Sequence record: MZ475892.1
Strand: one strand, 5' to 3'
Length of the DNA: 64,000 nucleotides
Part shown: positions 1-64,000 of the stretch, piece after piece
Position numbering within the stretch: position 1 is the first letter of the stretch
Layout of the letters: every line of letters starts with the position of its first letter
The notes under the pieces: generated by a model
Databases searched by the model: none
Seen by the model: only the letters and a program-made list of their open reading frames with translations
What the model was told of the DNA's origin: nothing
Position numbers and translations under genes: made by a program

Positions 1-1500
1 ATGGAAATGTTTTCGCTTGGCCTTGAGATCAGGGCCATCCGAACTATAACTAATCCGAATATCAAAGAAGCGTACAGGACGGCCATGATGGGCCGTCTTG
101 GCGTTTCCCATTTCAGTTCGGAGATCACTCGCAAAGCATTCCGCCGCATCACCAAGCTGGTGGAAGTTAAAAGCGAAATAATTGAATGGGACGACTTGCT
201 GGAAGACCCGAACTTGGCAGAAGAGTTCAGGGATAGTCTGCGTGAAGCAGATGAGAAGCCAGCAAAGAGCATGAAGGGATTCGACCGCGTCTACGACAAT
301 CTGGAGAAGTATCGTCAGCGCCGTGACATTATGAACATCGGTAAGATGATTGCGAAAGATTTCGGTGAAGCGGATGCCGAAGAGTTCAACGAGCAAGAGT
401 ATATGCAGGGTCTGGCTGATAAGCTAGGTCAAGCGCAACGCGGCACTCGTTCGACCGAGAAAGTGCATACGTTCGGTGGTAAGAAAAGCAACGCTATCAA
501 ACTGGCGAAGCAAGTTATCCTGAATCCGAAAGAGGTGATGTACAAGACAGGCTTCAAGAACTACGACAAACGAAATGGCGGTTGGCCTACAACGGGTGTC
601 GTACTCTTAGCAGGTTCTACCTCTGGCGGTAAGTCTGTAATCTCGATGAACATCGCCGATGCAATGGCAAAGATTAATGGCATCCACTGTTTGAAGGTCA
701 CCCTTGAGATGACTGCCGAGCAGGAGATGAAGCGTATGCTGTCCATGATCAGCGGCATCGAGTTCAACAAGATCAAGCAGGGCAAGTTATCGAAGCGTGA
801 GCAGAAGCAGTTGATTGAAGCTGCGAAGCAATACGACAAGATCATGACCAAGTCTAAGGGACGTAACTCATTCACGTCTCCTGAGCGCGGCATGTCTATT
901 GATGACGTCCTATATATGTCTATCCCGTACGGCGTTCACGTAACCTTCATCGACTACGTTGGTCTGTTAGAAGGTGTGGACAATGACAACCAGTGGCGTG
1001 AACTATCCACGATTGTTCGTAAAGCGAAAGTACACGCGAACGCAACAGGCCAGCTTGTTGTTATCCTGTGTCAGCTTGATGACCAGTCTGGTCGTATTCG
1101 TTACTCTGGTGGTATGCGTGAGCACGCCGACGTTGTATGGTCATGGAACTACTCTGACCCTGAGATTCGTGAAGGTCACGTTATCCCGATGCAGGTAATG
1201 AAAGCGCGTGATGGTGAGCTGTTTGAAATGGCAATCGCCGAAGCGTTCCACCTGATGCGTGTGTCTGACGCAGAAGAAGGTGCTGAGATTCCTCAACGTG
1301 CTACAACGTCAGATGATGTTGGTGGATCTCCTGCAAAAGGTAATTTCAAGAAGAAAGGTAAGGGTAAAGACAAGATCGAAATCAAGAAGTCTCGACGTGC
1401 AGCAGCAGCGTTCCTATCAAGCGGCAGCGACGACGATGACGACGATGAAGATCTGCCGAAGAAGAAAAAGAAACGCAAGCAATATGACGTTGCTGCGTAA
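1..1500 (+). CDS. dnaB: DnaB-like replicative helicase (may be 5'-truncated by the window edge)
   Basis: Walker A GSTSGGKS, VTLEM, Walker B FIDYVGLL, LCQL, REHADVV; long Lys- and Asp-rich C-terminal tail. Confidence 0.9.
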   Translation: MEMFSLGLEIRAIRTITNPNIKEAYRTAMMGRLGVSHFSSEITRKAFRRITKLVEVKSEIIEWDDLLEDPNLAEEFRDSLREADEKPAKSMKGFDRVYDNLEKYRQRRDIMNIGKMIAKDFGEADAEEFNEQEYMQGLADKLGQAQRGTRSTEKVHTFGGKKSNAIKLAKQVILNPKEVMYKTGFKNYDKRNGGWPTTGVVLLAGSTSGGKSVISMNIADAMAKINGIHCLKVTLEMTAEQEMKRMLSMISGIEFNKIKQGKLSKREQKQLIEAAKQYDKIMTKSKGRNSFTSPERGMSIDDVLYMSIPYGVHVTFIDYVGLLEGVDNDNQWRELSTIVRKAKVHANATGQLVVILCQLDDQSGRIRYSGGMREHADVVWSWNYSDPEIREGHVIPMQVMKARDGELFEMAIAEAFHLMRVSDAEEGAEIPQRATTSDDVGGSPAKGNFKKKGKGKDKIEIKKSRRAAAAFLSSGSDDDDDDEDLPKKKKKRKQYDVAA

Positions 1501-1511
1501 AGGAACTGACC

Positions 1512-1760
1512 ATGAGTGATATTCAGCTACAGGAATTCACGCAAGAAATTCGTGATGACCTGTCGAAAGACTTTGTGTATCACATCCGTACCAAGGACGG
1601 TACGGAGCACACTGGTATGTGGCCCAACTATGCAGGCTTTCATTGTCTCAATCCAAATGAAGGCAAGCGCATTAGTATGGATGATGTTACGCACATCAGT
1701 GAGCAAATGACCTTCGACGATCACTCGGACAAATACGTCTTCAATCGTGAAAAAGTTTGA
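1512..1760 (+). CDS. hypothetical protein
   Basis: 82 aa ORF, AGGA RBS at 1501, fills gap between genes. Confidence 0.7.
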   Translation: MSDIQLQEFTQEIRDDLSKDFVYHIRTKDGTEHTGMWPNYAGFHCLNPNEGKRISMDDVTHISEQMTFDDHSDKYVFNREKV

Positions 1761-2544
1761 GGGTCCATACGGGCTAGTTGAGTCCGATAACCTTGTCCCA
1801 CGTTGGACGTACCCTATTGTGCATGGTAGAGTTCGTCAGGTAGAAGCGTGGGAACTTGATACGCTACCAAACGTTTCCACAGAAGTGCGCATGGTAAACG
1901 ATATTCATGCAATTCACAGCACCCCCGTAGAGGATTATGATGACACAATCGACCTCGAAGCAGAAGCCGAAACGTATTCAAAAACTGAATCCCGACTTCT
2001 TATCAAACCTAAGCTCAATGAAATCAGAGCCCGTAAAAACCAAAGTAACACTGGTCCAGAGAACGTCTTCTCTGTAGCTCCTGAAGTTCTTGACCGTACG
2101 CTGGACAGCATTGATCAGCACAGCGAATCCTTCCGTGATTATCTGTTGCATCAAGTGTTCAGCCCAATCTTAGGCTTTGATATAGCGGCGGGTGAAGTCG
2201 AAGCAATTGCGCGTGATTGTCTCAAGACCCCTCTTGAGATCGATAGTGAACTCGTTCCCTATCTCGAACGAATCGGACTTGCTAATATCATAGGAGTGAT
2301 GTTGGGCAAATCTGAGTCTGTACCAGAAATCGTGCGTGCAGACGTACTCAAAGACTGGCTGATTAAGTCATTCGATGATATTCGTTTAGACAATAAAACG
2401 AAAGCTAACGGTACGAAGCTGCGTGATCAAATACGCCGCCTGATGCACGGTAACGACGAGCTAGTTGCTCAAGGTGCTGGCATTGGTTCTACCCGAGGCT
2501 ATTCGGAAGCGAGGAAGCAACAGAAAGAAAATGGCAAAGCCTAA
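1747..2544 (+). CDS. hypothetical protein, positional candidate for terminase small subunit
   Basis: 265 aa, GTG start, overlaps start of terL; function inferred from position only. Confidence 0.6.
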   Translation: MKKFEGPYGLVESDNLVPRWTYPIVHGRVRQVEAWELDTLPNVSTEVRMVNDIHAIHSTPVEDYDDTIDLEAEAETYSKTESRLLIKPKLNEIRARKNQSNTGPENVFSVAPEVLDRTLDSIDQHSESFRDYLLHQVFSPILGFDIAAGEVEAIARDCLKTPLEIDSELVPYLERIGLANIIGVMLGKSESVPEIVRADVLKDWLIKSFDDIRLDNKTKANGTKLRDQIRRLMHGNDELVAQGAGIGSTRGYSEARKQQKENGKA

Positions 2545-5365
2545 GAAGGGTCCAGCCTTCCAACTTCGTCCCAAGCGCATAGCTGCATTCGATGCACTGC
2601 TTGGTGATGATTTTGAGGAGGCTTCATCTGAGGCGGAAGGGTTAGACTTCCTCTCAGAAAATAGCGCTAATGCCATAGACTTCCTTGAGAAAGGGGAAGT
2701 GAACGTAGTTGACTTGGTGGAGAGTGCGCTAGAGCAGCGTACCCTCGTACCACGCGACTTGAAGTTCGATGATAGCTCAATGCCGAAAGCAAAGAACTTC
2801 TTGGACTGGTGTACTAATCCAAAGTTCCTTAAAGCTGAGCCGTATCTTGAGCAGGCCATGATCGGTCTGCGTTTGTTTGGTGAGATCTGCGTAAGATGTT
2901 CGCCTAACCTACAATGGATGTATACAGAGAATCATGAGCCGCAGGAGGGTACTGCCGCTATCGGGAAGCATTTGCATCTTCTCCATAACGGTGTGTGTCC
3001 TCACTGCGGCGCTCGTCGTTCTGATATGATTCGTAACAAGGAGATTAACTTCTACAACGAGCTGGCAGTGAATGCCGGTCAGCGTTGTGTGATTGCGTCT
3101 ACGCCTGTAGCGACGAACAACGGCATCATGCCTATCGGTCACATGATGATCGGTCATGACACGCCTGGCTTCCACAAACCTCGTCGCAATTTCAGTGCGC
3201 ACAACGGACGTGAGATCAAAAAGGTTAGTCAGGTCTATGTGTCAAGCGAGAGTCCTACCAAGGTCATTACACTCGCTAACGGCATCTGGATTGAAGCAAC
3301 ACACGATCACCCTATCCGTACAGAGACGGGCTTTAAGAAGACCGATAAACTCGTGCGTGGTGAACGTGTTGAAGTAGCTGTCGGCACGAACACGTGGGGC
3401 AAGATACAGCGTCCTACGACTATCTACGAAGCTGGATTGTCTACGCGTGAAGATGCGTTGCGATACATTGCAGACAGATCGATTCCGTTCGGCGAAAGCA
3501 AGCTACAGTACGTCTCAGAGGACGTTGACGCGATTCAGATGGTATGGTCTATTCTGCTTAACGCGGGATTTGTGCCGAGCGTGCTGCATGGTGGCGAGGG
3601 TTATAGCGTTCTCTACTCTCTGACCGATGAGCCTCAGCGTTGTTCTAAGCACATCGAGATCATGTTCGTTGAAGAGGGCACGCCGCAGATAACATACGAC
3701 TTGCAGATGGAAGGTCTGCCTCAGTTCGTAGCGTCCGGCCTCGTACACCACAACAGCGGTAAGTCAGTTGTTGTTGCAATGATCTCTACCTATCTGACGC
3801 ACAGACTGCTTATGTCGCAGTCGCCTACTGGCATCTTGAGCATCGACAGCACAACCGTACTGCACGGTACGTTCGTTGCTCTTACCCAGAAGCAAGCGGC
3901 AGATACACTTTGGACTCCCTACTTCAACTACATCATGGGCAGTCCCTGGTTCCAAGCATACCATGACCTGATTCGTAAACACGAACGGCGCTATGGTATC
4001 GAAGTAATGAAGATTCGTGACACGTTCATATTGTACGGTCACCGTAGCTTTGTTATTTATCCTGCAGGTCCTGATGGACGTATTCTTCGTGGTCGAACCC
4101 GTGTACTAGCGGTAATCGATGAAGTGGCGTATTTCGACAACGACGCCCAATCGAAGAAGATCAAAGTCAGTGCTAATGCCGTGTACGGCGCTCTCGACCG
4201 CTCGCTCGCCACTGTGCGTGCTAAGGAGAAGCGGCAAGTCGAAGCCGGATATGATGAGGCGTTTACGGGTTACTTCTGCAACATTAGTAGCCCGGTACAT
4301 GCACGCGATAAGATCAATGAACTGATGCGCATGGCAGTTGACTCGAAAACGTTGCTGGGCATTCATGCTCCTACGTGGAAGATGAACCCAGACATGCCGC
4401 GTGACTCAGAGTTCTTGCTCGAAGCGTTCCGTCGTGACCCTGTTGGTGCGGCGCGTGACTACGGTGCAGAAGCTCCGTTGTCTGCTAACCCGTTCATCAC
4501 TCAGCCTATCTTTATCGAACAGGCGATACGTGATAAGGGTCGTTCGCTGTGCAGCTACACGCATCATATTCTACGTCACAAAGATGGCCAGAGACAGCGT
4601 TATGGTAGTCTCGTTAAAGCAGTTGAGACAAACAAGAACAGCATCCTCGCAATCGATGCGGGCTATTCAAACAACAGCTTCTCGCTGGTGACTGGTAGCC
4701 GTGACGAAGCAGGGATCATCTCGGTAGACTGCGTTGTGGAGATTATTCCTAAGCCAGGCATACCTCTCAACTACACGATGATATTCGATGAACTGCTTGT
4801 GCCTCTGTGTCGCCTGCGTAACGTTCGCGTAATGCTTGCCGACCAATGGCAGTCCCTCAAGCTGCTGCAGGATGCGAAGATCAAATGTCCTTCAATCGAA
4901 GCTGCCGACAAGTACAGTCTCAAGTATGAGGACATGTGGACAGTTAAGACGATGTTTGAATCTCAGCCGTCGCGTATCAGTCTGCCTCGTATGGGCTTTG
5001 CGAAGACCATTCAGGAGACGTTGCAGTATAACGGTGACGAGTACCCACACTGCTTTGAGAATAAGCCTACAGAGCACTTGGTGATGCAGCTACAGACTGT
5101 GCAAGACACAGGCCGTGGCGTTATCAAGAACACAGGTGCAACAGATGACTTGTGGCGTGCTATGGCTCTCATGGTATACGGCTTTGAGTGTGGTGAATAT
5201 GAGGAGTTCTTGTCCACCCCTGCGAAAATCAGCGTTAACCGTGACCCGAATCGTCTGGGTCGTGTTGCTGGTCGTCTTAACAAAGGCGTTGCAGGGTCTA
5301 GTGGTAAGACAGCTCCTACTCGCGTTCTTGGTAGCGCTGCGACTCGTATGATTGGTCGCAAATAA
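2531..5365 (+). CDS. terL: terminase large subunit with intein
   Basis: ATG at 2531 preferred to TTG 2465; Walker A GQR|SGKS split by intein; Walker B AVIDEVAYF; nuclease domain LAIDAG, DQWQS, DDLWRA. Confidence 0.88.
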   Translation: MAKPKKGPAFQLRPKRIAAFDALLGDDFEEASSEAEGLDFLSENSANAIDFLEKGEVNVVDLVESALEQRTLVPRDLKFDDSSMPKAKNFLDWCTNPKFLKAEPYLEQAMIGLRLFGEICVRCSPNLQWMYTENHEPQEGTAAIGKHLHLLHNGVCPHCGARRSDMIRNKEINFYNELAVNAGQRCVIASTPVATNNGIMPIGHMMIGHDTPGFHKPRRNFSAHNGREIKKVSQVYVSSESPTKVITLANGIWIEATHDHPIRTETGFKKTDKLVRGERVEVAVGTNTWGKIQRPTTIYEAGLSTREDALRYIADRSIPFGESKLQYVSEDVDAIQMVWSILLNAGFVPSVLHGGEGYSVLYSLTDEPQRCSKHIEIMFVEEGTPQITYDLQMEGLPQFVASGLVHHNSGKSVVVAMISTYLTHRLLMSQSPTGILSIDSTTVLHGTFVALTQKQAADTLWTPYFNYIMGSPWFQAYHDLIRKHERRYGIEVMKIRDTFILYGHRSFVIYPAGPDGRILRGRTRVLAVIDEVAYFDNDAQSKKIKVSANAVYGALDRSLATVRAKEKRQVEAGYDEAFTGYFCNISSPVHARDKINELMRMAVDSKTLLGIHAPTWKMNPDMPRDSEFLLEAFRRDPVGAARDYGAEAPLSANPFITQPIFIEQAIRDKGRSLCSYTHHILRHKDGQRQRYGSLVKAVETNKNSILAIDAGYSNNSFSLVTGSRDEAGIISVDCVVEIIPKPGIPLNYTMIFDELLVPLCRLRNVRVMLADQWQSLKLLQDAKIKCPSIEAADKYSLKYEDMWTVKTMFESQPSRISLPRMGFAKTIQETLQYNGDEYPHCFENKPTEHLVMQLQTVQDTGRGVIKNTGATDDLWRAMALMVYGFECGEYEEFLSTPAKISVNRDPNRLGRVAGRLNKGVAGSSGKTAPTRVLGSAATRMIGRK
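3086..3754 (+). mobile_element. intein (223 aa, endonuclease largely lost) in terL Walker A
   Basis: Starts Cys (CVIASTPV), block B ATHDHPI, ends VHHN followed by Ser +1; removal restores GQRSGKS. Confidence 0.92.
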
Positions 5366-5367
5366 GC

Positions 5368-5373
5368 TAATTT
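5368..5373 (+). promoter_or_regulatory. TAATTT candidate late promoter element
   Basis: Intergenic, about 30 nt before ATG 5403; recurs at similar spacing. Confidence 0.5.
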
Positions 5374-5402
5374 AACCAAGAAAGCCACTTGAGGAAAAGA
5401 TC

Positions 5403-5621
5403 ATGGAAAACAAGTTTTACAACCCACTGACATCCGCCGAGACTGTAAAGTCACAGTCAAGCACGGATAAGGCAGAAAGTACGAGCGGTGCGTTTCAAGT
5501 TGAAAACCCGAACGTCTGTCCTAAGTGCGCATCGTCTACTGTCCCCACTCAGTTACTTGACGGGGAACAGGTGATGTTCTGCACATCCTGCCGTGTGAGT
5601 CTCGCCATTCCATTGAAGTGA
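5403..5621 (+). CDS. small zinc-ribbon protein
   Basis: CPKC...FCTSC, GAGGA RBS. Confidence 0.75.
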   Translation: MENKFYNPLTSAETVKSQSSTDKAESTSGAFQVENPNVCPKCASSTVPTQLLDGEQVMFCTSCRVSLAIPLK

Positions 5622-5628
5622 GGTTATA

Positions 5629-7554
5629 ATGGGCATTCGTGTCGGACGCCAGTATGCTGGCTCTCCTCCGGAGGAGGCCAAGAAAAAGAAACAGTCTACT
5701 CTTGGCTCCGCATCCCTCCCCCGAGCAGTAGGCGAAGCTATCCGCAGTGAGAGTTCGAAACGTCACACAGAGTTTCTTTCTCAGTCTGCTGGTGGTGCAG
5801 GAATGGCTGCTGGTAATATGCAGATTGGTACCGTACCGCTAGACATTGACTTAGAGCCAATGATGGAAGGTATGGACTATGATGCTGATGACCGACAGCT
5901 ATTCAACGTCTACCGCGATATGTATCACTTCGACCCAATCTGCGGCTCTTACGTGGACTTGTTCTCAACGCTGCCGTTCTCTGATGTGAGTTTCAGTGGC
6001 GCGAAGGACAGTGTGCTTGAGCCGTATTACGAAGTGAACGAACGTCTGTCACTAACGTCCAGTATGCCGAACATCTGTACCGACATTCAGGTTACTGGCG
6101 CGTTCATTGGCAGCATGATCTACAACAAAGACCGTAAGAAATTCATCGACCTGATGACGCACCGTTACGACAATATCGACGTGACACCGCTTCCGTTTAT
6201 CAGTCAGGACCCGATGTTTGACTTGCGTATTCCTCAGTACGTGAAGCAAGCCTTCAACAAAGAAGGTAAGCGAATCGATGCGCTCAAGAAAGAGCTGGGG
6301 CCTGGCTTTGTTGAAAAGCTGATGAACGATCAAACGATGGAGCTTGACCCTATTGGGACAATCTATATCCCTCGCAAGACGTTCACTTTCGGTGAAGGTA
6401 TCTCTGTATTCCGTCGTGTGTTGCCTATCTGGCTAATTGAGAAGAACCTGTATCGCGGTACGTTGATTGAATCTGGTCGTCGTCAACGCGGTATTCTTCA
6501 TGCTCAGTTGGGTGATGGCGATCAGTGGGAACCTTCGCAGGAAGAAATGGATTTCATGACAGACCTGTTGCTGTCTGCTGATAGTGACCCTATCGGTAGT
6601 ATCATCACAACTCGTCTGGGCGTCAACATTAGTGAGTTCCGCCAAGGCGGTGACTTCTGGAAGATTACCGATATCTGGGACCAGACTGCTACGTTTAAGA
6701 TGCGTGCAATGGGTATCAGTGAGGCATTCCTGAGTGGTGAAGCCAACTATGATTCCGGTGCTGCTGGCCTGACTATCTTTGTCGAGGCGATGCGTGCTTT
6801 CCGTGATCATCTGACGCGTAAGGTCTACTATGAGAAAGTCTTCCCGCTTATCAGTATGATGAATGGCCTTGCTGTTCAGCGTAACGGTAAGATCGTTAAG
6901 AAGAACAATCTCATGGACGGCGGTCTGACCGAAGTTATGCACAGACTGAATGACGGCTCTAAGCTGTTTATCCCGAACGTGCATTGGTCTAAGCAGCTTC
7001 GTCCTGATGTTGACCAAGCGATGATGGAAAACTTGCGTGCTATGACTGAGCTGGGTGTTCCAGTTCCGTTACGTGCAATCGCATCTGCTGGTGGCTACAA
7101 CTTCGACCAGATTCTGATGGACCAAGATGAAGACCTCGCTATGCGCCGTAAGCTGATGGCTTATAAGAAGCGTATGGCAGAAGTTGATTCTGAGTTCAAA
7201 GCACCAGAAGAAGGCGCGGAAGGTGGCGATAGCTTTAGTTCTGTTTCTAACGATCTCAAGCGCCGTCGTCGTCACATTGCAGGTATCGGTTTGTCCTCAG
7301 CTGTGCTTGGCGGTGAACGCCGTAAAGGCCTGCTGGGCCGTGATTTCGGTGAGCAGTCAGAAGTCTTCGAGTTCACCAAAACCGGCAAGAAGAAACACAT
7401 CATCGGTCAGGCGCGTGCTAACCATAAAGCGAACGATGCTATTTGGAAAGCAGCACGCAACTATGAAGCCAACAAAACGATGCCTCTTGATAACGGTAAA
7501 GTGTCCTTTGAGCCTACCGCGCAAGAGCTTCGCGCTATGTCGAGACTTCGCTAA
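5629..7554 (+). CDS. probable portal protein
   Basis: 641 aa just downstream of terL; YRDMYHFDP and GDFWKITDI segments reminiscent of large-myovirus portals; GAGG RBS. Confidence 0.7.
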   Translation: MGIRVGRQYAGSPPEEAKKKKQSTLGSASLPRAVGEAIRSESSKRHTEFLSQSAGGAGMAAGNMQIGTVPLDIDLEPMMEGMDYDADDRQLFNVYRDMYHFDPICGSYVDLFSTLPFSDVSFSGAKDSVLEPYYEVNERLSLTSSMPNICTDIQVTGAFIGSMIYNKDRKKFIDLMTHRYDNIDVTPLPFISQDPMFDLRIPQYVKQAFNKEGKRIDALKKELGPGFVEKLMNDQTMELDPIGTIYIPRKTFTFGEGISVFRRVLPIWLIEKNLYRGTLIESGRRQRGILHAQLGDGDQWEPSQEEMDFMTDLLLSADSDPIGSIITTRLGVNISEFRQGGDFWKITDIWDQTATFKMRAMGISEAFLSGEANYDSGAAGLTIFVEAMRAFRDHLTRKVYYEKVFPLISMMNGLAVQRNGKIVKKNNLMDGGLTEVMHRLNDGSKLFIPNVHWSKQLRPDVDQAMMENLRAMTELGVPVPLRAIASAGGYNFDQILMDQDEDLAMRRKLMAYKKRMAEVDSEFKAPEEGAEGGDSFSSVSNDLKRRRRHIAGIGLSSAVLGGERRKGLLGRDFGEQSEVFEFTKTGKKKHIIGQARANHKANDAIWKAARNYEANKTMPLDNGKVSFEPTAQELRAMSRLR

Positions 7555-7880
7555 TGTATCGCTTCCAGACTTGTCCCATTGAAGGTACGAAGGAGCTGGT
7601 GGTATATCGCCACCCTTCGTTCTCCAACTACGGTCTGGCCTTAAAGGTAAATCGCACTGGTGAGCAAAACGCTGTTCAGTGCGATATTGTCTCAGGCAAT
7701 ATTGATGGCGTCTCTCGTCTGGATGCCATTACAGACCATACTGCCCCACTTGATGTACAGCTATGGGCTTTTACCTGTATGCACATCTTGCGGGAATCTG
7801 TAAATATCGAGAGCATTAATCTTGATACGCTGTTTAGCAATAATGGCGGTATCGTATACTATGGTACTTCAGGAGAATAA
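7554..7880 (+). CDS. hypothetical protein
   Basis: 108 aa, TAATG coupling to upstream gene. Confidence 0.7.
   Translation: MYRFQTCPIEGTKELVVYRHPSFSNYGLALKVNRTGEQNAVQCDIVSGNIDGVSRLDAITDHTAPLDVQLWAFTCMHILRESVNIESINLDTLFSNNGGIVYYGTSGE
7798..7805 (+). promoter_or_regulatory. CTGTAAAT candidate phage promoter
   Basis: Recurring motif, about 80 nt before GTG 7883. Confidence 0.55.
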
Positions 7881-7882
7881 TC

Positions 7883-8269
7883 GTGAGCGGAATGTTTCCT
7901 CATCATGTAATTGAACAAAAGAAAGGCTTCGTGTTTATCGTCACTCCGATTGAGGACGATCCAGACAGTCTCGAAGCTGCGGAAGAAGTGCGTGCAGTAC
8001 TCGAAGAGTCGTGGCCTACTGCACCTTCTGAGTTGACCGTGGACGACGTTCGCGATCCTGAAGAAGCTGAGTTAATCTTGGCTGACATTCTGGAGGTTCT
8101 GGGCGAAGCAGAATCTGAGTACGCGAACAAAGTCCTGATCAACAGCGTGATTGTTGTCGGCGCTCTGGCCATCGTTAACGTCCTGCTGCTGGACGAAGAA
8201 GTCAATTCCGAAGAAGAGGAAGAAGACGATGACGCTGATCAGTCTGCGGACGAAGAAGAGTTCGAATAA
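7883..8269 (+). CDS. highly acidic hypothetical protein
   Basis: 128 aa, AGGAG RBS, Asp/Glu-rich throughout with acidic tail. Confidence 0.75.
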   Translation: MSGMFPHHVIEQKKGFVFIVTPIEDDPDSLEAAEEVRAVLEESWPTAPSELTVDDVRDPEEAELILADILEVLGEAESEYANKVLINSVIVVGALAIVNVLLLDEEVNSEEEEEDDDADQSADEEEFE

Positions 8270-8279
8270 CGTAGACCGT

Positions 8280-8297
8280 GAGGACCTTCGGGTCCTC
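8280..8297 (+). promoter_or_regulatory. cUUCGg tetraloop hairpin abutting a start codon
   Basis: GAGGACC-TTCG-GGTCCTC perfect 7-bp stem, no U tract, ATG at 8298. Confidence 0.7.
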
Positions 8298-8432
8298 ATG
8301 AATCTAACAGACAAGCATCCCGTACTTGCCGCCAAGTATCTCACTAATCAGACCCCTGTGTATGCGCGTGCGTTACTTGATGAACTCAACAACGAGGAAG
8401 TATCTGACCTCTACTATCAAATGGTAGCATGA
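8298..8432 (+). CDS. small hypothetical protein (44 aa)
   Basis: ATG 8298 in frame of track ORF 8151..8432; stop overlaps next start. Confidence 0.5.
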   Translation: MNLTDKHPVLAAKYLTNQTPVYARALLDELNNEEVSDLYYQMVA

Positions 8433-8911
8433 TGGACAAAACAGAGAGCGCAAGCTCCAATAGCGAAAGGCACCGAATCTATTTCAGGCAGCCGCAACGA
8501 GTACCTCCCTTCGATACAGCTTTTGTTCGTGCGTCAGACACCACGAGCCTCAAGCTGCTTCTCTCGGCTGCTCCTGAACATTGTCAGATCATATTGTTTA
8601 CGGACGGCACCGGCACTGCTTATGCCATGAAACGCCTCTTTAAGCGCAAATTCCTTTTGAACTCTCAAGCCCTACAACTCGATCTGCCTACGATAACACT
8701 CACGGGTCAGGTCGTTTATCAGTTCGTTCGCGGCGGCTCTGTGCGCGACAAACTGAGTCGTTACTTCTGTGCGGGACCAAGCTATCTGCATGAGCTGGCA
8801 CAAACGTCCGTTGAATCAGACGTTCTCGATATGTTCTGTTTGGGCTTAGACTTCCATACGGTATTGCGTGCGAGGGAGCGTGGCCGTTCTATTGTCTTTA
8901 CGGAGGAATAA
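8429..8911 (+). CDS. hypothetical protein
   Basis: 160 aa, coupled to both neighbours. Confidence 0.7.
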   Translation: MMDKTESASSNSERHRIYFRQPQRVPPFDTAFVRASDTTSLKLLLSAAPEHCQIILFTDGTGTAYAMKRLFKRKFLLNSQALQLDLPTITLTGQVVYQFVRGGSVRDKLSRYFCAGPSYLHELAQTSVESDVLDMFCLGLDFHTVLRARERGRSIVFTEE

Positions 8912-9939
8912 TGGGAAGAACGTTTGCGTCGGTGACTCGCCACTCACCTGTCGCTCAAATACCTAAGATGGAAATCAAATACGGTAAGAGGCCTATGCTT
9001 CACGTAGTTGATGCATCTAACTGGATGTGTCGTGCTTACTTTGCCACACGCGATAAGCCTGTGTACGCATCAGACGGTACGCCCATCTACGGCCTGCGCC
9101 AGTTTCTGTACATGGTTCAGGACCTGATTGACATAGCAGCCAAAGACCCTAACGGTTGCTACATTGCTTTCTGCTTCGACCCAAGCTCAAACGAAACGTG
9201 GCGTTATCGTGCTCTGCAAAACTGGGCAGCAACCAAGAAGAAGAAATTCATCAGAGGTGTGTTCAAGAAAAGCAGCGACTATAAAGGCAACCGAGACCGC
9301 TCTCAAACAGCCGAGCTTGGTGTGCAGATGATTTTAGCGCGGCAGATTCTTGAACTTGCAGGCTTCTATGTTGGCCTGAAAAAGCCATACGAGTGCGACG
9401 ACCTTGTAGGAACTATCTGCCATAGATTCAAGCGCAAGTATCTGATCAAACTCTACTCACGCGATAAGGACTATGTACAGCTTGTTGATCACAAGAACGT
9501 TGAACTCATTATGCAGGCGCAGTCTAACGCAAAAGAACGCCGCTTCGATTTCAAAACAGCGAAAGGCTTCTTCGGTGTTCCTGCTGACCGTGTTATCGAT
9601 ATGCTCGCGCTGTGCGGTGATGGTGTCGATAACGTTCCAGGCATTCCTGGTATTGGCGAGAAGACTGCTATTGAACATATTCATCGCCACGGTGGTGCTA
9701 TTGAACTTCGTGACGCTCTGCTTAATGGCAAAGTGAAATCGAATGCAGGCTGGGCTAAAGCATTGCGCTCAGAGATTCCTTCGATGGACCTTGAACTCCA
9801 GATGGAGCTTGTCACTATCTGCCGCAACGTGCCGGGCATGCCTCGCACTATTGATGCGTTTGCTAATCGCACGCCTGATGTTAAAGCGCTCAAAGCAGTT
9901 AAGAAGCGTCTGGGCCTGACTAAACTATTACACGTATAG
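8911..9939 (+). CDS. 5'-3' exonuclease / flap endonuclease (PolI N-terminal, T5 D15/T4 RNase H type)
   Basis: VVDASNWMCRAYF, ECDDLVGT, SRDKDYVQL, LCGDGVDNVPGIPGIGEKTA (H3TH). Confidence 0.93.
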   Translation: MGRTFASVTRHSPVAQIPKMEIKYGKRPMLHVVDASNWMCRAYFATRDKPVYASDGTPIYGLRQFLYMVQDLIDIAAKDPNGCYIAFCFDPSSNETWRYRALQNWAATKKKKFIRGVFKKSSDYKGNRDRSQTAELGVQMILARQILELAGFYVGLKKPYECDDLVGTICHRFKRKYLIKLYSRDKDYVQLVDHKNVELIMQAQSNAKERRFDFKTAKGFFGVPADRVIDMLALCGDGVDNVPGIPGIGEKTAIEHIHRHGGAIELRDALLNGKVKSNAGWAKALRSEIPSMDLELQMELVTICRNVPGMPRTIDAFANRTPDVKALKAVKKRLGLTKLLHV

Positions 9940-9946
9940 GAATGAT

Positions 9947-10492
9947 ATGAAACATCCTCAGCGCGTTGCTCATTTAGAGCATTGGTTGGAGGCGGGTCGT
10001 GCCGCTTTCACCATGGGTGTGCGTACACCAAATAAAGATGGCGTGGAGCTGCTTGCTATTTTCCGTGCTGTGTCTCGTGGTACAAAAGACCAGTGCGCTG
10101 CATCAATCAAAAAGCAAACGGCAGAACTGATTGAAGACATTGAACGCGATGTGCCTGCCTTCAAAGTCATTCGTCGTCGCTTCCGCAAAGAGTTTTATCC
10201 AGACTACAACATACCTGCAGAAGTCGAGCTGTATGTTGCGCTTCTGGCAGAGACGTTCGGTGACATTGTGCAGACCATGACGTACCTGCATCTTCGTCGC
10301 TGTGTCGATACTAAGGACCTGTTGCTTAACTGGCTGCCAAATGGGTATCCAGCTAAAGACGCTATGGGTCTCCTGTGGAACTTACAGAAAGTGCCTACCG
10401 AGAACGAGTTCATGTTCACCGGAAATGCGGTAGATTGCATACAATCTGTAAATGACCTATACAACAAAATGTATAAGACAGGAGACAAGTAA
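9947..10492 (+). CDS. hypothetical protein
   Basis: 181 aa, AGGA RBS. Confidence 0.75.
   Translation: MKHPQRVAHLEHWLEAGRAAFTMGVRTPNKDGVELLAIFRAVSRGTKDQCAASIKKQTAELIEDIERDVPAFKVIRRRFRKEFYPDYNIPAEVELYVALLAETFGDIVQTMTYLHLRRCVDTKDLLLNWLPNGYPAKDAMGLLWNLQKVPTENEFMFTGNAVDCIQSVNDLYNKMYKTGDK
10446..10453 (+). promoter_or_regulatory. CTGTAAAT candidate phage promoter
   Basis: About 40 nt before ATG 10492. Confidence 0.6.
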
Positions 10493-11079
10493 TGGATTTA
10501 TCTTCTATCGGCTATGCAAACAAACCATTTCGCGTTATCCCTGTTACTTCTGGTAATATCGTAACTGATTTCATTGCCGGAAAGTTTCAGGTGATTGGCG
10601 TTGAGTGTAATGCTCGTGGCGCGTACGGCTCGCCGATTCAACAAAGCATTGCACGCCGCTTCCCTGACGTGTTGCAGAAGATGAACGCGCTCGACTACGA
10701 CCACCAGAACTTCATGGGCAGCACGTTGATGCATCCTGTGCAGACTCAGCATCGTCGTCGTTTGTTTGTCGCTAACATGTTCCTTGCACGCGGCTTTGGG
10801 TTAGGCCAGAATCGCACTCAAAGTGAAGGTCCGATTAATCGTTTCAGTGAGCGACACTTGACGCAAGCCTTCGACAGTCTTGTTGATAGCTGTGCATCAC
10901 TCAACATTAGTCTGGACCGCCAGATTGCTGTGCAGCGTTTCTACGGCGGTCTTGGTGGGGTATCTTGGGAAGAAGTATGTGAAGTGCTGGACGCTATTTG
11001 CGCCAAGCATAAATTCAACATGCTGGCTTATCTGCCTAAGAACTATAACTCTAACTTTGTGCGGGGTTCTGCGCAATAA
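10492..11079 (+). CDS. macrodomain protein (Poa1p/DarG-like)
   Basis: GNIV...CNARGAYGSPIQQSIARRFP and YGGLGGVSWEEV match the macrodomain GD/N-x-G-x-M-G and G-x-G-x-GG-x-x-W signatures. Confidence 0.7.
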   Translation: MDLSSIGYANKPFRVIPVTSGNIVTDFIAGKFQVIGVECNARGAYGSPIQQSIARRFPDVLQKMNALDYDHQNFMGSTLMHPVQTQHRRRLFVANMFLARGFGLGQNRTQSEGPINRFSERHLTQAFDSLVDSCASLNISLDRQIAVQRFYGGLGGVSWEEVCEVLDAICAKHKFNMLAYLPKNYNSNFVRGSAQ

Positions 11080-11094
11080 CTCTGGGGTGTATTG

Positions 11095-11427
11095 ATGAAT
11101 ACAATACGCGGTTTTGATTGGCTTTTTTATGAGGATGGCACCGACAGTGGCCAACACTCTGTTTTAAATATCGTCTGTGAACCACAGACTAAATCAATGC
11201 AGGTAGAAGTTCGAAAGGGATGCGCCGCACCTGTAATTCAAGCAATTCAGGAAAATGAAATCCTGTATGCTCAGACTGATGAAGGACTTTATCGAGTTCG
11301 TTATCGTTGTTCGTTTAAGCATCTTGCAGCGAACGCATTTCCTCCAGAGATGACAGTGATCAAGTTGAAGTTGCTTGCACTCGACTTTCTTCCGGGCGTT
11401 ACTACGCACGATAAACCTTTGGACTAA
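11095..11427 (+). CDS. hypothetical protein
   Basis: 110 aa, GGGGTG RBS. Confidence 0.65.
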   Translation: MNTIRGFDWLFYEDGTDSGQHSVLNIVCEPQTKSMQVEVRKGCAAPVIQAIQENEILYAQTDEGLYRVRYRCSFKHLAANAFPPEMTVIKLKLLALDFLPGVTTHDKPLD

Positions 11428-11432
11428 CCGCC

Positions 11433-12155
11433 ATGATTACAGCGAAACACATTGAAAGCCGTTTAAGAACAATAGACTATACCAAGCCTAATCCTGATCG
11501 GGAAATGCTTGTGGCGCTTGTGTCTGATGGACGTTCTCGTATTTTGAAGACAGCACAGATCGATGGTCTGTGTCCGCTGTCTGATAAGTATTTTGAGTTC
11601 TGTCTCAGCCAGGTCGGCTCTTTCTGCACGGCAGGTTACAACGCTGTGGAGATTGCAATGTCTATCGGTGTTCAGCCTATCTATGTCGCAGCGCACATCC
11701 ATCTGCATGGCTGCGATTGGGCACACAGACTTTTAGGCCTGAAACGATTTGCTGCGCTTGCCCGTGGTCCGCACACTGTGTGGTCATCAGGTGAAGCGTG
11801 GTTCGCTTTGGGTGAATGCCAGCGTCGCTCTAAGCTGCACTATGGCACTTCAAGCGGGCAGGAAGCACTGCGCAAAGCAATCCAAAAAGCAGAGATGCCT
11901 TATGTGCTTGCTGCCGCTATCACACATCCCCACCGTCTCATGAGCATTCTCCGTCCGCGTGATGGTCTGTTGTATCGTGACCCACGCATCGAGAAGACGC
12001 TGAAACAACGTGAGAAAGCCGCTGCTGATGCAAAGGCGGAAGGCCGTTCTGTGCTAACGACTGAGAAGCGTAGCGAGTACGGTGACATGGGCAAGTTGTT
12101 TAACGGTCATCTGTCTCGCGCTGATAAGACAGGTAACCCTCGCGTAACTGAATAA
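11433..12155 (+). CDS. hypothetical protein
   Basis: 240 aa in operon context. Confidence 0.7.
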   Translation: MITAKHIESRLRTIDYTKPNPDREMLVALVSDGRSRILKTAQIDGLCPLSDKYFEFCLSQVGSFCTAGYNAVEIAMSIGVQPIYVAAHIHLHGCDWAHRLLGLKRFAALARGPHTVWSSGEAWFALGECQRRSKLHYGTSSGQEALRKAIQKAEMPYVLAAAITHPHRLMSILRPRDGLLYRDPRIEKTLKQREKAAADAKAEGRSVLTTEKRSEYGDMGKLFNGHLSRADKTGNPRVTE

Positions 12156-12166
12156 GGAAACTTATC

Positions 12167-12547
12167 GTGGACAAGAATGAAATCACGCTGTTGATTGATA
12201 GCCTGAACGGAAATCGCAATTTCCCAATCGATCCGGAAGCTGCAATAGGCATGACCCTTGAGCAGTTCATCAAAACCAATGGGAACTTTGTGTTTCTCAT
12301 GAATGATGCTCTCGTCCGTGACATGGTAAGCAAGCAGCATGAGTACGATCCAAACTTCGTACCGGCTACTACTCTCGACGAGATCAACAACGGTCTTATG
12401 GGAACTTTCCACGGTGTCAATGTGTACAGCACTTGGGTGTATCGTGCTCCTGGTGATCTGCCTGCGGACGCGAAGCCTCGTTTCGGTATGTACCGCGCAG
12501 ACCTAAAACAAATCTTCCCGTTGACTAAACATTTCATCGTAAAATAA
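12167..12547 (+). CDS. hypothetical protein
   Basis: 126 aa, AAGGA RBS, GTG start. Confidence 0.7.
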   Translation: MDKNEITLLIDSLNGNRNFPIDPEAAIGMTLEQFIKTNGNFVFLMNDALVRDMVSKQHEYDPNFVPATTLDEINNGLMGTFHGVNVYSTWVYRAPGDLPADAKPRFGMYRADLKQIFPLTKHFIVK

Positions 12548-12558
12548 ACTGTTTACGG

Positions 12559-12564
12559 TAATTT
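12559..12564 (+). promoter_or_regulatory. TAATTT candidate late promoter element
   Basis: Intergenic, about 34 nt before cmoA-like ATG. Confidence 0.5.
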
Positions 12565-12597
12565 CTGAAGGTCAATCAGAATAACGGAATCCTCATC

Positions 12598-13368
12598 ATG
12601 AGCAATATCGATACCACAATGCCTGAAGGCAAATGGGAGTTCAACGAGTCGGTTGCTTGCGTGTTTGATAACATGCTGCAAAACTCCATCCCATCTTATG
12701 GCCGTATGCGTGACCTGACGTACCGTCTGGGTCGTCGCTTCGTAACTCCCGGTTCAGCTATCGTTGATCTCGGTGCTTCACTTGGCCGAGCTATCGAACC
12801 GTTTGCAAAAGAGTTCGGCAAGTATGACTACCATCATGCTGCTGACGCTCCTGGCGAAGACTACGAAACAGGTAATCACTATAGCCTGTATGAAGTAGCT
12901 CCTGCTATGCGTGAACGTCTGGTGCAGAATGAAGTGCTTCTCTCAGTGAATGCCAAACTGGAAAGTGAATCGCTGGTCGATGCAGACAGCTTCCTGTTTG
13001 ATGGCCAAGTGCATTGCTCGTTGATTCTGAGTGTGCTAACTCTCCAGTTCACGCCAATTGAACATCGTCAACACATTCTGGAAAACGTGTACAACTCACT
13101 GCAACCAGGCGGCGCATTCATCCTCGTTGAGAAGGTGTTAGGCGATAACAACTATCTCGACAAAATGCTGGTGGACACCTACTACCAGATGAAAGGCGGT
13201 AACGGTTACAGCGCCGAGTCGATTGCGACTAAACGTAAGTCATTGGAAGGCGTACTCGTTCCTGTTAAAGCAGCGTGGAACGAAGAACTGTTGCGTAAAG
13301 CAGGCTTCGGTCAGGTGGAGAGTTTCTACCGCGACCTGAACTTCGCAGGATGGATTGCTATTAAGTAA
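12598..13368 (+). CDS. cmoA: CmoA-like carboxy-S-adenosylmethionine synthase
   Basis: WEFNESVACVFDNMLQNSIPSY, DLGASLG, TLQF, LVEK, ATKRKSLEGV, NFAGWIAIK parallel CmoA motifs along the whole length. Confidence 0.85.
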   Translation: MSNIDTTMPEGKWEFNESVACVFDNMLQNSIPSYGRMRDLTYRLGRRFVTPGSAIVDLGASLGRAIEPFAKEFGKYDYHHAADAPGEDYETGNHYSLYEVAPAMRERLVQNEVLLSVNAKLESESLVDADSFLFDGQVHCSLILSVLTLQFTPIEHRQHILENVYNSLQPGGAFILVEKVLGDNNYLDKMLVDTYYQMKGGNGYSAESIATKRKSLEGVLVPVKAAWNEELLRKAGFGQVESFYRDLNFAGWIAIK

Positions 13369-13377
13369 GGAAATACT

Positions 13378-14640
13378 ATGAAAGTAAACGGGCGTATCTT
13401 AGCTATCGTCCCACACAAGACAATGCAAGACCGTACCAAGTCTGGTGTGGGTTCGTACATTGATGGGCTAGAGGCATACGGCTTCTGCGACTTTATCACG
13501 GACGGAGAGAACAGCTCCGTTACGAAAAGTCAGTGGTTCACTTACGGTGACACTACTCTCAGTGACGGTTATAAGATAGGGCATATCCAGAGCGAGTTGC
13601 TGATTGCACTTGAGCGCCTCCCATACCGTGCGATTATTTGCAGCACGTATGAGGCGATTGAAGCCTGTGTGTCTCTGGGACTGCCAAAGATTATGCCCGT
13701 TTACTATCGCACGCACAACAGCTTTTTGCTCACACAAGATCTCAAGGGTCTTGGTGCAGAGAAGATCCATCGTGCGTTGTTGCAAGCACGCGTCACAGGG
13801 CTGCGCATACTTGCTAACTGTGATTCGACTGCGATCAATCTTACTGAGCGCTATAAGACGCCAGCACACGTTGCCTACAACTCGTTCTCGGTGCCTGACT
13901 ACAACCCACCAGCTCGGCGTTCTCCGCAACTGTTGATTATCTGTCGCTATGAGAAGGTCAAGCGCACGCTGTTTGCTGCGCGTATTGCTGCTGCATCAGG
14001 ACTACCCGTTCGTGTTATGACAGGCAGTGATCGTCAAGCACGCAATTGGGAGAAAGAGCTGGCTGAGGCGGGCGTCAAAGAGTATACGGTCGTCAGTGGC
14101 CTTAGCGGCAAACAGAAACTCGAATTTATAGGCGCTTGCACCGTAGCCCTTTCTACTGCGAGCGTTGAATCATTTGCTAATGGTGTGCGTGAGTCTATCC
14201 CCTACTGTCCTACCTTTATCGTGCAAACATCCAAGTACGATTGGGCTAAGGACTATACGCGCTTCTGTACCGCCGACAAGCATGTTCATATCAGAACTGT
14301 TGATCGCGTATCGGACCAAGCCGTAGCTGAAATCGGAAGTGAGATAGCGCAAACAGCTACCACTCGTTATCTGACAGGACCTCAGCGTAAGCAGCTACTG
14401 ACTGCTTGGGCAAAGCAAGTTGATCGTGGTTGGTCCGACTTTGTCCAGAAGGCTGTTGTTGACGATGACGGCAAGCCGCTGCGCACCGAGCTGTATCAAG
14501 AACTGATCGACAAGTCAGAGATCGATTGGTCACAAACGCCCACGCTGATGCGTACTGTAAATGCGTTACATAAATGCCACGCTCGTTTGGGCCTGACATT
14601 TGATGGCACTAAAATCAAATATAAGAGGAAGCGCAAATGA
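13378..14640 (+). CDS. GT-B fold glycosyltransferase (GT4-like)
   Basis: 420 aa; ICRYEKVKR and STASVESFANGVRES resemble GT4 nucleotide-sugar-binding motifs. Confidence 0.65.
   Translation: MKVNGRILAIVPHKTMQDRTKSGVGSYIDGLEAYGFCDFITDGENSSVTKSQWFTYGDTTLSDGYKIGHIQSELLIALERLPYRAIICSTYEAIEACVSLGLPKIMPVYYRTHNSFLLTQDLKGLGAEKIHRALLQARVTGLRILANCDSTAINLTERYKTPAHVAYNSFSVPDYNPPARRSPQLLIICRYEKVKRTLFAARIAAASGLPVRVMTGSDRQARNWEKELAEAGVKEYTVVSGLSGKQKLEFIGACTVALSTASVESFANGVRESIPYCPTFIVQTSKYDWAKDYTRFCTADKHVHIRTVDRVSDQAVAEIGSEIAQTATTRYLTGPQRKQLLTAWAKQVDRGWSDFVQKAVVDDDGKPLRTELYQELIDKSEIDWSQTPTLMRTVNALHKCHARLGLTFDGTKIKYKRKRK
14555..14562 (+). promoter_or_regulatory. CTGTAAAT candidate phage promoter
   Basis: About 75 nt before ATG 14637. 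Confidence 0.5.
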
Positions 14641-15713
14641 GTGTTATCGGTGATATTTATAACATCCCACAACCTTTCGCAATGTATGTCGGGAATTGTG
14701 AGACGCGTGCTCAAGCCAAAGTTGCTGCGGGCACAATCGAGTGGGCGCCAGAGAAAGTGTGCTGCACCGTAGATGATGGTAACAACCTGTTCCCTAACGT
14801 ACCTTCAATCAACCCTGCTGACGTGCATAAGACAGATGCAGAAACTTTAGTGATTGGCTGTGCACCTTTCGGCGGCCGCATTGACGAGCACATGGACAAA
14901 GCTATTCGTAGCGCTATCTATCGTGGACGCAACATCGCTGCTGCTATGCATACGCGCCTGGCGGATAATCCTGAATACGTTGAGCTGGCTGATCGCTACA
15001 ACGTCAAGCTGTATGACTTCCGCCATCGTCCTGATGCGTACCCACTCGGTACTGGTGAGAAGCGTAGCGGTCTGCGTCTGTTAACTGTCGGTACTGATAG
15101 CTCATGCGGTAAGAAGTTTACCACGCTGTCTCTGTATCGTGAACTCAAAGCTATTCATGAAGCCACTACGTTCTGCTCTACTGGCCAGACGGGTTTCTTG
15201 ATTAGCGGTTGCGGTATCAACAACGACACGATTGTTGCCGACTTCCTTGCTGGTGCCGCTGAATCACTTTCGCCTGATGGTCCTGCTGATCATGTTTATC
15301 TGATTGAGGGTCAAGGCGCTATCACGCACCCAGCATACACAGGCGGCAGTATGAGTCTGATTGCTGGCTCGCAGCCTGATCATCTCATCCTGTGTCACGC
15401 ATGGAACCGTCAGAATCAGTTGGGCGTTAAGCGTAAGCCTGACCTTGATTTCGAGATGCGTGCTAACATTGAAGCGGCACGTATTCACGGTCTCAACCCG
15501 ACTTACATCGGTATCAGCATTAACTTCTCTGAGTGCGACCTCACCGCCGATGAGCAAGATAAAATCCTATACCAACTCGCATCAACGTATGAGATTCCCG
15601 TGTTCGACCCATCACAGGACACTTCTGTGTTGCGCGATCTCGCTCGTATGTTAGCAACTAAAGCCAAAGCAAGGAGCCTCGATGGCCAAGCATCAACTGC
15701 GCAAGCTGTTTGA
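14637..15713 (+). CDS. DUF1611 family P-loop protein (DgcN-like)
   Basis: LLTVGTDSSCGKKFTT, STGQTG, DFLAGAAE, IEGQGAITHPAY, GSQPDHLILCH. Confidence 0.88.
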   Translation: MSVIGDIYNIPQPFAMYVGNCETRAQAKVAAGTIEWAPEKVCCTVDDGNNLFPNVPSINPADVHKTDAETLVIGCAPFGGRIDEHMDKAIRSAIYRGRNIAAAMHTRLADNPEYVELADRYNVKLYDFRHRPDAYPLGTGEKRSGLRLLTVGTDSSCGKKFTTLSLYRELKAIHEATTFCSTGQTGFLISGCGINNDTIVADFLAGAAESLSPDGPADHVYLIEGQGAITHPAYTGGSMSLIAGSQPDHLILCHAWNRQNQLGVKRKPDLDFEMRANIEAARIHGLNPTYIGISINFSECDLTADEQDKILYQLASTYEIPVFDPSQDTSVLRDLARMLATKAKARSLDGQASTAQAV

Positions 15714-16557
15714 ACAGCATGTGAAAAAAGAAGTGAAAGCAGACAAGGTAGCTGTGCTGCTTTCATCTGGCCTCGATGGTTTGGTCAGTGCGTTAGCTGC
15801 ACACGACCTAGGCAAGAAGGTACATGCCTTCACATTCCAAATGGGTGACAACCCTAGCTTTGACAGTCGCCACGCACAGATCGTTGCACAGAAGATGGGA
15901 TGGGAGTTCACTCTCGTTAAAGTTCCCACCAGCGTGTCTGCTATCGCGTTAGCGTGGCGCGTGCTACACTCCAAGTATCGCTGCATCAAGAAGCGTGACT
16001 ATGAATGTGCGTACCCTATGGTCTATTGCTACAAGGCAATCAAAGACGCTGGGTATAAGTATGTGTTAAGCGGGCTGGTGGCCGATGGCTACTTCCTGTA
16101 TAACCGTAACACGCACATTCAGAAAATCAGCGGCCCGCACTCTGACGCTCAGAAGTATCATGAGTTCCGTACTCAATACTTTAGTCCGTGGCTTAAACAC
16201 GGTAAGAAGTCTCTGGGCGTTGACGGGTACAACCCGAGCGGTATGTTGCAGCATGAAATGTTGTGCGATAACTTCGGCCTGATTCACGTTAACCCGTGGA
16301 TGCAGAACAAGGTGTTTGACTACTTCATCAAATACACTTGGCAGGAGCTGAATCAGCCTAAGCAGAAGATGCCACTAACCGAAGCGTGGGCAGAACACAT
16401 TGCTCTTGTTGGTCATCGCCCACACAGGGGCTATCAGACAGAAGCCAAAGTGCCTGAATACTTTGAGCATCTGATCGATAACCCTGAGATTAACTTTAAC
16501 GGGCGCAAGCGCATCATGGACGTGGCACGCGACTGGTCCAAACGAGAGCCTGAATAA
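15682..16557 (+). CDS. asparagine-synthetase-like PP-loop ATP-dependent ligase lacking a glutaminase domain
   Basis: AVLLSSGLDG (SGGLDS variant), LSGLVADGYF, NPWMQNKV; 291 aa, no N-terminal Cys1 domain. Confidence 0.8.
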   Translation: MAKHQLRKLFEQHVKKEVKADKVAVLLSSGLDGLVSALAAHDLGKKVHAFTFQMGDNPSFDSRHAQIVAQKMGWEFTLVKVPTSVSAIALAWRVLHSKYRCIKKRDYECAYPMVYCYKAIKDAGYKYVLSGLVADGYFLYNRNTHIQKISGPHSDAQKYHEFRTQYFSPWLKHGKKSLGVDGYNPSGMLQHEMLCDNFGLIHVNPWMQNKVFDYFIKYTWQELNQPKQKMPLTEAWAEHIALVGHRPHRGYQTEAKVPEYFEHLIDNPEINFNGRKRIMDVARDWSKREPE

Positions 16558-16812
16558 ATGCATCCTGTTATCACAGACTTTCTTGGTCCTATCGTTAAGC
16601 GGCTGGGCTTATTCACTGCTATATTCGGTTTTGTCGGCGTGCTGCTGTCTGTGATCGCAGTGCTTGTGTGCCGCCCAGAAGTCCTTCAATACGAATACGA
16701 TACTGTAAATAGACTTCGTACTGAGGGTATTGTATTCTTGGGTAAAGGCGTTCTTGTTTACATCGTAGGCGAGATACTTGAAGGCACGTTCAAGTGGAGA
16801 AAAGATGATTAA
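16558..16812 (+). CDS. small membrane protein
   Basis: 84 aa with two hydrophobic stretches. Confidence 0.6.
   Translation: MHPVITDFLGPIVKRLGLFTAIFGFVGVLLSVIAVLVCRPEVLQYEYDTVNRLRTEGIVFLGKGVLVYIVGEILEGTFKWRKDD
16703..16710 (+). promoter_or_regulatory. CTGTAAAT candidate phage promoter
   Basis: About 95 nt before ATG 16805. Confidence 0.45.
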
Positions 16813-17068
16813 CAAATTCGTGATGAAGAAGACTCCGACCATTGAAGCCTGTCAGTGGAATGGAGAGAACAAGGAAGAGATTGAAGCCTTCCTTGGCGAT
16901 AGCGGATTCGTTGTTGGGCGTTACGTGCAGATTGGTGTTCTGGATAAATACCAGAAGCCAACTATTGCTAACGTAAGCGTAGGCAACTATGTGATCAAGC
17001 GCGATGATGGTAAGTTCTATGCCATTACTGCGCAAGATCTGTTTGAGAATTATGTATTAGCAGATTGA
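16805..17068 (+). CDS. conserved phage hypothetical protein
   Basis: IEACQWNGEN...VGNYVIKRDDGKFY pattern common in phage small proteins; GGAG RBS. Confidence 0.7.
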   Translation: MINKFVMKKTPTIEACQWNGENKEEIEAFLGDSGFVVGRYVQIGVLDKYQKPTIANVSVGNYVIKRDDGKFYAITAQDLFENYVLAD

Positions 17069-17075
17069 GGCCATA

Positions 17076-17528
17076 ATGAATCTGTTTTCTATTTTAAAAC
17101 AGCAAGTGAAGAAATCCCTGACGACCGAAGCAACGCTTGAGCCAGAAGTGCGCAAACACTTTGATTGGCGTTTCAGTGTTGACGTCAAAGGTCTGATGTA
17201 CATTGTAGGCAAGACGGGCGCTAACACCTGCTTCTATCTTGAGCCAGGTCACGTTGAGCCTACTGCCTGCTATCCTGATGAACTGCTTGCGAAGATTGAT
17301 CAGTGGGGCGCTGCTAAGTATGTGTCCTACGCTGTCTACTTCAAGAAGTTCAGTAGCCCTGTAGCTGAAAACATCAAGACGCTTGAGCAAGCCAAGACAG
17401 GCAAGCCTAAAGCGTTTAAGAAAGGCTACTTTATCTGTGGCGTAACACCGAAAGGTAAGCGCGTCAAACTGTGTCGTCTGCACAACAGCCTAAGCGGTAT
17501 GCAGTGGGTTGATGTAGACCAGAAGTAA
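17076..17528 (+). CDS. hypothetical protein
   Basis: 150 aa, GAGG RBS. Confidence 0.75.
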   Translation: MNLFSILKQQVKKSLTTEATLEPEVRKHFDWRFSVDVKGLMYIVGKTGANTCFYLEPGHVEPTACYPDELLAKIDQWGAAKYVSYAVYFKKFSSPVAENIKTLEQAKTGKPKAFKKGYFICGVTPKGKRVKLCRLHNSLSGMQWVDVDQK

Positions 17529-17542
17529 ACCAAGGAGCTTAT

Positions 17543-17863
17543 ATGATTAGCGACATTGACATTGGCCATTATTATAGTTCTGCGAGCGGTATACCGTTTC
17601 GCGTAAAAGAACGTGCAGCACACGGACAAGATTGTTCTCTGTCGATGATCGTATTTGAGAACGTGGAGGCAACTAAGGATTACCCTGTTGGTCAAACTTG
17701 GGTGCTTCCAGAATCTCTGTTCGTGAAACAGTATTCCGAATTTACGGAAGGAAAGTATCATGAACGAAACAACGCTCTTAGAGCATCTGAAAACAAGACA
17801 CTGGCAACCAGAGACGCATTTCGGGTGGCTTTCGCCGAAGACCCTGACAGTGCCACTGTATAG
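17543..17863 (+). CDS. DUF1653-like protein
   Basis: GHYYSSASGIPFRV...AAHG...IVF...WVLPESLF; AAGGAG RBS. Confidence 0.55.
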   Translation: MISDIDIGHYYSSASGIPFRVKERAAHGQDCSLSMIVFENVEATKDYPVGQTWVLPESLFVKQYSEFTEGKYHERNNALRASENKTLATRDAFRVAFAEDPDSATV

Positions 17864-18276
17864 CTTTGACCGACAGATGAGAGGCGTTCAAGTCTATACG
17901 CCTAGCGCACCGAAGAAAGACCCGAACCCCAAAGCGTGTCGTTACTTCACTCGCGTGTTCGGTGGCAAACAGTTGGTGTGGGGAACGGAAATTAGACCTA
18001 TACGGGCCGACCGTTTTCTTAACTGAGTCTGTGTTCAAAGCGTGTGCGCTACATCGTCTCGGTCTCAATGCGTGGTCTGTTTTAGGCTCGAACGTGAGTG
18101 ACTATTTATACCACCAGCTTAGTCTTCTTGACCTGCGTTTTGTTTGTCTAGGTGATGCGGATAAAGCTGGTGAGGAGTTCAGTCAGACGTTTGGTCGTGG
18201 TGCTGTTAGTGCCGACTTGGACGAGATGACTGATGAGCAGTTACTCGATTTAACTCTACCACTATTAAGGAAATAG
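17760..18276 (+). pseudogene. Toprim/primase-like gene interrupted by a frameshift
   Basis: ORF 17760..18026 (VPLYSFDRQMRGVQVY...VWGTE) continues in +1 frame as LDLYGPTVFLTESVFKA...GDADKAG; junction GAA-A-TTA at 17988-17994. Confidence 0.7.
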
Positions 18277-18277
18277 G

Positions 18278-18706
18278 ATGGAACATAAAGTTGTCGTGCG
18301 TATTCTCGGACCTGTTGGCAGCGGTAAGTCTTCTGTTTACGCCAAGCTCGTTAAAGGTCTGACTGATACTGGCGCTATCATCAAACACGCAGATGAGCAA
18401 GCGTGGAATATGCTGAATAACAGCGGTGAGGTAACTTCGGCCGACACGGTTCTCGATGAGTTTCGCACCGAAGTTACCTTCGAAGAAGTTGTGATTCGTG
18501 ACGACTACACCAAGTCTAAGAATCAGATCATGCAGTTCTTCGCGTACTCGCATCTGCCGCCTAACTTGCAAGCGATCAGTAAACCGATTGCGTTGCTCGC
18601 TCAGGAGATGGACCAGAATCTGCCTGATGGTGCTGAGAGAGTCGCTGGTCTGCGTAAGCTGCTTGAAGCGAAAGACTGTCTGGTTCGTGCGCTGGTAGCC
18701 AAGTAA
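18278..18706 (+). CDS. hypothetical protein: P-loop-like N-terminus plus conserved helical-hairpin C-terminal domain
   Basis: GPVGSGKS; QFFAYSHLPPNLQAISKP...ERVAGLRKLLEAKDCLVRA. Confidence 0.75.
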   Translation: MEHKVVVRILGPVGSGKSSVYAKLVKGLTDTGAIIKHADEQAWNMLNNSGEVTSADTVLDEFRTEVTFEEVVIRDDYTKSKNQIMQFFAYSHLPPNLQAISKPIALLAQEMDQNLPDGAERVAGLRKLLEAKDCLVRALVAK

Positions 18707-18720
18707 CTCGGAGAGCAAAC

Positions 18721-19110
18721 ATGCCTAATTTTATTCGCCCTCCTTCATTACTCAAGTCAGTGCCTACGTCGTCAACTGTAGAAGCAACTGACATTTTCGC
18801 ATCACTCGCACCTATCAACAACGTAATTAACCTAAGTGCCGCTCAAGCTCTGCGCCGTGAGCAAATCGGTGCTGGTCATGTTGAGCAGTTCTCTGAGGCT
18901 ATTGGTCTGCATCCAGAAGACCCTGCTCCTGAAAATGATCTTGTCAGCGTTCCAGCGATCACTTTCTCATTTGAAGGAGATGCATGTGAGACCTGGTATT
19001 TCTGCGGACCTGAACGTACTCTAGCTGAATGGGCTGTAGTGCGTGATGCCGTTGAACAATCTTTTGTTGATAATTCATACCATCATGATATGAACTTCGA
19101 AATCAACTAA
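18721..19110 (+). CDS. hypothetical protein
   Basis: 129 aa, GGAG RBS, followed by terminator. Confidence 0.7.
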   Translation: MPNFIRPPSLLKSVPTSSTVEATDIFASLAPINNVINLSAAQALRREQIGAGHVEQFSEAIGLHPEDPAPENDLVSVPAITFSFEGDACETWYFCGPERTLAEWAVVRDAVEQSFVDNSYHHDMNFEIN

Positions 19111-19116
19111 CAACAC

Positions 19117-19142
19117 AAAGGGTGGCTTCGGCTGCCCTTTTT
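19117..19142 (+). terminator. intrinsic terminator (copy 1 of repeated cassette)
   Basis: AAAGGGTGGC-TTCG-GCTGCCCTTTTT. Confidence 0.9.
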
Positions 19143-19146
19143 CGAT

Positions 19147-19154
19147 CTGTAAAT
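19147..19154 (+). promoter_or_regulatory. CTGTAAAT candidate phage promoter
   Basis: Intergenic, right after terminator, 30 nt before ATG 19185. Confidence 0.7.
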
Positions 19155-19184
19155 AACTCGTATAACATCTAACGAGAAGCTACC

Positions 19185-19586
19185 ATGAGACCTGAAAACA
19201 TTTCACGCACCTATCGCGTCGGTCAGTCTGACCTGGAGAAAGCACACAACGTCTGCGGAGAGAACAATGTAACACTCTCAGATGTGGTACGCAGATACAT
19301 CGAAAGAATCGTACTGACTGAGGGTGAGTTCCTTATGAGCGAGCGTAAGCACGTACCTGAGTCTCAACTGAATGTACGCCTGCCCTTTTACATTGCGCAC
19401 TCCTTTGCATCTGTGTGTAAGTCTCGTGATACGTTAGCCTCTAAAACCATTCTCAACTTTGTCAGGAATATTGCTCTTTCAGGTACTATCCCTGAGGAGT
19501 TAAAGTACGCCTCAGACACAGAGTTGCGTGCCTATATTACCTCCGAGCGCTCCCGCCTCGATGCACTGGAAGCAAAACTTAAATGA
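19185..19586 (+). CDS. tandem ribbon-helix-helix DNA-binding protein
   Basis: SRTYRV...TLSDVVRRYIERI and QLNVRLP...ASKTILNFVRNI. Confidence 0.55.
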   Translation: MRPENISRTYRVGQSDLEKAHNVCGENNVTLSDVVRRYIERIVLTEGEFLMSERKHVPESQLNVRLPFYIAHSFASVCKSRDTLASKTILNFVRNIALSGTIPEELKYASDTELRAYITSERSRLDALEAKLK

Positions 19587-20422
19587 TTCTAACTAGCCCC
19601 ATTCGCTATCAGGGCAACAAGCGCACTCTGATGCCTCTTATTCTTGAACATGCGCCTGTGAAGGATTGCGTTCGCATGATAGACGCATTCGGCGGTAGCG
19701 GTACTGTTGCGCTCAACATGCCTCACAAGTTTCGCATCTACAATGAATTGAGCACGCCTGTGTTTGAGATCGTCCAGTTGCTTGCGCATCAAGATCCGAA
19801 GAAAACGTTGGGTCAGATCAAGCGTATCGTCAAGCGTTTTTGTCTAACCAATAGCAGCCAAGACAACTACGACATGTTCCGCGCGTATGTGCAGAAGAAG
19901 CCTAGCCCTCTTCACCATTACATCGCACACAGGCATGCACGCTCTAACATGCTGCGCTTCAACCAGAAAGGCATCTACAACGTGCCGTTCGGCGAGCGGG
20001 GACTGATTGGCAAGTTCGATCAGCTCGAACAGGAGCTGGTGCAGTTCCACGAGCGTATGCAGAACACGCACATCACCAACATGCGCTACAACATGTTGCT
20101 CAAGTCTGTGTCAAAGCATATCGGACCTAACACGTTCATTTACTTTGACCCTCCGTATCTTGCTAGCGGTGCGATGCAATACGGTAAGTGGACTGAGCAC
20201 AACGAACGCAACCTGCTGTCCGTACTTGAGTATCTGAATCGTCAAGGCTGCCCGTGGATGTTGAGCAACGTTCTCCAACATCGGCATCACACGAACGACC
20301 TGCTCAAACGCTGGCTAAAGAAACACGCAACGACTGTCATCTATCCTGACAAGTCTTATTCAATGGCCAACTCTCATTCCGATAGTCACAGCACTATCGA
20401 GATCCTGGCAATGAACTACTGA
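19583..20422 (+). CDS. dam: DNA adenine methyltransferase (Dam/D12 class)
   Basis: PIRYQGNK, DAFGGSG, FNQKGIYNVPFG, YFDPPY. Confidence 0.92.
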   Translation: MILTSPIRYQGNKRTLMPLILEHAPVKDCVRMIDAFGGSGTVALNMPHKFRIYNELSTPVFEIVQLLAHQDPKKTLGQIKRIVKRFCLTNSSQDNYDMFRAYVQKKPSPLHHYIAHRHARSNMLRFNQKGIYNVPFGERGLIGKFDQLEQELVQFHERMQNTHITNMRYNMLLKSVSKHIGPNTFIYFDPPYLASGAMQYGKWTEHNERNLLSVLEYLNRQGCPWMLSNVLQHRHHTNDLLKRWLKKHATTVIYPDKSYSMANSHSDSHSTIEILAMNY

Positions 20423-20429
20423 GGTGCAT

Positions 20430-20894
20430 ATGAACAAGATTGAAGAACTGCGCAGCCGTCTTGCTGCTGCATTGGGCTTTCGTGTTAAGTCTTTAAACGG
20501 TGCTGACCACTACGTTGACGGCGATGATGTTCTCGGCCTAGTCGAGCAGTGGCTGCCAGATGAGCCTCAGCACATCCTTGCAGTTATTGAGCGCTATGGG
20601 CTGAAAGTCGAACGTATGGTCAAAGAAGGCACTCGCCCTCGGCCCGGTGAAGAGCCTGTGTTCGTTTTCTGTGTGAGATCAAAGACTCTGGTGTACCGCA
20701 GCCTATCTGAGAGTAATCTCGCACGTAGTAGTCTGCCTTACGTATCAGGCAACACCCTGACTGAGGCTGTTCTCCTGTGGGCTGTGTTACGTGCAGAGCG
20801 CATTGTTGAATATAAGGCCGACCCACTAATGTCTAGCGCCTACAACTTCGACCGACTGGAAGAGCTGGTATACATAACGCGGTTTGGAGAATAA
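20430..20894 (+). CDS. hypothetical protein
   Basis: 154 aa, GAGG RBS. Confidence 0.7.
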   Translation: MNKIEELRSRLAAALGFRVKSLNGADHYVDGDDVLGLVEQWLPDEPQHILAVIERYGLKVERMVKEGTRPRPGEEPVFVFCVRSKTLVYRSLSESNLARSSLPYVSGNTLTEAVLLWAVLRAERIVEYKADPLMSSAYNFDRLEELVYITRFGE

Positions 20895-20895
20895 A

Positions 20896-21198
20896 ATGGA
20901 GGCACCAGAAGGTACTAACTTAAAGCTGTGGTCTATTGCGAAGCGTATGGACAGAGTGCTTGAACATGTGGCAAGAGAAGCATGGTTCGTGTCCGGCGAT
21001 CCAAAAGACACCTGCGGCGCTGTTGCGTGGGCGGGCAACTTTGATGATGAGTCTTTGATCGCGCATATTGAAATGCGTGCTGCCCAGATTGAAGAACGCC
21101 GTCGATACACAACACGTATCAGACAGGGCTCTACTGCTTATACGGTAGCGTTAGAGAATCATGCAGACGCTATCTATGCTAAGTATGGTCGAACATGA
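20896..21198 (+). CDS. hypothetical protein
   Basis: GGAG RBS before ATG 20896. Confidence 0.7.
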   Translation: MEAPEGTNLKLWSIAKRMDRVLEHVAREAWFVSGDPKDTCGAVAWAGNFDDESLIAHIEMRAAQIEERRRYTTRIRQGSTAYTVALENHADAIYAKYGRT

Positions 21199-21503
21199 TG
21201 GACATACTGAACGTCCTTGATACACGCATCATTCAATACGAAGATCTTGTCTATGCGTTAGGCCGTAAGTATCGCACGTCTCAAGGTCAATGGGGTGCGC
21301 TTGCCCCTTTCTCTCATGCAGGTCAAGCCCGTAAGATATTCATTTCACGAACCCGTGCAGCCTATAGAAGTTTGCGTACATGGGCACAGGAGCCTATGAA
21401 CATTGAAGTGGCTTACTATGAGATTCGCATATTGCTCAAGCATCCTATCGCGCAAGAAATAGAGCATCTGTCTGAATCTGTAAAGAAACCTAAAGCCATC
21501 TAA
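21195..21503 (+). CDS. hypothetical protein
   Basis: 102 aa, ATGA overlap. Confidence 0.65.
   Translation: MMDILNVLDTRIIQYEDLVYALGRKYRTSQGQWGALAPFSHAGQARKIFISRTRAAYRSLRTWAQEPMNIEVAYYEIRILLKHPIAQEIEHLSESVKKPKAI
21478..21485 (+). promoter_or_regulatory. CTGTAAAG variant promoter motif
   Basis: 30 nt before ATG 21515. Confidence 0.45.
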
Positions 21504-21504
21504 T

Positions 21505-22250
21505 TGAGGTCAGTATGGAATACACCTTAGAAGAACAACTCAAAGCCTTGTCTCAAATTCGTATCGATCAGATTCAGGCCTTTGATCATATAGCTCGTCT
21601 GGTGCTGAGAAGCATGGACCCAGTAGCTCACACAGAACAATGGCGGTCTCATGTATGTGAAGCTATGGGTCTCGATTATTCATTGTGGCCATACTACAAT
21701 GAACTGTCCAACTTCATGGTGAGTGGTATGCCTCCGTGCTTGGTTATGTTGCAGATAGCATGTACAACGTTTGTGGGTGCTGACGTGCGGGAGACAATAG
21801 CTCGCTTCTCCTCAGTTGATGCAGAGACTGCGCTCAATGCCATGGAGTTTGGCAACAAGTGGCGTGCAGACAATCAGCGAATCATCTACACAATGAAAGC
21901 CATTGATGATCTGCTTGTTTTGTATTCGTCGCTTGTGTCAGATGAAGATGCAGAGGCGGACGAAAGTCGTTGTATAGGATATCCTGGTATGCCTAACATG
22001 CATCCGTATCTGAACATGATCTTCCAGTTGATTGAAGATCATAATATGGTAATTGATGGCCGTTGGCGCACACCTGCTGAGTGGTTCAATCAACCTAAGC
22101 GCGACTTTGCGCTGATGTACCCGCCGAATCTTTCTGAACAGCATAACGCTATCATTAAAACGGAAGTTGGCACTATCTATCTCACCAAAGCGCCAAAGCG
22201 CGGTGATACCAACTCTAACCATTTACGCTCCGTCTGAGGTCAGTATGGAA
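21505..22250 (+). repeat. 16-nt direct repeat TGAGGTCAGTATGGAA at 21505-21520 and 22235-22250
   Basis: Identical RBS, spacer and first two codons on two consecutive genes. Confidence 0.85.
21515..22237 (+). CDS. hypothetical protein
   Basis: 240 aa, GAGG RBS. Confidence 0.8.
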   Translation: MEYTLEEQLKALSQIRIDQIQAFDHIARLVLRSMDPVAHTEQWRSHVCEAMGLDYSLWPYYNELSNFMVSGMPPCLVMLQIACTTFVGADVRETIARFSSVDAETALNAMEFGNKWRADNQRIIYTMKAIDDLLVLYSSLVSDEDAEADESRCIGYPGMPNMHPYLNMIFQLIEDHNMVIDGRWRTPAEWFNQPKRDFALMYPPNLSEQHNAIIKTEVGTIYLTKAPKRGDTNSNHLRSV

Positions 22251-22988
22251 CACGAAGAAAACATTGCAGATCGTCCTGACGTTATCGTTAACGGTTTTCA
22301 GTTCAACGATGCTAACACGAAGCTGCTGGCGTATGCGCTTAATCTCCATCGTCTGGGTGCAAAGATTGGTCCTGAGTTTTGGGCACAACACATCATTAGT
22401 GATGTTGTAGAACAGTCCGATGACGGCTTCGACAAACTTGCAGGCGTAGACGAACCTACTCGCCCTATTACGTCTTCTGATTTGCTTATGCATCAACTGA
22501 CTGTTGTAGGTCCTGTTATCACTCGCCGTGACTTCTGCCTGTTCGACAGCCTTGAGAAGTGCCGGAAGGATGCTGCTATTGTTCTGGAAGCTCTAGGCAG
22601 AGGTCTGCTGCATGTGCATGGCTCAATGATTGAGATCTGGGCAATCACCTCAGGCAGTCCTGTTAAAGTGTTGACTGAAAAGCAGATGACAAGCCTTGGT
22701 CGTGCTACGCTGCGTTATCTCACCAGTAGCGCTAAGCTGGACGAACAGGACGAGCGGGTGTCTGTAGCTACGGTACATGCCGACTCTGAGCCTGTGCTGA
22801 TTCATGTGCCTACAACGCCAATCGATCAGTACGTGTTTAGCGGCAGTTGGACGCATGTGTCTCATCTCGGTCCTCGTGCTGATAAGCTGCGTCTGTGGTA
22901 TTACAACCACCAGCTCACGCGCTTCCGTATGCAGCAACTGCTGAACATCTTCCTCACGCTCGATTTCCCCGAAAAGTTTAAGGCTTGA
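22245..22988 (+). CDS. hypothetical protein
   Basis: ATG 22245 with GAGG RBS. Confidence 0.8.
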   Translation: MEHEENIADRPDVIVNGFQFNDANTKLLAYALNLHRLGAKIGPEFWAQHIISDVVEQSDDGFDKLAGVDEPTRPITSSDLLMHQLTVVGPVITRRDFCLFDSLEKCRKDAAIVLEALGRGLLHVHGSMIEIWAITSGSPVKVLTEKQMTSLGRATLRYLTSSAKLDEQDERVSVATVHADSEPVLIHVPTTPIDQYVFSGSWTHVSHLGPRADKLRLWYYNHQLTRFRMQQLLNIFLTLDFPEKFKA

Positions 22989-22990
22989 TT

Positions 22991-23335
22991 ATGTCCATTG
23001 CGCTCGTTGTAGAAATGAATCATGTGGAACAGATTGACACTGGTTACGAGAACAGTCCTATCTTTCGCATTCAGTACATCGCAGACAAATCGGTAGCTCC
23101 TGCTGATTATATCCGCGAAAAGCTCGTACCGAAAGCATTCCCGTTCGGTGTGGACAAAGCAGTAGTGCAAGGCCATGACTATATGGTGCTTACTGCTATC
23201 ATCGACGGTACTGAGCACGATGTTTGTCCTGGGGATCTGCTCGTCTATCACGTTGGTGGTCGTGTGACGTATATCGCAGGCGCCACCAAAGACTGTCTCG
23301 TAATCAACGGAGACGGAACAATTGTCATCAGTTAA
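22991..23335 (+). CDS. hypothetical protein
   Basis: 114 aa. Confidence 0.65.
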   Translation: MSIALVVEMNHVEQIDTGYENSPIFRIQYIADKSVAPADYIREKLVPKAFPFGVDKAVVQGHDYMVLTAIIDGTEHDVCPGDLLVYHVGGRVTYIAGATKDCLVINGDGTIVIS

Positions 23336-23720
23336 TCAGTTACGTGATCAATTGACCGAAGCTGAATACGCAGAACTTGAGCGCACGACAGCACGGTCAA
23401 TCATGGAACAAGTGTGGGCACTACGCGGCTGGACGGTTAAGCTCGACTGGTGCAACTATATGTGCGACGACGTTGATTGGTTATTCCATGGTAATGAACG
23501 TAAAGCACCGGTTGATCACGCTATGCCGAATTCTGGTGTTGGCACTAGCATTGAGCAGCATCGCCTTAATGTCGTGTTTACTCCTACTGAGGTTAGCGTT
23601 ACGAACTCACTGGTAGACAGCCCTGTCACGGGCACTGGTATGTCACTGCGCTGTGCTTACTGCGCGTGGCTTTTAGCAATCGAAAAACAAAAGGCTGCCA
23701 ATGCGCTGCAATCTGACTGA
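23322..23720 (+). CDS. hypothetical protein
   Basis: 132 aa, start uncertain. Confidence 0.6.
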   Translation: MSSVNQLRDQLTEAEYAELERTTARSIMEQVWALRGWTVKLDWCNYMCDDVDWLFHGNERKAPVDHAMPNSGVGTSIEQHRLNVVFTPTEVSVTNSLVDSPVTGTGMSLRCAYCAWLLAIEKQKAANALQSD

Positions 23721-24216
23721 ACTGCCTATCAAACTCGATCAGGCTGAAAACATTATGGGCAGCGTGTTTGCGCTTGCTGCTGGCTCTAAGTCCAAACGCC
23801 GTGCTACTGCTGCAATGCTCATCCATTTCCATGAAGGCTACCCTACGATCATCAGTAGTGGTGTCAATGGTACTGTGCCTGGTGAAAGCAACGTGTGTGA
23901 GAATGAAGACCTCACTCTGACGTTTGCTCACGTCACCCACGCAGAAGCTAACTGCCTCAATCGCATGGACGAATACAGTCTGTGGCCAGAAGAAGAGGAC
24001 ATCCTGTTTTGTACTGACAGCCCCTGTCCTGATTGTTTGCAGCAACTCGAATCTGCTGGTGTGCAGACCATCGTTTATGCGCGTGAATACAGACTCACAG
24101 AGCACCTGGATAAGTCTGCTATTCGCATGTATTGTCTCGATATTGAGAACGTGAGGGCGTCTTTGCTGAAATCTGTAAATCGTATAGACGAAGTGATTGC
24201 AACCACACCTACTTAA
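23701..24216 (+). CDS. dCMP deaminase
   Basis: SSGVNGT, HAEAN, TDSPCPDC Zn-binding motifs, IVYAREYR. Confidence 0.92.
   Translation: MRCNLTELPIKLDQAENIMGSVFALAAGSKSKRRATAAMLIHFHEGYPTIISSGVNGTVPGESNVCENEDLTLTFAHVTHAEANCLNRMDEYSLWPEEEDILFCTDSPCPDCLQQLESAGVQTIVYAREYRLTEHLDKSAIRMYCLDIENVRASLLKSVNRIDEVIATTPT
24173..24180 (+). promoter_or_regulatory. CTGTAAAT candidate phage promoter
   Basis: About 55 nt before ATG 24234. Confidence 0.55.
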
Positions 24217-24233
24217 ATACCATAAGGATTGTC

Positions 24234-24914
24234 ATGATGGACAAGAATCTGACTATTGAGTTTTTTGCGCCCCGCATTGAAGGAAAGACAGTGCATGTTG
24301 GACCTAAGCCTATCGATGCACCTTCCTGGGAAGAGCAAATGGCTACTGTGTCTGGTGAGCCTACTGCACAGATGCGCCAGCGTGCGTTTGACCGCATGGA
24401 TAAGGAATTCAAATTCACTATTCAAGACATTGCAGATTCTTTGGACTGTCGTGACAATTCTTCCAGTCCTACAGGTCGTATTCAAGACCCGTATCGCCCG
24501 CGTCTGCAAAACATCAATCTTCGTCCTGAACAGGCCGCAGTGCTACGTGAAGTAATGAGTCCTCCTCGCCACATGGGTGGCCTGCCTGTTGAGTTAATGC
24601 AGGGAACTGAGTCTTCTCTTAATGCCCGCGCTCTCTTTGAGCATACCAAAGAGCATTTTCGTAAGGAAGGACCTATCGTTACGATTGATAGTATCCCTGT
24701 TGAGTTCACACAGAAAGGTGATGACAGTATCGTCATTGCAGAAGATAAGATCGGTCAACAGGCGTGGGGGCGCACGCTTCGTATCGACTATGAATCACGT
24801 TCTGACTGGTCGATGAATCGCACCAACCGAGCCGCAACGCCTGCTAAAAGCCGCAGCAAACTTCGCGCAAAGGGTCGTGCTCAAAAGCAAGCACGCAAGC
24901 GCCAAAGAGGATAA
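24234..24914 (+). CDS. hypothetical protein with Arg/Lys-rich C-terminus
   Basis: 226 aa, AAGGA RBS. Confidence 0.75.
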   Translation: MMDKNLTIEFFAPRIEGKTVHVGPKPIDAPSWEEQMATVSGEPTAQMRQRAFDRMDKEFKFTIQDIADSLDCRDNSSSPTGRIQDPYRPRLQNINLRPEQAAVLREVMSPPRHMGGLPVELMQGTESSLNARALFEHTKEHFRKEGPIVTIDSIPVEFTQKGDDSIVIAEDKIGQQAWGRTLRIDYESRSDWSMNRTNRAATPAKSRSKLRAKGRAQKQARKRQRG

Positions 24915-24919
24915 CAACA

Positions 24920-25417
24920 ATGAGCGACATTAATCAATTACGCCGCAACTGGTTACAGTCTATGGACGTGCCTGAAGAGCTGGTGGACAAAGTATGCGGC
25001 ACTGACATTGAACAGCAAGATCTGTTTGAAAGTCTAAGCGCACAGCAACAACGCAAAGTAACGATCGGCCTTGCGCTGCTTCATCTGCAAGTGCCTGATG
25101 AAATTCGTTTCGATTTGCTCACCAATCATCTGGACGAGACTGAGCGTTTGGTCAAAGAGCAATTCGAAGAACTGGCAGCACGTCTCGTTAATCAAGTGAC
25201 GCAGACGGGTTCACCGGAGAAGCAATCAATGACAGGCGGTGTTCGTTTAGCAATGCTGATGAACATCCTTGGCTTTGATGATACTACGCTGCACGGTATC
25301 ATGTCAAACCCCAGCTTGATGCGTCAGGCGGGCCTTGTTGCTATGACTGGCCTTCAAGATATGGGACAGAAAATACAGCAACTTTACGACGGAAATAAAA
25401 GCAATGAGCCAAAATGA
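24920..25417 (+). CDS. hypothetical protein
   Basis: 165 aa, GAGGA RBS. Confidence 0.75.
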   Translation: MSDINQLRRNWLQSMDVPEELVDKVCGTDIEQQDLFESLSAQQQRKVTIGLALLHLQVPDEIRFDLLTNHLDETERLVKEQFEELAARLVNQVTQTGSPEKQSMTGGVRLAMLMNILGFDDTTLHGIMSNPSLMRQAGLVAMTGLQDMGQKIQQLYDGNKSNEPK

Positions 25418-25541
25418 ATTAGACGATTTCGACATTCCTGATCTGGACGAAGCCGAACAACGCGCAGAAGCTAAGCGTGATGGTGGTGGGGAAGTTGTCG
25501 AAGCATCTGATGAATGTGAAGGCGGCGCCTGCAAAATCTAA
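25404..25541 (+). CDS. 45-aa acidic peptide ending in RNR-alpha-like redox tail (CEGGACKI)
   Basis: Translated by hand: MSQNELDDFDIPDLDEAEQRAEAKRDGGGEVVEASDECEGGACKI; overlaps previous stop; absent from ORF track (under 60 aa). Confidence 0.75.
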   Translation: MSQNELDDFDIPDLDEAEQRAEAKRDGGGEVVEASDECEGGACKI

Positions 25542-25585
25542 TTCATGGGGCCTTGTGCCCCATTTCTGTTTCTCGGAGAGATGCT

Positions 25586-26038
25586 ATGTCTATTTTATAC
25601 TCCAACCTTACGCCTGCGGAGCGTGATAGTTTTCGTGCGCATATTCACCAGTGGTATCAGTTGAGCGCCCAGAAGTCTGCATATCTCGATCTGATGGACC
25701 GTGTTGATGAAATTCTCGGTAGTATTGTCAGGGAGTTTGCCAACATACAGGTTGCGGACACTACTCAGATTCGCATCGACCTTGCCTTAGAAGAGTGGGC
25801 TGCTAAATATCCTAGATGCATTGCGTTTCGTGACCGTTCTGCCTTCTGGGTGAAGGTCTCATTCAAAGAGTGGCTGAATAGCACAACCCTATATGTGGAG
25901 CGTTCTCATTCGCTGCGTGACCTGAGTGCAGGTACTTGTTATGGCGTTGATGCAGTAGACACTCACGATTGGACAGATACTGTTTTGGTAAAGGCCTACC
26001 AAGATGTAGAACAACATAAAATGCGACGAGGCGTCTGA
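25586..26038 (+). CDS. hypothetical protein
   Basis: 150 aa, GGAG RBS. Confidence 0.7.
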   Translation: MSILYSNLTPAERDSFRAHIHQWYQLSAQKSAYLDLMDRVDEILGSIVREFANIQVADTTQIRIDLALEEWAAKYPRCIAFRDRSAFWVKVSFKEWLNSTTLYVERSHSLRDLSAGTCYGVDAVDTHDWTDTVLVKAYQDVEQHKMRRGV

Positions 26039-26568
26039 TGGAGATCGGCTATCGCTGTGTCAACTGCCGTCACGTCTATCAAGACATTATCGGCAAGTGT
26101 GATTGCAACAACGACAAGTTCGTGTTCAAACGCGTTGCAATCATTGATGTGCCTGATGAGGAAGAAGAGATTCCTCAACTGAATGAGTTGCATCATTCAC
26201 GCGGTCCTCGTTTAGTTAACTACCGCAATGGCAGTTCGTGGAATGGCGTGTATGAGTATCAAGGCCTGCATGAGAACGGCCGACCTCGCGTAGGCATTCT
26301 CGGTAACATGGGCAGTAGCTATGACCACGTAGAGACTACCATTGATTTCAATAACCGTAACATGCAGGCTAACTGTGTTCTGACTGCCGCTAGCCCCGAG
26401 TTGTTGGAAGTTGCCTACATGTGCTACAACTATTTCAATACGAAACGCAAGGTGCAGGGCAACAGCCCTAAAACTGAAATGCGTATCAAACTAATCGCGC
26501 AGGCTATTCACGCTGCGACTGACCTTTCCGTATACAAGGAACCGCAAGATGCTCCAGTATCTAAGTGA
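26038..26568 (+). CDS. hypothetical protein with N-terminal Cys cluster
   Basis: CVNC...CDC, 176 aa. Confidence 0.7.
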   Translation: MEIGYRCVNCRHVYQDIIGKCDCNNDKFVFKRVAIIDVPDEEEEIPQLNELHHSRGPRLVNYRNGSSWNGVYEYQGLHENGRPRVGILGNMGSSYDHVETTIDFNNRNMQANCVLTAASPELLEVAYMCYNYFNTKRKVQGNSPKTEMRIKLIAQAIHAATDLSVYKEPQDAPVSK

Positions 26569-27190
26569 CCCGCATTTTATGACGCGCCTTCTGTGCGCAG
26601 TAATTCTGATTATCGTTGCTTATCTGATTTGGCAGAAATTGAAGATCAGACGCGCAGAGAGCATGAACAACTACCGCGCTTCGTTGGCGGTACGTGCCGG
26701 TGATTTCAATTTCGGGCGTTGCTGGCGTCATCGCAGTTCGGGCCGTGATTACGTTATACTGTGGATGACCAACCTTACTGCTAACAAGCAGGGCTGGGAA
26801 GTTATGGTAACGTACACAAACAACCATCGCGATCTGTACACGCGTCCTGTGTCGCAGTTCTACGCTAAGTTCCGTCGTATGCCTGACTCTGATAGTGTGA
26901 AAGACCTGTCGCTGTCTGAGCTGCTTACTCTGGCTACAGCTAACTGTAAGATGCGCGTACCACTTGCGGGTGAGACGTGGGTTCGTGAAACCTCGTTGAA
27001 TCTTAATGGCACGGAAGGTTCGTCCATCACAGAAGCCACAATCACTGACGTGTTGGCGCTTGACACGTCTCGTCCTGTTGTCACGTATACTGTAAATGGT
27101 AAACACACAGCAATGCTGATGTATGTTTTCCTCGCTGATTTCAAACTAAAGGAAGTGCAACGTGAGCAACAACCAAAAGTTACCGCCTAA
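26549..27190 (+). CDS. membrane-anchored protein with DUF1653-like domain
   Basis: N-terminal TM (LLCAVILIIVAYLIW); WRHRSSGRDY...VMVTY...YTRPVSQF. Confidence 0.6.
   Translation: MLQYLSDPHFMTRLLCAVILIIVAYLIWQKLKIRRAESMNNYRASLAVRAGDFNFGRCWRHRSSGRDYVILWMTNLTANKQGWEVMVTYTNNHRDLYTRPVSQFYAKFRRMPDSDSVKDLSLSELLTLATANCKMRVPLAGETWVRETSLNLNGTEGSSITEATITDVLALDTSRPVVTYTVNGKHTAMLMYVFLADFKLKEVQREQQPKVTA
27090..27097 (+). promoter_or_regulatory. CTGTAAAT candidate phage promoter
   Basis: About 65 nt before GTG 27162. Confidence 0.5.
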
Positions 27191-27518
27191 CGTTTTCAAA
27201 TACGTGATGTTCTTGCTGGTCAAAGACGAGCGCACGAACAAAGATCGCACGCATATCCCTATAATCTTCCCACGTCATATCATGCACAGTGATATGGGCG
27301 ATGAGATGCGCGGCTATGCGATACATAACGGTTACGTGGAGAATCGTTACCACCAGACAATGGAACCTGTTAGCGCAGGCTTTGTTGATCTCAACACACT
27401 GTCGTGCTTTGGTGAGTCTGAGTCTATGGAACTCAAGTCTCGTCCAGAAGAAGACAGCCTAATCCTTCGTGAGTATTTCAAAGATGATGGAAAACTTCCT
27501 GAAGTACCTGTGGAGTGA
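27162..27518 (+). CDS. hypothetical protein
   Basis: 118 aa, AAGGA RBS, GTG start. Confidence 0.7.
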   Translation: MSNNQKLPPNVFKYVMFLLVKDERTNKDRTHIPIIFPRHIMHSDMGDEMRGYAIHNGYVENRYHQTMEPVSAGFVDLNTLSCFGESESMELKSRPEEDSLILREYFKDDGKLPEVPVE

Positions 27519-27822
27519 TGCGTTCTGGTCCTCTCCTGCTTCTGCGTTCGCACCCACTGTTGTAATCATCTCATGGTTTGTGTTCTGTGAGATTCGTGAA
27601 CGCCGTGCATTACGTGCAGCACAGCGCGTTGTAGCAAGCGGCTGGGAGCCTGTTGAACATGCCACGTATCAACACAAATGGCTGCCGTGGGTGAAGTGCT
27701 ATGTCATGTTCTATACTGTCAGTCTGAACGATAAGTTCATGCCTGCTGTGTACGTGCTAAGAGGCAAGCATAGCTCTGAAATCCCCATGCACAAATTCCA
27801 TTCTCGTTGGAGTTTAGTATGA
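27484..27822 (+). CDS. putative membrane protein
   Basis: Hydrophobic segment AFAPTVVIISWFVFC. Confidence 0.55.
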   Translation: MMENFLKYLWSDAFWSSPASAFAPTVVIISWFVFCEIRERRALRAAQRVVASGWEPVEHATYQHKWLPWVKCYVMFYTVSLNDKFMPAVYVLRGKHSSEIPMHKFHSRWSLV

Positions 27823-28136
27823 CACCCCTTATTATGTTTGACGCACGAACCATTCGCGTACTCAAGCAAAGTTTCGGTCAGGACAAACCTTTCGTTGTTG
27901 CTGGGCTGAACCCAATCGTTGGCAACAAAGGTGATCGTGTTACTCTCGCTAATGCCTGTAGCGTAGTCGCCATCCCTCGTGTGATGGGACTTGAAGTAGG
28001 TCAAGTGCTTTACGTAGGAACGGATGATGAAGTCTACGCATGGCCTTCTGATATGGTGATGGAATTTGCTTCTGTCTCTGATAACCAAACTCGGACCATT
28101 GCTTATGCATTGCGTCCAATACTCTCGGATGATTAA
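27819..28136 (+). CDS. hypothetical protein
   Basis: GGAG RBS before ATG 27819. Confidence 0.65.
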   Translation: MTPLIMFDARTIRVLKQSFGQDKPFVVAGLNPIVGNKGDRVTLANACSVVAIPRVMGLEVGQVLYVGTDDEVYAWPSDMVMEFASVSDNQTRTIAYALRPILSDD

Positions 28137-28138
28137 AA

Positions 28139-29239
28139 ATGACAGGTCCTCTCGATCTCACTAACCCACAGCACTTCGAACTGTACTCGCTGCACAGCGT
28201 TGATGCACAGTATATCAATCTGTGTGACGCACTCCTCACTCAGGGTACGCACGAATCTGACCCAGAGCGCACTACTGATACGTGGCATACGCTGATCGGT
28301 ATTGGCTTCCAGTTGTCTAACACCAACATCGCTTTCCCTGCGCTGCTGTCTAAGCGTGTCAACGTCCGTGCAGCTATCGATGAATCATGCTGGTTCGCAC
28401 GCGGTGAAACGAACATCGCAACTCTCGGTTCTAAAATCTGGAACGAGTGGGCAGACGAAGAAGGTGAGAACGGTCCTATCTACGGCTTCCAGTATCGAAA
28501 CTGGCCTGACATTAAAGTGTTCAACACTGTCGAAGGTATGATTGAGCAGCACATCCCACCAGCAATGATTGAGCGCATCTCGAAAGAGATCAACCGCATG
28601 AAGGCGCAGGGCTATATCGAAACTGCGTTGCCTGATGGTCGCGTGCTGTATGAAGGCTATATCGATCAGTACGCTGATGCACTACGTCAAATCATGGCGC
28701 GTAGTCGTAGCCGCCGCATTCGTGTGCAAGCGTTCAACCCTGGTTACGTTGGTATGCAGAGCCTGCCTCCGTGTCACACTGAGTTTGAGTTCAACGTGAC
28801 CAAAGCTACTGCGTATGAAATTGCGCAGATGGAAGCACGCTCAATGCGCCCTGACGCTGACTCACTGCATATCGTGGTGACCATGCGCTCAAACGACGCG
28901 CTCTTGGGCAGGCCATTCAACATCGTTGGCTACAGCGCCATGCACCAGTTGTTTGCGAAGTGGGCGGGTCTGAACGTTGGTTCGTTTACTCTGAATGTGA
29001 CCAATATGCACATGTACGATCACCACCGCGAAGCGTATGCACAACAGCGTGAGCAGTGGCTGGAACTACAGACGCAGATGCAGACGACAGGCAAACCTGT
29101 TGTTTACCCTACCCTCGAAATCACTGACGACATTCTGGGCCTGACGCCAGAAGAGCTGCTGGATAACGTCAACGTCGATTGGTTCGAGCTGGTGGACTAC
29201 TCTCCTAAACCTGCTGTTAAAGGACGCGTAACCAAATGA
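28139..29239 (+). CDS. thyA: thymidylate synthase
   Basis: GPIYGFQYRNW, SRR, LPPCH, MRSNDALLGRPFN (Asn, dUMP-type), HMYDHH. Confidence 0.93.
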   Translation: MTGPLDLTNPQHFELYSLHSVDAQYINLCDALLTQGTHESDPERTTDTWHTLIGIGFQLSNTNIAFPALLSKRVNVRAAIDESCWFARGETNIATLGSKIWNEWADEEGENGPIYGFQYRNWPDIKVFNTVEGMIEQHIPPAMIERISKEINRMKAQGYIETALPDGRVLYEGYIDQYADALRQIMARSRSRRIRVQAFNPGYVGMQSLPPCHTEFEFNVTKATAYEIAQMEARSMRPDADSLHIVVTMRSNDALLGRPFNIVGYSAMHQLFAKWAGLNVGSFTLNVTNMHMYDHHREAYAQQREQWLELQTQMQTTGKPVVYPTLEITDDILGLTPEELLDNVNVDWFELVDYSPKPAVKGRVTK

Positions 29240-29898
29240 TGCTAATCAGCCGCATTGCTGCATTCCTGTATGTTGGGTATGCAGAGTCAGTGGAAGACAT
29301 TCCACGTTTGCTCGTCGAAAAAGTTAAGGTGCGCATCGAAGATCCCGATTGGGACCCGTTTGATGACGTTACCGTCGAAGATGCACCGCCTATTCTCGAA
29401 ATGACAGGCAAGGTCATCTATCATCTGCCTCTTAACTGCTTCCTGATCGACGGTCGCATGGAGCAGGACGAATCGTCCGAAGATACTCTCAAGATGCAGA
29501 AGCATTGTCAGACCAACTTCTTCAAGCACAAGCAGACGCGTAATGGCCGTGTAGGCATTGCCGTGGACAGCATGATCAGAGAACTGTCTTATGCAGAGGC
29601 ACAGCACCCTAACTGGCCTACTGAGCCTCTGCACGCTGGTGCTATCCTTGCAGAAGAAGCTGGTGAGTGTCTGCGTGATTGCGTGTCATACGATGAAACA
29701 GGGCGTGAAGATCTGCTTGCATCTATGGCAGAAGAAGCGGTGCAGACAGGCGCTATGGCGATTCGTTTTCTGATCAATGCGCATCGCTCTAAAGAGCGCA
29801 CGCTGCCTCGCTCTACAGTCCGTGACCTGCTGTCAGACACATCCATTCCTCTGGCTGAGCGTGTTGCTAAACTTCTTGATGTGGTGGACGCTAAATGA
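29236..29898 (+). CDS. protein with C-terminal MazG-like nucleotide pyrophosphohydrolase domain
   Basis: ILAEEAGEC...EEAVQTGAMAIRFL (EExxE / ExxQ pattern). Confidence 0.65.
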   Translation: MMLISRIAAFLYVGYAESVEDIPRLLVEKVKVRIEDPDWDPFDDVTVEDAPPILEMTGKVIYHLPLNCFLIDGRMEQDESSEDTLKMQKHCQTNFFKHKQTRNGRVGIAVDSMIRELSYAEAQHPNWPTEPLHAGAILAEEAGECLRDCVSYDETGREDLLASMAEEAVQTGAMAIRFLINAHRSKERTLPRSTVRDLLSDTSIPLAERVAKLLDVVDAK

Positions 29899-30806
29899 AA
29901 CTACTTGCACTTATTCCAGCTGCTACCACCAATGTTTTCCGCACGCTGCATTGTGTAGGCACGGCAGAAGAGTTCCCTGTAGGCGAGCATCCTAAGTGGT
30001 CTGGCTTTGGTTTGAATATGACTAACGTCAAAATCATTCCTGACCTGGCTAAAGACGCCGTGCCTGATTCGTTCTATGTTACTATCGATAGCCACCTCGA
30101 CTGGTCTGTTGATCTTGACCGTATCGATACGTTCAGCGCTGATTATCTCATCTGGTGCGGTAAGCATACGCCTTCAATTGAAGCTGTGCTCGAAGCCCAC
30201 ATGATTAAAGGCCAGCTGCCGAATCTGGTGCAGGACTTCGATGCTTTTGTCGCTGATCTGCAAGAGCGTCTGGACAACATGACCAGCCTAGCCAAAGATC
30301 GTATGACCATCTCAGGCAGCACGCTGATCGATAGCGACACCACAGCCAAATACAACTTGTGGGCTATCTATCGTCACTGTCTGATGTTAGACAACAAGAT
30401 GGTCCTGCTGTACGGTAAAGACAATCACATCCATGTGTCCGACACGCACGTATCTGAAAAGGGTATCGGCTGGTGGTTGACCGAGCACAACAAACACATG
30501 ATGAGCATTGCACAGCAAAACGATCTGCTGGCCGCTTACATTACGTTTGAGCGCGATAGCTCTGGCTATACGTTTGTTGGTGCTGACGGTACTCAGGTTA
30601 AACGTCCTGTCGAGAGCAGCGAGTTCATGCACATGGCGCATCACGGCCTGTTCCCTAAAGTGGTAGTGCGTGAAGACGCAGACGGCCGTAACTTTGAACT
30701 GTCGTTTGATTACGCCGAATACTTCCCGCAAGCGTATCACGATTTCGTCAATCATGCGTGGGCCGGCCGTTCTGATCGTTCACGCGATTTGGTTCGCTTC
30801 GTCTGA
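29895..30806 (+). CDS. hypothetical protein
   Basis: 303 aa, ATGA overlap. Confidence 0.8.
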   Translation: MKLLALIPAATTNVFRTLHCVGTAEEFPVGEHPKWSGFGLNMTNVKIIPDLAKDAVPDSFYVTIDSHLDWSVDLDRIDTFSADYLIWCGKHTPSIEAVLEAHMIKGQLPNLVQDFDAFVADLQERLDNMTSLAKDRMTISGSTLIDSDTTAKYNLWAIYRHCLMLDNKMVLLYGKDNHIHVSDTHVSEKGIGWWLTEHNKHMMSIAQQNDLLAAYITFERDSSGYTFVGADGTQVKRPVESSEFMHMAHHGLFPKVVVREDADGRNFELSFDYAEYFPQAYHDFVNHAWAGRSDRSRDLVRFV

Positions 30807-30828
30807 TCGTTGCGCTGTCTGCTGTCAG

Positions 30829-30834
30829 TAATTT
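30829..30834 (+). promoter_or_regulatory. TAATTT candidate late promoter element
   Basis: Intergenic, about 24 nt before ATG 30858. Confidence 0.5.
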
Positions 30835-30857
30835 GAAGCTACTATAGGAGACAGCGC

Positions 30858-31196
30858 ATGAAATATGATAAGACCAAAGACTACCAACCGTTCAAGTATC
30901 TTGAGCCGGACCCAAAGGCTCCAAGAGTAGGCTTCTACGGTTCGACTGGCCACACTGTCACAAAGGACGTTCTGATAGGGCAGGACGTATGCGAGTTTGA
31001 GTTCAAGCCTGAAGAGTTGAACAATATGAATCGCGGTACGCTGCTCTTCCGTGCTAAAGATAGTGGCGGAACTATTGTCGTAAAGAAATGCTCTGTGCTT
31101 GGATTGAAAATGGTAATTACGCTAGAGAGAAGGGTGATTCAGTTCGGCAAGGTTCAAGCTGAATGGATGACCACATCCCGACTGTATAACTACTAA
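30858..31196 (+). CDS. hypothetical protein
   Basis: 112 aa, AGGAG RBS. Confidence 0.75.
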   Translation: MKYDKTKDYQPFKYLEPDPKAPRVGFYGSTGHTVTKDVLIGQDVCEFEFKPEELNNMNRGTLLFRAKDSGGTIVVKKCSVLGLKMVITLERRVIQFGKVQAEWMTTSRLYNY

Positions 31197-31204
31197 CTGT
31201 AAAT
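31197..31204 (+). promoter_or_regulatory. CTGTAAAT candidate phage promoter
   Basis: Intergenic, about 35 nt before ATG 31239. Confidence 0.65.
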
Positions 31205-31238
31205 ACATTGTACAGAAGCAACTACAAGAGAAAAGAGA

Positions 31239-31937
31239 ATGGCAAAAATTGCTAAAGCAAAGGAAGGGAAAAAGAAAAGCAACCCTATGTTGATTGACCT
31301 GAAAAAGTTCAAGTCAGTTAAACAGCTTAAGGGTGCGAAGTACAACCCTCGTTTCATTACAGACAGCCGACTGAGAGCGCTCGAAGGTTCTTTGGGCAGC
31401 TTCGGTGATTTGTCTGGCGTGGTGTTCAACAACAGCGTAGACAGTGGCGTATTGATCTCAGGCCACCAGCGTCTCAAGTCGATTGAGAAGTGGGACTCGC
31501 GCATTGAGATTCAACAAACGTCTGACAAGTACGGCACGGTAGCGTTGGGTTATATCCATGCTACCAGCGCCAAAGGTAAAACGATCAGCATCCCACTGCG
31601 TATCGTTAACTGGTCAGATAAGAAAGTGGAGTTTGCTGCTAACATTGCTGCGAATGCCCACGGCGGTGAGTTCGATAACAAAAAGCTCGCGTCTCTTGTT
31701 GAGAAGCTGGACCTGACTACAATCAAGCCAGCTCTTATCGGGCTTGACCCGTTAGAGATTCGCGGCCTGCAACAGACGCTGAGCAAACAAGCTATCGTCG
31801 AGCAGGAAAAGCGTGTTGGTAAAACAACAGGCAAAATGAACGGCAGTACTGGCGAGTTCAAAGAGTACACGACTGATGAAGTTGGTACTGCGCTGACCTG
31901 CACCTGCCCACGTTGTGGCTTTAAGTTCGAGGGATAA
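31239..31937 (+). CDS. ParB/Srx-like nuclease domain protein with C-terminal Zn ribbon
   Basis: YNPRFI...GSFG...LISGHQRL; CPRCG at C-terminus. Confidence 0.8.
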   Translation: MAKIAKAKEGKKKSNPMLIDLKKFKSVKQLKGAKYNPRFITDSRLRALEGSLGSFGDLSGVVFNNSVDSGVLISGHQRLKSIEKWDSRIEIQQTSDKYGTVALGYIHATSAKGKTISIPLRIVNWSDKKVEFAANIAANAHGGEFDNKKLASLVEKLDLTTIKPALIGLDPLEIRGLQQTLSKQAIVEQEKRVGKTTGKMNGSTGEFKEYTTDEVGTALTCTCPRCGFKFEG

Positions 31938-31938
31938 C

Positions 31939-34074
31939 ATGATCATCAAGCCGCCTACAATGAAAGAGATTAATAAGCTGCCCAAGCCTTGGTCAGGTAT
32001 GAGTTTCTTTGCAGGTTGCGGTGGTTCATCTACCGGTCACAAGATGGCCGGTATTAACATCCTACTGAGCAACGAGTTCGTGGACGCGGCTCGTGAATCG
32101 TATGAAGCGAACCATCCAACAACCAAAGTGTTGCCCCACGATATTCGTCGTCTTGACCCGAAAAAGCTGCTTAGCTATTGCGGCCTGAGTCAGGGCGAAC
32201 TGGACTTGCTCGACGGCAGTCCTCCGTGCTTCACCGAAGACACGTTCATTCATACCGACACTGGTATGAAGTTCATCACTGATATGCGCATCGGTGACTT
32301 CGCTATGACCTCTGTTGGTAAGTATCATCCAGTGTATGACACGATGGTACGTCCGTATGACGGTCAGATGCACAGAATTGAAACGCTGCTTGGTCAGAAC
32401 AATGCAACGCCTGAACATCCGTTCTTTGTTCGTCGTCAGAATGAAGAAACTGGCGGGTACAGTGAGCCGTTCTGGTGTGACGCTAAAGATGTGCAGGAAG
32501 GTGACCTGTTAGGTACGCCTCGTGTTACGCCTGATATGGGCGAAGCACACACGCATGAGATTATCTCGTCGTTGACTGCGCAGCTTGTGCGTTGGATTGC
32601 ATTGCCTGAGTTCTGGTGGCTGATTGGTCACTGGTGCAATCGCGGTGCAATCGATAAGATTCGTGGTGTCGATGTTATTCAATTCACCTCGATGACAGCG
32701 ATGGAAAACTCGCTGGTGGAACAAGCGTTCGACGTGCTCAAGTTAAGCAGCATCAACAGCGCTTCGTCCGACATGGGCGTTCATCGTAAGACCGTTCGTG
32801 TTGTTATGGACACAGACCTGTTGCTGTTCTTGCGTATGTTTATCGCGCAGGGCAAGAAGTCTATGTCCCGCCGTCTGCCTGGCATGATCTTCCATCTGGC
32901 TAAAGAGCTGAAACAGCAATTCATTCTCGGCTATCTGGGTCGTGATTACGTCACAGCAATGGGCGTTGGTCATGCGTTAGAGGCTGACTCAAAGCGCTTC
33001 CTAGTTGAGATGAATTACCTGTGCTGCTCTGCGTTCAACAGACCGCTGTTCGATGCAATGTTGTTCACTGACTTGCATTACGGTAGTCCGATGTTACCAC
33101 CGAGTCGCTTCATTACCAAAGAGCACATCGGCTTCCTGTTCTTGCAAGAAGAGGTTAATTTCTTCTTTGAGTTCGAGCCGGAAGACCCGCATCTGTGGGT
33201 TGAAGTGATTGAGAACTTTACGCATCATGAAACGTGCAACGTCTATAACTTCTCAGTCAGTGTTGATGAGACGTATGTTGCTAACGGCATGGTCGTGCAT
33301 AACTGCAAAGGGTTCTCGACTGCTGGCGTGAAAGAAGACGGCTGGGGCAAAGAGGTTAAGTACAGCGGCAACAAGTATCAGCAAGTCGATGACCTGTTCG
33401 ATCAGTATTGCCGTATGCTCAAGCACATGCAGCCTAAAACGTTCACTGCGGAAAACGTTAGTGGCCTCGTTAAAGGTGCGTCGAAGGGTTACTTCATTGA
33501 AATCATGAAGACCTTTGATCAGCTGGGCTACTATGTGCGAGCGCCGTTGCTTAATGCTGCGTGGCTTGGTGTGCCTCAGTCTCGTGAGCGTATCATCTTT
33601 ATGGGTGTGCGCAAAGACGTGGCGAAAGCACTCGGCTATAAAACTGCGTTGACTGCTGTGCCTGATGTAACACCTCAATCAAGCATGGCGTTCCTTGCAG
33701 ATGCATTGCCGAACATTCGTCGTTATAAAGGTACGGAGCGTGACATTATCAAGTATCTGCCTGCTGTTAACGGCCCGATGCCTACGATTACCGCTGCTGA
33801 TGCTATCGCATACGAAACAGCACGCTTCTCCTCTGCTGGCTTCATTGAAGACGACAAAGGGCACAGACGCAAGCTGACGATTGACGAACTCAAAGTTGTG
33901 TCAGGCATGCCTAGTGATTACGTGCTCACAGGTAAGTTTGAAGAACAATGGGAACGTCTCGGTCGTGTGTGCGTACCTGCAATGACGTGTGCTGCGGCAA
34001 GCGCGTTGATACGCCATGTGCTTGAGCCTTACGCGAAGCTGCGTAAAAAGAAACCTGGGGATCGTTTTCGTTAA
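31939..34074 (+). CDS. C5-cytosine methyltransferase family enzyme with intein; probable carboxymethyltransferase
   Basis: FFAGCGG (I), DIRRL, GSPP|C (IV), ENVSG (VI), QSRER (VIII), RKLTIDE (IX), ERLGRVCVP (X with Arg for Asn); GAGGGA RBS. Confidence 0.9.
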   Translation: MIIKPPTMKEINKLPKPWSGMSFFAGCGGSSTGHKMAGINILLSNEFVDAARESYEANHPTTKVLPHDIRRLDPKKLLSYCGLSQGELDLLDGSPPCFTEDTFIHTDTGMKFITDMRIGDFAMTSVGKYHPVYDTMVRPYDGQMHRIETLLGQNNATPEHPFFVRRQNEETGGYSEPFWCDAKDVQEGDLLGTPRVTPDMGEAHTHEIISSLTAQLVRWIALPEFWWLIGHWCNRGAIDKIRGVDVIQFTSMTAMENSLVEQAFDVLKLSSINSASSDMGVHRKTVRVVMDTDLLLFLRMFIAQGKKSMSRRLPGMIFHLAKELKQQFILGYLGRDYVTAMGVGHALEADSKRFLVEMNYLCCSAFNRPLFDAMLFTDLHYGSPMLPPSRFITKEHIGFLFLQEEVNFFFEFEPEDPHLWVEVIENFTHHETCNVYNFSVSVDETYVANGMVVHNCKGFSTAGVKEDGWGKEVKYSGNKYQQVDDLFDQYCRMLKHMQPKTFTAENVSGLVKGASKGYFIEIMKTFDQLGYYVRAPLLNAAWLGVPQSRERIIFMGVRKDVAKALGYKTALTAVPDVTPQSSMAFLADALPNIRRYKGTERDIIKYLPAVNGPMPTITAADAIAYETARFSSAGFIEDDKGHRRKLTIDELKVVSGMPSDYVLTGKFEEQWERLGRVCVPAMTCAAASALIRHVLEPYAKLRKKKPGDRFR
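32227..33303 (+). mobile_element. intein (359 aa) with degenerate LAGLIDADG region
   Basis: CFTEDT start, ATPEHPF block B, VVHN end, Cys +1 is the catalytic Cys; LIGHWCNRG and FILGYLGRD remnants. Confidence 0.92.
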
Positions 34075-34083
34075 GGAGCAGTT

Positions 34084-34167
34084 ATGTTGTGGGTCGGGTT
34101 TATTTTAGGTTTTATGCTCGGCACACTGCTAACGTTGCTGCTGCCTATCCCTTACTTGTCATGGTGA
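34084..34167 (+). CDS. 27-aa hydrophobic peptide
   Basis: AAGGAG RBS; MLWVGFILGFMLGTLLTLLLPIPYLSW. Confidence 0.55.
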   Translation: MLWVGFILGFMLGTLLTLLLPIPYLSW

Positions 34168-34237
34168 CAATCTGTGTATTATCTCCGAAGCCTGTCACAT
34201 TTGAAGGTGGGCATGTCGTCCACTAGGAGATAGTATT

Positions 34238-34408
34238 ATGACAAACGTAAACACAAACGAAATCGAAACCCCTTGGTACGAAGCAGACGATGAGCAGCTA
34301 ACCGCAGAGCACATTGCAATCATTCAGCAAAAGGCTAATGCTGATGCGATAGCTCGCGGAAAGCCGTTGCCAGATGCGGATGACCCGAGCTGGATTCGTC
34401 TGTTCTAA
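34238..34408 (+). CDS. 56-aa hypothetical protein
   Basis: AGGAG RBS; MTNVNTNEIETPWYEADD...WIRLF. Confidence 0.65.
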   Translation: MTNVNTNEIETPWYEADDEQLTAEHIAIIQQKANADAIARGKPLPDADDPSWIRLF

Positions 34409-34445
34409 AATAAACTTGGGACAAGGATGTCCTTTGGAGAATGCC

Positions 34446-34580
34446 ATGAACGATCCCGTTGTTCTTTGGTCTATTATCGGTGTGCTGTTGTTTCTGCTTG
34501 CGTGCGGTGGTGCGTTCATCTATTTCTTGCTGCGCACTGTATCGGAGACAATCTTCCGGAGTCTCTGGGGTGGACACTAG
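34446..34580 (+). CDS. small single-TM protein
   Basis: GGAG RBS; MNDPVVLWSIIGVLLFLLACGGAFIYFLL. Confidence 0.55.
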   Translation: MNDPVVLWSIIGVLLFLLACGGAFIYFLLRTVSETIFRSLWGGH

Positions 34581-34745
34581 ACTTCGTGTGGGTCTAGCCT
34601 TCATCATTACAGGGGCACTCACATTCATGTCCTGTAGATCACTGGATATGTTATTTGATGATGCCTTACCAATATCTTTAGTGTTCGGCACTCTTGTCGC
34701 ACTGCATGAGTTTCATTATCTCATGTCAATGAGGGATTTTGAAAA

Positions 34746-34982
34746 TTGAAAATACCTAAAAAGTGGCGAACGGCTTCGAACTCGTTGGCGCACACTGTTG
34801 AGATTATTAACGATAATGCGCAACTCGTTGTCGTGTATAAAGTGTGGTACGCTAGGCGCAAACGTTGGGAGTATTGTGCTGAGCCTATCGAAGTCGTCTT
34901 GTATATCATTAAGGACCTGCATTTTGGCGGGTCTCTTGCCGAACTCCGAGCAATTAAAGCCAGTCGAAAAAACAGCAACTGA
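34746..34982 (+). CDS. hypothetical protein
   Basis: 78 aa, TTG start, GAGGGA upstream. Confidence 0.5.
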   Translation: MKIPKKWRTASNSLAHTVEIINDNAQLVVVYKVWYARRKRWEYCAEPIEVVLYIIKDLHFGGSLAELRAIKASRKNSN

Positions 34983-35101
34983 AATACTACACAGGCAAAC
35001 CGAATGTGTCTTGGCCCGACCAAGACGAAACCGCCGAGTAATCGGCACTCATGGTGTGAGACACACAAGTGAACTCACCCTCTACCTAAAAGGTATGTAA
35101 T

Positions 35102-35968
35102 ATGACTAAGCAACACACTAACTACAGCTCCGCATTCGCTATCAATGAAATGGCCGTGCTGTCTTTTGATAGCTTCGGTTCGGATAAGCTGTACGGCGTT
35201 GTATCAGGCGTTATGTTCTACGGCCCACAACGTATGTATCGCGTCAGTATATTCGCCAACGACGGTCCTGAGTCGGCGCCTACTGCGTTCCTGCATGAAG
35301 GTCGTCCTATCGATGGATTCATTGCAGATGACCTGCTGCCTGTAACTGACCAGTACGTCCCTCATATCGGTCATGTTGGTCGCTACGAATCAACTGACCA
35401 CAAGACGTTTGGTGACTCACCATTCACTAGTGGTCAATTGGTTGAAATCAAGATCAAAGATATTGCCGACAGCTTTAACGTGCCTGTTCTCATCACAGGC
35501 GTCACTTACGTTGAAGGTAAGATCATGTACGATGTGAGCATCGAGCGCGCCTACTACAGTGATGGTCGTGTTAACGGTGGTCGTCTGGTGCGTGATACTC
35601 TTACCGGCATTGATGGTATCTTCATCAAACCTGTTGGTGGCTGGCCAGAAGAAGGCGATGACATTAGTGAGTATGCGCTGGAGATTGGCGTTGAAGACAG
35701 CGCTGTGCCTATCTCAAACGATATTTTTGACGCGGCGTATGATGCGCATCTCTTAGGCGTTCAGTGTGGTGAGCTGAATAAGCACGCTGCCCGCAATTTC
35801 TTAGGCGCTTACATCAACGCTGAGAATGCGCGTGTGGAAAAGTATCTCGGTGCACGTACGGGTCGCTGGGACACAAGCAAACTGAATGAAAGCTCCAAAC
35901 CTCGTTCAGTATCAGACATTGATACGTCGAAGATCTCCCAAGTTCAGCCTTGGCCAAAAGATGAATAA
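35102..35968 (+). CDS. hypothetical protein
   Basis: 288 aa followed by terminator. Confidence 0.8.
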   Translation: MTKQHTNYSSAFAINEMAVLSFDSFGSDKLYGVVSGVMFYGPQRMYRVSIFANDGPESAPTAFLHEGRPIDGFIADDLLPVTDQYVPHIGHVGRYESTDHKTFGDSPFTSGQLVEIKIKDIADSFNVPVLITGVTYVEGKIMYDVSIERAYYSDGRVNGGRLVRDTLTGIDGIFIKPVGGWPEEGDDISEYALEIGVEDSAVPISNDIFDAAYDAHLLGVQCGELNKHAARNFLGAYINAENARVEKYLGARTGRWDTSKLNESSKPRSVSDIDTSKISQVQPWPKDE

Positions 35969-35974
35969 ATAACT

Positions 35975-36000
35975 AAAGGGTGGCTTCGGCTGCCCTTTTT
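35975..36000 (+). terminator. intrinsic terminator (copy 2, identical to 19117-19142)
   Basis: AAAGGGTGGC-TTCG-GCTGCCCTTTTT. Confidence 0.9.
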
Positions 36001-36004
36001 AGAT

Positions 36005-36012
36005 CTGTAAAC
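36005..36012 (+). promoter_or_regulatory. CTGTAAAC variant promoter motif
   Basis: Intergenic after terminator, about 24 nt before ATG 36036. Confidence 0.65.
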
Positions 36013-36035
36013 AACTTATACAAGAGGAGCATACA

Positions 36036-36389
36036 ATGAAAGACTATGTTATGAAGCGCCTTGCGGAAGACAATATCGATCCTGAAAACAAGGATATGAT
36101 TATGAGCCGCATCCGCGATATTATGGGAGGTGTGTTGCGTGCGCAGCCTACCTTGCCTCATATGTTCGGGGCACTGGAACACTCACGCGTACCGTCACTG
36201 TTTGATGCAATGGTTGTCTGCGATCACACGAACAACTCTGAGGAGGATATTGCAAACAACATCCTTAACGTTTCTATTCTCCCTCGCACTCCAGTACAAC
36301 AAATTTATTTCAACATCGATCCTGGGAGCAAAGAAGATGCGTCTTTTATTTCAAAGACTGTTAAAGTTTCTAAGTCTGAGCAGCAATAA
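36036..36389 (+). CDS. hypothetical protein
   Basis: 117 aa, GAGGAG RBS. Confidence 0.75.
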   Translation: MKDYVMKRLAEDNIDPENKDMIMSRIRDIMGGVLRAQPTLPHMFGALEHSRVPSLFDAMVVCDHTNNSEEDIANNILNVSILPRTPVQQIYFNIDPGSKEDASFISKTVKVSKSEQQ

Positions 36390-36786
36390 ACCTAAGCAGG
36401 TTCATGATCGTGAGCTGCGCAAGTATTTGGAGCCTAAACGCGAGCCATTCAATCCCGCTAAAGGCCCTCGTATTCCGCCGGTAGTCGACCGTGACTTGGA
36501 GTATCGTCGTCGCGTTCTCGCTACGGGCGGTCAACCGCCTAAAGCTGACCCTTCTTTGCGCTCCAGTCTTCAACGCCGCAGAGACGATGTAGTTCCGTCA
36601 CGAGTTGTGATGATGGATGTTAGTACAGGCTTCGGTCCTAGTAAGAAGATCCCATCGCACAGCCAGCGTGATTCTGATTCTTACTGTTCACCACATCATA
36701 CGCACCACACACCGAGTCATACACCGTCTGATAACTATGATGGCGGCTCGAATGATGGTGGCGGTGGAGGAGGTTCTTGTGATTAA
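36337..36786 (+). CDS. hypothetical protein with His/Ser/Gly low-complexity tail
   Basis: MRLLFQRLLKF...HHTHHTPSHTPSDNYDGGSNDGGGGGGSCD. Confidence 0.6.
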   Translation: MRLLFQRLLKFLSLSSNKPKQVHDRELRKYLEPKREPFNPAKGPRIPPVVDRDLEYRRRVLATGGQPPKADPSLRSSLQRRRDDVVPSRVVMMDVSTGFGPSKKIPSHSQRDSDSYCSPHHTHHTPSHTPSDNYDGGSNDGGGGGGSCD

Positions 36787-37105
36787 AGTGTTATTGAACG
36801 CGATCGGTCTCCGCCTGATTACTAAAGCGAATCGCCGTAAGATAGAACAACACCACTACATGATGCAGGCCTGTACGGATGTGTATGACTGGTGTGGTGC
36901 CGAGTTCCCTCAAGCTGCTGAGGCTGTTGAGCATGTTCGCACACGCGCACTCGGCTATGAAGGACGCTCTGGCCACAATAGCAAAATCATGACCCCGTAC
37001 GAAGCACATACGGGCATCAGCAACTGGCGTGAACTTATGCGCAGTAAGTATAAGGATTGGCCGCCCGTTGATTTCCCTCTTGAGTACAAGAAAGACAATG
37101 AGTAA
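36779..37105 (+). CDS. hypothetical protein
   Basis: GTG start after GGAGG. Confidence 0.6.
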   Translation: MIKVLLNAIGLRLITKANRRKIEQHHYMMQACTDVYDWCGAEFPQAAEAVEHVRTRALGYEGRSGHNSKIMTPYEAHTGISNWRELMRSKYKDWPPVDFPLEYKKDNE

Positions 37106-37205
37106 AGAAGGCGATAAAGAAAAGCTGCAAGAGTTCCGAGACGAACTTGAGAGCGACTGCGACGGTGAAGAGGAAGAGGACTTCGATTTCACCGATCATC
37201 AATAA
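37098..37205 (+). CDS. 35-aa acidic peptide
   Basis: MSKEGDKEKLQEFRDELESDCDGEEEEDFDFTDHQ; overlaps previous stop. Confidence 0.5.
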   Translation: MSKEGDKEKLQEFRDELESDCDGEEEEDFDFTDHQ

Positions 37206-37233
37206 TCCGTTTCATCTATACCGAGAATAAAAT

Positions 37234-37455
37234 ATGACACACGAAACTCAAGGTATTATCTTACTGACCTGGCTGCTGGTCGGCATCTTTGTTTCACTTG
37301 CGAAGACCTTTCGTCTGCTTGGTGAATCAGACCGCAGCTACAAGAATGCACCCTTCTGGCTGTTCATCTTCAACATGTTCTTCTGTCTGATTGTATGGCC
37401 GTTCCCTGTTGTGTTTTGTTCAGCACACCAGCGACTCCTCAATCGCTTCTGGTAA
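37234..37455 (+). CDS. small membrane protein (2 TM)
   Basis: Two hydrophobic segments. Confidence 0.6.
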   Translation: MTHETQGIILLTWLLVGIFVSLAKTFRLLGESDRSYKNAPFWLFIFNMFFCLIVWPFPVVFCSAHQRLLNRFW

Positions 37456-37464
37456 GGGACTACT

Positions 37465-38004
37465 GTGGAAAAGAATTTAGACAAGAAAATCATCGTGCTG
37501 GACATAGACCGTTTCGCACAACTGTTAGCGCTTGCATCAGTCGGCGATCAGGAGCTTTGCGGCCAAACGAATCTGGAAGAGATTATACGCCATGTGCGTA
37601 AGTTCAATCCAGTGTTAAAAGCAGCGCAGGACGAAGAACAGAAGGAAGAACGCGAACGCCGTAAAGCTGCACATCGTGAGCGTGCAAAGGCCAATCGCAT
37701 TCTGACTAACAGAACGGTGCACAGTTGGCCTTATGAGTCTCGGGGCTGTGGTACGTTTGAGCAAGTACACAAGGAAGAGCCTCGTGTTTTCTATTACCTG
37801 TATGATCATGAAAAGCTGGCGTTCCCTGTTCATGTTCTCGGTCCGTCAAGCAATGCCATTGGCCTCCTCTGCGTCTCGTTCCTCACTAAAGATCATATTC
37901 ATCTCGCAGGCCAATACTTTATCCAGATTAATTGCCCTGCTCGAAGCATAGCAGAGAGACTAAAAGATATTCCTGAAGGCTACACGCTCATGGAGGTCGA
38001 ATGA
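37465..38004 (+). CDS. hypothetical protein
   Basis: 179 aa, AAGGGA RBS. Confidence 0.7.
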   Translation: MEKNLDKKIIVLDIDRFAQLLALASVGDQELCGQTNLEEIIRHVRKFNPVLKAAQDEEQKEERERRKAAHRERAKANRILTNRTVHSWPYESRGCGTFEQVHKEEPRVFYYLYDHEKLAFPVHVLGPSSNAIGLLCVSFLTKDHIHLAGQYFIQINCPARSIAERLKDIPEGYTLMEVE

Positions 38005-38246
38005 TCGGCAACATGATCGTCCTAATTTTGCTAGGCTCTTTCTTGTTTGCATTCTGTTCTTATATAGCCTACAAGTTGGAAAGTAGCCACAAAGAGAAAG
38101 CAGATCAAGGTATCTATGCATACCGCATAGTCTTCAATATGAAACGCTATCTGTTCGCGCGGCTGCTGTGGCGCATCTCTAGCGCAGTCTATTGCGTGCT
38201 CTTTGCGTTCGCGCTTTGCTATCTATATTTCACAGGACAACTATGA
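38001..38246 (+). CDS. small membrane protein (2 TM)
   Basis: Two hydrophobic segments, GGAGG RBS. Confidence 0.65.
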   Translation: MIGNMIVLILLGSFLFAFCSYIAYKLESSHKEKADQGIYAYRIVFNMKRYLFARLLWRISSAVYCVLFAFALCYLYFTGQL

Positions 38247-38641
38247 AAGCACTATCTATCAGGCAGCCTTGGGCATGGCTCATCGTTCAAGGCCACAAGA
38301 AAGTTGAGAACCGTACGTGGGATACAAAGAAGCGCGGACGTTTCCTCATTCACGCGAGTTCTAAGCGTCCGTCCGATGATGACATGGCTGCGGCTCAAGC
38401 TATCTGTGACAAGCTGAACGTAACGCTGCCACAAAAGTCTGAGTTCGTGCTCGGTTCCATTGTAGGCTATGCGACACTTATCGGCACAGTGACTGAATCG
38501 CGTGACCCGTTCTTCTTTGGTCCTGTGGGTCACTTGCTCAAAGACTGCCGCGCTGTCGAACCTGTGCAGTTTAAAGGAGCGCTCAGTTTCTTTAATACAC
38601 CGTTCTGTATTGTAGGCGGTAAGCTAGTTCGCTCACGATGA
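38243..38641 (+). CDS. ASCH domain protein
   Basis: MKALSIRQPWAWLIVQGHKKVENRTW...RGRFLIHAS. Confidence 0.92.
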   Translation: MKALSIRQPWAWLIVQGHKKVENRTWDTKKRGRFLIHASSKRPSDDDMAAAQAICDKLNVTLPQKSEFVLGSIVGYATLIGTVTESRDPFFFGPVGHLLKDCRAVEPVQFKGALSFFNTPFCIVGGKLVRSR

Positions 38642-38865
38642 GTAGGCCTATCTTGCTGCACGGTTCTGGTCACTGTGCTTTTGCTCGTCAGTCAGGCATT
38701 GACGGTAAGCTCGTATACTTTGTCCGTGACATAAGCATCAAAGGGCACTCAGCTCTGATGGTAGGGTCCACAACGGTAGATAACGTTATCTTCCTCTACC
38801 AGTACGTTCCTAACGCAGACGACGCAGAAGTAATCATAGCTTATAAAAACAAGGGTGGCCATTAG
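38638..38865 (+). CDS. hypothetical protein
   Basis: 75 aa, ATGA overlap. Confidence 0.6.
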   Translation: MSRPILLHGSGHCAFARQSGIDGKLVYFVRDISIKGHSALMVGSTTVDNVIFLYQYVPNADDAEVIIAYKNKGGH

Positions 38866-38876
38866 GCTGCCCTTTT
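38850..38876 (+). terminator. intrinsic terminator (same stem as cassette, different loop)
   Basis: AAGGGTGGCC-ATTA-GGCTGCCCTTTT. Confidence 0.8.
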
Positions 38877-38881
38877 CTGTT

Positions 38882-38887
38882 TAATTT
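38882..38887 (+). promoter_or_regulatory. TAATTT candidate late promoter element
   Basis: Directly after terminator, upstream of the structural-type gene at 38949. Confidence 0.45.
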
Positions 38888-38948
38888 GCCAGTGATGAGG
38901 GTCCTACACAAGTAGGAAATTTAACTAGCAACAGCTTAAGGAACTATC

Positions 38949-39953
38949 ATGCAACTAGCATTCCCCAGAAAGAGCGACGACCATGTAAGTCTAATGCGCC
39001 GTTCGTTGAGTCGTCTATATTTTTTCGATGATGCCGCACCTAAAGAAAGCATGAAAGCAGGCCACCTTAATTGGTTACAGAACCTGCCTATGTGCAAAGC
39101 TATGGGTGTCGGCAGAACTGATAATGTTGTGAGCACAGGTCAGCTACAGGGTCAAGGTGATAATAACCGCTGGTATGTTGCTACTGGTGGCTATGTAGGT
39201 ACGGCAGATGCCTACAACTTTATCAATATGACGTATGCTTCCTTTGGTCAAACAGATGTTGTGTCTGATACGACAACGCCTGTAAGTAATCCTACCACAC
39301 AAGCAGAAGTCATAGGTTCTACGCTGCTTCCTTCAAACAGACTGATGACAGCCTGCCAATATTCAGGCACGATCTATGTAGGCAACAATAGTGGCGGCAC
39401 TGTCGGTCTAACCGTGTCTGAGATAACGCGCTGGCCTAGTGGCGGCGTACACTACAATGACACATACACGCAAAAGTTGCGTTCGTACCGATTCTGGGTA
39501 GCGAACAACGCATTGACCTCAGTGTCTGGCGTTGATGGTACAGCCAGCTCCGTAGCTGCTAACGGTACGTATCAGGTATCTTCGTCCACCAGCGCTCCGT
39601 TCTTTGCGTTTGTGTCAGCGTACTACACTCTAGTGAGATTGTCGTATAACGCGAGTGGCGAAGCAAGCGGTGGTGGCGGCACGTTTGACTACAATGGCGT
39701 GTACTCGTCGTTCTCTCGCAACAGAACTGCGCAGCCTATCTATATGCCAAGAACTGCGGCTAAAGCTGCGGTTAATATTACGTGGGCTGGAATATTTGTA
39801 AAGTACCAACAAGCTGAATCTTATTTGCTTCTGGACTCTGCTGATATACTCAACGTCAGTACCACAGAGCCAGGGCAGTACGCCCAGATACAGATCGCAG
39901 ACATTGAACCGCTCTTAGCTCAATGGTCACCTGCTCGCCAAATCATGTTATAA
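38949..39953 (+). CDS. putative virion/fibre protein, displaced paralogue of 57419-61688 family
   Basis: RRSLSRLYFFDD and LPMCKAM resemble RAMSSLYLFDS and VPECRAM; rich in S/T/G/N/Y; AAGGA RBS. Confidence 0.65.
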   Translation: MQLAFPRKSDDHVSLMRRSLSRLYFFDDAAPKESMKAGHLNWLQNLPMCKAMGVGRTDNVVSTGQLQGQGDNNRWYVATGGYVGTADAYNFINMTYASFGQTDVVSDTTTPVSNPTTQAEVIGSTLLPSNRLMTACQYSGTIYVGNNSGGTVGLTVSEITRWPSGGVHYNDTYTQKLRSYRFWVANNALTSVSGVDGTASSVAANGTYQVSSSTSAPFFAFVSAYYTLVRLSYNASGEASGGGGTFDYNGVYSSFSRNRTAQPIYMPRTAAKAAVNITWAGIFVKYQQAESYLLLDSADILNVSTTEPGQYAQIQIADIEPLLAQWSPARQIML

Positions 39954-39962
39954 GGAGTCGTC

Positions 39963-40382
39963 ATGTTACCTTTTGCCCCTCGGACGTTAGTGGTTAGTAT
40001 GCGCAATGGCAACAAAGAGTTTGATGTACGCATCGACCGCGAATCTATGTGGGGCAATAAGTTCTACATGAAGAACGAAAGCAAGGAAGAACGTGCGCGA
40101 GTTATCTATGAGTATGGCGTGTGGCTGTGGACTAAGATCTACAACGGAGACATTACACTAAGTCAGCTAGACGCACTATATGGGAAGCGTCTGGGCTGCT
40201 GGTGCTCACCTAAGCCTTGTCATGGCGATGAGTTGAGAAAAGCCGTAGAATGGGCACACGCTACAATCTGTAAATGGGAACGTATATCACGCACATATGC
40301 AAGGAGAAAGAAACATGGGCACAGGCAGACCAAGAAAAGAAAAAGCGATGACAGCGGCCGAGCGTTCAAAAAAGCTGCGTAA
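39963..40382 (+). CDS. DUF4326 domain protein
   Basis: VRIDRESMWGNKF, LYGKRLGCWCSPKPCHGDEL. Confidence 0.88.
   Translation: MLPFAPRTLVVSMRNGNKEFDVRIDRESMWGNKFYMKNESKEERARVIYEYGVWLWTKIYNGDITLSQLDALYGKRLGCWCSPKPCHGDELRKAVEWAHATICKWERISRTYARRKKHGHRQTKKRKSDDSGRAFKKAA
40268..40275 (+). promoter_or_regulatory. CTGTAAAT candidate phage promoter
   Basis: About 40 nt before ATG 40315. Confidence 0.55.
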
Positions 40383-40596
40383 TCGTATGGCCCCTTTGGG
40401 CAAGCGAGTTGATATTTATATGGACGAGGAGACTCTTAAGGCGATTGACCGTGAAGTAGCTCAACGTCCTGCGCTGGTGGGCATTACGCCTGCTGTTGCA
40501 CGTAGCCAGTTGCTGCGTGAGATTCTTACAGGTCGTGAGTTCCTGGCTGACCTGACTGCATTCGAATACCACAGAGGTCAGACACGCGATGCGTAA
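40315..40596 (+). CDS. putative DNA-binding protein (RHH-like)
   Basis: GRPRK...AMTAAER...KRVDIYMDEETLKAID; AAGGAG RBS. Confidence 0.6.
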   Translation: MGTGRPRKEKAMTAAERSKKLRNRMAPLGKRVDIYMDEETLKAIDREVAQRPALVGITPAVARSQLLREILTGREFLADLTAFEYHRGQTRDA

Positions 40597-41140
40597 CAAA
40601 GAAAAAGTAAGACGCCGTTTCCTTTCTGCGGGTCGTTCGTTGGACGCTATCAGTTCTCAGGTGTTCACAAGCCCGTACTCGGGATTAGCATACGGCAGCT
40701 TTAGTCTAGCCGTGGGTTCGAGTTTTGTGCATATCCACGCGCTGGATGAGAGCACTGTCCCAGAGTCTGATGTTCTGTACCTGATGAAAGTCGATGCTGT
40801 CATTCGTCACCTCAAGGACTACATCGCGTTGTTGACTGATTGGGCTGATGGTCATGCGCGTATGTGGCTGAACCCTGAAGGCTCTGCTGCTACAGGCTGT
40901 GTCGCGTACCACCATGATGTATCGCATCCAGAGAAGCTCGCCTTCTTTGAGCTATCGTCCTGTAGTCAAACGTTCCGTTTGCAGATGATGACCTTCACGC
41001 ATAAGGAATACAAGAAGCACATCAACCTGCTGTCCAAAATTAAGGACCATCTTATTCGCCATCGCTTTGATATGGACGACTGGATGAAGGCTATTACTGC
41101 TGAGTCTGCACGACTCATGGATTCTGTAAATGAACAATAA
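40589..41140 (+). CDS. hypothetical protein
   Basis: 183 aa. Confidence 0.75.
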   Translation: MRNKEKVRRRFLSAGRSLDAISSQVFTSPYSGLAYGSFSLAVGSSFVHIHALDESTVPESDVLYLMKVDAVIRHLKDYIALLTDWADGHARMWLNPEGSAATGCVAYHHDVSHPEKLAFFELSSCSQTFRLQMMTFTHKEYKKHINLLSKIKDHLIRHRFDMDDWMKAITAESARLMDSVNEQ

Positions 41141-41249
41141 CAACGAGTGCTGCTGGTGTGCTTTCGGTATGGGTATAGTTCTCGGACTATTTATCGGCCT
41201 ATCGATTGCTGCCTTCGCTGTTAAATACGGCGTCTTCATAAAACTATAG
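41130..41249 (+). CDS. 39-aa single-TM peptide
   Basis: MNNNNECCWCAFGMGIVLGLFIGLSIAAFAVKYGVFIKL fills the gap before 41264. Confidence 0.45.
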   Translation: MNNNNECCWCAFGMGIVLGLFIGLSIAAFAVKYGVFIKL

Positions 41250-41263
41250 GACAAAAGTACCTC

Positions 41264-41932
41264 ATGCTTACTAACATTGCTCGACTTGCTGCTACTAACG
41301 CACACGCAAAACAAACTCGTCGCTTCACCGGCGAACCGTACATCAACCATCCACAAGCTGTCGTTAACTTCTTACAGCGCTTCAACGTGGGTGAACAGAT
41401 TCTCGCTGCTGCCTGGTGCCACGATGTGTTGGAAGATTGTGGTATCTGTTACGAAGCTCTGGAACTTTGCATCGGCACTACTGCAACCGATATCGTATTC
41501 GAAGTAACGAACAAAGAGTTCCCGGAAGGCACGCCACGCATTGAGAAATATTGGCATAACATCGAACGTCTGGTAATGGCTTCGCATCAGGCGCAGACGC
41601 TCAAGTGCGGTGACATTTACGATAACTGCAAAGATGTATATGAGCGTGACCAACACTACGGTGCTCGTTACATCGCAGAGAAGTATTTCCTGATTCGCAT
41701 GTTTGCGCGTGCTCAATCTGATGTACGTCAGACCGTTATGCAGATGCTGCATGATCGCTATCTGTCCATGACGCCGGATGATCGCATGTACTGCTTAGAG
41801 TATATGGCGCGTCTCGATAAAGAATGTCCAGCCGACCTGCGTTCTTTGTTTGACCAGGCCCGCAAAGAAGCTGGTGTTGAAAGCCTCTGCTGTGGAGAAC
41901 ATGATGGAGCTACCTGCATTCAAAACGCGTAA
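41264..41932 (+). CDS. HD-domain phosphohydrolase, SpoT/Mesh1-like
   Basis: AHAKQTRRFTGEPYINHP, AAAWCHDVLEDC, VFEVTN, LKCGDIYDN. Confidence 0.88.
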   Translation: MLTNIARLAATNAHAKQTRRFTGEPYINHPQAVVNFLQRFNVGEQILAAAWCHDVLEDCGICYEALELCIGTTATDIVFEVTNKEFPEGTPRIEKYWHNIERLVMASHQAQTLKCGDIYDNCKDVYERDQHYGARYIAEKYFLIRMFARAQSDVRQTVMQMLHDRYLSMTPDDRMYCLEYMARLDKECPADLRSLFDQARKEAGVESLCCGEHDGATCIQNA

Positions 41933-42278
41933 CGCTCTGGTTGAAAGCCTCACCATTCGTGATAAGCAAGCGTCTGCCTTAGTACGCGTGTACGAAACGA
42001 GCTGGTGGGGTTTCTGCAAACGTGACCTGTGCGTTGCTATCAACTGCCGTAAGATAACGCGCAAGGAACTCAAGTGGTCTAGCTATGTGCGGTGGTCTGA
42101 AGGTTATCAGATTCTGCCTGTATGCGAAGACAGCGAAGTCCTTCAGGTAGCAAACAGTGCGCTGAAAGATATGCGCCATCTTGGTTACACCAAGTATGAG
42201 CAGCTTCTGGCGTATCGTCTCCAAATTCACATGAGAAAGCACAATGCCAAAGAAAATTCTCACGCTCATTCACACTGA
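41901..42278 (+). CDS. hypothetical protein
   Basis: GGAG RBS before ATG 41901. Confidence 0.65.
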   Translation: MMELPAFKTRNALVESLTIRDKQASALVRVYETSWWGFCKRDLCVAINCRKITRKELKWSSYVRWSEGYQILPVCEDSEVLQVANSALKDMRHLGYTKYEQLLAYRLQIHMRKHNAKENSHAHSH

Positions 42279-42633
42279 TGTGGAAGACCAGAAGGCGTAT
42301 CTGGAAGACCGCTTTCATCGCAGCATTATGTTCATGCACACGACGACGAACCGCGACCCGTACAAACGTGAATCGAATCCGTGTACGTTCTGCATATATA
42401 AAGTGGAAGGCGCGAATGTGTATATCAACCTTCACGGCAACAATGAGATGCCAGAAGAGTTGGCGAGCACTCTCGGCTTGGTCAAAGTAAAAGAGTGGAC
42501 TCTTATCCGCCGTCAGTCGAACGTCTTCTTTGTAGGACGTAGCTCCGAAGCTATCATCGCAGAGAACGTTGTACCAATGGAAATTCGTGTTGAAGGAGCG
42601 CGTGATGCTGAACGATGCTGGTCCGGACATTGA
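42244..42633 (+). CDS. hypothetical protein
   Basis: 129 aa. Confidence 0.65.
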   Translation: MPKKILTLIHTDVEDQKAYLEDRFHRSIMFMHTTTNRDPYKRESNPCTFCIYKVEGANVYINLHGNNEMPEELASTLGLVKVKEWTLIRRQSNVFFVGRSSEAIIAENVVPMEIRVEGARDAERCWSGH

Positions 42634-43219
42634 GTTCGAAGCAATTGATATTGAGAAGTATTGGCAGGGTCGTATCTATCTCGAAGCTGGTCATCTGCAA
42701 GACGTAGAATCCAAGCTGGAGAATGTGGCGTATACCACCGATACGATTAAGCCCTACATCGAAGCCGCGACTAAGATCGTTGCATCGAAGCGTGAGCTGC
42801 ACGAGGAAGGCACTGACTTGCCTCAGGTGGAGTTGGGTGAAGGGCACACGATGAGTCCGTACTTTGTCATTGTGTTCTGTCTGATGTTCGAAGCGGAAGG
42901 CGTTATCAATGCGCAGACACGCAATGCCCTTAAGGGTTTGTCTCAGGCCGAGCGTGATAAAAAGATACGCATTGAGATTGCTGGGCATAGCAGCAAAATC
43001 GGTGTGAGTCTTCTCAAAGAGCTGGAAGCATCTATCTCTGATCGCTTTCATGACCGTCGCCCCGACTTCGCGTTTGCAGAGCTGTCCGAGCCTCGTGAGA
43101 AGAAGCCTACGTTTCGTGCTAATGCCCATCTCAAGCAAGGTCGTGTTGGCAGACACAGCGGCAATCAGCGATTCAATGCTAAGCCGCAGCGTCAGAACTT
43201 TAAAGGTCGTGGTAGATGA
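42605..43219 (+). CDS. hypothetical protein with basic C-terminus
   Basis: AAGGAG RBS before ATG 42605. Confidence 0.7.
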   Translation: MLNDAGPDIEFEAIDIEKYWQGRIYLEAGHLQDVESKLENVAYTTDTIKPYIEAATKIVASKRELHEEGTDLPQVELGEGHTMSPYFVIVFCLMFEAEGVINAQTRNALKGLSQAERDKKIRIEIAGHSSKIGVSLLKELEASISDRFHDRRPDFAFAELSEPREKKPTFRANAHLKQGRVGRHSGNQRFNAKPQRQNFKGRGR

Positions 43220-43584
43220 GCAAAATCTTCTATGCTACGGAGTATATTGATAATAAGCCTGTGGCAGTTCATCGCTTTCCTGCTGTTGAGCAAGGTCGAG
43301 CACTATCTGATTACCGTTCCTTGATCTCATTGGGTGCGTTCGATAAGCGTCAGACCGAGCAGTGTCTCAAAGACTGCATGGTGCGTCGATTCTACGTGAA
43401 GAACAAACGCGACTATGAGGCAGACAAGGAGATCTTGCAGAAGTCCTCTGCGCGTCTCAATCTACCTGAGGTAGGGCTAAGCACTGTCGAACACAAAGAC
43501 GTGTGGGCATTCTATAAAGCTGTCGGTTATGACTACCGTACTAAAACTCTGGGAGTGAAAGCAGATGACAAGCAACCTGTCTGA
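43216..43584 (+). CDS. hypothetical protein
   Basis: 122 aa, ATGA overlap. Confidence 0.7.
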   Translation: MSKIFYATEYIDNKPVAVHRFPAVEQGRALSDYRSLISLGAFDKRQTEQCLKDCMVRRFYVKNKRDYEADKEILQKSSARLNLPEVGLSTVEHKDVWAFYKAVGYDYRTKTLGVKADDKQPV

Positions 43585-44302
43585 CATTAAATTCGGTAGT
43601 CCATTGCCTGATATGGCGCAGAAGTTAGGCGAAGAAATCATCAAAGGCCGTATCGCAATCCCCAACACTCTGTGGGATTTGCATATTCAGTCTAATGTGC
43701 AGCTTCGTCCTATGACTGAGTTGGATATGGCTCTGACAAATACACTGAACGGCTCATGGACTTACGTGCCCAAATACTTGGGTCCAGCGCGAGCAATGCG
43801 TCAGGCATACAGCTTAGGCCGAACTGTGACAAGCGATGAGCCTCGTGCAGGCTATGAATTGCTGTTGAACCAAATGACCCGTCAGGCGGAGCAGCAATTC
43901 TTCTACAAGCCGCTGGGTGTGTTGCGCGATCATCTGCTCATTGACGGTAAAATCCGTATGCCTAAACGCTGGCATGTTGAGATTGGTCCGAAGTTTGCAC
44001 TGACTGTTGCCTCTTCCTCGTTTGAGTTGTTCCTCAATCAGGTAGATCACCAGGAAATGCTGCGTACCGTGTATGATATGCTATCGAGTGCGCTGGATAA
44101 TAACGATCCCGCGAATGCATCACACGTGGTGTGCTCTGATAGTTCTCGCGGTCCTACGGATGTGCATGTGCTGAACACGCAAGCAACTCCACCAGCAAGT
44201 TCTGTCAATATGACCAATATTTTCAGATTCCTGCTGCATCCAATCGGTCATGATCTGACGCAAGACAGACTTCAGGACTATTTGGAATCTGTAAATAACT
44301 GA
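43565..44302 (+). CDS. hypothetical protein
   Basis: 245 aa. Confidence 0.75.
   Translation: MTSNLSDIKFGSPLPDMAQKLGEEIIKGRIAIPNTLWDLHIQSNVQLRPMTELDMALTNTLNGSWTYVPKYLGPARAMRQAYSLGRTVTSDEPRAGYELLLNQMTRQAEQQFFYKPLGVLRDHLLIDGKIRMPKRWHVEIGPKFALTVASSSFELFLNQVDHQEMLRTVYDMLSSALDNNDPANASHVVCSDSSRGPTDVHVLNTQATPPASSVNMTNIFRFLLHPIGHDLTQDRLQDYLESVNN
44289..44296 (+). promoter_or_regulatory. CTGTAAAT candidate phage promoter
   Basis: About 50 nt before ATG 44348. Confidence 0.6.
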
Positions 44303-44347
44303 TGTAAGCAAGCGCCACTCTTTTAATCTAATGTTAAGGAATAAGTA

Positions 44348-45013
44348 ATGTCTGAGAAAACTAGCGGTATCGCTAAAGCACCTAAATCTCGCAACGGTGC
44401 AATGATCTCCCAAACGTATGCAGGCGCAGAAGTTGGTTCTGCCCGTGCTCCAGGTATCAGCACTGCTGGCTCTATCGTCAATCGCATCAACAATCTGTCC
44501 AATGAAGCGTATTCTTTACGCGACACTCTGCGTCAGATTGGTGTTATCGTAGAAGTGCCCGCTAAAGGTTCTGCGGGTGAAGCTAAAGCTGCCGCGCCTT
44601 CTATGCTGCTGGACGTTATCAAAACCGAACTGGGCGACGTTGTGCGTTTCACACAGAATGTGGTGAACGAAGCCGTCCATGGTGCTGATTGCGGTCACGA
44701 AGACAAAGACTGCGGTGAGGAAGAAGATAAAGAGAACGAAGGCTCTATCCTCTCTACCGAATATGGCCGCACTATCTTCTACGCCGTTGGTCGCACTACT
44801 GATCGTCTGAGCGATATTCGTCGTCAGGTGGAAACAATCGACCGCACGTTCTTTGGCGATAAGCCGAATGACAACGTTAGCCGTGTGCAGAACAGCTCCG
44901 AATCTGTTGTTGCTTCGGTTAGCGTCCTGATCGACAACCTCGATGACACCATCGTCGCTATCCAGCGTCTGAACGGTGATCTGCGTGCTAACATTCTGGG
45001 TGAGAACGTTTAA
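44348..45013 (+). CDS. hypothetical helical protein
   Basis: 221 aa, AAGGA RBS. Confidence 0.8.
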   Translation: MSEKTSGIAKAPKSRNGAMISQTYAGAEVGSARAPGISTAGSIVNRINNLSNEAYSLRDTLRQIGVIVEVPAKGSAGEAKAAAPSMLLDVIKTELGDVVRFTQNVVNEAVHGADCGHEDKDCGEEEDKENEGSILSTEYGRTIFYAVGRTTDRLSDIRRQVETIDRTFFGDKPNDNVSRVQNSSESVVASVSVLIDNLDDTIVAIQRLNGDLRANILGENV

Positions 45014-45015
45014 TT

Positions 45016-45933
45016 ATGATTGATTGGTCACAAGTAAACGTGAAGTGGGAAGAGGGCACTAACGGTGTTCACGTTCCCTATGTACTTGAGCGCGGCCCGA
45101 AAGGTCGTTTCGTAAAACGCTACCTGACTGACGCTGAGCAGAACGAATACAAACGTTCGCATCATAGTGCAAGCGTATCAGCCTCATCTGATCCAGTTAA
45201 TCTGAGCGCAGGTGAGGCTGGTCCTGTGGGTCCTGGTCCTTGTCCGCAGGGTCCTGCTAATGCATACGACCCAGCCCCTGAGCCTCTGTACGAAAGCGAT
45301 GTTGATCTGGGTGCTGCTACACGTCTGGCACGGCGTAGCACAACGCTGTTGCTGTCTGTGCAACGTCTATCTGCTGCGCTGTATGACTTCGGTCTGATCT
45401 ACGATAACTCGTTTGCAGAGATTATCAACCGCGCTAAATCGCTTAACCAAAATCAGGAAGCGGACTCAAGTTCGCCTACTCAGGCTGATTACAACGACAC
45501 TGATTCTAACTTCCTGCGTCTGGCTGGCTTGTTAAATCACTCGTGGTATATGGATCGCGGCGCTTCTCCTGCGCGTGTTATCGGTAACTATGCTGCACCA
45601 ACTCTGGTGACGTTGCAGTATCTGCTGGGTCTGGCGCTGCCTGATTCTGATTGCTGCATCCGTGCTTCTCACGACGAGCTGATGTTCCGCACCGATGCAC
45701 AGCAAGTGCCTGCGCTGGCTAACGATCTGCTGAACGAATACAACCACATTCAGTCATGCATCACTGCGCTGTGTCAGAACCTGGCGGGCCATGATATTCC
45801 ACAGTCTGGCGGCGACATGCAGTACCCACAGAATGCGTCTATCATCGAATACGTCAGCGGCGTTGATGATCTGATTAGCTATCTGGTTGAACGTGTTGAT
45901 GCCCTGTCTGAGATTATCGAAGGCACGATGTAA
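45016..45933 (+). CDS. hypothetical protein
   Basis: 305 aa, last gene of the + strand block. Confidence 0.8.
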   Translation: MIDWSQVNVKWEEGTNGVHVPYVLERGPKGRFVKRYLTDAEQNEYKRSHHSASVSASSDPVNLSAGEAGPVGPGPCPQGPANAYDPAPEPLYESDVDLGAATRLARRSTTLLLSVQRLSAALYDFGLIYDNSFAEIINRAKSLNQNQEADSSSPTQADYNDTDSNFLRLAGLLNHSWYMDRGASPARVIGNYAAPTLVTLQYLLGLALPDSDCCIRASHDELMFRTDAQQVPALANDLLNEYNHIQSCITALCQNLAGHDIPQSGGDMQYPQNASIIEYVSGVDDLISYLVERVDALSEIIEGTM

Positions 45934-45950
45934 CAACAGTTTGGACAAAT

Positions 45951-45988
45951 AAAAAGGGCGACTCTCAATCACGAGGGCCGCCCTTTTT
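45951..45988. terminator. bidirectional intrinsic terminator between convergent blocks
   Basis: AAAAAGGGCG...CGCCCTTTTT. Confidence 0.85.
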
Positions 45989-45991
45989 CGA

Positions 45992-46459
45992 TCACAACGC
46001 CAATCCAATCCCTATCGCTGCAACAATACGCGTAAACCAAATCTGCATGTTGGCCGACTTCTGGTCTTCTATACGCGCCTTCCTTTCTGCTGCTAAGTCT
46101 TCGGAATAACCGTTAGCACGCACCTCTTCGGCTTGTGCAAGTCTCAGCAACTTGTTGCGCTCATCAATCGTCAGGTTAAGAGTCTCAAGCAGCTTGTTAC
46201 GCTCCTCAGTTCTGTCCTTACCTGCCTTGTACAGATTTATTAGATCAACCATCCCTTTCTTGTCCAGAGTTGCCAGCTTCTGATCGTCAACTTGCTTGAG
46301 CACAATCTGAGGCTTGGCAGGAACCTTTTCTGCTTCCCACTGAACTTTGTTGATCTGCTGAACATCCTGCATGGTAGTCTTTTTCTGAGCATCAATGTTA
46401 CTCAGATTGGACGAACATCCGCACAGAATAAGGCACAACAGCACAATGATAGTTTTCAT
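45992..46459 (-). CDS. spanin-like lipoprotein with additional C-terminal hydrophobic helix
   Basis: MKTIIVLLCLILCGC lipobox; coiled-coil; C-terminal WFTRIVAAIGIGLAL. Confidence 0.65.
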   Translation of the reverse strand: MKTIIVLLCLILCGCSSNLSNIDAQKKTTMQDVQQINKVQWEAEKVPAKPQIVLKQVDDQKLATLDKKGMVDLINLYKAGKDRTEERNKLLETLNLTIDERNKLLRLAQAEEVRANGYSEDLAAERKARIEDQKSANMQIWFTRIVAAIGIGLAL

Positions 46460-46752
46460 AGCTTGTTGTATTTCTCCGCCAGATCATCCATAGAATCGTT
46501 TTCAGATGCGGGCTTAGGGTCAGTCTCAGGCTTCCGTTCGTTCAAGCCAGCCACAGCATCGTTGACAGTCTTGCTGTCTTGGACCTGATTGGCGATAGCT
46601 TGTTCTCGCGTATTCTCTGCGGCTTTCTCTTCACCTGACGCGGTTGATTCACTCGCTTTCGGACGTCGAAAGAAAAGTGCAGCAACAATCAACACGACTA
46701 CTGAGGCGAAAATCTTCCAGTACTTCTTAAAAATTTCAATAGCCTTCGACAT
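46456..46752 (-). CDS. putative i-spanin (Rz-like)
   Basis: N-terminal TM (WKIFASVVVLIVAALFFRR), hydrophilic helical tail, overlaps lipoprotein gene. Confidence 0.6.
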   Translation of the reverse strand: MSKAIEIFKKYWKIFASVVVLIVAALFFRRPKASESTASGEEKAAENTREQAIANQVQDSKTVNDAVAGLNERKPETDPKPASENDSMDDLAEKYNKL

Positions 46753-46761
46753 ACCAATCAC

Positions 46762-47082
46762 CTATTGGTTGTTATCGTTCTGATCAGTGTTCTGACCGTC
46801 AGCATCTTCTTTCTTTGACTTGGAGATTTGAGTGTTAATCAAGTTCTCTACCGTAAAAGCAAGAGAGAAATAGGTAAGATGATCTGTTTGGCCACTGCGA
46901 ATCAAACTAATCATCATGCCTGTAGAGACGCATAGTGCCGCGATACTTGCGACAGGATTGAGCGTCCAGTACTCTTTCCATCCCAAGTGTTCACGTCGCG
47001 TCTTAACGATATAGTTCATCAACACTCCGCCGATGTATGTGCAGGTGAAGGCGAAAATATCGGTATACGACAAATGCTCCAT
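46762..47082 (-). CDS. putative holin
   Basis: 106 aa with 2-3 hydrophobic segments and charged C-terminus, upstream of spanin-like pair. Confidence 0.5.
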   Translation of the reverse strand: MEHLSYTDIFAFTCTYIGGVLMNYIVKTRREHLGWKEYWTLNPVASIAALCVSTGMMISLIRSGQTDHLTYFSLAFTVENLINTQISKSKKEDADGQNTDQNDNNQ

Positions 47083-47103
47083 TGATCAATACTCCGTATC
47101 GAC

Positions 47104-47130
47104 AAAAGAAAAGGGAAGCCGAAGCCTCCC
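47104..47130 (-). terminator. intrinsic terminator
   Basis: Minus strand GGGAGGC-TTCG-GCTTCCC-TTTTCTTTT. Confidence 0.88.
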
Positions 47131-47137
47131 TCATGTA

Positions 47138-47377
47138 TCACAGCTGATCAGCGGTAATCTGACCTGCTTGATATAGTTCACGTTTGCGTTCTTTCCATGT
47201 AGATGATACTTCTGAGAAGAACTCTTTCAGACGGTCGTCATCTAGCTCGAACGGCTGATCAACGCCATACTTGGTACATAAGGCATTGAACGTGGATTGG
47301 TATTCAGATTGCAGTAAGGACTTACCAGCACTAACTGACGTATATTCCTTAGCTGCTAAAGCAACTCGAATTTGCAT
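47138..47377 (-). CDS. hypothetical protein
   Basis: 79 aa, GAGGAG RBS. Confidence 0.75.
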   Translation of the reverse strand: MQIRVALAAKEYTSVSAGKSLLQSEYQSTFNALCTKYGVDQPFELDDDRLKEFFSEVSSTWKERKRELYQAGQITADQL

Positions 47378-47404
47378 AACAGGCTCCTCGTATTAGACTC
47401 TAGT

Positions 47405-47410
47405 AAATTA
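47405..47410 (-). promoter_or_regulatory. TAATTT candidate late promoter element
   Basis: 28 nt before ATG 47377. Confidence 0.5.
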
Positions 47411-47412
47411 GC

Positions 47413-48018
47413 TTACTTGAAAGTAATAACGAGGTCGTTGATTACTGTGGCTTTCGACTGATCATTGCCTGTTGTAGCGTTGGCATAGACCTTACCACCA
47501 GCAATGCGAAGCTCTGCGCTGCTGTTCTCGTTACCCACTGAACCCACTGCAATGAAGTCGCAGTAGTATGAAGCGGTAGGCAAGCCTGTTGTCAGATTCA
47601 GCGCTAACGAACCACCAGCAACAAGCGCGAACCACGTAGGCGTTGCATCCTTAGTGATATAGCTGTTACGGGTGTCTGTGTTAGCAGCAACCAGTTTGGT
47701 GTTCATGGCGGCACCGAGAGTAATCGGTACGTTGCTTGCCATGAGAGTCATGTTAGGCTTTAAGCCACCAATACCACCAACGTAGTCTGCGTTGCGTGCG
47801 GTCAGGAACGAAGTCAGGTTCTGATAAGCTGCGTTCGAGCCTGCGTGCTGCGTAGCGCCGTTCAGGAAAGCATTCATCTCAGCTTTAGTTGGCTGAGTAC
47901 CTGTGAACAGCAACACTGCCACGTTCATTGAAGCATACGAGGTAGGCACAGAGCCAGACACATATGTTGAGATAGCGTTGCGCTGCATTGCGTTTGCTGT
48001 AGCTGGTAACATTCTCAT
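47413..48018 (-). CDS. putative virion protein, family A
   Basis: LFTGTQPT, ATPTWF, GSVGNENSSAELRIAGG. Confidence 0.8.
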   Translation of the reverse strand: MRMLPATANAMQRNAISTYVSGSVPTSYASMNVAVLLFTGTQPTKAEMNAFLNGATQHAGSNAAYQNLTSFLTARNADYVGGIGGLKPNMTLMASNVPITLGAAMNTKLVAANTDTRNSYITKDATPTWFALVAGGSLALNLTTGLPTASYYCDFIAVGSVGNENSSAELRIAGGKVYANATTGNDQSKATVINDLVITFK

Positions 48019-48920
48019 TACACACTCTCCAGGAAGTTATCAGCGATGCGGAACGACAGGTCAGGCACGGCTTGCTGTGTGAACTTACCGATGTTAGGCA
48101 CACCAAGCGTCATATCAGTAGGCACGTCAAGCACCAGACCGTAATAGTCGTCTGCAACGTTACCCAGATAGTTGTTCGCGCCAGAAGGCATAGCAAGCAG
48201 CAACGGAACCAACACAACGTGCGTGAGAGCAGCACTAACGTATTCACTGGACCGTTCTGCATATAGCGTGAATGACTGATAGGCTGTGGTTGCTGTCTTG
48301 CATGTGATGCGAATACGACGAGTAGTAATGTCCAAACCATCGTTCATGCCTTGAGCAAGCCCTGTGATTGACGTCCACACGTTGCTGCTGTCCAGATAGC
48401 TAATGTCAAACCAACCACTGCTTGGAAGCTGTGCAGAGTTAATCATCATACCACGTATATGCAACGAGCGACCGTAATCGTACTCAACCACATCGCCTAA
48501 CGCCCATGAAGGAGAAACAGGGCTGGTGAAGTCGAATGCGGCAGAGAGCTGTGCGCACACTTGCTGGGGCGTGTTGTTCGTACCAATAGCAGGCGTGAGG
48601 CGCGAATACTCAGGGTAAGTAGCAAACGTATCAACAGACGCACCAGCAATGAACTGAGTGCGTTTCTGGCCATAGCCGCCAATAGGAAGCATTGAACGAC
48701 CACGACTGAACTGACGAGTCAACAGACCATTAGCTTCTGTGCCTTGAGACTGGAACTTATATTCCACAGCACAACGTGAGCTTGCAATCAAGTCCATGAG
48801 TGTGCGTGGAATGGATGCGCTACTGCCGTTACGGAAGAAAGCAGCAAACCCGCTAGAGTTAGCGGCCGTGCCGACTGTCTGTAAGAACTGGTATAGCGCA
48901 ACTTTTTCAGAGACTAACAT
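48018..48920 (-). CDS. putative virion protein, family B (discoidin-like insert)
   Basis: VEYDYG, WTSI, RRIRIT. Confidence 0.78.
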   Translation of the reverse strand: MLVSEKVALYQFLQTVGTAANSSGFAAFFRNGSSASIPRTLMDLIASSRCAVEYKFQSQGTEANGLLTRQFSRGRSMLPIGGYGQKRTQFIAGASVDTFATYPEYSRLTPAIGTNNTPQQVCAQLSAAFDFTSPVSPSWALGDVVEYDYGRSLHIRGMMINSAQLPSSGWFDISYLDSSNVWTSITGLAQGMNDGLDITTRRIRITCKTATTAYQSFTLYAERSSEYVSAALTHVVLVPLLLAMPSGANNYLGNVADDYYGLVLDVPTDMTLGVPNIGKFTQQAVPDLSFRIADNFLESV

Positions 48921-48929
48921 CGTGCCTCC

Positions 48930-49460
48930 TTAGAGCTTGATGCGGATGTCAGATGGACGCACGGCAACGTTAGCTGTTACGGTACCGCCAACGATTTTAA
49001 GATCCGCTGTGGAGTTCTCATCGCCGACAGTTCCCCAGACCAACGCACTGCACGTAGTAGAGGCAGACCAGTTCGCAAACGCAGATCCTGCTGAGGCCGC
49101 TGCGCACAAACGCATCATGAACCAAGTAGGCGTACCTGACGTGGCAATCGCAAAGTTGTTAGCCTGTGAACTGAGAGGGATAACAAGCGACAGCGCATCT
49201 GGGTCGATAGTCGGTACGATAGACAGGCACGCTAGGTCACCGAGAAAGTTTGACGCTGTAGCGAAAGGTGCAACCGCAGCAGCCGTCCACGTAGGCAGCT
49301 GGCTGGAGCCCAACAGAGCAAGGATCTGATCGTCTGTAGGCATAGTTCCGTTGAACAGACCTACATGCAGCACGTTGTCCAACATAGTTGAGTTAGGAAC
49401 AAAACGCAGCAGCAGGTTGACCAAACTCTGGTTACTATTAAAAGAAGCAGATACACGCAT
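48930..49460 (-). CDS. putative virion protein, family A
   Basis: LFNGTMPT, GTPTWF, GTVGDENSTADLKIVGG; TAATG coupling. Confidence 0.8.
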   Translation of the reverse strand: MRVSASFNSNQSLVNLLLRFVPNSTMLDNVLHVGLFNGTMPTDDQILALLGSSQLPTWTAAAVAPFATASNFLGDLACLSIVPTIDPDALSLVIPLSSQANNFAIATSGTPTWFMMRLCAAASAGSAFANWSASTTCSALVWGTVGDENSTADLKIVGGTVTANVAVRPSDIRIKL

Positions 49461-50524
49461 TAGTAGTTCTCCAGAGTTACAGGACGCAGGTTGATAACAA
49501 GACTCGGGCACAGTTGTTCCTGTGCAGGAATCACAGTAGCGTCAGGCATAAGAATGTCGTTTGACGCAGAGACTTTCAGATCGTCTGTCACGCTAAGGCC
49601 AAAGTGGTTGAAGACGCGTCCGTAGTTATACCCAGACTGGTTCGACACCGCAGGGATAGCAGTGAATGACGTGGCAAAAGCAAACAAGCATCCCACCATG
49701 TGACCGATTTTACTCAGGGTACGCGGTGAAGTGCCTGAAACGTAGTCGCCATAGAAGTGCAGAGCAAACTGACCAAAGCCCGTAGACCACTGAGTCGCTA
49801 CGTTAGCAGCTTTAGTGACTAAACGGAAGCGACGGCCAGTAACAGTTGAAGGTAACTGGAAGTATTTCTCCGAGGCTGCGCTGGCGTTGAACAGGTTAGC
49901 TGTTACGCTAGTAACGTCAGTCCAGCTACTACCATTCTGCACCTGCAGGAAGACCATATACGGAGCAGATGAGACCAAGACGTTGTTGCTGCCTGTAGCG
50001 AACGTCAATGACGCCAGAGAGTTGATAGCAACATCAGCACCAAAATCGTACTCAGCAATCGTCCACGAACCATCTGTGTTCTGCACACGAGGTTGAGGTA
50101 GAGAAGCTGTAGCATTCGCTGGGAATGGCAGAAGGTTAGCGACGGTAGTTGATGCACAGCGGTGTGCCAGAATCGTGAAGAAGATTTGGTCTAACTGTAA
50201 GGCAACGTTGGTCAATGAGTTTTGCGACAGCACGTTCGCATAGTCTGTGCTATACGTAGGCAGATTCACTTTAGGCAACACGCGTTTGCCACGATAACCT
50301 TGAACAGTAGTCCACGCTGGTGCAGGAGATACCTGATATGCTGTCACTGTGTTCGGCGTAGCTGTGAACTGACCGCCACTTGGAGCCGCTGTAAAAGAAC
50401 GCGCAGACAGCATGTTGTTCAGCACTGTTTGTAGATCATAGTTCAAGGGGTCAGGCATAGCCCCCTCAAGGAATGCGCCGTAGATTTGCTGCGTGGTACT
50501 CGAATTAAATGGAGCGAGTTTCAT
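49460..50524 (-). CDS. putative virion protein, family B (discoidin-like insert)
   Basis: AEYDFG, WTDV, GRRFRLV. Confidence 0.78.
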   Translation of the reverse strand: MKLAPFNSSTTQQIYGAFLEGAMPDPLNYDLQTVLNNMLSARSFTAAPSGGQFTATPNTVTAYQVSPAPAWTTVQGYRGKRVLPKVNLPTYSTDYANVLSQNSLTNVALQLDQIFFTILAHRCASTTVANLLPFPANATASLPQPRVQNTDGSWTIAEYDFGADVAINSLASLTFATGSNNVLVSSAPYMVFLQVQNGSSWTDVTSVTANLFNASAASEKYFQLPSTVTGRRFRLVTKAANVATQWSTGFGQFALHFYGDYVSGTSPRTLSKIGHMVGCLFAFATSFTAIPAVSNQSGYNYGRVFNHFGLSVTDDLKVSASNDILMPDATVIPAQEQLCPSLVINLRPVTLENY

Positions 50525-50551
50525 ATTATGCCCTTGTGTTGAAGACACATC

Positions 50552-50557
50552 AAATTA
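50552..50557 (-). promoter_or_regulatory. TAATTT candidate late promoter element
   Basis: 28 nt before ATG 50524. Confidence 0.5.
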
Positions 50558-50590
50558 ATGTGTGCGGCACATATAGCACCGCACACAATC

Positions 50591-51121
50591 TTATACCTGG
50601 AACGACAGATCGAGGAAGCGATATGCCTGACTGGTCTTAATCGTGCCGCCGATGAACTGTAGTTCAGCATCAGAGCCTTCTGCACCAACAGTGCCGATAA
50701 TCACAGGCCCTGCAAGCAGCGTACCAGGAGAAGACGTTAGCATGAAGTTAGCCCACGAAGCCACAGCAGCCGCACCAGCAGCGGCAACGATACGAGCTAC
50801 GAAGTAGGTAGGTGTACCATCAGCCACGCCAACAAGTGTACGACTACTACCCGCAAGAGGCAGAGAGATTGTACGAGATGAAGGGTTGACAGAAGGTGTA
50901 AGGTTATCAATGGCGATAGAGCCAAGGAAGTTAGCCTGCGTCAAACCTAAACCTGTACCACCCAGCACGTTCCAACCCGAAGTCAGAGACATAGCCATGA
51001 GATTTTTCATCTGAGGCTTAGTGCCTTTAAACAGACCGATATGCAACGTATTTGCAGCAATTGCGGTAGCGGGAAACACTGAGTTCAGTTGAGCCAAAGA
51101 AAGGCCACGGTTACTAATCAT
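50591..51121 (-). CDS. putative virion protein, family A
   Basis: LFKGTKP, GTPTYF, GTVGAEGSDAELQFIGG. Confidence 0.8.
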   Translation of the reverse strand: MISNRGLSLAQLNSVFPATAIAANTLHIGLFKGTKPQMKNLMAMSLTSGWNVLGGTGLGLTQANFLGSIAIDNLTPSVNPSSRTISLPLAGSSRTLVGVADGTPTYFVARIVAAAGAAAVASWANFMLTSSPGTLLAGPVIIGTVGAEGSDAELQFIGGTIKTSQAYRFLDLSFQV

Positions 51122-52194
51122 ACGCCTCTCCCTACGATTGCGTCAGCACGAACTTTGAAAGCAGGTACAGGCACGTCCGTAAACTTATCCAGCGTGTAAG
51201 TTGCGTCACGCATGTAAATATCCGAAGTCGCGGCTTTCGTCAGGTCATCTGTGATAGTCACGTGGAACATCGCGCAGTAACGGCCAAGCACTGTAGTAAT
51301 AGCAGCAGGATAGTTGAAAGCCCACTCAGTGGTAGTAGTATAGCCCGCGGCAGGGATTACATGCAGCATAGTCATGTGCTTGTACTTGCCCAATGTACGT
51401 GGCTTGGTAGTGGTATAGTTGCCAAAGAAATGCAAACCAAACGGATAGTGACCAACAGTAGACCACGGGAAGGTCGGGTTCTTATTCACTACGCGGAACT
51501 TCTGCGCTTTAACAGAAGCAGGAAGAACGTAATGATTCGAACCGTAGTTAGTGGACACACGGGTAGCTGCGTATACGTCCACTGCATCTATCCACTGCCC
51601 GTCAACTTGAGCCTGCAAAATAGTTTGCTGGGTATTCGTTATCATGTACGTGCTGTTGGTAGAACCACATGTTGTGCCGAGGATGCTCTTGAGTTCAATC
51701 TCTGCACCGAAGTCGTACTCAGCACACAGCCACCAGCCTTCCGCAGTTGTGTTATAGATATTACTTAACACGCGGTTGCCTGATGTAGAGAAGGCAACAA
51801 TCGTATCAAAGTGATGCGCAATCATCGCAGCAGCTACAGCCTCGTTGTAATACTGAGCCTGAATAGAGAAACGCTGATCGATAGGTGCGAAACGAATTTT
51901 AGGCACGATACGCTTAGCACCAGCAGGCACGGCAATAGCTGAGTTACGTGCAACGGTTTCGATCCAAGAAGGAACAAAGTTGTTACCGCTAAACGTTGTA
52001 TTGCTAATGCTTGGCGTAAACTGAGAAGCGATTGGCGATCCAATACGCGCCATGTTAAACAGACGTATAGCAACAGCTTCATTGAATGCGCTGTGAATCC
52101 CTTTCTCACCATCGGCAGGAGCATCAGTATCATAGAGCAGACCAAAATACTGAGCGTTGCCTGACAGCAGAGGGTTGTACGGTAGAATCTCCAT
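51118..52194 (-). CDS. putative virion protein, family B (discoidin-like insert)
   Basis: AEYDFG, WIDA, AQKFRVV. Confidence 0.78.
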   Translation of the reverse strand: MEILPYNPLLSGNAQYFGLLYDTDAPADGEKGIHSAFNEAVAIRLFNMARIGSPIASQFTPSISNTTFSGNNFVPSWIETVARNSAIAVPAGAKRIVPKIRFAPIDQRFSIQAQYYNEAVAAAMIAHHFDTIVAFSTSGNRVLSNIYNTTAEGWWLCAEYDFGAEIELKSILGTTCGSTNSTYMITNTQQTILQAQVDGQWIDAVDVYAATRVSTNYGSNHYVLPASVKAQKFRVVNKNPTFPWSTVGHYPFGLHFFGNYTTTKPRTLGKYKHMTMLHVIPAAGYTTTTEWAFNYPAAITTVLGRYCAMFHVTITDDLTKAATSDIYMRDATYTLDKFTDVPVPAFKVRADAIVGRGV

Positions 52195-52201
52195 AATGTC
52201 C

Positions 52202-52783
52202 TCAGCTAAAAGTTATGTTATTGAGAACGATAGGACCGCTCAGTGTATAGGTACCATCACCGTTGTCAGTCAGAGTCGCACCCATCTGAGTCAGGTCAGC
52301 AGGCGTAAGCTCAACAACTGAGGGTATCGCAGTTGTTGTACCGATGGCGGCAACACCACTAAGGAACAAATACATGCGATTGAACGGTTGCGTGTATGTG
52401 ATGCGACCCAAGTTCTGAATCAGAATATCCAACATGCGAGTACCATCACCCTGATTGATGATACGCGCAGCGTTAGAACTGGAATTCACGACTGCGCTCA
52501 TCGTACAGTTAACGCCAGCAGCATTCAGCGCTGTGCTCAGAGCATTGATCGTGATGTTCGACGCATACAGCGTATTCCAAATAGAGTCTGGAATGGTATC
52601 GCCTGTAGAGAAAAGAATAGCTGCTCCTACTTCTGTACTGTAAGGAGCGCCGCCACCTTGCACAGCAACAGCATTATAGGGAGTCACTAGTGCTGGCACC
52701 CAAGGCGCATCCACTGGAGAACTTGAGTTGTTAGAACTCAGAGCATCACCACGCATGTTCATCATGGCTTTAGAAATATACAT
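52202..52783 (-). CDS. putative virion protein (divergent family A position)
   Basis: 193 aa, LFSTGDTIP, coupled to family B gene. Confidence 0.7.
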   Translation of the reverse strand: MYISKAMMNMRGDALSSNNSSSPVDAPWVPALVTPYNAVAVQGGGAPYSTEVGAAILFSTGDTIPDSIWNTLYASNITINALSTALNAAGVNCTMSAVVNSSSNAARIINQGDGTRMLDILIQNLGRITYTQPFNRMYLFLSGVAAIGTTTAIPSVVELTPADLTQMGATLTDNGDGTYTLSGPIVLNNITFS

Positions 52784-53685
52784 CAGCTACTCCTTGTGGT
52801 GAAGCGCAGCTTAGGACAATACATGATTGTCTTCTGGTTAGGAATAACGTCGCCCACGATCTTGAATGGACCTGACGTACCGCACGCACCAGCCGCAAAC
52901 ATAATGTCATCAGAGTAGTCAATGCTACCATGAGTGAACGTATTGCAGTGAGTGAAAGCAGCCCACGTAGGAGCAGTTGCAGCAGCGCTTGGTGCAGCAT
53001 CTACGGAACTCAACAGGATACGAGGCATGGACGCAGTGGTGCCTGAGTATTTGAAGCGATAGCGCTTAGCCGCACGTGGCGTAGACAGAGCGAGACAAGT
53101 AGCCTCACCAGCAACAGCCGTAGCACTACCTAACGCATATTCAGTCGCACCATCGTCAGACAACGCCACCAGCGTAAAGCCATCAGAAACAGTGCCGAGG
53201 AATTTGATGTGCGTTACAGTAACCGCAGTATCAAACTCAATGTCCGTATTGCTCGAAGCGAAACGTGAATACACGGACGCTACGGACCCAACGCCAAGAG
53301 GCAGCGTGATGTTTCTGTCAGTGAATCCGCTACGCGTAATGCGATTAGGCAGAAGCTGATTAACAGCGAGCGCAGCAGTACCCACAGTGCCGTAATACGA
53401 AACGCCTTTAGGTATGTACTGCGACTGTAGAGCAAGCGCAATAACGTTACCGTTTTCTGTTCCTGTCACAGGATTACGCACGATACCAATCGCTTGGTTG
53501 TACATGTCCGCAAGTGACTTCTGGTTGAAAGCCGCAGCGAAGCCCGCATCAGATGTAGGCAGCTTACCGCTAAATGCAAAGATATTCCAGCCGGCGCCTA
53601 CGTTCGGGTCATTCAGGACACCAGCTACGTTTGAGGCCGACCCAACAACTGCTTGAGCCATTTGGCGAGTATTGATGATTTTCAT
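52783..53685 (-). CDS. putative virion protein, family B
   Basis: FAFSGKLPT, IEFDTAV, AKRYRF, APTWAAF. Confidence 0.78.
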   Translation of the reverse strand: MKIINTRQMAQAVVGSASNVAGVLNDPNVGAGWNIFAFSGKLPTSDAGFAAAFNQKSLADMYNQAIGIVRNPVTGTENGNVIALALQSQYIPKGVSYYGTVGTAALAVNQLLPNRITRSGFTDRNITLPLGVGSVASVYSRFASSNTDIEFDTAVTVTHIKFLGTVSDGFTLVALSDDGATEYALGSATAVAGEATCLALSTPRAAKRYRFKYSGTTASMPRILLSSVDAAPSAAATAPTWAAFTHCNTFTHGSIDYSDDIMFAAGACGTSGPFKIVGDVIPNQKTIMYCPKLRFTTRSS

Positions 53686-54143
53686 TATCCCACCACCGGT
53701 GCAACAGGTTTGTTGGTAACTTTCGTGTCGGACAGATCGAGATTACCTGTCTGCACACGAAACACGATGTTATCAAACAGCACGTCCAGTGTTGCTGTTG
53801 TGACGAACTGGCCACACACCACAGGCGCGTACTGCACAGGCGCTGGTGGGTTTGAGTTGAACGACTCAGGCATAAACTTAGACTGAGACTGCGTAGCCAG
53901 CACAGGTTTAAGCGTCAGAGTATCAACAGCCGCAGTACGCTTGCGCTGAATGAGCGACCACACATTCGCACCCAGCGTTAACGAAATGGCGGTAGCGCTA
54001 GTACGCGTCAGACTAATAGCAGACTGGTTTTCGTTGTCGTACTTACGGTTAGGCTGAGAGGAGCTGCTAATCTCTTGCTGTGAAAGCACGAACGTAAAGT
54101 CCGCAAACATATCTGGGTCATATGTGACGACAGGAATAAACAT
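53685..54143 (-). CDS. putative virion protein
   Basis: MFIPVVTY N-terminus shared with 56208..56855. Confidence 0.7.
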   Translation of the reverse strand: MFIPVVTYDPDMFADFTFVLSQQEISSSSQPNRKYDNENQSAISLTRTSATAISLTLGANVWSLIQRKRTAAVDTLTLKPVLATQSQSKFMPESFNSNPPAPVQYAPVVCGQFVTTATLDVLFDNIVFRVQTGNLDLSDTKVTNKPVAPVVG

Positions 54144-54145
54144 CG

Positions 54146-55240
54146 TTACACTCCTTGGCGAATGCTGTATTTGTCAATGATAGGCGTGTAGGCCGCATTC
54201 GCACTTGAACCATAACCGCCTGTAACGATACTTCCAGTAACATTCGGCTTAACAATCGCATACGTGAAGCTATCCACAACAGTACCGTTGATGGAAATAG
54301 TATGGATGTTTGACAGTGCGTTATACACATACTTGATGTGGACGTTGCTAGTGGTTTTCATCGCGGCATACGCAGCAATAGGACGAACCACTTTAGCAGC
54401 AGCCGCACCGCCACCTGAGTTATTCCACAAAAGGAAGCCTTTCTCGTTCGAGCGGTCAAAGGATAGCGTCAGTCTGTCAGTTAACGTGGTGCCCATCTTG
54501 AGCAGCGTGAACTCAGAGTAGTCCGTAGTGCTTGACTGACGATAATCAAACTCAATGGTGAATGACTGACTCAGATCGATATTGGACGTGAGAGACATAA
54601 CGCCTGTCGTGCCTAAATCGATACCAGCAGCACCGTCAGCAGGAGCTTTAGCGTTACCACTTACGGTCGCCGTTGCGCCGAGATAGTCAGCAAAGCTGGT
54701 GGCTCCTGGCGTCCACAAGGAACTATCAAGCGCTACAACTTCGGAACCACCAAGCCATGTCGCTGTCGTGTTCTCTACCCACATGTTGGTCAGTGGAATA
54801 GTGAAGCTGTTGATCGTAATCTGCGTCTTATATCCCGCTGCATCGTACTTGATGTTCAGGTCAGGATAGAGCAGAGTAACGTCCGTTCCTACAGTCAGAC
54901 ACACAGGCAAGATGCCACCCAGAATAAGATGAGTAGGTACGCCTTCTGCAACTGCGGTCAACAGACAATCAGACACCGAAATCTTCTGACGGTCGATAGT
55001 GCGAACGCAGTTGGTGCCTTTAGCCAGCACAGTACAGATACCGCTAGACGCTGCTAGTGCTGCATCAAACGAGTAACCTGCACCAGTCTGTGTCTGATAG
55101 TTAAGGCACTTATTAATGTCTGTCTCAGTGAATCCGTTGTTGAGACGAACGAGATAACAGGACTTATCGTCGGCAGTAGCCTGAGCAAACAGACGAGTAA
55201 GCTGAGGTACGGCAGATGCTGCAAATAAACTGTATTTCAT
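54146..55240 (-). CDS. putative virion protein with C-terminal LamG/ConA-like domain
   Basis: ATG 55240 with GAGG RBS; SFTIEFDY...YVYN...ISINGTVV...IIDKYSI. Confidence 0.75.
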   Translation of the reverse strand: MKYSLFAASAVPQLTRLFAQATADDKSCYLVRLNNGFTETDINKCLNYQTQTGAGYSFDAALAASSGICTVLAKGTNCVRTIDRQKISVSDCLLTAVAEGVPTHLILGGILPVCLTVGTDVTLLYPDLNIKYDAAGYKTQITINSFTIPLTNMWVENTTATWLGGSEVVALDSSLWTPGATSFADYLGATATVSGNAKAPADGAAGIDLGTTGVMSLTSNIDLSQSFTIEFDYRQSSTTDYSEFTLLKMGTTLTDRLTLSFDRSNEKGFLLWNNSGGGAAAAKVVRPIAAYAAMKTTSNVHIKYVYNALSNIHTISINGTVVDSFTYAIVKPNVTGSIVTGGYGSSANAAYTPIIDKYSIRQGV

Positions 55241-55241
55241 G

Positions 55242-56198
55242 TTATACCTCAGTAGACAGGCGCATCTGAGCGATAGTAGCGAACTCACCCGGGCCCAATG
55301 CGGTAGCCTGTACTTCGATTGGCTTACCACTACCGATAGCTCCGACTTCGCAAGCGAAATAAGTTGGGATGTAGTTGCCATTTGCCAAAGCACCATAGTT
55401 GGTATCTTGAATCACGACGATAGCGCTTTGCACAGTCTTGTAACTCGCATTCACACCAACATCAGATGCAGTCACAGGAATAGCGCGGCGGTTAGCTACA
55501 GAGTGGACAAGTCTAAAGCGATTGCTTGCAGCAGGCACGGTGGCCAGCATGTTACCTTCCTGGTTGGCTGCAATAGACCACGCAACAGCAGTTCCAATAG
55601 AACCATCACTGTTGATAGGAGCAATCGTGCCGCTCGTAATCAGCGACTGATCGTTAACGTCAGACAGCATGGCATTAATCGTTACCACGTTGTCATACGT
55701 CAGGTCAGTAGTTGATAAGTGAATCCCAGGCTGCGCTGCATCGTGAGGGATACCCGCATAGTCCCAAGGACGATAGCCCGCTTGACCAATACCCCACAGT
55801 GCTTTGTTGCCTGCATCGATCGAGGTAGTGTACGCAGTTTGAATCGCAACGTTTGCAGCAGCCGAGTAGCCTACAGGAAATGCCTTAGAAGGATAGTGAA
55901 TCGTTGCCCCGTTCTTTGGTTCGTACACAGAACCCGAACGCGCTTTCCATCCCTCAGACAAATCAAGCAGTGGCAGCAGGCCTTCTGTTGTTGGACGCAA
56001 TACTACCTTCGTTGCAGCAACTGCGTTGTTGAACAGGTTGCGCATGTCAGTCAAATGCTGGCGGAAGTTGCCTTGATCTGCAATGGTGTTCTCAAAGAAG
56101 AACACGTTGGCGATAATACCATTGGACGCTGTATTCGCCCAGCCGGAGCCTTGCTGTAGCACAGACAGCGGCAGAATGTTATGTCCTAAGATACGCAT
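55242..56198 (-). CDS. putative virion protein, family B-like
   Basis: LTYDNVV, NRFRLV, EVGAIGSGK. Confidence 0.75.
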   Translation of the reverse strand: MRILGHNILPLSVLQQGSGWANTASNGIIANVFFFENTIADQGNFRQHLTDMRNLFNNAVAATKVVLRPTTEGLLPLLDLSEGWKARSGSVYEPKNGATIHYPSKAFPVGYSAAANVAIQTAYTTSIDAGNKALWGIGQAGYRPWDYAGIPHDAAQPGIHLSTTDLTYDNVVTINAMLSDVNDQSLITSGTIAPINSDGSIGTAVAWSIAANQEGNMLATVPAASNRFRLVHSVANRRAIPVTASDVGVNASYKTVQSAIVVIQDTNYGALANGNYIPTYFACEVGAIGSGKPIEVQATALGPGEFATIAQMRLSTEV

Positions 56199-56207
56199 CA
56201 GAACCTC

Positions 56208-56855
56208 TTAATCATATAAAAATACACCAGCACGCAGACGCACTCTATCAATAACTCCAAACGGTCCAGCGACATTTCCATATCTGCCTATAGCCCAAGG
56301 CGTATCGCTTACTTTCGGCATAGCCTGTACGACTTGAGCAACTTGTTGGCCATTGACAAAGATCGTGTGGGTCTTAGCTGTTGCGTCATAGACATACTTG
56401 AAAGGGACCATGCTCAAAGTCAACAGGCCGCCAAGAACACCAGACTGAGCAATTTGCTTTTCTGCCCATGAGCCGCCCGTGCTATACCAAACGCCTATGC
56501 GAATGTTAGAGCCATTCCATTGGTTCTGCATCAACAGCTCCACCTTGTCTGGGTTAGACTTTAGGTAGGACATGAATATGAACTGTGCTAACACATTCGT
56601 ATCAGTCTGTGCATAGAGCAAATCAAGCGTATATGAGGCAGTCGTATCAAACAGCAGATTACCTGCGGTCTTCACGTTACCACCACAGACAATACCTACA
56701 TCAGACAGAGACAATGAAGAAGCAGCAAACTGATTGCCTACATAATCAGTGAACCCGTCTGCGGAGAAGTTGTCACGGTCAAAGGCCACCAGCTCATCGC
56801 CTGTGAACCAAGGAGGCACGTCCGCTATTTCGTATGAAACGACAGGAATATGCAT
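56208..56855 (-). CDS. putative virion protein with LamG/ConA-like domain
   Basis: YTLDLLY...YVYD...IFVNGQQV...WAIG...GVIDRVRL. Confidence 0.75.
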   Translation of the reverse strand: MHIPVVSYEIADVPPWFTGDELVAFDRDNFSADGFTDYVGNQFAASSLSLSDVGIVCGGNVKTAGNLLFDTTASYTLDLLYAQTDTNVLAQFIFMSYLKSNPDKVELLMQNQWNGSNIRIGVWYSTGGSWAEKQIAQSGVLGGLLTLSMVPFKYVYDATAKTHTIFVNGQQVAQVVQAMPKVSDTPWAIGRYGNVAGPFGVIDRVRLRAGVFLYD

Positions 56856-56856
56856 G

Positions 56857-57354
56857 TTAGAACTCCTTAGAGTCTCTGCATACAGTCGCTAAGAACTTAC
56901 CGTTACGCAAGTTGTCTGAACTAAGAATCAGGTCAGCACCCGAACCCGCAGCACCGATAGTCAAGATCAAGAAGCCACCGTAAGGCGTGCTTGCAATGCT
57001 CTTGTTGAACACAATCACGTTGTACTGAGCAAGCAACTCGGTGATTGTTCCAGCAAACGTTCCCTGAAGTGTGGCAGCAAGTTTGAATTTATATTTATTG
57101 CCTGAACCGTGAATCCAGCGAACAGGATTGTTAGTCACAGACGTTAGGTCAAGCACAGCAGTTGCGCCAATCGCAGCCTGAACGGTAGTACCATCAGCAA
57201 CTACGATGTTCGCAGGGTCAGGCACTTTCGCAAAGCAGATTGTTTTCTGCATGTTTGAAAGGCCATACTTCAACGGCGGATCAGCAGCAGGACGTTTGCC
57301 TGCGTCTGGGATAACGATGCCGTTAGCGACCAGCGGGAAAGAAATGATTTCCAT
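56857..57354 (-). CDS. putative virion protein, family A-like
   Basis: TIGAAGSGADLIL; GGAG RBS. Confidence 0.75.
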   Translation of the reverse strand: MEIISFPLVANGIVIPDAGKRPAADPPLKYGLSNMQKTICFAKVPDPANIVVADGTTVQAAIGATAVLDLTSVTNNPVRWIHGSGNKYKFKLAATLQGTFAGTITELLAQYNVIVFNKSIASTPYGGFLILTIGAAGSGADLILSSDNLRNGKFLATVCRDSKEF

Positions 57355-57380
57355 TATAGTTCTCCAGTTGTTTCGCGTTT

Positions 57381-57386
57381 AAATTA
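57381..57386 (-). promoter_or_regulatory. TAATTT candidate late promoter element
   Basis: 27 nt before ATG 57354. Confidence 0.5.
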
Positions 57387-57418
57387 CTGACTGCATGTGG
57401 TAAGTGCGGAACACTATG

Positions 57419-58474
57419 CTACAGCGAAACGGTTTTTGTTAGCGCAACGTCTGTGATAGTTGCTACGGATATCTGAGGGATATCGCCAGGCAGCGTAGAT
57501 GTAGCGTGAGTGAAGTCCGTACCTTCGCGCAGCACTTGCACCATACACGGATGCTGTGGGTCAAACGCTATTGGAAGCATAGCCCACGTCAGTTTGGTTG
57601 CTGGCGTATCAGCACGCGTAACAAGAGGCACAGAATACAGACGATCTGTTTCAACAAAGTTCGTGGTGTTATTCAGCGCACCCTTTGAGTATGATGTGCT
57701 GTACGACCAACCACCTCCTGAGAAATAGCGCGTACCGTACACGTTAGTTCTCCACGAATACAGAACACGCAGGCTTCTAGCAGGCGCAGAACTCAACGTA
57801 GTCTGAGCATTGGCTATGAGCGCACTCTGACCTACAATACCAGACCGCACCGTTACGTTCGTTGCGTCAGAGTAGGTATAGGTATCCATATAGACGTTAG
57901 TGATAGAGCTGGAATCACTAGAAGACCAGTTACCTATTGTGCCTATGTTACCACTGTTAGAGTCAGACATGGGTACAGTCACACCTGTCTGCACTGCACA
58001 CTTAGGGCTTAGGTTAGCTTCTGTGATTGTACTGTCAAATACAGGCAACAACATAGAAGCAGATGAAGGAATGCGCTTACCATCAATGTTCGTATTGTCC
58101 AGTAAGCTGCCTTGCATTGTAACAACAGAACCTTCTGCAAACAAAGTACCGACGCTGTAGTAACGTCTGAATACTTCTTGAGGAGTCCAGACAACGGATT
58201 CGGCAGCTGTAGGCAACGTTGACCCGTACGTAGGATTATCTATCATTGTGTGATAGTATCGCATACTACGATAGCCTGCCATGCGCGTACATTGAAAGGT
58301 ATCGTTTGCTACATACTGAGAGAACGAACGCGCCAAGTTAATCGTGTTCATTGCAGAGGCTGCGGTAGACTGTGCTGTTGGAGGAACTGTGTCATCCGTG
58401 AACAGAAATACCCTTCTTCTAGCTAGTGCTAGTTTCTTCTCCAACAGCTTAGCCCCACTTGAGGCAAATAACAT
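57419..58474 (-). CDS. putative virion/fibre protein, family C
   Basis: MLFASSGA...ARRRVFLF; AAGGAG RBS. Confidence 0.8.
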   Translation of the reverse strand: MLFASSGAKLLEKKLALARRRVFLFTDDTVPPTAQSTAASAMNTINLARSFSQYVANDTFQCTRMAGYRSMRYYHTMIDNPTYGSTLPTAAESVVWTPQEVFRRYYSVGTLFAEGSVVTMQGSLLDNTNIDGKRIPSSASMLLPVFDSTITEANLSPKCAVQTGVTVPMSDSNSGNIGTIGNWSSSDSSSITNVYMDTYTYSDATNVTVRSGIVGQSALIANAQTTLSSAPARSLRVLYSWRTNVYGTRYFSGGGWSYSTSYSKGALNNTTNFVETDRLYSVPLVTRADTPATKLTWAMLPIAFDPQHPCMVQVLREGTDFTHATSTLPGDIPQISVATITDVALTKTVSL

Positions 58475-58483
58475 AAACTCTCC

Positions 58484-59518
58484 TTAGACAGAGATAACCG
58501 ATGCAACCCCGGGGACAGCGAGCGTTTGGAGAAATGATACATCGGGCTCAACGTTTGTCTGTTGCTGTACGTTGTTTTTGAAGTCAGTACCTTTGCGGAA
58601 GATCTCACAGCTAATCTTCTCGCCGTTCCATATAGGACAGCCCAGCCATTCAATGTCGAATGCAGGAGTGTCAGCAGGCGCAGTTGACGCAAAGCCGATC
58701 TTAACAACAGGCTTATGTTGAAGCGGAACGTCTACGTTACCTGGTCTGGAGTACGTCCAGGTATTCACGTTATTGCCTACAAGCGTGTTATAGATATAGT
58801 TCTGCACACCGTACACAGAGGCCATACCCGCAACAGGAGCGGAACCAAACAGTCGTATGATATTACCTATCGAGGAAGAACCAAAGCTGATGTTGCCTTG
58901 AGCATATGAGTTATCCTCAGTTCCGTACGAGGCTCTTGATGCAAAGTACGTGTAGCTCCAACTGTTGTTACTACCACTGCCAGACGAGTTGTATGTGCCA
59001 GTCCTATCAGGGAAGTGACCACCTACTCCGTAAAGAGACGCGTACTTCTTAGGAATCAGCACGGTCTTTATCGTGCCAACAACAGGCAGATGGCTAGGGT
59101 TATACGTGTCATAAGCAGAAGGTGCAGACAACGACACAGGACCTGCCAGTGGGTTAGCAAACGAATTGTCTGCATTTAGATAGCTCATCACACCGTGCTT
59201 GAGAGCGCGTTGTTGGGCAGTAAGCGTATCTGACATGCTGAATATCGGTGAGTTGTTCACAGTGCGCTCATAGGCATCATGATTCACCTCAGCAGGAAAG
59301 AAATACTGACTCGCAATGCCACTGCATGAACACCCGAGTAGTTTGTTGTCTGCTACACTATACCCGATAGAGCGAGCTTCTACCATATTCTTTACCCATG
59401 CCACAGGGTCAGTGAGTGCAGCTTCTGGTGTTATTGAACTGTCAAACATGAAGGCACGCTTACGCGCAACAGCCATAAGCGTCTTCTGGATGTTTCCACC
59501 TGACGATGCAAAAATCAT
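58484..59518 (-). CDS. putative virion/fibre protein, family C
   Basis: MIFASSGG...ARKRAFMFD; GAGG RBS. Confidence 0.8.
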   Translation of the reverse strand: MIFASSGGNIQKTLMAVARKRAFMFDSSITPEAALTDPVAWVKNMVEARSIGYSVADNKLLGCSCSGIASQYFFPAEVNHDAYERTVNNSPIFSMSDTLTAQQRALKHGVMSYLNADNSFANPLAGPVSLSAPSAYDTYNPSHLPVVGTIKTVLIPKKYASLYGVGGHFPDRTGTYNSSGSGSNNSWSYTYFASRASYGTEDNSYAQGNISFGSSSIGNIIRLFGSAPVAGMASVYGVQNYIYNTLVGNNVNTWTYSRPGNVDVPLQHKPVVKIGFASTAPADTPAFDIEWLGCPIWNGEKISCEIFRKGTDFKNNVQQQTNVEPDVSFLQTLAVPGVASVISV

Positions 59519-59527
59519 ATTATTGCC

Positions 59528-60625
59528 TCATAGCGTAATAGAGGACGGGGCATTGCACCAGTCTTTAACTGCTTGAGCAACTACCAAGTCAGCTTGTTGG
59601 GCTACTGTCGTCCCTGTCTGCTTAATATCGGCGGAATCGTCCTGTGCAATATCGAACATAGCGAGCCTGTACCCACCAACAGTCTCGTAAGCAATGGTAC
59701 CAACAGTCAGCACACACGCACCATCATCAGCCATGCCTGTTACAATGACAGAAGGAACATCGGGAATAGTCATTGCATTCTGATCTGCGTTCGGCGTTAG
59801 TCCTTCATTGAATGAGTTGTTAGTGGTGCCTCCACCTATAGGGTACGTGGTGAAGCGCCGCTCCTGCATAGTGATTACCATAGCGCCCGACACCGTGTTG
59901 AATGCCTGGGGATCGAATACATCTGCCCAATTGCCATTCCCGCCATAAGTCGTATCGTTCGGCAGCATAATATCAATATAGTTTTGCGCCTGATAAGTAT
60001 TAGGTATAGGGTAGAACACAGCAGACGAATAGAACTGGTCATAGTAATAGTTAACACCAGATTGACCTGAACTACGAAACGATATTGTCGCGTTATTGAG
60101 AAACTTAGGCTGGTACTGCGTCTTATTCTTCGTACTACGCATACTGGTGACGATGCGCTGCGGATAAAGATACAAGCGAGAGGCCAGCTTTGCTTTATCG
60201 TACTGCCCAACAAGAGTAGAGCCAAGAATGTTGCTCGTCTTGTCTCCGATAGTACCCCTGGGTGCGAGATACTTCACGGTGCAATAGCGGTCAGCTTGTT
60301 GGTCTGGCGTGTTGCCGTCTGAGGAAACGTTATACATGCCATTCCATGAAGCACTATTCGACGCGTTGTTCTGGTTGAATAGCTGAATGTTTGCGCTGTG
60401 TGCAGGGTAATAGCGATTGGACTTTACACCACTAAGCGCTGTTGATTTAAGAGCGTCTACGGTACCGCAAGTCATCGCACGACATTCAGGCACGGACTGT
60501 AATAGATACTGGCGTGCTTGTCTGATAGTGTCTTTACTGATTGTGCTGTCAAACAGATATAAGGAGGACATCGCACGAGTGCGCACAGCTTTATCTCGTA
60601 CTCCTCCTACGGAAGCGAATAGCAT
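59528..60625 (-). CDS. putative virion/fibre protein, family C
   Basis: MLFASVGG...AMSSLYLFD; GAGG RBS. Confidence 0.8.
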   Translation of the reverse strand: MLFASVGGVRDKAVRTRAMSSLYLFDSTISKDTIRQARQYLLQSVPECRAMTCGTVDALKSTALSGVKSNRYYPAHSANIQLFNQNNASNSASWNGMYNVSSDGNTPDQQADRYCTVKYLAPRGTIGDKTSNILGSTLVGQYDKAKLASRLYLYPQRIVTSMRSTKNKTQYQPKFLNNATISFRSSGQSGVNYYYDQFYSSAVFYPIPNTYQAQNYIDIMLPNDTTYGGNGNWADVFDPQAFNTVSGAMVITMQERRFTTYPIGGGTTNNSFNEGLTPNADQNAMTIPDVPSVIVTGMADDGACVLTVGTIAYETVGGYRLAMFDIAQDDSADIKQTGTTVAQQADLVVAQAVKDWCNAPSSITL

Positions 60626-60632
60626 AGCTACC

Positions 60633-61688
60633 TCATATTGTGTAGGACTTCGTTGTTACTAAGGCAGCTAACACAGCACTTGAACAAGTGAAGGCAGGCT
60701 GAGTGCCGACCGAAGTACCTGTCGTCAGTGTTAGGTCTGAGCCAATGTCCATTACCATAAGCTCGCTGGACTGTTCAGTGGCTACAGCGATAGCGCCAAA
60801 GCTCAGTGCTGCATCCGGGTCATCGGCCTGAGTAACATCAATGTATGGCAGTTCGACACATACCTCATTGGGTGTACCGTTTCGCCAGTTCTGACCACTA
60901 CCGTAGCTCGTATACCACGTGGCGTTAGCAAACCATGTACGCGTGTAGTTATATTGTGGGTTTATCATGTACAGACCGCCATACTCCGTACGCAGCGCAC
61001 CTAACGCAGTAGGCGTACTGTTTTCATAGTAACCAGCACCAACAGGGAAAGATACACCAGGCATCGTCCAGAATCGAGAAACACCAGAACCCAGAGAGAT
61101 GAATCCAGGAGTTATGCTCTGCGTATAATCAAAGTAGTCCGTGCTTGTACCTGTACGTCCTCCCATCGTGCTCTTTGGTCGGAGTTTAACGGACTTGCCG
61201 CCAAACAAAGAAAGCCGGGATGTAGGCAGCAGATACGTACGGCTCATGCTATCGAATGAAGTAACACCACCGTAACCAGATTGCGTACCGAGCATGTTGC
61301 CTGTAGCGACATCAAAAGCAGCTTTAGTTGCAGGCGAGGCTACCGTAACAAAACGCGCAGCATAGTTCTCAACAGTCTGACCGTCGCTTATGCCATTAGT
61401 CAGACGGAAGAACCAACCGTTGTTACTGGACACAGGACTGAACTGACCGATACGTCCTGTATGCGACAAATAAAACTTATTGTTCTTTATACCGCCTATA
61501 GCAGTAGCATCCAGAGTATTACCTGTCATTGTGTGCGTGCAGCTACGCGCTTCATGGCACACATTCAGCAAACCTACAGGAGTGCGAACATTCTGTTTGT
61601 CTACGGACGTGTCAAACAAAAATAGGTGCTGCATAGCGGACTTGCGAATGTTTTCCTGTATAACAGCTCCAGCAGAAACGAATAGCAT
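60633..61688 (-). CDS. putative virion/fibre protein, family C
   Basis: MLFVSAGA...AMQHLFLFD; AGGAG RBS before ATG 61688. Confidence 0.8.
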   Translation of the reverse strand: MLFVSAGAVIQENIRKSAMQHLFLFDTSVDKQNVRTPVGLLNVCHEARSCTHTMTGNTLDATAIGGIKNNKFYLSHTGRIGQFSPVSSNNGWFFRLTNGISDGQTVENYAARFVTVASPATKAAFDVATGNMLGTQSGYGGVTSFDSMSRTYLLPTSRLSLFGGKSVKLRPKSTMGGRTGTSTDYFDYTQSITPGFISLGSGVSRFWTMPGVSFPVGAGYYENSTPTALGALRTEYGGLYMINPQYNYTRTWFANATWYTSYGSGQNWRNGTPNEVCVELPYIDVTQADDPDAALSFGAIAVATEQSSELMVMDIGSDLTLTTGTSVGTQPAFTCSSAVLAALVTTKSYTI

Positions 61689-61741
61689 ACAAGCTCCTAA
61701 AACGAAAGAGGGCAGACACCTTTCGATGCCCACCCTTTAGA

Positions 61742-62323
61742 TCACACGAGCAGGCGTCCTGCGATAGTGATCGCCACACCGTTAAGCGTAGTATCAGCAG
61801 TATCAGGCGCAACGATGCGAAGCTGATCACCAGATACGAGAATGATTTCCTGATCTTGGTAAGCAGCAAGCGGAGCAAATACGCCAGATTTTGAACCAGC
61901 ACCGAATGAGACGGTACCAAGCTGGATAACAGCCGCAGTTGCAGAGTCATACGCGCTGATCTTAAAAGCAGAAGCAGCGGTAGCAGCAACGTCGGCAGTA
62001 GCCAGAGAACCTGCAAAGTTTTTAGTGATAGCTGTTGTGCGCACAGAGAGGAAACGAGAAATCTCCTGGCCACCAGCGTAACGCTTGAGCACGTTCATGC
62101 CCAAGTCGTATGGGTTGTATGATTGTAGTTGATTAACCCACTTTGCTCGCACTTGGCTATACACGTATAAGCCAGGCTGGTTAGCACCAGACACAGCAGT
62201 CAGGTTCCACACGCGGCCGTTAGTCGGGCTAGCAGGGAAAGTTGGGCCAGAAGAATTGGGATCACCTGGGGCGCGAACAATCTGAGAGTTCACACCTGCA
62301 AGCTGTAGACCGTAAGATAACAT
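61742..62323 (-). CDS. putative virion protein
   Basis: 193 aa; FPASPTNG...W...W segment typical of fibre-associated proteins; AAGGAG RBS. Confidence 0.75.
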   Translation of the reverse strand: MLSYGLQLAGVNSQIVRAPGDPNSSGPTFPASPTNGRVWNLTAVSGANQPGLYVYSQVRAKWVNQLQSYNPYDLGMNVLKRYAGGQEISRFLSVRTTAITKNFAGSLATADVAATAASAFKISAYDSATAAVIQLGTVSFGAGSKSGVFAPLAAYQDQEIILVSGDQLRIVAPDTADTTLNGVAITIAGRLLV

Positions 62324-62334
62324 CAGTATTCTCC

Positions 62335-62556
62335 TTAGGCGATTCGCACTTCACCAGTCACCGCGTACGGGAAGGTAATCTTAACAGTGTCCGAGTCAAC
62401 GATGACTACATCCAGCGGCAGCACTTGATGTAACTTACCATCAGGTTGCATAGTGCAAGTAGTCACGGCGACAGGACGCCCGAAGTTGTGCAGAATCGTC
62501 CATTCAGAAGCAGGCGTGTCTTGCTTGAAGCTACGCCCCATCGAATAGTTGAGCAT
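62335..62556 (-). CDS. small fibre-associated protein (one HN[LF]G-type module)
   Basis: WTILHNFG...VIVDSDTVKITF. Confidence 0.75.
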   Translation of the reverse strand: MLNYSMGRSFKQDTPASEWTILHNFGRPVAVTTCTMQPDGKLHQVLPLDVVIVDSDTVKITFPYAVTGEVRIA

Positions 62557-62577
62557 AAGAGCCTCGCGATTGTGGCG

Positions 62578-63174
62578 TTAGTACAGGATTACAGTGCCAG
62601 ACTCAGGATTGTCGAAGGTAATCGTCAACTGGCTGGTGCTGTCATGCACGATAGACTTAGGCTGTACTTCGTTCGCACCTTGATAGATACGCACCGCAGG
62701 GTTATAACCGAGATTATGCACAACAACCCACGTAGCCAGATTCTCATAAGATGCAGTGAATGCAACGGTAGGAGTAGGCAGACCTGACTCAACGCCAGAC
62801 AACAGTACAGCAGTACCGGCCACGGCAGAAGGGAAGAGGACAACGATGTTGTTAGCATCATCAGCGTGAATTGAAGATGGCTGCACCACGTCACCATTCT
62901 CATCGTAGCACTGTACGATAGGCGTAGCGGTATTCATCTTGTGGTTAATCTCCCAACGAGACGAGGCAGTAGGTTGCGAGTAGCGAACCATAGTCATCTG
63001 TTGAGTTAATGGAACCCAGACAGGAACATCTTCGATAGACACGCAGAACATCAGACGCTTGTCCATGAAGATAGCCATACCAGGCTTAGGGTTAAGAGGC
63101 CAGTCAGTCGCTACGTCAAACGCGAAGTTAGCAAGTGAGCCAAACTCTAAATCAAGAGTCCCTAGGACTTTCAT
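62578..63174 (-). CDS. fibre-associated protein (two HN[LM]G-type modules)
   Basis: WEINHKMN...DANNIVVLF and WVVVHNLG...STSQLTITF; AGGAG RBS. Confidence 0.8.
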   Translation of the reverse strand: MKVLGTLDLEFGSLANFAFDVATDWPLNPKPGMAIFMDKRLMFCVSIEDVPVWVPLTQQMTMVRYSQPTASSRWEINHKMNTATPIVQCYDENGDVVQPSSIHADDANNIVVLFPSAVAGTAVLLSGVESGLPTPTVAFTASYENLATWVVVHNLGYNPAVRIYQGANEVQPKSIVHDSTSQLTITFDNPESGTVILY

Positions 63175-63194
63175 AAATCTTTCTCCTGAGAGGT

Positions 63195-63224
63195 AAAAGG
63201 GGCAGGCAGAAGCCCACCCCTTTT
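63195..63224 (-). terminator. intrinsic terminator (possibly bidirectional)
   Basis: Minus strand AAAA-GGGGTGGGC-TTCT-GCCTGCCCC-TTTT. Confidence 0.8.
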
Positions 63225-63237
63225 GTTTGTGTCGTTA

Positions 63238-64000
63238 TTACTCAGCCGGAGTATAAGCGTTCGCACCAGTAACGAATGCGATTGCCACTTTCTTCTCGGT
63301 GGTCAGTTCAACACGCAGCGTGTTAGCGTCAACAAACACGACCTCATCAGGGATGATCTGATAGCCGGTATCATCAACGACGGTAACGGTACCGTATTTG
63401 ACGCCTGCATTGTGTGCGAAGGTGTGAGTGGTATTAGCCACGTCACCGCTTGCAGTTTTGTCGTACTGGTACAGCTTAGCAGCAGAACCGCTTGAGCCAG
63501 CAGCAATCGCATCGTCAACATATTTCTTGCTGACAACAGACTCATCAACCAGCGCTTCGGTGCCGGTCAGAGTAAGGGCTTCGACAGCGCCGCCTTCACC
63601 AGCGATGAAACCAGCGCTTTTTAAGGCGTCTTGGTCCACGATGATTTTGCTGTTGGTAGTGTCCTGTTTCAGGCCAGTACCCAGAGCAGCACCTGCGATC
63701 TGCGCATAACCAACGCCACCGTCAGTGATTGCCAGACCATCAGCAGTACGTGACAGAGTAGCGCCGTCCAGCTTAACGCGAGTAGCACCAGCGTTATCCT
63801 CCAGGCCACCAGCAGCGTCCAGCTTAGCAGTAACAGCGTTGCCTGTAATTTCGATACCAGCACCAGTAACCACGTTAACGACGTTAGCAGCTTTCTCCAA
63901 ACCGTTACCGGCGTTGAAGTCAGAAGCGCCGCCGAAGGTAGTCCACTGAGTAGCGTCGAAGCGACGGTATTCTTTGATGCTCTTAACCCACGTTACAGCA
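63238..64000 (-). CDS. tail-fibre-like structural protein, 5' end outside window
   Basis: Frame stays open to the window edge (AVTWVKSIKEYRRFDATQWTTFGGASDFNAGNGLEK...); G-x-G-[LI] repeats; C-terminal HNAG module. Confidence 0.8.
   Translation of the reverse strand, partial: AVTWVKSIKEYRRFDATQWTTFGGASDFNAGNGLEKAANVVNVVTGAGIEITGNAVTAKLDAAGGLEDNAGATRVKLDGATLSRTADGLAITDGGVGYAQIAGAALGTGLKQDTTNSKIIVDQDALKSAGFIAGEGGAVEALTLTGTEALVDESVVSKKYVDDAIAAGSSGSAAKLYQYDKTASGDVANTTHTFAHNAGVKYGTVTVVDDTGYQIIPDEVVFVDANTLRVELTTEKKVAIAFVTGANAYTPAE

Follow-up and report, generated by a model that had tools for sequence, protein, structure and literature searches.

The window analysed comprises bases 1-64000 of Erwinia phage pEa_SNUABM_34 (MZ475892.1), a jumbo myovirus of 264 kb that belongs to the PaBG/Lu11/Y3 group. 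By exact count, the octamer CTGTAAAT occurs 11 times in it, on the + strand in 11 of 11 cases, with 0 copies on the - strand; dinucleotide-preserving shuffles of the window (n = 100) averaged 2.13 copies, with 6 at most, and 0 of 100 reached 11. A sequence-only reading had placed 11 copies in this DNA as well as variants at 21478 and 36005, and every one of them was recovered. The sites and the accompanying hairpins are as follows, the residues in brackets being those encoded at the motif.

7798-7805, + strand: CTGTAAAT, putative promoter core, inside the 3' end of gene 7554-7880 (ESVN), 85 nt before GTG 7883 (phrog_29470)
10446-10453, + strand: CTGTAAAT, putative promoter core, inside the 3' end of gene 9947-10492 (QSVN), 46 nt before ATG 10492 (phosphatase-like, phrog_335)
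14555-14562, + strand: CTGTAAAT, putative promoter core, inside gene 13378-14640 (RTVN), 82 nt before ATG 14637
16703-16710, + strand: CTGTAAAT, putative promoter core, inside gene 16558-16812 (DTVN), 102 nt before ATG 16805
19117-19140, + strand: terminator-like hairpin with a 10-bp stem, UUCG loop and T-rich tail (-14.6 kcal/mol, z = -2.9), ending 6 nt before the motif at 19147
19147-19154, + strand: CTGTAAAT, putative promoter core, intergenic, 38 nt before ATG 19185
21478-21485, + strand: CTGTAAAG, variant and weaker candidate, inside gene 21195-21503, 37 nt before ATG 21515
24173-24180, + strand: CTGTAAAT, putative promoter core, inside the dCMP-deaminase gene 23701-24216 (KSVN), 61 nt before ATG 24234
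27090-27097, + strand: CTGTAAAT, putative promoter core, inside gene 26549-27190 (YTVN), 72 nt before GTG 27162
31197-31204, + strand: CTGTAAAT, putative promoter core, intergenic, 1 nt past the stop of gene 30858-31196, 42 nt before ATG 31239 (ParB-like)
35975-35998, + strand: terminator-like hairpin identical to that at 19117 (-14.5 kcal/mol, z = -3.0), ending 6 nt before the motif at 36005
36005-36012, + strand: CTGTAAAC, putative promoter core, C variant, intergenic, 31 nt before ATG 36036
40268-40275, + strand: CTGTAAAT, putative promoter core, inside gene 39963-40382, 80 nt before the annotated start 40348
41124-41131, + strand: CTGTAAAT, putative promoter core, last codons of gene 40589-41140 (DSVN), 140 nt before the annotated ATG 41264 (metal-dependent phosphohydrolase)
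44289-44296, + strand: CTGTAAAT, putative promoter core, last codons of gene 43565-44302 (ESVN), 59 nt before ATG 44348

The gene starting at ATG 19185 opens a run with a Dam-like methyltransferase gene (19583-20422), a thymidylate synthase gene (28139-29239) lies downstream of the motif at 27090, and the ParB-like gene is followed by a methyltransferase-like gene (31939-34074). Beyond the window, the cassette of hairpin plus motif seen at 19117 and at 35975-36012 is repeated at 146.3 kb and at 163.4 kb. The next start lies 31-102 nt from the copies in the window, with the exception of that at 41124, where a small unannotated ORF may intervene before ATG 41264. At 40268, the motif stands 47 nt before an in-frame ATG (40315) which has an AAGGAG Shine-Dalgarno sequence.

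An exact count and positional analysis of the whole genome demonstrated that the motif is enriched, sense only and near gene starts, as the sequence-only reading had led one to expect. There are 28 exact copies of CTGTAAAT against 3.8 expected under an order-2 Markov model, all pointing the same way as the local genes, with 0 antisense. Among the single-base variants, CTGTAAAC is enriched genome-wide (16 sense, 0 antisense, 6.1 expected) and none of the others is; CTGTAAAG, for example, has 6 sense copies against 7.8 expected. The eighth position thus tolerates T or C and nothing else, giving CTGTAAA(T/C), or CTGTAAAY, with 44 sense and 0 antisense copies where about 8-10 are expected, and a consensus of aA(a/t)(t/a)CTGTAAA(T/c)A. 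Since CTGTAAAC is the only tolerated variant, the site at 36005 is a member of the class and that at 21478 a weaker candidate only, although the latter has a PWM score of 16.2 and the right flanks (gaatCTGTAAAGaa). With respect to gene starts, 32 of 43 CTGTAAAY copies are found 20-110 nt upstream of a predicted start, compared with 12% of random positions (binomial P = 6e-21), and across five genomes the motif precedes the ATG by a median of 43-57 nt. The copies at 134350, 226130 and 248033 are remote from any start and may be non-functional.

Copies within genes commonly share a reading frame, and the remark that they impose (S/T)VN near the end of the upstream protein was right: xCT-GTA-AAT, encoding (S/T/P/A)-V-N, is used in 17 of 25 in-gene copies. 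This common frame is what would be expected if the recurrence were incidental, arising from chance, from codon usage or from an S/T-V-N protein motif that repeats. Against such an origin, 4 of the in-gene copies supply the stop of the upstream gene as TAA (CTG-TAA) and 4 are read in another frame as C-K; the proteins carrying the motif are unrelated to one another; and 19 of the 44 CTGTAAAY copies are intergenic, in the roughly 4% of the DNA that is intergenic. Furthermore, the enrichment over Markov models is more than 5-fold with no antisense copies, and before orthologs the DNA of the motif itself is kept although the flanks diverge. The by-product explanation is refuted by these counts and retains practically no probability.

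The conservation extends to phages with protein identities of just 25-50%. Ranked by enrichment upstream of genes, CTGTAAA comes first among 7-mers in pEa_SNUABM_34, Yoloswag, JA29 and NCTB; in PaBG, where whole-genome enrichment of the motif is weak, it ranks fourth and the overlapping AAACTGT first. The motif is kept before 17 of 20 orthologs in Yoloswag (P = 4e-16), 13 of 20 in JA29 (1e-9), 9 of 14 in NCTB (6e-6) and 4 of 9 in PaBG (1e-3), and in the aligned upstream regions of orthologs, those of replication genes included, it alone is conserved while the flanks diverge. Within the window, the motif at 7798 also stands upstream of the Yoloswag and JA29 orthologs, with syntenic copies in Alexandra (7798), Y3 (7820) and Yoloswag (7733), and that at 10446 upstream of the Yoloswag ortholog, with syntenic copies in Alexandra (10451), Y3 (10452), Yoloswag (10379) and JA29 (10307). 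It is likewise present at the Yoloswag ortholog of the ParB-like gene (67% identity) and upstream of the JA29 ortholog of the phosphohydrolase gene at 41264.

Alignment of 96 sites revealed no -35 box, the columns from -45 to -5 relative to the motif being without information. Downstream, the position +15 from the first C is a purine in 80 of 96 sites and C in 3 of 96; in NCTB it is A in 18 of 24 sites, with C just before it. A purine at this distance fits the expectation for a -10-region element. The TATA/TACA-like bases noticed earlier downstream of the motif are real but weak, amounting to a step from pyrimidine to purine 14-15 nt beyond the first C, which is better read as a putative start site than as a separate box. 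At the shortest spacings between motif and start codon (31-35 nt), the Shine-Dalgarno sequence stays in the transcript only if transcription starts no later than about +17.

In the frame of this putative start site the motif shows T-12 and A-11, the two most conserved bases of the sigma-70 -10 element. Sigma-70 also requires T-7, and the corresponding base in the 28 exact copies is A in 17, G in 7, C in 4 and T in none; over all aligned sites T occurs in 12 of 96. Scanning for sigma-70-type promoters in 7-46.5 kb gave 14 matches against a shuffle expectation of 21.7 and 16 against 21.5, and the motif copies themselves gave a single weak match, at 36008. A sigma-70 housekeeping promoter was rejected on these grounds: no conserved upstream column, no T-7 in any of the 28 exact copies and no match in the consensus scan save the weak one. 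It could be argued instead that the host sigma-70 holoenzyme reads the motif after re-programming by the phage, by a MotA/AsiA-like activator or appropriator or by ADP-ribosylation, with no phage sigma involved. The phage does encode an Alt-like RNA polymerase ADP-ribosyltransferase (phrog_832) and many small early genes of no known function, and T-12 and A-11 would suit such a mechanism; however, the missing T-7 speaks against it, a second box at activator distance is absent, and across the clade a pair of sigma-like proteins is conserved alongside two motifs that are not of sigma-70 type. This explanation is regarded as improbable.

Strict sense orientation would be equally expected of an RNA signal acting in processing, stability or translation, and many copies lie in upstream coding sequence and hence in read-through mRNA. 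Several others, however, are situated just past strong terminator hairpins, where little RNA should be present because of the hairpins directly upstream, and neither conserved structure nor a partner sequence was found around the motif. A purine fixed at 15 nt, along with a 38-kb block lacking any other promoter-like signal, is what a core promoter predicts. An oriented RNA signal, or a site for a DNA-binding regulator or nucleoid protein that is not a promoter, is accordingly less probable still than re-programmed sigma-70.

With a probability of roughly three in four, aA(a/t)(t/a)CTGTAAA(T/c)A serves the middle-class promoters of this phage as their core element in the -10 region; sequence statistics, geometry, conservation and protein folds are what the analysis shows, and promoter activity, timing and reader we infer from them. 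The proposal that the octamer is a phage-specific promoter is thus supported by its sense-only orientation, its short and fixed upstream distance, the terminator hairpins just ahead of some copies, the purine at the expected start, the lack of sigma-70-type promoters in the 38-kb block, its retention before orthologs, and the presence of one clear sigma factor and a second candidate in a phage with no RNA polymerase of its own. Its assignment to early or middle genes holds in part, as the genes are of middle type (nucleotide metabolism, DNA modification and replication) and not early. In the proposed mechanism, host core RNA polymerase with a phage-encoded sigma-like subunit would bind the single element at about -15 to -7, with no -35 box taking part, and transcription would begin some 15 nt past the first C, at the purine. 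The resulting short-leader mRNAs would carry genes for nucleotide metabolism, DNA modification and replication: in the window the entire + strand block from 7.8 to 46 kb, and elsewhere those for ligase, a polymerase subunit, the clamp loader, SSB and both sigma-like proteins. Since many copies lie in the last codons of the preceding gene or right after a terminator, successive copies would re-start transcription along these long co-directional gene arrays.

The motif would form the middle of three tiers, following early extended -10 promoters and preceding a late element, (g/a)cTAATTT. The early-type promoters resemble the extended -10 sigma-70 type and cluster at 205-260 kb, and (g/a)cTAATTT stands before structural genes; the three classes differ in genomic distribution. 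TAATTT has sigma-70-type geometry, namely T-12, A-11, T-7 and a purine exactly 6 nt downstream. Phage-specific promoter control of gene classes is a well-known phenomenon; in the literature searched no promoters of this clade have been described, the collections searched listed no RNA run for this phage or any close relative, and the CTGTAAAT signal as such seems not to have been described before.

No sigma-independent RNA polymerase is annotated in the phage genome, and two sigma-like proteins are candidates for the reader. The first, gp243 (197807-198844, 345 aa), is RpoD-like: its profile matches SigA region 2 (E = 0.012) and its structure model matches E. coli sigma-70 domain 2 (probability 1.00, E = 9e-4). 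The second, encoded at 262770-263909 (379 aa), has an ECF-sigma-like fold in its model (Z 7-10; sigma-2 rmsd 2.1 A over 80 residues) and an extra N-terminal domain of about 140 aa. Searches with the sequences of its family against Pfam and PDB gave no match and thus no detectable ECF-family similarity, and profile-profile comparison with the RpoD-like family was not significant. Predicted docking places its residues 155-204 on the beta' clamp helices 267-298 with an ipSAE of 0.68, as against 0.00 in the controls (best of 3); of the solved complexes 58 of 80 reached the docking mark used, and of the mismatched pairs 2 of 110. The PaBG ortholog of this protein had already been suspected of being a sigma factor (PMC7412058).

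Both sigma-like genes have the motif upstream. The operon with the ECF-like gene carries an early extended -10 promoter at 259843 in addition to the motif, and a terminator insulates the RpoD-like gene, whose only promoter signal is the motif. CTGTAAAT precedes the RpoD-like gene in six genera, and in Yoloswag the CTGTAAAG variant precedes its sigma gene. Promoter logic and fold analogy lead us to favour, by a modest margin, the ECF-like factor over the RpoD-like sigma as the reader of the motif, the latter appearing to fit the late TAATTT element better. ECF sigmas normally require a -35 element, and its absence here counts against the ECF-like reader; moreover, an autoregulated RpoD-like sigma may be the reader, because both sigma-like genes carry the motif. 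It is only tentatively suggested, as something rather less likely than even, that an ECF-fold phage sigma of the 262770-263909 family, with its extra N-terminal domain, steers host RNA polymerase to one 12-bp element in the -10 region and makes no contact at -35, factor and element forming an ancient conserved pair and the middle step of a two-sigma cascade. If true, this factor-promoter switch would be common to jumbo phages of Erwinia, Dickeya, Yersinia and Pseudomonas and to the marine phage NCTB.

Promoters of E. coli sigma-E, an ECF factor, consist of a -35 element GGAACTTTT and a -10 element (T/C)GGTCAAAA (PMC1312014). The candidate reader resembles sigma-E in the modelled ECF-type sigma-2/sigma-4 fold, the -10 words are loosely similar (GTcAAA vs GTAAAT), and a purine start, putative in pEa_SNUABM_34, follows a few nucleotides downstream. 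In contrast, the -35 element is wholly absent in the phage, the flipped C of GTC is A in the motif, and the candidate protein adds its N-terminal domain of about 140 aa and lacks detectable ECF sequence similarity. A bipartite ECF promoter (-35 such as GGAAC, GTC-like -10, 16-17 bp) was therefore rejected, there being no -35 information in the 96 aligned sites.

The middle promoters of T4 combine a MotA box at -30 with a sigma-70 -10 element and are used with AsiA. They share with the present motif the replication and nucleotide-metabolism genes and the middle place in the programme, but the pEa_SNUABM_34 element is at -10 and not at -30, and a TAnnnT box at the right distance is absent.

T4 late promoters, TATAAATA, are read by gp55 with gp33 and the gp45 clamp. 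Like them, the motif is one sharply defined A/T-rich -10-region element of 8-9 bp lacking a -35 box, presumably read by host core polymerase with a phage sigma-like subunit, and TGTAAATA is one base off TATAAATA. The T4-type late consensus was nevertheless rejected, as the motif has an invariant G at that base and a CT prefix; CTATAAAT, with the T4-like A for G, occurs once sense and once antisense and is therefore not enriched. The invariant CTG prefix is missing in T4, the genes served are those of DNA metabolism and replication rather than structural ones, and the candidate readers are the 345-aa RpoD-like and 379-aa ECF-like proteins; in the searches made, which were not aimed at gp55 or gp33, a homolog of neither turned up.

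In the cascade of Bacillus phage SPO1, host sigma-A serves the early, gp28 the middle and gp33/34 the late promoters. In SPO1 the middle and late classes have two-part promoters (-35 and -10), whereas both phage-specific classes of pEa_SNUABM_34 are single elements, and the proteins have no sequence relation. The two systems are alike in having three promoter classes and, presumably, phage sigma-like factors that replace the host sigma in turn; as in an SPO1-like cascade, the promoter classes appear distinct and the presumed later factor is encoded downstream of a promoter that belongs to the preceding class.

A megablast search with 8 kb of the window returned Erwinia phage pEa_SNUABM_34 (MZ475892.1, 264,306 bp; host Erwinia amylovora) with 100% identity at the same coordinates, and bases 1-64000 are identical between the window and the assembled record. 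The close relative pEa_SNUABM_7 has been placed in the genus Snuvirus, and the clade is the PaBG/Lu11/NCTB/Y3/Yoloswag/Alexandra group (PMC7412058). Genes were predicted de novo on the whole record; these calls are approximate and, within the window, agreed with the annotated start in about 90% of cases.

All 11 copies of the word CTGTAAAT that the sequence-only reading had reported from the window were recovered, on the + strand only, compared with 2.13 +/- 1.44 (maximum 6) in the shuffled window. Over the whole genome the word occurs 28 times, against 7 for the reversed-word control, and all 28 copies are oriented along the local genes with none antisense, 3.8 being expected from an order-2 Markov model. 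Among all single-base variants only CTGTAAAC, with C at position 8, is enriched, with 16 sense and 0 antisense copies against an expectation of 6.1, and thus, of the two variants noticed at the outset, the one at 36005 belongs to the class, designated CTGTAAAY; that at 21478 (CTGTAAAG), whose flanks are good and whose PWM score is 16.2, is just a plausible weak site. Copies of CTGTAAAY lie 20-110 nt 5' of a predicted start in 32 of 43 cases as against 12% of random positions (P = 6e-21), and 19 of 44 are intergenic, though intergenic DNA makes up about 4% of the genome. The remark that copies inside genes impose (S/T)VN was correct, since the frame xCT-GTA-AAT is found in 17 of the 25 in-gene copies; four others donate the stop codon (CTG-TAA) and four encode C-K. 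A methylation or packaging site, considered as another function for such a recurring word, was rejected on account of the asymmetry of the motif, its orientation with the genes and its location 5' of starts.

The recurrence extends beyond this genome to the clade. In Alexandra, AD1, Y3, Yersinia phage fHe-Yen9-02 and Dickeya phage JA29 the motif is located about 40 nt 5' of the sigma and SSB genes; Yoloswag has CTGTAAAG and CTGTAAAT, respectively, at these positions, and in NCTB CTGTAAAA precedes the SSB gene. Counts of CTGTAAAY in whole records exceed those of the reversed-word control in Yoloswag (53 vs 15), Alexandra (41 vs 2), fHe-Yen9-02 (42 vs 15), JA29 (57 vs 10) and NCTB (34 vs 11), with little excess in PaBG and Lu11 by these crude counts. 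An unbiased 7-mer scan of the 92 nt 5' of all predicted genes, covering pEa_SNUABM_34 and the four full genomes of Yoloswag, JA29, NCTB and PaBG, ranked CTGTAAA as the most enriched word in all but PaBG, where it was fourth and the overlapping AAACTGT first; the PaBG figures are weak because our own gene calls are poor in this GC-rich genome. The second enriched family, CTAATTT/TAATTT, was found in four genomes, Yoloswag, JA29 and NCTB among them. Orthologs of the motif-preceded genes of pEa_SNUABM_34 also carry the motif in 17 of 20 cases in Yoloswag (Fisher P = 4e-16), 13 of 20 in JA29 (1e-9), 9 of 14 in NCTB (6e-6) and, with the same weakness of gene calls, 4 of 9 in PaBG (1e-3). In aligned upstream regions, conservation is limited to the motif and its A/T prefix. 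As a separate observation, the palindrome CTCAATATTGAG at 198870-198885 overlaps the Shine-Dalgarno sequence of the SSB gene (start 198892) and is kept in Alexandra, AD1, Y3, fHe-Yen9-02 and JA29, with one mismatch in Yoloswag, amid varying flanks; it may be a translational operator of the SSB gene.

Alignment of 96 gene-proximal sites from three enterobacterial phages gave the consensus aA(a/t)(t/a)CTGTAAA(T/c)A. There is no informative column between -45 and -5 and therefore no -35 box. At 15 nt past the first C of the motif a purine is present in 80 of the 96 sites (C in just 3), usually preceded by a pyrimidine, and at the same position in NCTB 18 of 24 sites have A, with C before it. The shortest gaps from motif to ATG are 31-35 nt, so that the Shine-Dalgarno sequence stays in the transcript only with initiation at or before about +17. 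Because of the missing -35 information, the purine at +15 and these shortest spacings, the motif would cover about -15 to -7 of a putative single-element promoter, and the closest-spaced sites would have a 5' leader of some 15-35 nt. The TATA/TACA-like bases remarked on downstream of the motif are present, but represent the pyrimidine-purine step of the putative start. A MotA-box-like reading, with the motif at -30, was rejected: it would require a -10 box that is lacking 11-13 nt downstream, and at the shortest ATG spacings would leave the Shine-Dalgarno sequence upstream of the transcription start. Between 7 and 46.5 kb, the number of matches to sigma-70-type promoters stays below that in shuffled sequence (14 vs 21.7; 16 vs 21.5), and the sole one overlapping a motif there, at 36008, is weak. 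CTGTAAAY itself does not pass the consensus tests for sigma-70, T4-late or ECF promoters. A look-up of public RNA runs for two stretches of the window listed none. The proposal of a phage-specific promoter is well supported computationally by orientation, position, conservation and start geometry, and we place the probability that CTGTAAAY is a promoter at roughly 0.9.

A listing of all intergenic regions, together with targeted counts, yielded three promoter-like classes, of which CTGTAAAY is one. Sites of the other two, and the places outside the window where a terminator hairpin adjoins the motif, are as follows.

Promoter-like elements and terminator-motif cassettes
240021-240064, 241208-241251 and 259809-259851: extended -10 elements, examples outside the window
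5368, 12559, 30829 and 38882, + strand: TAATTT elements in the window
47410, 50557 and 57386, - strand: TAATTT elements in the window
66-180 kb of the genome: many further TAATTT elements
146.3, 163.4, 173.5, 176.6 and 213.7 kb: terminator-motif cassettes

The first class, of the extended -10 sigma-70 type (TGnTAtAaT), is concentrated at 205-260 kb, where the surrounding genes are small and have no known function. Often an A(t/c)AAAtcTGGACAAAAt element, which is conserved, stands about 29 nt upstream of the extended -10; since this distance is too great for a -35 box, it may be a UP-like or activator site. CTGTAAAY occurs at 7.8-46 kb and is scattered over 87-260 kb. In the window it precedes, among others, genes for a phosphatase-like protein, for ParB-like and methyltransferase-like proteins and for a metal-dependent phosphohydrolase, in a block that also contains Dam-like methylase, dCMP deaminase and thymidylate synthase genes; elsewhere, the genes behind it encode NAD-dependent ligase, a subunit of DNA polymerase, the clamp loader, SSB and the sigma factor. 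Because these are nucleotide-metabolism, DNA-modification and replication genes, the set is middle-type. The original assignment to early/middle genes therefore holds for the middle part, but early-type promoters look like the separate extended -10 class. The third class, (a/t)c(g/a)cTAATTT, is a candidate late promoter: 42 of 51 TAATTT copies are sense, and 23 copies are followed after 28-67 nt by a start, in most cases that of a structural gene between 46 and 180 kb, with a purine exactly 6 nt 3' of the last T (G in 14 of 23). Such spacing is canonical for the -10 element of the sigma-70 family (T-12, A-11, T-7). The genes behind this element include the gene pair preceding the portal gene.

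The motif copies at 19147 and 36005 are each located 6 nt 3' of an identical UUCG-loop hairpin (-14.6 and -14.5 kcal/mol). This terminator sequence, AAAGGGTGGCTTCGGCTGCCCTTT, is used repeatedly, at 19117-19140 and 35975-35998 in the window and genome-wide, and GGCTTCGG has 19 sense copies against 2.6 expected. The E. coli Chi octamer GCTGGTGG is also over-represented throughout the genome, the window included (71 sense and 33 antisense; about 10 and about 2 expected from an order-2 Markov model). On the - strand, 1.3 kb without an annotated gene (86355-87672) starts directly after the CTGTAAAT copy at 87660, and has neither a tRNA nor an Rfam match. In the window, the annotation might be refined at two places 3' of motif copies: an in-frame ATG at 40315 with an AAGGAG Shine-Dalgarno sequence precedes the annotated start at 40348 (40297-40596), and 41130-41249 holds a possible small hydrophobic ORF between 41140 and 41264.

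No RNA polymerase gene is annotated in pEa_SNUABM_34, which encodes an Alt-like ADP-ribosyltransferase. According to reviews, jumbo phages lacking RNA polymerase encode sigma homologs that 'likely' steer the host polymerase to phage promoters (PMC13282480; PMC7824862). The RpoD-like gp243 (197807-198844) falls in phrog_17569, 'RNA polymerase sigma factor', and its family profile matches SigA region 2, the KWW...N..T segment included (E = 0.012). Some gp243 homologs carry PF04542, which in a search of the genome returned the known sigma gene only, below the cut-off; Pfam sigma region 4 (PF08281) had no match in the genome, and no canonical region 4 was detected for gp243. Structures were predicted on homology-search proteins 96% and 100% identical to the phage proteins. 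In a Foldseek comparison, the AlphaFold model of the gp243 homolog (96% identical, pLDDT 81) matches domain 1.2-NCR-2 of E. coli sigma-70 with a probability of 1.00 and E = 9e-4. PHROG scans of ten genes upstream of the sigma gene revealed no regulator.

The second candidate is the 'hypothetical protein' encoded at 262770-263909 (phrog_19229). On the circular map its gene lies about 0.4 kb ahead of the start of the window, in an operon that includes a topoisomerase-like gene and has a DnaB-like helicase gene (window 85-1500) downstream. The protein is the ortholog of PaBG_00112, a suspected sigma factor (HHpred 97%; PMC7412058). Profiles of this family are not significant against the PDB or the RpoD-like family, and sequence searches give no sigma relationship; it is fold and complex prediction that suggest a sigma-like nature. 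In the model (pLDDT 83), residues 143-379, behind a 140-aa N-terminal domain, align with ECF sigma factors, which make up all of the best nine structural rows (Z 6.8-9.9), the sigma-2 domain superimposing at 2.1 A over 80 residues; many Atlas neighbours are Sigma70_r2 clusters. Residues 155-204 are predicted to dock on beta' clamp helices 267-298, the binding place of sigma region 2, with a score of 0.68 (best of 3 controls 0.00). Among solved complexes, 58 of 80 attain the docking mark, as do 2 of 110 mismatched pairs; this calibration is rough, since our own alignment was used.

Two sigma-like factors thus stand beside two motif classes that are not of the sigma-70 type, and CTGTAAAY is probably read through a phage sigma-like factor. 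Upstream of the operon of the ECF-like gene, pEa_SNUABM_34 and Yoloswag have both an extended -10 promoter of early type and the motif, PaBG the extended -10 alone, and JA29 and NCTB the motif alone; the RpoD-like gene has the motif only, with an insulating terminator upstream. Because the CTGTAAAY factor must first come from another promoter class, the ECF-like protein is favoured as the middle factor. TAATTT retains T-12, A-11 and T-7, as expected of a sigma factor that has regions 1.2 and 2. In CTGTAAAYA, position -7 is A, G or C and the informative bases are further upstream, from -15 to -9; the element is loosely similar to the sigma-E -10 word GGTCAAAA (PMC1312014). A missing -35 box is unusual for ECF-type factors and is the weakest point of this assignment. 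We lean slightly towards the ECF-like protein over gp243 as the reader of CTGTAAAY.

From the motif, the transcription units of middle genes can be mapped readily, and a regulon is defined that is kept across very distant members. Taken together, the motif, the candidate late element TAATTT and the pair of sigma-like proteins make up a model of the infection programme that can be tested directly. Practical uses include more accurate gene starts, better annotation of small ORFs, short and portable promoters that depend on the phage, and knock-down targets in Erwinia phages applied against fire blight. In the searchable literature no promoter or temporal programme was found described for the PaBG/Lu11/Y3/Alexandra group, and the motif word appears just in primers and one unrelated sigma-70 promoter table. 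The T4 late promoter is likewise a single element, TATAAATA, read by gp55, but CTGTAAAY serves middle rather than late genes. The programme proposed for pEa_SNUABM_34 follows a logic similar to that of the SPO1 sigma cascade.

Follow-up and report, generated by a model that had tools for sequence, protein, structure and literature searches.

Two loci of an Erwinia jumbo phage and their genes

The DNA analysed here (the window) comprises bases 1-64000 of Erwinia phage pEa_SNUABM_34 (MZ475892.1), an Erwinia jumbo phage; the comparison, run over bases 12000-20000, gave 100% identity. Two loci within it carry the following features, with the support for each assignment in parentheses.

12548-12597, plus strand: intergenic gap before cmoA, with GTAATTT at 12558-12564; possible promoter region
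12598-13368, plus strand: cmoA homologue, predicted carboxy-SAM (Cx-SAM) synthase, 256 aa (TIGR00740, PDB 4GEK, PHROG 4752)
13378-14640, plus strand: GT-B (GT4-like) glycosyltransferase (GT), 420 aa, basic C-terminal tail (AlphaFold2, Foldseek)
14637-15713, plus strand: DUF1611 (DgcN-like) protein, 358 aa, predicted acyl-CoA-dependent N-acyltransferase (PF17396 and PF07755)
15682-16557, plus strand: CmoY-type ATP-dependent amide ligase, 291 aa (PF00733, identity to SpCmoY, AlphaFold2/Foldseek)
30807-30857, plus strand: intergenic gap with the second GTAATTT (30828-30834), before the 112-aa ORF
30858-31196, plus strand: 112-aa ORF heading the second locus
31239-31937, plus strand: ParB-like DNA-binding protein, 232 aa (PHROG 620, E 2e-31)
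31939-34074, plus strand: cmoX, intein-bearing DNA cytosine-C5 carboxymethyltransferase homologue, 711-aa precursor from ATG 31939 (PF00145 on both flanks)
31939-32226, plus strand: cmoX N-extein, 96 aa, C-terminal Ser-Pro-Pro (SpCmoX alignment, PF00145)
32227-33303, plus strand: intein, 359 aa, directly before the catalytic Cys (Hint_2, Intein_splicing, TIGR01443)
33304-34074, plus strand: cmoX C-extein, 256 aa, N-terminal catalytic Cys, Arg at motif X (8YF3, PF00145)

From cmoA to the ligase the genes follow one another closely (spacings of 9, -4 and -32 nt), and the ParB-like gene is separated from cmoX by a single nucleotide. An earlier reading of the letters alone (the sequence-only reading) had proposed six of these genes as a DNA modification pathway. 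All six lie where it placed them, and ORF, profile, PDB and structure-model evidence confirms every assignment. The distance of 16 kb that it gave between the loci is only approximate, as 14.7 kb separate the ligase stop from the ParB start.

Both transcription units were also said to begin behind the same TAATTT motif. The motif is indeed present at both loci, as GTAATTT in intergenic gaps of ~50 nt with an ATG 39 and 29 nt downstream, but the second copy precedes the 112-aa ORF (30858) rather than the ParB-like gene. The string GGTAATTTCTG also occurs upstream of cmoA in pEa_SNUABM_3 and pEa_SNUABM_7, and a sigma-70-like site at 12521-12550 is weak and no better than chance. GTAATTT is found five times in the window versus 6.4 times expected, and therefore a promoter role is unproven and the argument for a shared promoter lacks statistical support. 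The 112-aa ORF has no Pfam, NCBIfam or PHROG match, and no homologue of it lies beside ParB-cmoX in PaBG or in metagenomic modules; that it belongs to the module is doubtful. The 14.7 kb between the two loci of pEa_SNUABM_34, together with a shared motif that is not significant, counts against a single pathway.

The core enzymes match an assayed cyanophage pathway

The cyanophage pathway to which the sequence-only reading pointed exists: it is that of S-B43, with the enzymes CmoA, CmoX and CmoY (Yang et al., Nat Commun 2025, PMC12783734). This December 2025 publication covers the core pathway, its distribution among phages and its link to ParB.

The CmoA homologue of pEa_SNUABM_34 shares 28% identity with SpCmoA, the assayed enzyme of S-B43. 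It matches PHROG 4752 (E 3e-78), E. coli CmoA in PDB 4GEK (E 3.9e-28) and TIGR00740 (E 1.5e-39), the last at 136 bits, which is under the 193-bit cut-off. Alignment places E. coli CmoA residues Y39, D62, G64, S66, A70, F137, E164 and R199 opposite phage residues Y34, D57, G59, S61, A65, F151, E178 and R213, such that the carboxylate-binding Arg (E. coli R199) and six other cofactor contacts are kept.

In cmoX, PF00145 is found on each side of the intein domains, and the entire gene is conserved among relatives. Over SpCmoX residues 19-97 the N-extein shows 52% identity, and it conserves F25, E47, F48 and D69, which contact the adenine and ribose of Cx-SAM (PMC12783734). The best PDB match of the C-extein is SpCmoX itself (8YF3, E 5.8e-33), with M.HaeIII at E 3.4e-12, and the two exteins abut at PF00145 profile positions 70 and 71 and at P97 and C98 of SpCmoX. 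The proposed Asn-to-Arg change in motif X is real: Arg684 (numbered from GTG 31915) aligns with Arg350 of SpCmoX, a Cx-SAM-binding residue (PMC12783734), and with the Asn of M.HaeIII. The string Glu-Arg-x-Gly-Arg is common to CmoX of pEa_SNUABM_34, S-B43, PaBG and ENA contigs.

The intervening element contains Hint_2, scores 34.8 bits against the 35.8-bit cut-off of Intein_splicing, and exceeds the cut-off of TIGR01443 for the C-terminal splicing region (17.2 versus 15.6 bits). Its first residue is Cys, a Thr-x-x-His motif lies at 165-168, and a terminal His-Asn is followed by Cys. From these conserved residues, the intein is predicted to be competent for splicing. It occupies the identical site in 48 Erwinia, two Dickeya and one Yersinia records.

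The ParB-like protein, which has no Pfam match at E <= 0.01, matches PHROG 498 as well, in the N-terminal portion of ParB-methyltransferase fusions. Its gene adjoins cmoX on the upstream side in PaBG, L009, L011, L022, L023 and the Erwinia/Dickeya/Yersinia clade, and lies ~1.7 kb upstream in L019. An association of ParBc with CmoX has been reported (PMC12783734).

The ligase consists of an Asn_synthase synthetase domain (PF00733, E 1e-13) without a glutaminase domain, and its match to AsnB is confined to residues 234-394. It is 33% identical (E 2e-50) to the assayed SpCmoY of S-B43. In the AlphaFold2 model (pLDDT 94.7) the protein is predicted to have the AsnB synthetase fold, with the best Foldseek matches being AsnB 1CT9 (TMq 0.70), human ASNS, beta-lactam synthetase and carbapenam synthetase.

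A glycosyltransferase and a DUF1611 protein accompany the core

The 420-aa GT has no direct match in Pfam, NCBIfam or PDB sequences, and relatives of it pass PF00534. We are confident in a GT-B/GT4 fold as predicted by its AlphaFold2 model (pLDDT 91.9, pTM 0.89), for which the top 50 Foldseek matches in the PDB are all GT-B enzymes with probability 1.0, mostly of the retaining GT4 type (GlgM, BshA, MshA, TarM, SdgB and SenB). Across 42 relatives, E264 is invariant and E272 nearly so. Lys or Arg occupies 7 of the last 15 residues, and distant family members include ParB_N-GT fusions. A basic C-terminal tail is common to the GT and CmoX.

The GT might instead act on a 5-hydroxymethylpyrimidine made by an unusual ThyA-like enzyme (28139-29239), in a T4-type route unrelated to 5-carboxymethylcytosine (5cxmC). 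The T-even phages use GT-B enzymes to glucosylate 5hmC, one structural match of the GT is a cyanophage 'DNA alpha-GT', and the ThyA homologue carries two insertions relative to solved thymidylate synthases. We nonetheless consider this route very improbable. The ThyA-like enzyme keeps both the catalytic Cys and, at the position aligned with thymidylate synthases, the Asn; therefore it appears not to be a dCMP hydroxymethylase, and the retained Asn speaks against 5hmC production. Its gene sits beside that of a dCMP deaminase, an arrangement typical of a normal dTMP supply, and it is the cmo genes, rather than thyA, with which the GT is syntenic. The ORFs scanned included no 5hmU kinase or pyrophosphorylase. 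Judged from its residues, the ThyA-like enzyme does not appear to indicate a competing pre-replicative cytosine modification.

The DUF1611 protein contains DUF1611_N and DUF1611 (PF17396 and PF07755, E 2e-46). Among characterised proteins, the D-glutamate N-acetyltransferase DgcN is closest to it. It matches PDB 7XRJ, a D-glutamate acetyltransferase (E 4e-53), and reaches 290 bits with NF041892 (DgcN), under the 480-bit cut-off. It is a candidate N-acyltransferase of the adduct pathway.

Contiguous modules in other phages link the two loci

That one pathway, including the GT and DUF1611, is spread over two loci gains support from other phages, in which the same genes form a contiguous block. 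The order is ParB-cmoX-cmoA-x-ligase in PaBG, ParB-cmoX-GT-DUF1611-ligase-cmoA in the ENA metagenomic phage contigs L009-L011, ParB-cmoX-cmoA-GT-DUF1611-racemase-ligase in L022, and ParB-cmoX-DUF1611-ligase-cmoA in L023. In L019 it is cmoX-DUF1611-racemase-ligase-cmoA, with the ParB-like gene ~1.7 kb upstream. No cmoA or cmoX was seen inside the 7-10 kb sampled for L017/L021, L018 and L020.

Within the Erwinia/Dickeya/Yersinia clade, searches with cmoA, ParB, cmoX and the intein each match the same 48 Erwinia, two Dickeya (AD1) and one Yersinia records, and all four are missing from six related Dickeya records (PMC6143709, Table 5). This all-or-none pattern and the residue-level matches to the S-B43 enzymes uphold the proposed core from Cx-SAM through 5cxmC to an amide. 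Alternatively, phage cmoA could serve tRNA cmo5U modification or SAM depletion, with the methyltransferase an ordinary 5-methylcytosine enzyme and no carboxymethylation of DNA. The RefSeq label of the cmoA gene is 'tRNA methyltransferase', cmoA occurs without a close cmoX in some phages (12 Pseudomonas phage records at E <= 1e-15), and SAM depletion was suggested as a possible side role by Yang et al. (PMC12783734). We rank this as the least probable of the readings weighed here, given the motif X Arg that matches SpCmoX R350, the all-or-none occurrence of cmoA and cmoX in the clade, and their position as neighbours in PaBG, L010, L019, L022 and L023. Wild-type SpCmoX used Cx-SAM only, and its R350N variant used neither cofactor (PMC12783734).

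In all 11 architectures with this ligase type, DUF1611 lies directly 5′ of the ligase gene or is separated from it only by an alanine-racemase-like gene, which is present in five lineages, about half. The divergent ligase type of S-B43, PaBG and Y3 is without DUF1611 in each case. The GT is present in 6 of the 11 architectures. Its absence from the other five shows it to be dispensable there, as would be expected if only the published three-step core acted on DNA (5cxmC to amino-acid amide) and the GT and DUF1611 protein had other targets (for instance free metabolites, a protein of phage or host, or the envelope of the cell), with their place in the operon reflecting co-expression only. The closest structures to the GT (BshA, MshA, TarM and SdgB) likewise belong to enzymes that glycosylate small molecules, teichoic acid or proteins, and the characterised DUF1611 enzyme uses a free amino acid. 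We hold this to be rather unlikely, because independent lineages (L009-L011 and L022) have the GT and DUF1611 placed between cmoX on one side and the ligase or cmoA on the other, DUF1611 covaries strictly with one ligase clade, the GT tail is basic like that of CmoX, and the wider GT family includes ParB_N fusions.

A candidate pathway for a larger cytosine adduct

It therefore seems likely, on comparative grounds, that the six genes together encode a single pathway of post-replicative DNA hypermodification, based on 5-carboxymethylcytosine and extended by DUF1611 and the GT. The basic CmoA/CmoX/CmoY pathway was already known from 2025; the GT/DUF1611 extension is previously undescribed. Cytosine should be converted to carboxymethylcytosine, to which an amine and a sugar, and probably an acyl group, should then be added.

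By homology to the assayed enzymes, the CmoA homologue would convert SAM and prephenate to carboxy-SAM. The methyltransferase precursor would lose its intein, joining Ser-Pro-Pro to a Cys that would double as the intein +1 nucleophile and the catalytic nucleophile of the methyltransferase. Mature CmoX, aided by the adjacent ParB-like DNA-binding protein, may then carboxymethylate C5 of cytosines in phage dsDNA with Cx-SAM as donor, with Arg684 gripping the cofactor carboxylate. The CmoY-type ligase would adenylate the new carboxylate and couple an amine. The resulting (D-)amino-acid-derived group may be N-acylated or otherwise processed by the DUF1611 protein, as its gene neighbourhood suggests, and the GT4-type glycosyltransferase with its basic tail would attach a sugar in pEa_SNUABM_34. 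Because DUF1611 is always upstream of this ligase clade, and about half of the lineages have a racemase-like gene as well, plain glycine is probably not what is appended.

The order and substrates of the steps from ligation onward are guesses, because DgcN acetylates the alpha-amine of free D-glutamate. Such acetylation is hard to square with an amino acid already linked through its alpha-amine. The DUF1611 protein, and the racemase where present, may instead act before the ligase to make its amine donor. That donor could be, for instance, a D-diamino acid acylated on its alpha-amine, which the ligase would couple to 5cxmC through the side-chain amine; the pathway would be the same, with another order and product. 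A free D-amino acid is the substrate of DgcN, and the racemase-like gene of the five lineages stands in the fixed order DUF1611-racemase-ligase. The 64,000-nt window itself has no racemase, and we regard this order as a possibility of lower probability.

In either order, the product of the six-gene pathway would, if the assignment is true, be a bulky cytosine adduct, not described to date, that would impede restriction enzymes and other defences directed at DNA. An anti-restriction role is suggested solely by likeness to 5cxmC DNA, for which resistance to HhaI has been reported (PMC12783734).

Homologues of the 5-carboxymethylcytosine pathway

The natural DNA base 5-carboxymethylcytosine (5cxmC) was first shown in December 2025, and the only derivative known is its glycine amide (PMC12783734). 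In Synechococcus phage S-B43, CmoA makes carboxy-SAM (Cx-SAM) (Yang et al., Nat Commun 2025, PMC12783734), the C5-methyltransferase homologue CmoX uses GC contexts to generate 5cxmC, and the asparagine-synthetase-like enzyme CmoY ligates glycine to 5cxmC to yield 5-glycylcarboxymethylcytosine (PMC12783734). Arg350 of CmoX touches the cofactor carboxylate at the position equivalent to Asn304 of M.HhaI, a change that parallels the engineered M.MpeI N374K (PMC12783734). The same report lists 5,615 candidate CmoX sequences, often alongside CmoA, a ligase and a ParBc protein. Thus, the cyanophage pathway of Cx-SAM synthase, C5-methyltransferase and amide ligase to which the sequence-only reading had referred does exist, and the core pathway of the window is a further member of it. 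The six open reading frames that the same reading had assigned to two loci were all recovered by ORF calling:

12598-13368, + strand, cmoA
13378-14640, + strand, glycosyltransferase (GT)
14637-15713, + strand, DUF1611 protein
15682-16557, + strand, amide ligase
31239-31937, + strand, ParB-like protein
31939-34074, + strand, cmoX with intein

Genes of the first locus are separated by 9, -4 and -32 nucleotides, the ParB-like gene and the methyltransferase gene are 1 nucleotide apart, and almost every gene of the region is on the + strand. As in S-B43, the CmoA, CmoX and CmoY families are all represented, although here their genes are divided between two loci 14.7 kb apart.

The product of cmoA matches TIGR00740 (E 1.5e-39) and E. 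coli CmoA (4GEK; E 3.9e-28), and is 28% identical to the assayed S-B43 enzyme, SpCmoA. Among the cofactor-binding residues of E. coli CmoA listed by Byrne et al. (PMC3663124), the carboxylate-binding R199 aligns with R213 of the window protein, and Y39, D62, G64, S66, A70, F137 and E164 correspond to Y34, D57, G59, S61, A65, F151 and E178. Asn132 is not kept, as the window protein carries V146 at this position. Residues 67-138 form a divergent segment of ~70 residues with an insertion. The TIGR00740 score (136.1 bits) is under the NCBIfam equivalog cut-off (193.3), as are the scores of the CmoA-like proteins from two metagenomic loci, L006 and L010.

The ligase matches PF00733 (E 1e-13) and aligns with AsnB at positions 234-394 only, with the glutaminase half missing, and in this lack of a glutaminase domain it resembles its S-B43 counterpart. 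Over 275 residues it shares 33% identity with SpCmoY (E 2e-50). A PDB sequence search with the ligase gave no match. Its structural model (pLDDT 94.7) was matched by Foldseek to AsnB (1CT9, TMq 0.70) and also to the synthetase domains of human ASNS, beta-lactam synthetase and carbapenam synthetase, all of which are acyl-adenylate-forming amide synthetases. However, the window ligase belongs to a different clade than SpCmoY, from which it is set apart by an insertion of 13 residues and by a basic segment of its own near residues 244-256. The differences at residues 171-183 and 244-256, together with the strict pairing of this clade with DUF1611, suggest that its amine substrate is something other than glycine.

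The ParB-like protein matches PHROG 620 (E 2e-31) and PHROG 498 (E 2e-17), and gives no match to Pfam PF02195 at E <= 0.01. Its association with cmoX recalls the many CmoX contigs reported together with S-B43.

An intein interrupts cmoX at its catalytic cysteine

A domain search resolved the gene at 31939-34074 as a C5-cytosine methyltransferase with a central intein, and the N-extein and C-extein were searched as separate pieces. The C-extein has SpCmoX (8YF3) as its best solved relative in the PDB (E 5.8e-33, versus 3.4e-12 for M.HaeIII). The N-extein shows 52% identity to residues 19-97 of SpCmoX and keeps F25, E47, F48 and D69, which contact the adenine and ribose of Cx-SAM. An Asn-to-Arg change in motif X had been proposed from the sequence, and the alignment bears this out, as Arg684 of the window protein is placed opposite R350 of 8YF3 and the Asn of M.HaeIII. 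This motif X Arg and the catalytic Ser-Pro-Pro-Cys are features common to the S-B43 enzyme, and a Glu-Arg-x-Gly-Arg string is common to the window CmoX, those of Pseudomonas jumbo phage PaBG and S-B43, and two metagenomic homologues. PaBG and the ENA homologues have the motif X Arg as well. From these residues we assign the methyltransferase as a CmoX, predicted to transfer a carboxymethyl group from Cx-SAM to DNA cytosine. Engineered M.MpeI N374K likewise acquires Cx-SAM use from a basic residue that replaces the motif X Asn, as its description within PMC12783734 has it, but that residue is Lys rather than Arg, the enzyme acts on CG target sites and it belongs to no pathway. The window CmoX may not share the GC specificity of SpCmoX, because the two differ in the stretch that links motifs VIII and IX.

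The intein has the following location:

32227-33303, + strand, intein of 359 amino acids (residues 105-463 counted from the GTG at 31915)

Its translation displays the hallmarks of an intein, including an initial Cys, a Thr-x-x-His block, a terminal His-Asn and a Cys at the +1 position. Its profile scores are above the cut-off for TIGR01443 (17.2 versus 15.6) and just below it for PF14890 (34.8 versus 35.8). The N-extein stops at the residue equivalent to P97 of SpCmoX (Pfam position 70) and the C-extein starts at C98 (position 71), so that the intein lies exactly at the junction of the methyltransferase's Pro and its catalytic Cys. Therefore, the nucleophile of the enzyme is also the +1 residue of the intein, the unspliced precursor has no contiguous active site, and the Ser-Pro-Pro-Cys motif is complete only after splicing.

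All 51 records that carry these genes (48 Erwinia, 2 Dickeya and 1 Yersinia) have the intein at the same site. In the other genera it is 62-66% identical, versus 82-87% for the C-extein, which argues that the intein is old and inherited. Of two near-identical ENA contigs, L009 and L011, one has cmoX interrupted at this very site by an unrelated intein (19% identity), and the other has the gene uninterrupted.

A glycosyltransferase revealed by its predicted structure

The sequence-only reading had called the product of 13378-14640 a GT-B glycosyltransferase. Searches of Pfam, NCBIfam, PHROGs and PDB sequences with this 420-amino-acid protein returned no match, and therefore a structure was needed to evaluate the call. 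An AlphaFold model built on a 42-sequence alignment (pLDDT 91.9) agrees with it, as evident by Foldseek results in which the top 50 PDB matches are GT-B proteins, mostly retaining GT4 enzymes (probability 1.0, TM 0.5-0.6). Matches include GlgM, BshA, MshA, TarM, SdgB and SenB. The C-terminal domain carries two conserved glutamates eight residues apart, of which E264 is invariant and E272 is present in >= 90% of the 42 sequences. The window protein itself gives no PF00534 match, whereas several of its relatives pass that family's cut-off, among them P0018 and P0022 (31.7 and 26.7 bits versus 26.4).

A profile search recovered 231 relatives of the glycosyltransferase. Scanning IMG/VR for the family identified only Erwinia phages, and a scan of JGI metagenomes added one locus. 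Basic tails are a feature of both the glycosyltransferase and CmoX, in each of which 7 of the final 15 residues are K or R. A distant family member, P0076 (619 amino acids; L024:1255-3114, a phage-like context), carries a ParB N-terminal domain as a fusion, an arrangement known from many DNA methyltransferases, and P0104 (617 amino acids) is a possible second fusion in which the match to the glycosyltransferase is similarly far from the N-terminus. No cmo genes were found in the one fusion context examined.

The GT-B fold, the two glutamates at the GT4 signature position and the setting among phage DNA-modification genes liken the protein both to BshA and MshA and to phage DNA glycosyltransferases. 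The alpha- and beta-glucosyltransferases of phage T4 are GT-B enzymes that act on 5-hydroxymethylcytosine. In contrast, the window has no 5-hydroxymethylcytosine route, and the presumed acceptor is the group appended to 5cxmC. Mycothiol synthesis offers an analogy, and nothing further, in that it likewise employs a GT4 enzyme, an ATP-dependent amide ligase and an acetyl-CoA-dependent N-acetyltransferase.

A DUF1611 paralogue and the candidate amine donor

Both DUF1611 domains of the protein encoded at 14637-15713 align with DgcN over residues 10-326. Among solved structures its closest relative is 7XRJ (E 4e-53), which a preprint citing Yu et al. 2023 describes as a D-glutamate acetyltransferase. 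DgcN is the D-glutamate N-acetyltransferase (EC 2.3.1.312) of the DgcN-DgcA route, which converts D-glutamate through N-acetyl-D-glutamate. The window protein is under the NF041892 cut-off (289.8 bits versus 480) and is a paralogue within the family, no DgcN orthologue. Moreover, it is encoded among phage DNA-modification genes rather than with DgcA in D-glutamate catabolism.

An alanine- or serine-racemase-like PLP enzyme is encoded between DUF1611 and the ligase in five phage or metagenomic lineages:

L002:3824-4759, racemase-like gene
L006:12322-13287, racemase-like gene
L019:6064-7008, racemase-like gene
L020:6099-7001, racemase-like gene
L022:6055-7032, racemase-like gene

Given this neighbor and the D-amino-acid substrate of the sole characterized family member, we infer that a D-amino-acid-derived group may be part of the adduct. 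A scan of the window for the racemase, for the DAHP synthase and for the 206-amino-acid neighbor carried by relatives found none of them. An amino acid joined to 5cxmC via its alpha-amine would retain no such amine for acylation. Therefore, either the acyl group goes onto a different amine, be it on a side chain or on an amino sugar, or the DUF1611 protein readies the amine donor before ligation.

Gene neighborhoods argue for one pathway

The two loci, the glycosyltransferase and the DUF1611 gene had been read as parts of one pathway, a view now supported by conserved gene neighborhoods in other phages and contigs. Architectures were collected from contigs encoding relatives of the glycosyltransferase or ligase and by tblastn with window proteins. 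One and the same set of records, 48 from Erwinia, 2 from Dickeya (AD1) and 1 from Yersinia, is matched whether the query is cmoA, ParB, the intein or the C-extein, and six further Dickeya records with DNA similarity to window bases 12000-20000 lack all of these genes. AD1 and Y3 share a methyltransferase, an asparagine synthase and a cytosine methylase that JA11 lacks (Day et al., PMC6143709). The cmoA and cmoX genes adjoin in PaBG, L010, L019, L022 and L023, and the order in S-B43 is cmoA-cmoY-cmoX. PaBG, with the contiguous order ParB-cmoX-cmoA-x-ligase (annotated as ParB-like, C5 methylase, CmoA, hypothetical protein and asparagine synthase), displays both Erwinia loci as one unit elsewhere. 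Its ParB-cmoX pair is 42% and 48% identical to that of the window, and its cmoA 42%. However, PaBG lacks a glycosyltransferase, DUF1611 and an intein, and its ligase is only 24% identical.

Gene order at loci on ENA and Logan metagenomic contigs and related phage loci (x, other gene)
ENA L009-L011: ParB-cmoX(+/- intein)-GT-DUF1611-ligase-cmoA
ENA L022: ParB-cmoX-cmoA-GT-DUF1611-racemase-ligase
Logan L019: ParB ... cmoX-DUF1611-racemase-ligase-cmoA
Logan L023: ParB-cmoX-DUF1611-ligase-cmoA
Logan L006-L008: cmoA-x-GT-DUF1611-racemase-ligase-DAHP synthase
L017 / L021: GT-DUF1611-ligase ... GNAT
L018: DUF1611-ligase
L020: DUF1611-racemase-ligase

The four cassette types of cultured relatives
cmoA-GT-DUF1611-ligase: the window phage and seven other pEa_SNUABM phages, including pEa_SNUABM_7
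cmoA-GT-DUF1611-racemase-ligase: the pEa_SNUABM_3 group
cmoA-DUF1611-ligase: AD1, Alexandra and others
cmoA with a divergent ligase (23-29% identical), no GT or DUF1611: Y3, pEa_SNUABM_5, phB78 and Yen9-02

In 11 of 11 architectures, the clade of the window ligase (46-85% identity) follows DUF1611, either directly or after the racemase-like gene. The racemase-like gene is present in 5 of these 11 and the glycosyltransferase in 6. This constant partnership with DUF1611, often extended by a racemase-like gene and a GT4 glycosyltransferase, distinguishes the clade from the S-B43 system, as the divergent ligases of S-B43, PaBG and Y3 never occur with DUF1611. The closest RefSeq relative of the window phage, pEa_SNUABM_7, belongs to the genus Snuvirus.

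Several additional genes adjoin individual cassettes. Directly after the ligase of one metagenomic module is a gene for a 287-amino-acid DAHP synthase (L006:14162-15025, also L008:4509-5372), which scores 180 bits with TIGR00034, above the cut-off of 173. This match starts near profile position 47-54, indicating that the N-terminal part is missing. How CmoA is supplied with prephenate is a question left open by Yang et al. (PMC12783734), and the synthase could raise shikimate flux toward this co-substrate. In one jumbo-phage lineage, a GNAT acetyltransferase is encoded two genes past GT-DUF1611-ligase (L017:10557-11465; L021:8192-9100). A 2OG-Fe(II) oxygenase gene lies just downstream in Y3 (L003:3095-3733), which has the divergent ligase and no DUF1611 or glycosyltransferase, and suggests another tailoring route on the same handle. 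In the window, an 84-amino-acid ORF with a hydrophobic segment (16558-16812) begins at the ligase stop codon, where the pEa_SNUABM_3 group has a 206-amino-acid protein. Among the loci examined this ORF recurs only in pEa_SNUABM_7 (L012), and it is therefore placed outside the conserved module. Genes for cmoA also occur in 14 Pseudomonas phage records and several from Staphylococcus. Since a close cmoX (E <= 1e-15) accompanies it only in the two PaBG records, the gene may act with different partners, or serve different ends, in phages.

A proposed pathway and its implications

From homology to the assayed enzymes, the CmoA homologue would first synthesize Cx-SAM. Intein splicing would next complete the CmoX active site, and CmoX, assisted by the ParB-like protein, would then carboxymethylate cytosines of duplex DNA. 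The ligase, again by homology to assayed enzymes, would adenylate and amidate the new carboxylate. Lastly, conserved synteny and protein folds point to tailoring of the product by the DUF1611 protein and the glycosyltransferase. Our tentative expectation, at somewhat less than even confidence, is that virion DNA carries 5cxmC amide-linked to an amino-acid-derived group (possibly of D configuration) that is N-acylated by the DgcN-like protein and glycosylated by the GT4-type enzyme. DNA with 5cxmC resists HhaI (PMC12783734), and by analogy we infer that the modification might protect the phage from restriction.

Yang et al. predicted more amide variants and did not name tailoring enzymes, and their report mentions no Erwinia phages, glycosyltransferases, DUF1611, acetyltransferases or inteins (PMC12783734). 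Among the later papers searched, none mentions these either. The DUF1611/racemase/GT4 extension goes beyond that report, and so do the intein placed at the catalytic Cys and the DAHP synthase that adjoins one module.

If the proposed structure is correct, the phage would contain the first glycosylated amino-acyl DNA base, and the DUF1611 family would gain its first role in DNA modification (and a second biological context). Protein splicing at a catalytic cysteine would then gate the pathway. The relatives would then form a natural series from simpler to more elaborate, in which the glycosyltransferase, racemase, oxygenase and prephenate-feeding DAHP synthase vary. A module recurs in which DUF1611 and an amide ligase are constant, and both the racemase-like gene and the GT4 glycosyltransferase are optional. 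It points to additional larger cytosine adducts, two or three at the least. Because the tailoring genes differ naturally among them, the cultured jumbo phages of Erwinia, Dickeya and Yersinia are a ready series for comparing nucleosides. Modified bases shape the resistance of phages to restriction and other DNA-targeting defences, they can bias the sequencing of phage DNA, and they could serve as enzymatic tools for functionalizing DNA at specific sites. Phages of this kind are under development against fire blight. Two smaller curiosities, the intein within a catalytic motif and the DAHP synthase adjoining one module, can be tested.

Other genes and candidate promoter elements

A ThyA-like protein of 366 amino acids (28139-29239) was considered as a source of a competing pre-replicative cytosine modification. 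It has insertions at about residues 125-173 and 223-240 relative to solved enzymes. This protein keeps the catalytic Cys and, at the aligned position, the Asn carried by thymidylate synthases, and such a competing modification is therefore unlikely. On the strength of the same Asn a dCMP hydroxymethylase is rejected, and the protein may be either a plain thymidylate synthase or a dUMP hydroxymethylase. Two further genes of nucleotide or DNA metabolism lie between the two loci:

19583-20422, D12-class (Dam-type) N6-adenine DNA methyltransferase
23701-24216, dCMP deaminase

Because of the D12-class methyltransferase gene, virion DNA likely also contains 6mA.

A radical-SAM protein is encoded outside the window (MZ475892.1 220832-221845; homologue of AD1_267, L025:19743-21230). 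Its homologues are confined to 44 Erwinia, 2 Dickeya and 1 Yersinia records. The presence pattern of AD1_267 equals that of cmoA, the ligase and cmoX (Day et al., PMC6143709), which may reflect shared ancestry rather than a functional link.

Both transcription units had been proposed to start behind a shared TAATTT motif. The heptamer GTAATTT does indeed occur at both loci, but its 5 occurrences in the window compare with 6.4 expected. Both pEa_SNUABM_3 and pEa_SNUABM_7 also have it ahead of cmoA, and pEa_SNUABM_7 has it ahead of the 112-amino-acid ORF (30858-31196) as well. This ORF, which the second copy precedes, is not in the conserved module. Since the heptamer is not enriched in the window, a promoter role has no statistical support. 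Around both loci, sigma-70-like and terminator-like sites do not exceed the numbers expected from shuffled sequence.

Inspection by eye reveals a CTGT ... TAAWT-like string in several of the few + strand intergenic gaps, examples of which are CTGTAAATA, CTGTTTAATTT and CTGTCAGTAATTT. This string may be a phage promoter element, and is found in the following gaps:

5366-5402, + strand, CTGT ... TAAWT-like gap
12548-12597, + strand, CTGT ... TAAWT-like gap
19111-19184, + strand, CTGT ... TAAWT-like gap
30807-30857, + strand, CTGT ... TAAWT-like gap
31197-31238, + strand, CTGT ... TAAWT-like gap
38866-38948, + strand, CTGT ... TAAWT-like gap

Follow-up and report, generated by a model that had tools for sequence, protein, structure and literature searches.

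A glycosyltransferase and a DUF1611 protein encoded between cmoA and an amide ligase gene in the Erwinia jumbo phage pEa_SNUABM_34 probably serve, as tailoring or supply enzymes, a new form of hypermodification based on 5-carboxymethylcytosine. The window analysed is a 64,000-nt stretch of this genome (MZ475892.1). Because both genes belong to a gene set that modifies cytosine with a carboxymethyl amide, they probably build a more elaborate, undescribed DNA decoration; it is conserved neighbourhood that ties them to the pathway. From sequence comparison, we consider it reasonably likely that the two proteins are add-on enzymes of a CmoA/CmoX/CmoY-type pathway acting in the steps proposed below.

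Organization of the gene block

All genes of the block lie on the + strand. The first encodes a CmoA homologue, a carboxy-SAM synthase (12598..13368, 256 aa), and is followed by genes for a GT-B/GT4-like glycosyltransferase (GT; 13378..14640, 420 aa, ATG start), a DUF1611/DgcN-like protein (14637..15713, 358 aa, ATG start) and a CmoY-like AMP-forming amide ligase, here termed class 1 (15682..16557, 291 aa). The start of an 84-aa ORF (16558..16812) abuts the ligase stop in a TAAATG junction. This ORF has no Pfam match, and its tblastn matches are confined to Snuvirus relatives (L001/L014, which are pEa_SNUABM_7).

The internal junctions are tight. The TAA stop of cmoA (13366-13368) is followed by AAGGA and the GT ATG at 13378; GAGGA precedes an ATGA at 14637-14640, in which the stop codon of the GT shares bases with the start codon of DUF1611; and AAGGAG lies 6 nt 5' of the ligase ATG at 15682, itself 32 nt inside the DUF1611 ORF, which stops at 15711-15713. 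The ORF list and junction sequence thus confirm the initial annotation, which had placed both genes between cmoA and the ligase with ATGA and 32-nt overlaps. Its further reading, that the genes are translationally coupled, stands as far as the overlaps are real, but such coupling is ordinary in this genome: 1- and 4-nt ORF overlaps are frequent genome-wide (for example, at 8911, 10492, 19583 and 21195 in the ORF list). Coupling alone therefore does not prove a common function, and we treat it as a weak argument for one.

The only sigma-70-like site upstream of the block is a weak match at 12521..12550 on the + strand (TTGACT-18-TAAACT, 9/12 matches), located in the 50-nt gap 5' of cmoA. Counts of such sites in the region do not exceed the expectation from shuffled sequence, and no convincing + strand terminator was found inside the block.

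The core pathway is complete in the window

In Synechococcus phage S-B43, CmoA, CmoX and CmoY generate 5-carboxymethylcytosine and its glycine amide, and SpCmoY alone ligates glycine (Yang et al. 2025, PMC12783734). The window CmoA shares 28% identity (E 8e-26) with SpCmoA, the enzyme of that phage, which has been characterised experimentally; it also matches phrog_4752 (E 2.9e-78) and TIGR00740 (E 1.5e-39), the latter with 136 bits, below the cut-off of 193. The ligase has the C-domain of asparagine synthetase (PF00733, E 9.9e-14, residues 5-138 of 291) but lacks a glutaminase domain. It aligns with SpCmoY over its full length (33% identity, E 2e-50) and is 60-87% identical to the ligases of every cassette of types A-E.

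The distal partner of the block is a CmoX-type C5-cytosine DNA methyltransferase encoded ~18 kb away (31915..34074, + strand; PF00145, E 6.3e-38). An intein interrupts it at the catalytic PC motif, with intein-splicing and Hint models matched below threshold. Its exteins are 55% and 31% identical to SpCmoX (window 31915-34071 aligned), and it keeps both SPPC (...GSPPC) and the Cx-SAM arginine at SpCmoX R350, with ERLGR opposite ERVGR. Together with CmoA and the CmoY-like ligase, this CmoX-signature enzyme completes the published pathway in the window. The initial annotation mentions a methyltransferase alongside cmoA. The one nearest to the block (19583-20422) is a Dam-like N6-adenine enzyme, which we rejected as a pathway component because it is a backbone gene that also occurs in ligase-only relatives and because the CmoX-signature enzyme is encoded elsewhere.

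Could the whole unit from cmoA to the ligase modify RNA such as tRNA, or make a small molecule? The classical role of CmoA is in tRNA cmo5U synthesis, RefSeq labels the protein a tRNA methyltransferase, carboxy-SAM also serves natural-product synthesis, and the best listed fold matches of the GT act on small molecules. A CmoB-like gene, however, was not seen in the block, the ligase has a homologue that works on DNA, and the CmoX-signature DNA methyltransferase is not only present but adjacent to the unit in other loci (L007-9, L023, L115). A target other than DNA is thus quite improbable.

The glycosyltransferase

On profile, motifs and predicted fold, the 420-aa protein is a GT-B/GT4-like glycosyltransferase. 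The label given in the initial annotation is therefore borne out, although by no family library: searches of Pfam (E<=0.01), PHROG and NCBIfam returned no match, and a single-sequence search against PDB sequences gave only noise (E 1.7). The AlphaFold2 model (pLDDT 83, pTM 0.83) has the two Rossmann-like domains of a GT-B fold. Foldseek found at least 500 PDB matches at E<=0.001; the best 50 listed are nearly all nucleotide-sugar GT-B transferases, GT4 foremost, and the best listed matches are GlgM, SenB, BshA, MshA and tll1591 (E 4e-10 to 1e-8). Matches among BFVD models are mostly glycosyltransferases of phages and giant viruses.

Two nucleotide-sugar-binding features of the C-terminal domain, the R/K pair and E-x7-E, can be read in the alignment, and the residues concerned (R190, K195, E264-x7-E272) are invariant in 7 relatives. 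Over this region the family profile matches a BH4 glucosyltransferase (E 0.0097), with the conserved residues aligned to its GR..EKG and E..FGN..E segments. Tier-1 relatives fall short of the Glycos_transf_1 model PF00534 (17.6-23.6 bits against cut-offs of 26.4/27), which only some tier-2 relatives pass (for example, P0018 with 31.7 bits). Genes for nucleotide-sugar synthesis were not seen among those of the cassette, and a metagenome scan with the GT alignment found a single locus. The next-nearest relatives are encoded in clusters for 7-deazaguanine modification of DNA, one of them as a fusion with ParB_N; these relatives point toward work on nucleic acid.

Glycosylation of virion fibres was the alternative raised in the initial annotation. 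These phages belong to a group with 'hairy Myoviridae' morphology, GT4-like enzymes can glycosylate proteins, and SdgB is among the fold matches, all of which would suit a GT whose targets are proteins of the virion, for instance those of the hair-like fibres. Yet the relatives AD1 and Y3 are hairy without this GT, the gene lies amid early DNA-metabolism genes, not structural ones, and in L007-9 it stands between the C5 methyltransferase and DUF1611. So weakened, virion glycosylation seems to us very improbable.

The DUF1611 protein

The 358-aa protein is clearly a DgcN-like member of the DUF1611 family, as the initial annotation had named it. It matches PF07755 (E 2.2e-46, 158.3 bits, cut-off 25) and PF17396 (E 5.5e-18, 65.5 bits, cut-off 22.6), and scores 289.8 bits against the DgcN equivalog NF041892, below the cut-off of 480. 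Among solved structures, that of the N-acetyltransferase DgcN is the nearest (PDB 7xrj; sequence E 4.3e-53). The structure prediction proposed at the outset agrees, the AlphaFold2 model (pLDDT 88.9) aligning to 7xrj with TM scores of 0.77/0.83 at 34% identity. Weak fold matches to CoA-binding and acyl-CoA synthetase folds were also obtained. Between phage and bacterial homologues, 58 columns are identically conserved, including the GTDxxxGKK and TGQTG motifs, and two columns are switched (Y/F and C/R), such that the conserved bacterial arginine beside TGQTG is a cysteine in the phage clade.

Both proteins look active, judging by intact catalytic scaffolds and by purifying selection (dN/dS 0.08 for the GT and 0.14-0.20 for DUF1611). 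The GT (pI 9.25, with a basic C-terminal tail), the ligases and the C5 methyltransferases are basic, and acidic values were obtained for DUF1611 (pI 5.5), CmoA and the racemase. Charge was given little weight as a sign of DNA binding, since SpCmoY acts on DNA with a pI of 5.8.

Conserved gene order and co-occurrence

The window shares with Snuvirus the order CmoA-GT-DUF-Lig. The pEa_SNUABM_3 group has CmoA-GT-DUF-Alr-Lig, with an alanine-racemase-like gene (Alr) inserted, and the AD1/Alexandra group has CmoA-DUF-Lig. Further arrangements are CmoA-GT-DUF-Alr-Lig-DAHP synthase (L004), C5MT-GT-DUF-Lig-CmoA (L007-9), C5MT-DUF-Lig-CmoA (L023/L115), CmoA-GT-Lig (L011) and DUF-DUF-Lig, the last adjoining dCTP-deaminase-like and thymidylate-synthase-like genes (L127/L128). 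A link of the PF00793 gene in L004 to KDO sugars was dismissed, the gene being an AroFGH-type DAHP synthase. The unit GT, DUF1611, (racemase), ligase recurs also in L031, L112, L113 and L114. Without exception, the ligase comes after phage-type DUF1611, either immediately or behind the alanine-racemase-like gene, which occupies the intervening position in four lineages, and the GT is immediately 5' of DUF1611 in 7/8 arrangements. These orders are kept while protein identities between cassette lineages drop to 27-49%.

Among 50,697 cultured-phage records, DUF1611 occurs in 34 and the class-1 ligase (>=80% identity) likewise in 34; among the matches listed, every DUF1611 record also carries the class-1 ligase. 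The tier-1 GT is present in 21 of these 34 DUF1611 records. Between AD1 and pEa_SNUABM_2, whose CmoA proteins are 93% identical, DUF1611 and the class-1 ligase together are swapped for a ligase of only 24% identity. The initial annotation held that the two genes supply or decorate the amine moiety of a new hypermodification; what these data uphold is the pathway membership, through gene order across divergent phages and co-occurrence with one ligase class.

Independence from cmoA and the methyltransferase would have counted against that proposal, and the phage clade withstands this test in that every DUF1611 copy lies beside a CmoY-like ligase. As a qualification, seven contigs with six arrangements (L031, L112, L113, L114, L127/L128) show no cmoA near the unit, within 6-8 kb to either side or, upstream in L112, within 2.4 kb. 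The unit in these contigs may serve another carboxyl handle. Outside phages, bacterial DUF1611 homologues sit in quite different contexts: among the 80 closest bacterial loci, 0/80 have CmoA, ligase, GT, racemase-like or C5MT genes nearby.

The slot that follows cmoA is a variable region, open to unrelated accessory genes. In related phages it is empty or filled by a 2OG oxygenase gene, of the 2OG-Fe(II) kind in Y3. Compared with AD1 and Y3, JA11 lacks all three of the cmoA-type methyltransferase, asparagine synthase and cytosine methyltransferase.

Both genes might themselves be accessory and unrelated to DNA modification, with DUF1611, for example, draining host D-glutamate or other D-amino acids and the GT modifying a host or phage glycan. 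This would suit the variation of the slot among close relatives, the several metagenomic contigs in which cmoA is not adjacent, the acidity that DUF1611 shares with small-molecule enzymes, and bacterial DgcN, which acts on free D-glutamate with an enolase-type racemase. It does not account for the recurrence of the order beside a CmoY-like ligase in unrelated backbones, twice with a C5 methyltransferase directly upstream, nor for the equal numbers of cultured-phage records with DUF1611 and one ligase class, nor for the lack, among the copies found, of any phage-clade DUF1611 without a ligase. We consider the accessory explanation unlikely.

A proposed route to a decorated cytosine

By homology to the S-B43 enzymes, CmoA would make carboxy-SAM, with which the intein-containing CmoX-type methyltransferase would write 5-carboxymethylcytosine on phage DNA; the CmoY-like ligase would then adenylate the carboxyl and join it to an amino-acid-type amine. 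The DUF1611 protein, apparently tied in function to the class-1 ligase, may be a DgcN-type N-acyltransferase that uses acyl-CoA to modify a D-configured amino-acid moiety, either readying the ligase's amine substrate or capping an amino group that remains on the adduct. Because a simple N-acetyl-D-amino acid would offer the ligase no free amine, this step would need a diamino substrate or another order of steps. The D-isomer could come from the alanine-racemase-like enzyme in related phages and would have to come from host pools in pEa_SNUABM_34. The GT, optional among relatives, would draw on a nucleotide-sugar of the host and place the sugar outermost, most likely once the adduct is on DNA. 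One would thus expect 5-carboxymethylcytosine to end up as an amino-acid amide that is both N-acylated and glycosylated, which would presumably block host nucleases. The literature searched held nothing pertinent on DNA modification, restriction resistance or DNA composition of these phages.

Another division of labour would make DUF1611 itself the amide former: the class-1 ligase would do no more than activate the carboxyl on DNA, giving an adenylate or a thioester. The DgcN-like enzyme would pass the activated group to a D-amino acid, and decoration by the GT would follow. 5-Carboxymethylcytosine is cytosin-5-yl-acetic acid, so its D-amino-acid amide is an N-(substituted acetyl)-D-amino acid, the same product class that DgcN makes from acetyl-CoA. 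Several observations fit: the class-1 ligase is never found without DUF1611, the two are exchanged as a unit, a racemase-like gene lies between them in four lineages, DUF1611 genes stand in tandem 5' of the ligase in L127/L128, the DgcN scaffold is kept although the arginine beside TGQTG has become cysteine, and weak fold matches lead to CoA-binding and acyl-CoA synthetase folds. Against them, SpCmoY ligates glycine unaided and the window ligase is its full-length homologue, the GT is left without an acceptor in this model, and we know of no precedent for an asparagine-synthetase-type enzyme that hands acyl groups to a separate transferase. This scheme is improbable in our judgement. We give similarly little credence to its fullest form, in which the cassette writes a D-amino-acid-bearing base, the DgcN-like enzyme transferring the ligase-activated carboxymethyl of cytosine to a D-amino acid and the GT then glycosylating the adduct. 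If true, this would mark the first glycosylated DNA base to carry a D-amino acid, a new two-enzyme route to amide-linked DNA hypermodifications and the first DUF1611 role outside D-glutamate catabolism.

Implications

The preferred reading, with both proteins as add-on enzymes downstream of the carboxymethyl handle, bears on a question left open by the 2025 description of carboxymethylcytosine, namely what amines, and what additional decorations, are placed on it by phages. Within the literature searched, three enzyme families are newly linked to the pathway: a distinct GT4-like clade, DgcN-like DUF1611 and an alanine-racemase-like family. If the reading is correct, known DNA chemistry would extend to glycosylated and acylated amino-acid amides, the DUF1611 family would gain a second biological role, and the evasion of host nucleases by these biocontrol-candidate phages would be partly explained. 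Cultured and closely related Erwinia and Dickeya jumbo phages form a natural series of cassettes (ligase in pEa_SNUABM_2; ligase and oxygenase in Y3; DUF1611 and ligase in AD1 and Alexandra; GT, DUF1611 and ligase in pEa_SNUABM_34 and pEa_SNUABM_7; GT, DUF1611, racemase and ligase in pEa_SNUABM_3), so the chemistry could be read by comparing existing isolates.

Comparison with known systems

As in S-B43, homologues of all three enzymes are present and the chemistry would combine a carboxyl handle with ATP-dependent amide ligation. In S-B43, however, the three genes lie side by side without a GT, DUF1611 or racemase, whereas in these phages cmoA and the ligase gene are set apart by genes for two or three additional enzymes; here, too, the methyltransferase bears an intein and is encoded 18 kb away. 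The main text on S-B43 makes no mention of glycosyltransferases or DUF1611 (PMC12783734).

The known thymidine and cytidine hypermodification clusters, reviewed in the discussion of PMC12783734, build on 5-hydroxymethyl handles. The cassettes described here resemble them in being modular, with a handle writer and variable tailoring enzymes, and in that close relatives differ in the tailoring set; they differ in that the handle is a carboxyl group. Within the literature searched, DgcN-like and alanine-racemase-like enzymes and this GT clade are unreported in 5-hydroxymethyl clusters.

DgcN is a D-glutamate N-acetyltransferase (EC 2.3.1.312) paired with the N-acetyl-D-glutamate racemase DgcA and using free D-glutamate. 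Phage DUF1611 has the same two-domain fold and core motifs, and in several phage cassettes, as in bacteria, a racemase gene lies 3' of DUF1611. The phage racemase is a PLP-type alanine-racemase-like enzyme, whereas bacterial DgcA is of the enolase type; the pair of DUF1611 and enolase-superfamily racemase is present in Pseudoalteromonas (L038) and absent from the phage loci. Unlike at DgcN/DgcA loci, the neighbours of phage DUF1611 are DNA-modification genes.

The GT is like the GT4 nucleotide-sugar transferases MshA, BshA, GlgM and SenB in its predicted GT-B fold, E-x7-E motif and C-terminal-domain R/K pair. It differs from solved GT4 enzymes in an additional ~110-residue C-terminal region that includes the basic tail, is only 12-16% identical to solved structures and falls below every curated family threshold. 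Phage DNA sugar transferases with a GT-B fold do exist, such as the HY126 arabinosyltransferase (PDB 9iqz), but these act on a hydroxymethyl or hydroxy handle, whereas the presumed acceptor here is an adduct on a carboxymethyl handle.

The predicted carboxymethylcytosine pathway in the window

The window corresponds, at 100% identity and in the same coordinates, to the first 64 kb of Erwinia phage pEa_SNUABM_34 (MZ475892.1; genus Snuvirus), a jumbo myovirus of 264 kb. In Synechococcus phage S-B43, CmoA makes carboxy-SAM, the C5-methyltransferase homologue CmoX writes 5-carboxymethylcytosine, and the asparagine-synthetase-like CmoY joins glycine onto it; further ligase clusters with unknown amines were remarked on in the same study (Yang et al. 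2025, PMC12783734). We fetched the S-B43 locus and compared it directly with the window. The CmoA homologue (12598-13368, 256 aa) is 28% identical to S-B43 CmoA (E 8e-26), and the ligase (15682-16557, 291 aa) aligns with S-B43 CmoY (SpCmoY) over its full length (33% identity, E 2e-50). A C5 methyltransferase is encoded at 31915-34074, broken by an intein, and its exteins carry SPPC and an Arg matching R350 of S-B43 CmoX, the features that define candidate carboxymethyltransferases in PMC12783734. Because all homologues and both of these features are present, the known CmoA/CmoX/CmoY pathway is, at the level of sequence, complete in the window, and homology to tested enzymes indicates the core route from carboxy-SAM through carboxymethylcytosine to amide ligation.

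The intein is inserted at the catalytic Pro-Cys motif; the C5 methyltransferase gene also has one in metagenomic locus L007 and none in the near-identical L009. The methyltransferase at 19583-20422, 3 kb downstream of the block, was rejected as a system member: it is a Dam-like, D12-class N6-adenine methyltransferase with a DPPY motif, and probably an independent methylation system, since it is conserved with all cassette types in relatives.

Two additional genes between cmoA and the ligase

The glycosyltransferase (GT; 13378-14640, 420 aa) and DUF1611 (14637-15713, 358 aa) genes lie on the + strand exactly where the initial annotation placed them, and the sequence bears out both junctions it described, an ATGA overlap at 14637-14640 and a ligase start 32 nt within the DUF1611 ORF. 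Shine-Dalgarno-like motifs precede the three starts: AAGGA before 13378, GAGGA before the ATGA overlap and AAGGAG before 15682. The next ATG (16558) directly abuts the ligase stop and opens an 84-aa ORF (16558-16812) found only in Snuvirus genomes; an unrelated 206-aa gene fills this position in Alexandravirus relatives. The proposed translational coupling is thus present at these junctions but ordinary for this genome, in which 1- or 4-nt ORF overlaps are frequent elsewhere, so the case for shared function must come from other evidence.

The 358-aa protein clearly belongs to DUF1611 (Pfam PF07755, 2.2e-46; PF17396, 5.5e-18). Its nearest solved relative among PDB sequences is 7xrj (E 4.3e-53), titled 'N-acetyltransferase DgcN' in the fold library, to which its AF2 model (pLDDT 88.9) compares with TM 0.77/0.83; the original DUF1611/DgcN-like label therefore holds. 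Because it scores 289.8 bits against the NCBIfam DgcN equivalog model, under the cut-off of 480, the protein is by profile DgcN-like and not DgcN itself. Between 16 phage-clade and 62 bacterial sequences, 58 columns are identically conserved, including the GTDxxxGKK and TGQTG motifs, and two conserved columns are switched, one of them an Arg beside TGQTG that is Cys in phages. From this we infer unchanged chemistry with an altered substrate. Weaker fold matches, compatible with an acyl-CoA donor, link it to dethiobiotin synthetase as well as to CoA-binding / NDP-forming acyl-CoA synthetase folds. The gene is under purifying selection (dN/dS 0.14-0.20, with dS near saturation).

The 420-aa protein has no match in Pfam, PHROGs, NCBIfam or PDB sequences. 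Built from its seven closest relatives, a profile gives a weak match to a tetrahydrobiopterin glucosyltransferase (E 0.0097), and an R/K pair and an E-x7-E motif fall in the aligned stretch; R190, K195, E264 and E272 are invariant in relatives. The AF2 model (pLDDT 83, pTM 0.83) has a GT-B fold, and its top PDB fold matches are the GT4-type enzymes GlgM, SenB, BshA, MshA, tll1591 and WaaG, with the HY126 phage DNA arabinosyltransferase also among those listed. Predicted fold and motifs thus support the glycosyltransferase assignment, at family scores below the curated thresholds. Purifying selection is again evident (dN/dS about 0.08, dS near saturation).

Conserved association with the ligase

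Cultured phages, IMG/VR, assembled metagenomes and bacterial genomes supplied the related loci (L-numbers), whose annotation used the window proteins as tblastn queries. The Snuvirus order is CmoA-GT-DUF1611-ligase. The AD1/Alexandra group has CmoA-DUF1611-ligase, L011 CmoA-GT-ligase, L007-9 C5MT-GT-DUF1611-ligase-CmoA (C5MT, C5-cytosine methyltransferase) and L023/L115 C5MT-DUF1611-ligase-CmoA. A racemase-like gene, at the coordinates given with each order, separates DUF1611 from the ligase in the pEa_SNUABM_3 group (CmoA-GT-DUF1611-racemase-like-ligase; L002 8113-9048), L004 (the same order followed by DAHP synthase; 12322-13287), L113 (DUF1611-racemase-like-ligase; 9055-10038) and L114 (GT-DUF1611-racemase-like-ligase; 9052-9954). 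Shorter units are GT-DUF1611-ligase in L031, DUF1611-ligase in L112, and DUF1611-DUF1611-ligase in L127/L128, adjoining dCTP-deaminase-like and thymidylate-synthase-like genes.

Several loci carry further genes. The cassette-final enzyme of metagenomic L004 (14162-15025) is an AroFGH-type DAHP synthase (TIGR00034, 180.2 bits against a cut-off of 173.2); such a phage-borne shikimate-pathway boost would lift prephenate, the co-substrate of CmoA. L127/L128, a high-GC viral contig with no CmoA within 8 kb, carries two divergent DUF1611 genes in tandem (33-35% identity to the window's) ahead of a CmoY-like ligase (5698-8822). Metagenomic contig L031 encodes a 302-aa GNAT-family acetyltransferase (10557-11465) two genes 3' of its unit.

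A CmoY-like ligase follows every phage-clade DUF1611 gene with a visible downstream side, directly or after the racemase-like gene, and the gene immediately 3' of GT is DUF1611 in seven arrangements; in one it is the ligase. Identities between lineages are only 27-49% for GT, DUF1611 and CmoA and 60-87% for the associated ligase. Among 50,697 cultured phage records, DUF1611 is found in 34 and the window's ligase type (class 1, at least 80% identity) in 34; all DUF1611 records listed are also listed with the ligase, 21 of them with GT. Within one genus, AD1 and pEa_SNUABM_2 have 93% identical CmoA, and DUF1611 plus the class-1 ligase is exchanged for a ligase of 24% identity. In a published comparison, a cmoA-type methyltransferase, asparagine synthase and cytosine methyltransferase occur jointly in AD1 and Y3 and are jointly missing from JA11. 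It is unlikely, in our view, that GT and DUF1611 are accessory genes of unrelated function occupying a variable slot. That slot holds a 2OG-Fe(II) oxygenase in Erwinia phage Y3 (L116, NC_047880.1 14594-15232; PF13640), after cmoA and a class-2 ligase, which suggests that hydroxylation also tailors the amide adduct.

The initial annotation made its case hinge on homologues not occurring independently of cmoA and the methyltransferase. This stands for the ligase; for cmoA, none was found within 6-8 kb on each side of the units in L031, L113, L114 and L127/L128, or around that of L112, where upstream coverage is only 2.4 kb. The contigs in question cover only parts of larger genomes, and the window's own methyltransferase lies 18 kb off, so missing CmoA does not establish absence. 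The DUF1611-ligase unit may also serve some other carboxyl handle.

Proposed roles

DUF1611 would be an acyl-CoA-dependent N-acyltransferase acting on a D-configured amino-acid moiety, with the class-1 ligase as its obligatory partner. The racemase-like enzyme of four lineages, a short (300-327 aa) alanine-racemase-like PLP type with an intact VK.N.YGHG motif, fits such a substrate; the window phage, which does not encode it, would rely on host D-amino-acid pools. Erwinia phages with this gene have another DUF1611 subtype (57% versus 75% identical to the window's). The substrate would need a second amino group, because a simple N-acetyl-D-amino acid leaves the ligase no amine. Acylation could precede ligation (supply) or follow it (capping). 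That DUF1611 itself forms the amide seems unlikely, even though linking cytosin-5-yl-acetic acid to a D-amino acid through an amide gives an N-(substituted acetyl)-D-amino acid, DgcN's product class.

The GT, optional among relatives, would add a sugar as a final layer, most likely on DNA. By analogy, a DNA target is supported by the GT clade next in similarity (about 440-465 aa): three times independently, its members lie in or beside 7-deazaguanine gene clusters of T4-like cyanophages, and one member is fused to a ParB_N domain. These relatives are acidic (Synechococcus phage BUCT-ZZ01, L026, ON615601.1 68503-69846; L028 7001-8323; L029 7001-8356; P0076), and their FolE/QueD/QueE/phosphoribosyltransferase surroundings hint at a glycosylated 7-deazaguanine-type DNA base. 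The GT itself is basic (pI 8.9-9.5), with a basic C-terminal tail in 13/13 close relatives, a weak argument since SpCmoY is acidic. An RNA or small-molecule target is given little credence. The fibre glycosylation raised initially as an alternative is weakened, and now highly improbable, as AD1 and Y3 are both 'hairy' and lack GT.

The core CmoA/CmoX/CmoY system is already known (2025). The main text of PMC12783734 mentions neither glycosyltransferases nor DUF1611, a jumbo-phage comparative review mentions neither gene, and the literature searched held no other paper tying either to carboxymethylcytosine. GT and DUF1611 are specific candidates for tailoring chemistry of a new kind, and cultured relatives supply a natural series of cassette types open to descriptive comparison. 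Bacterial DUF1611 homologues are at most 41% identical, and in the best 80 loci no CmoA, ligase, GT, racemase-like or C5 methyltransferase gene occurs within 6 kb. Instead of the phage-type neighbours, a bacterial DUF1611 locus from Pseudoalteromonas shows the expected pairing of DgcN with an enolase-type racemase.
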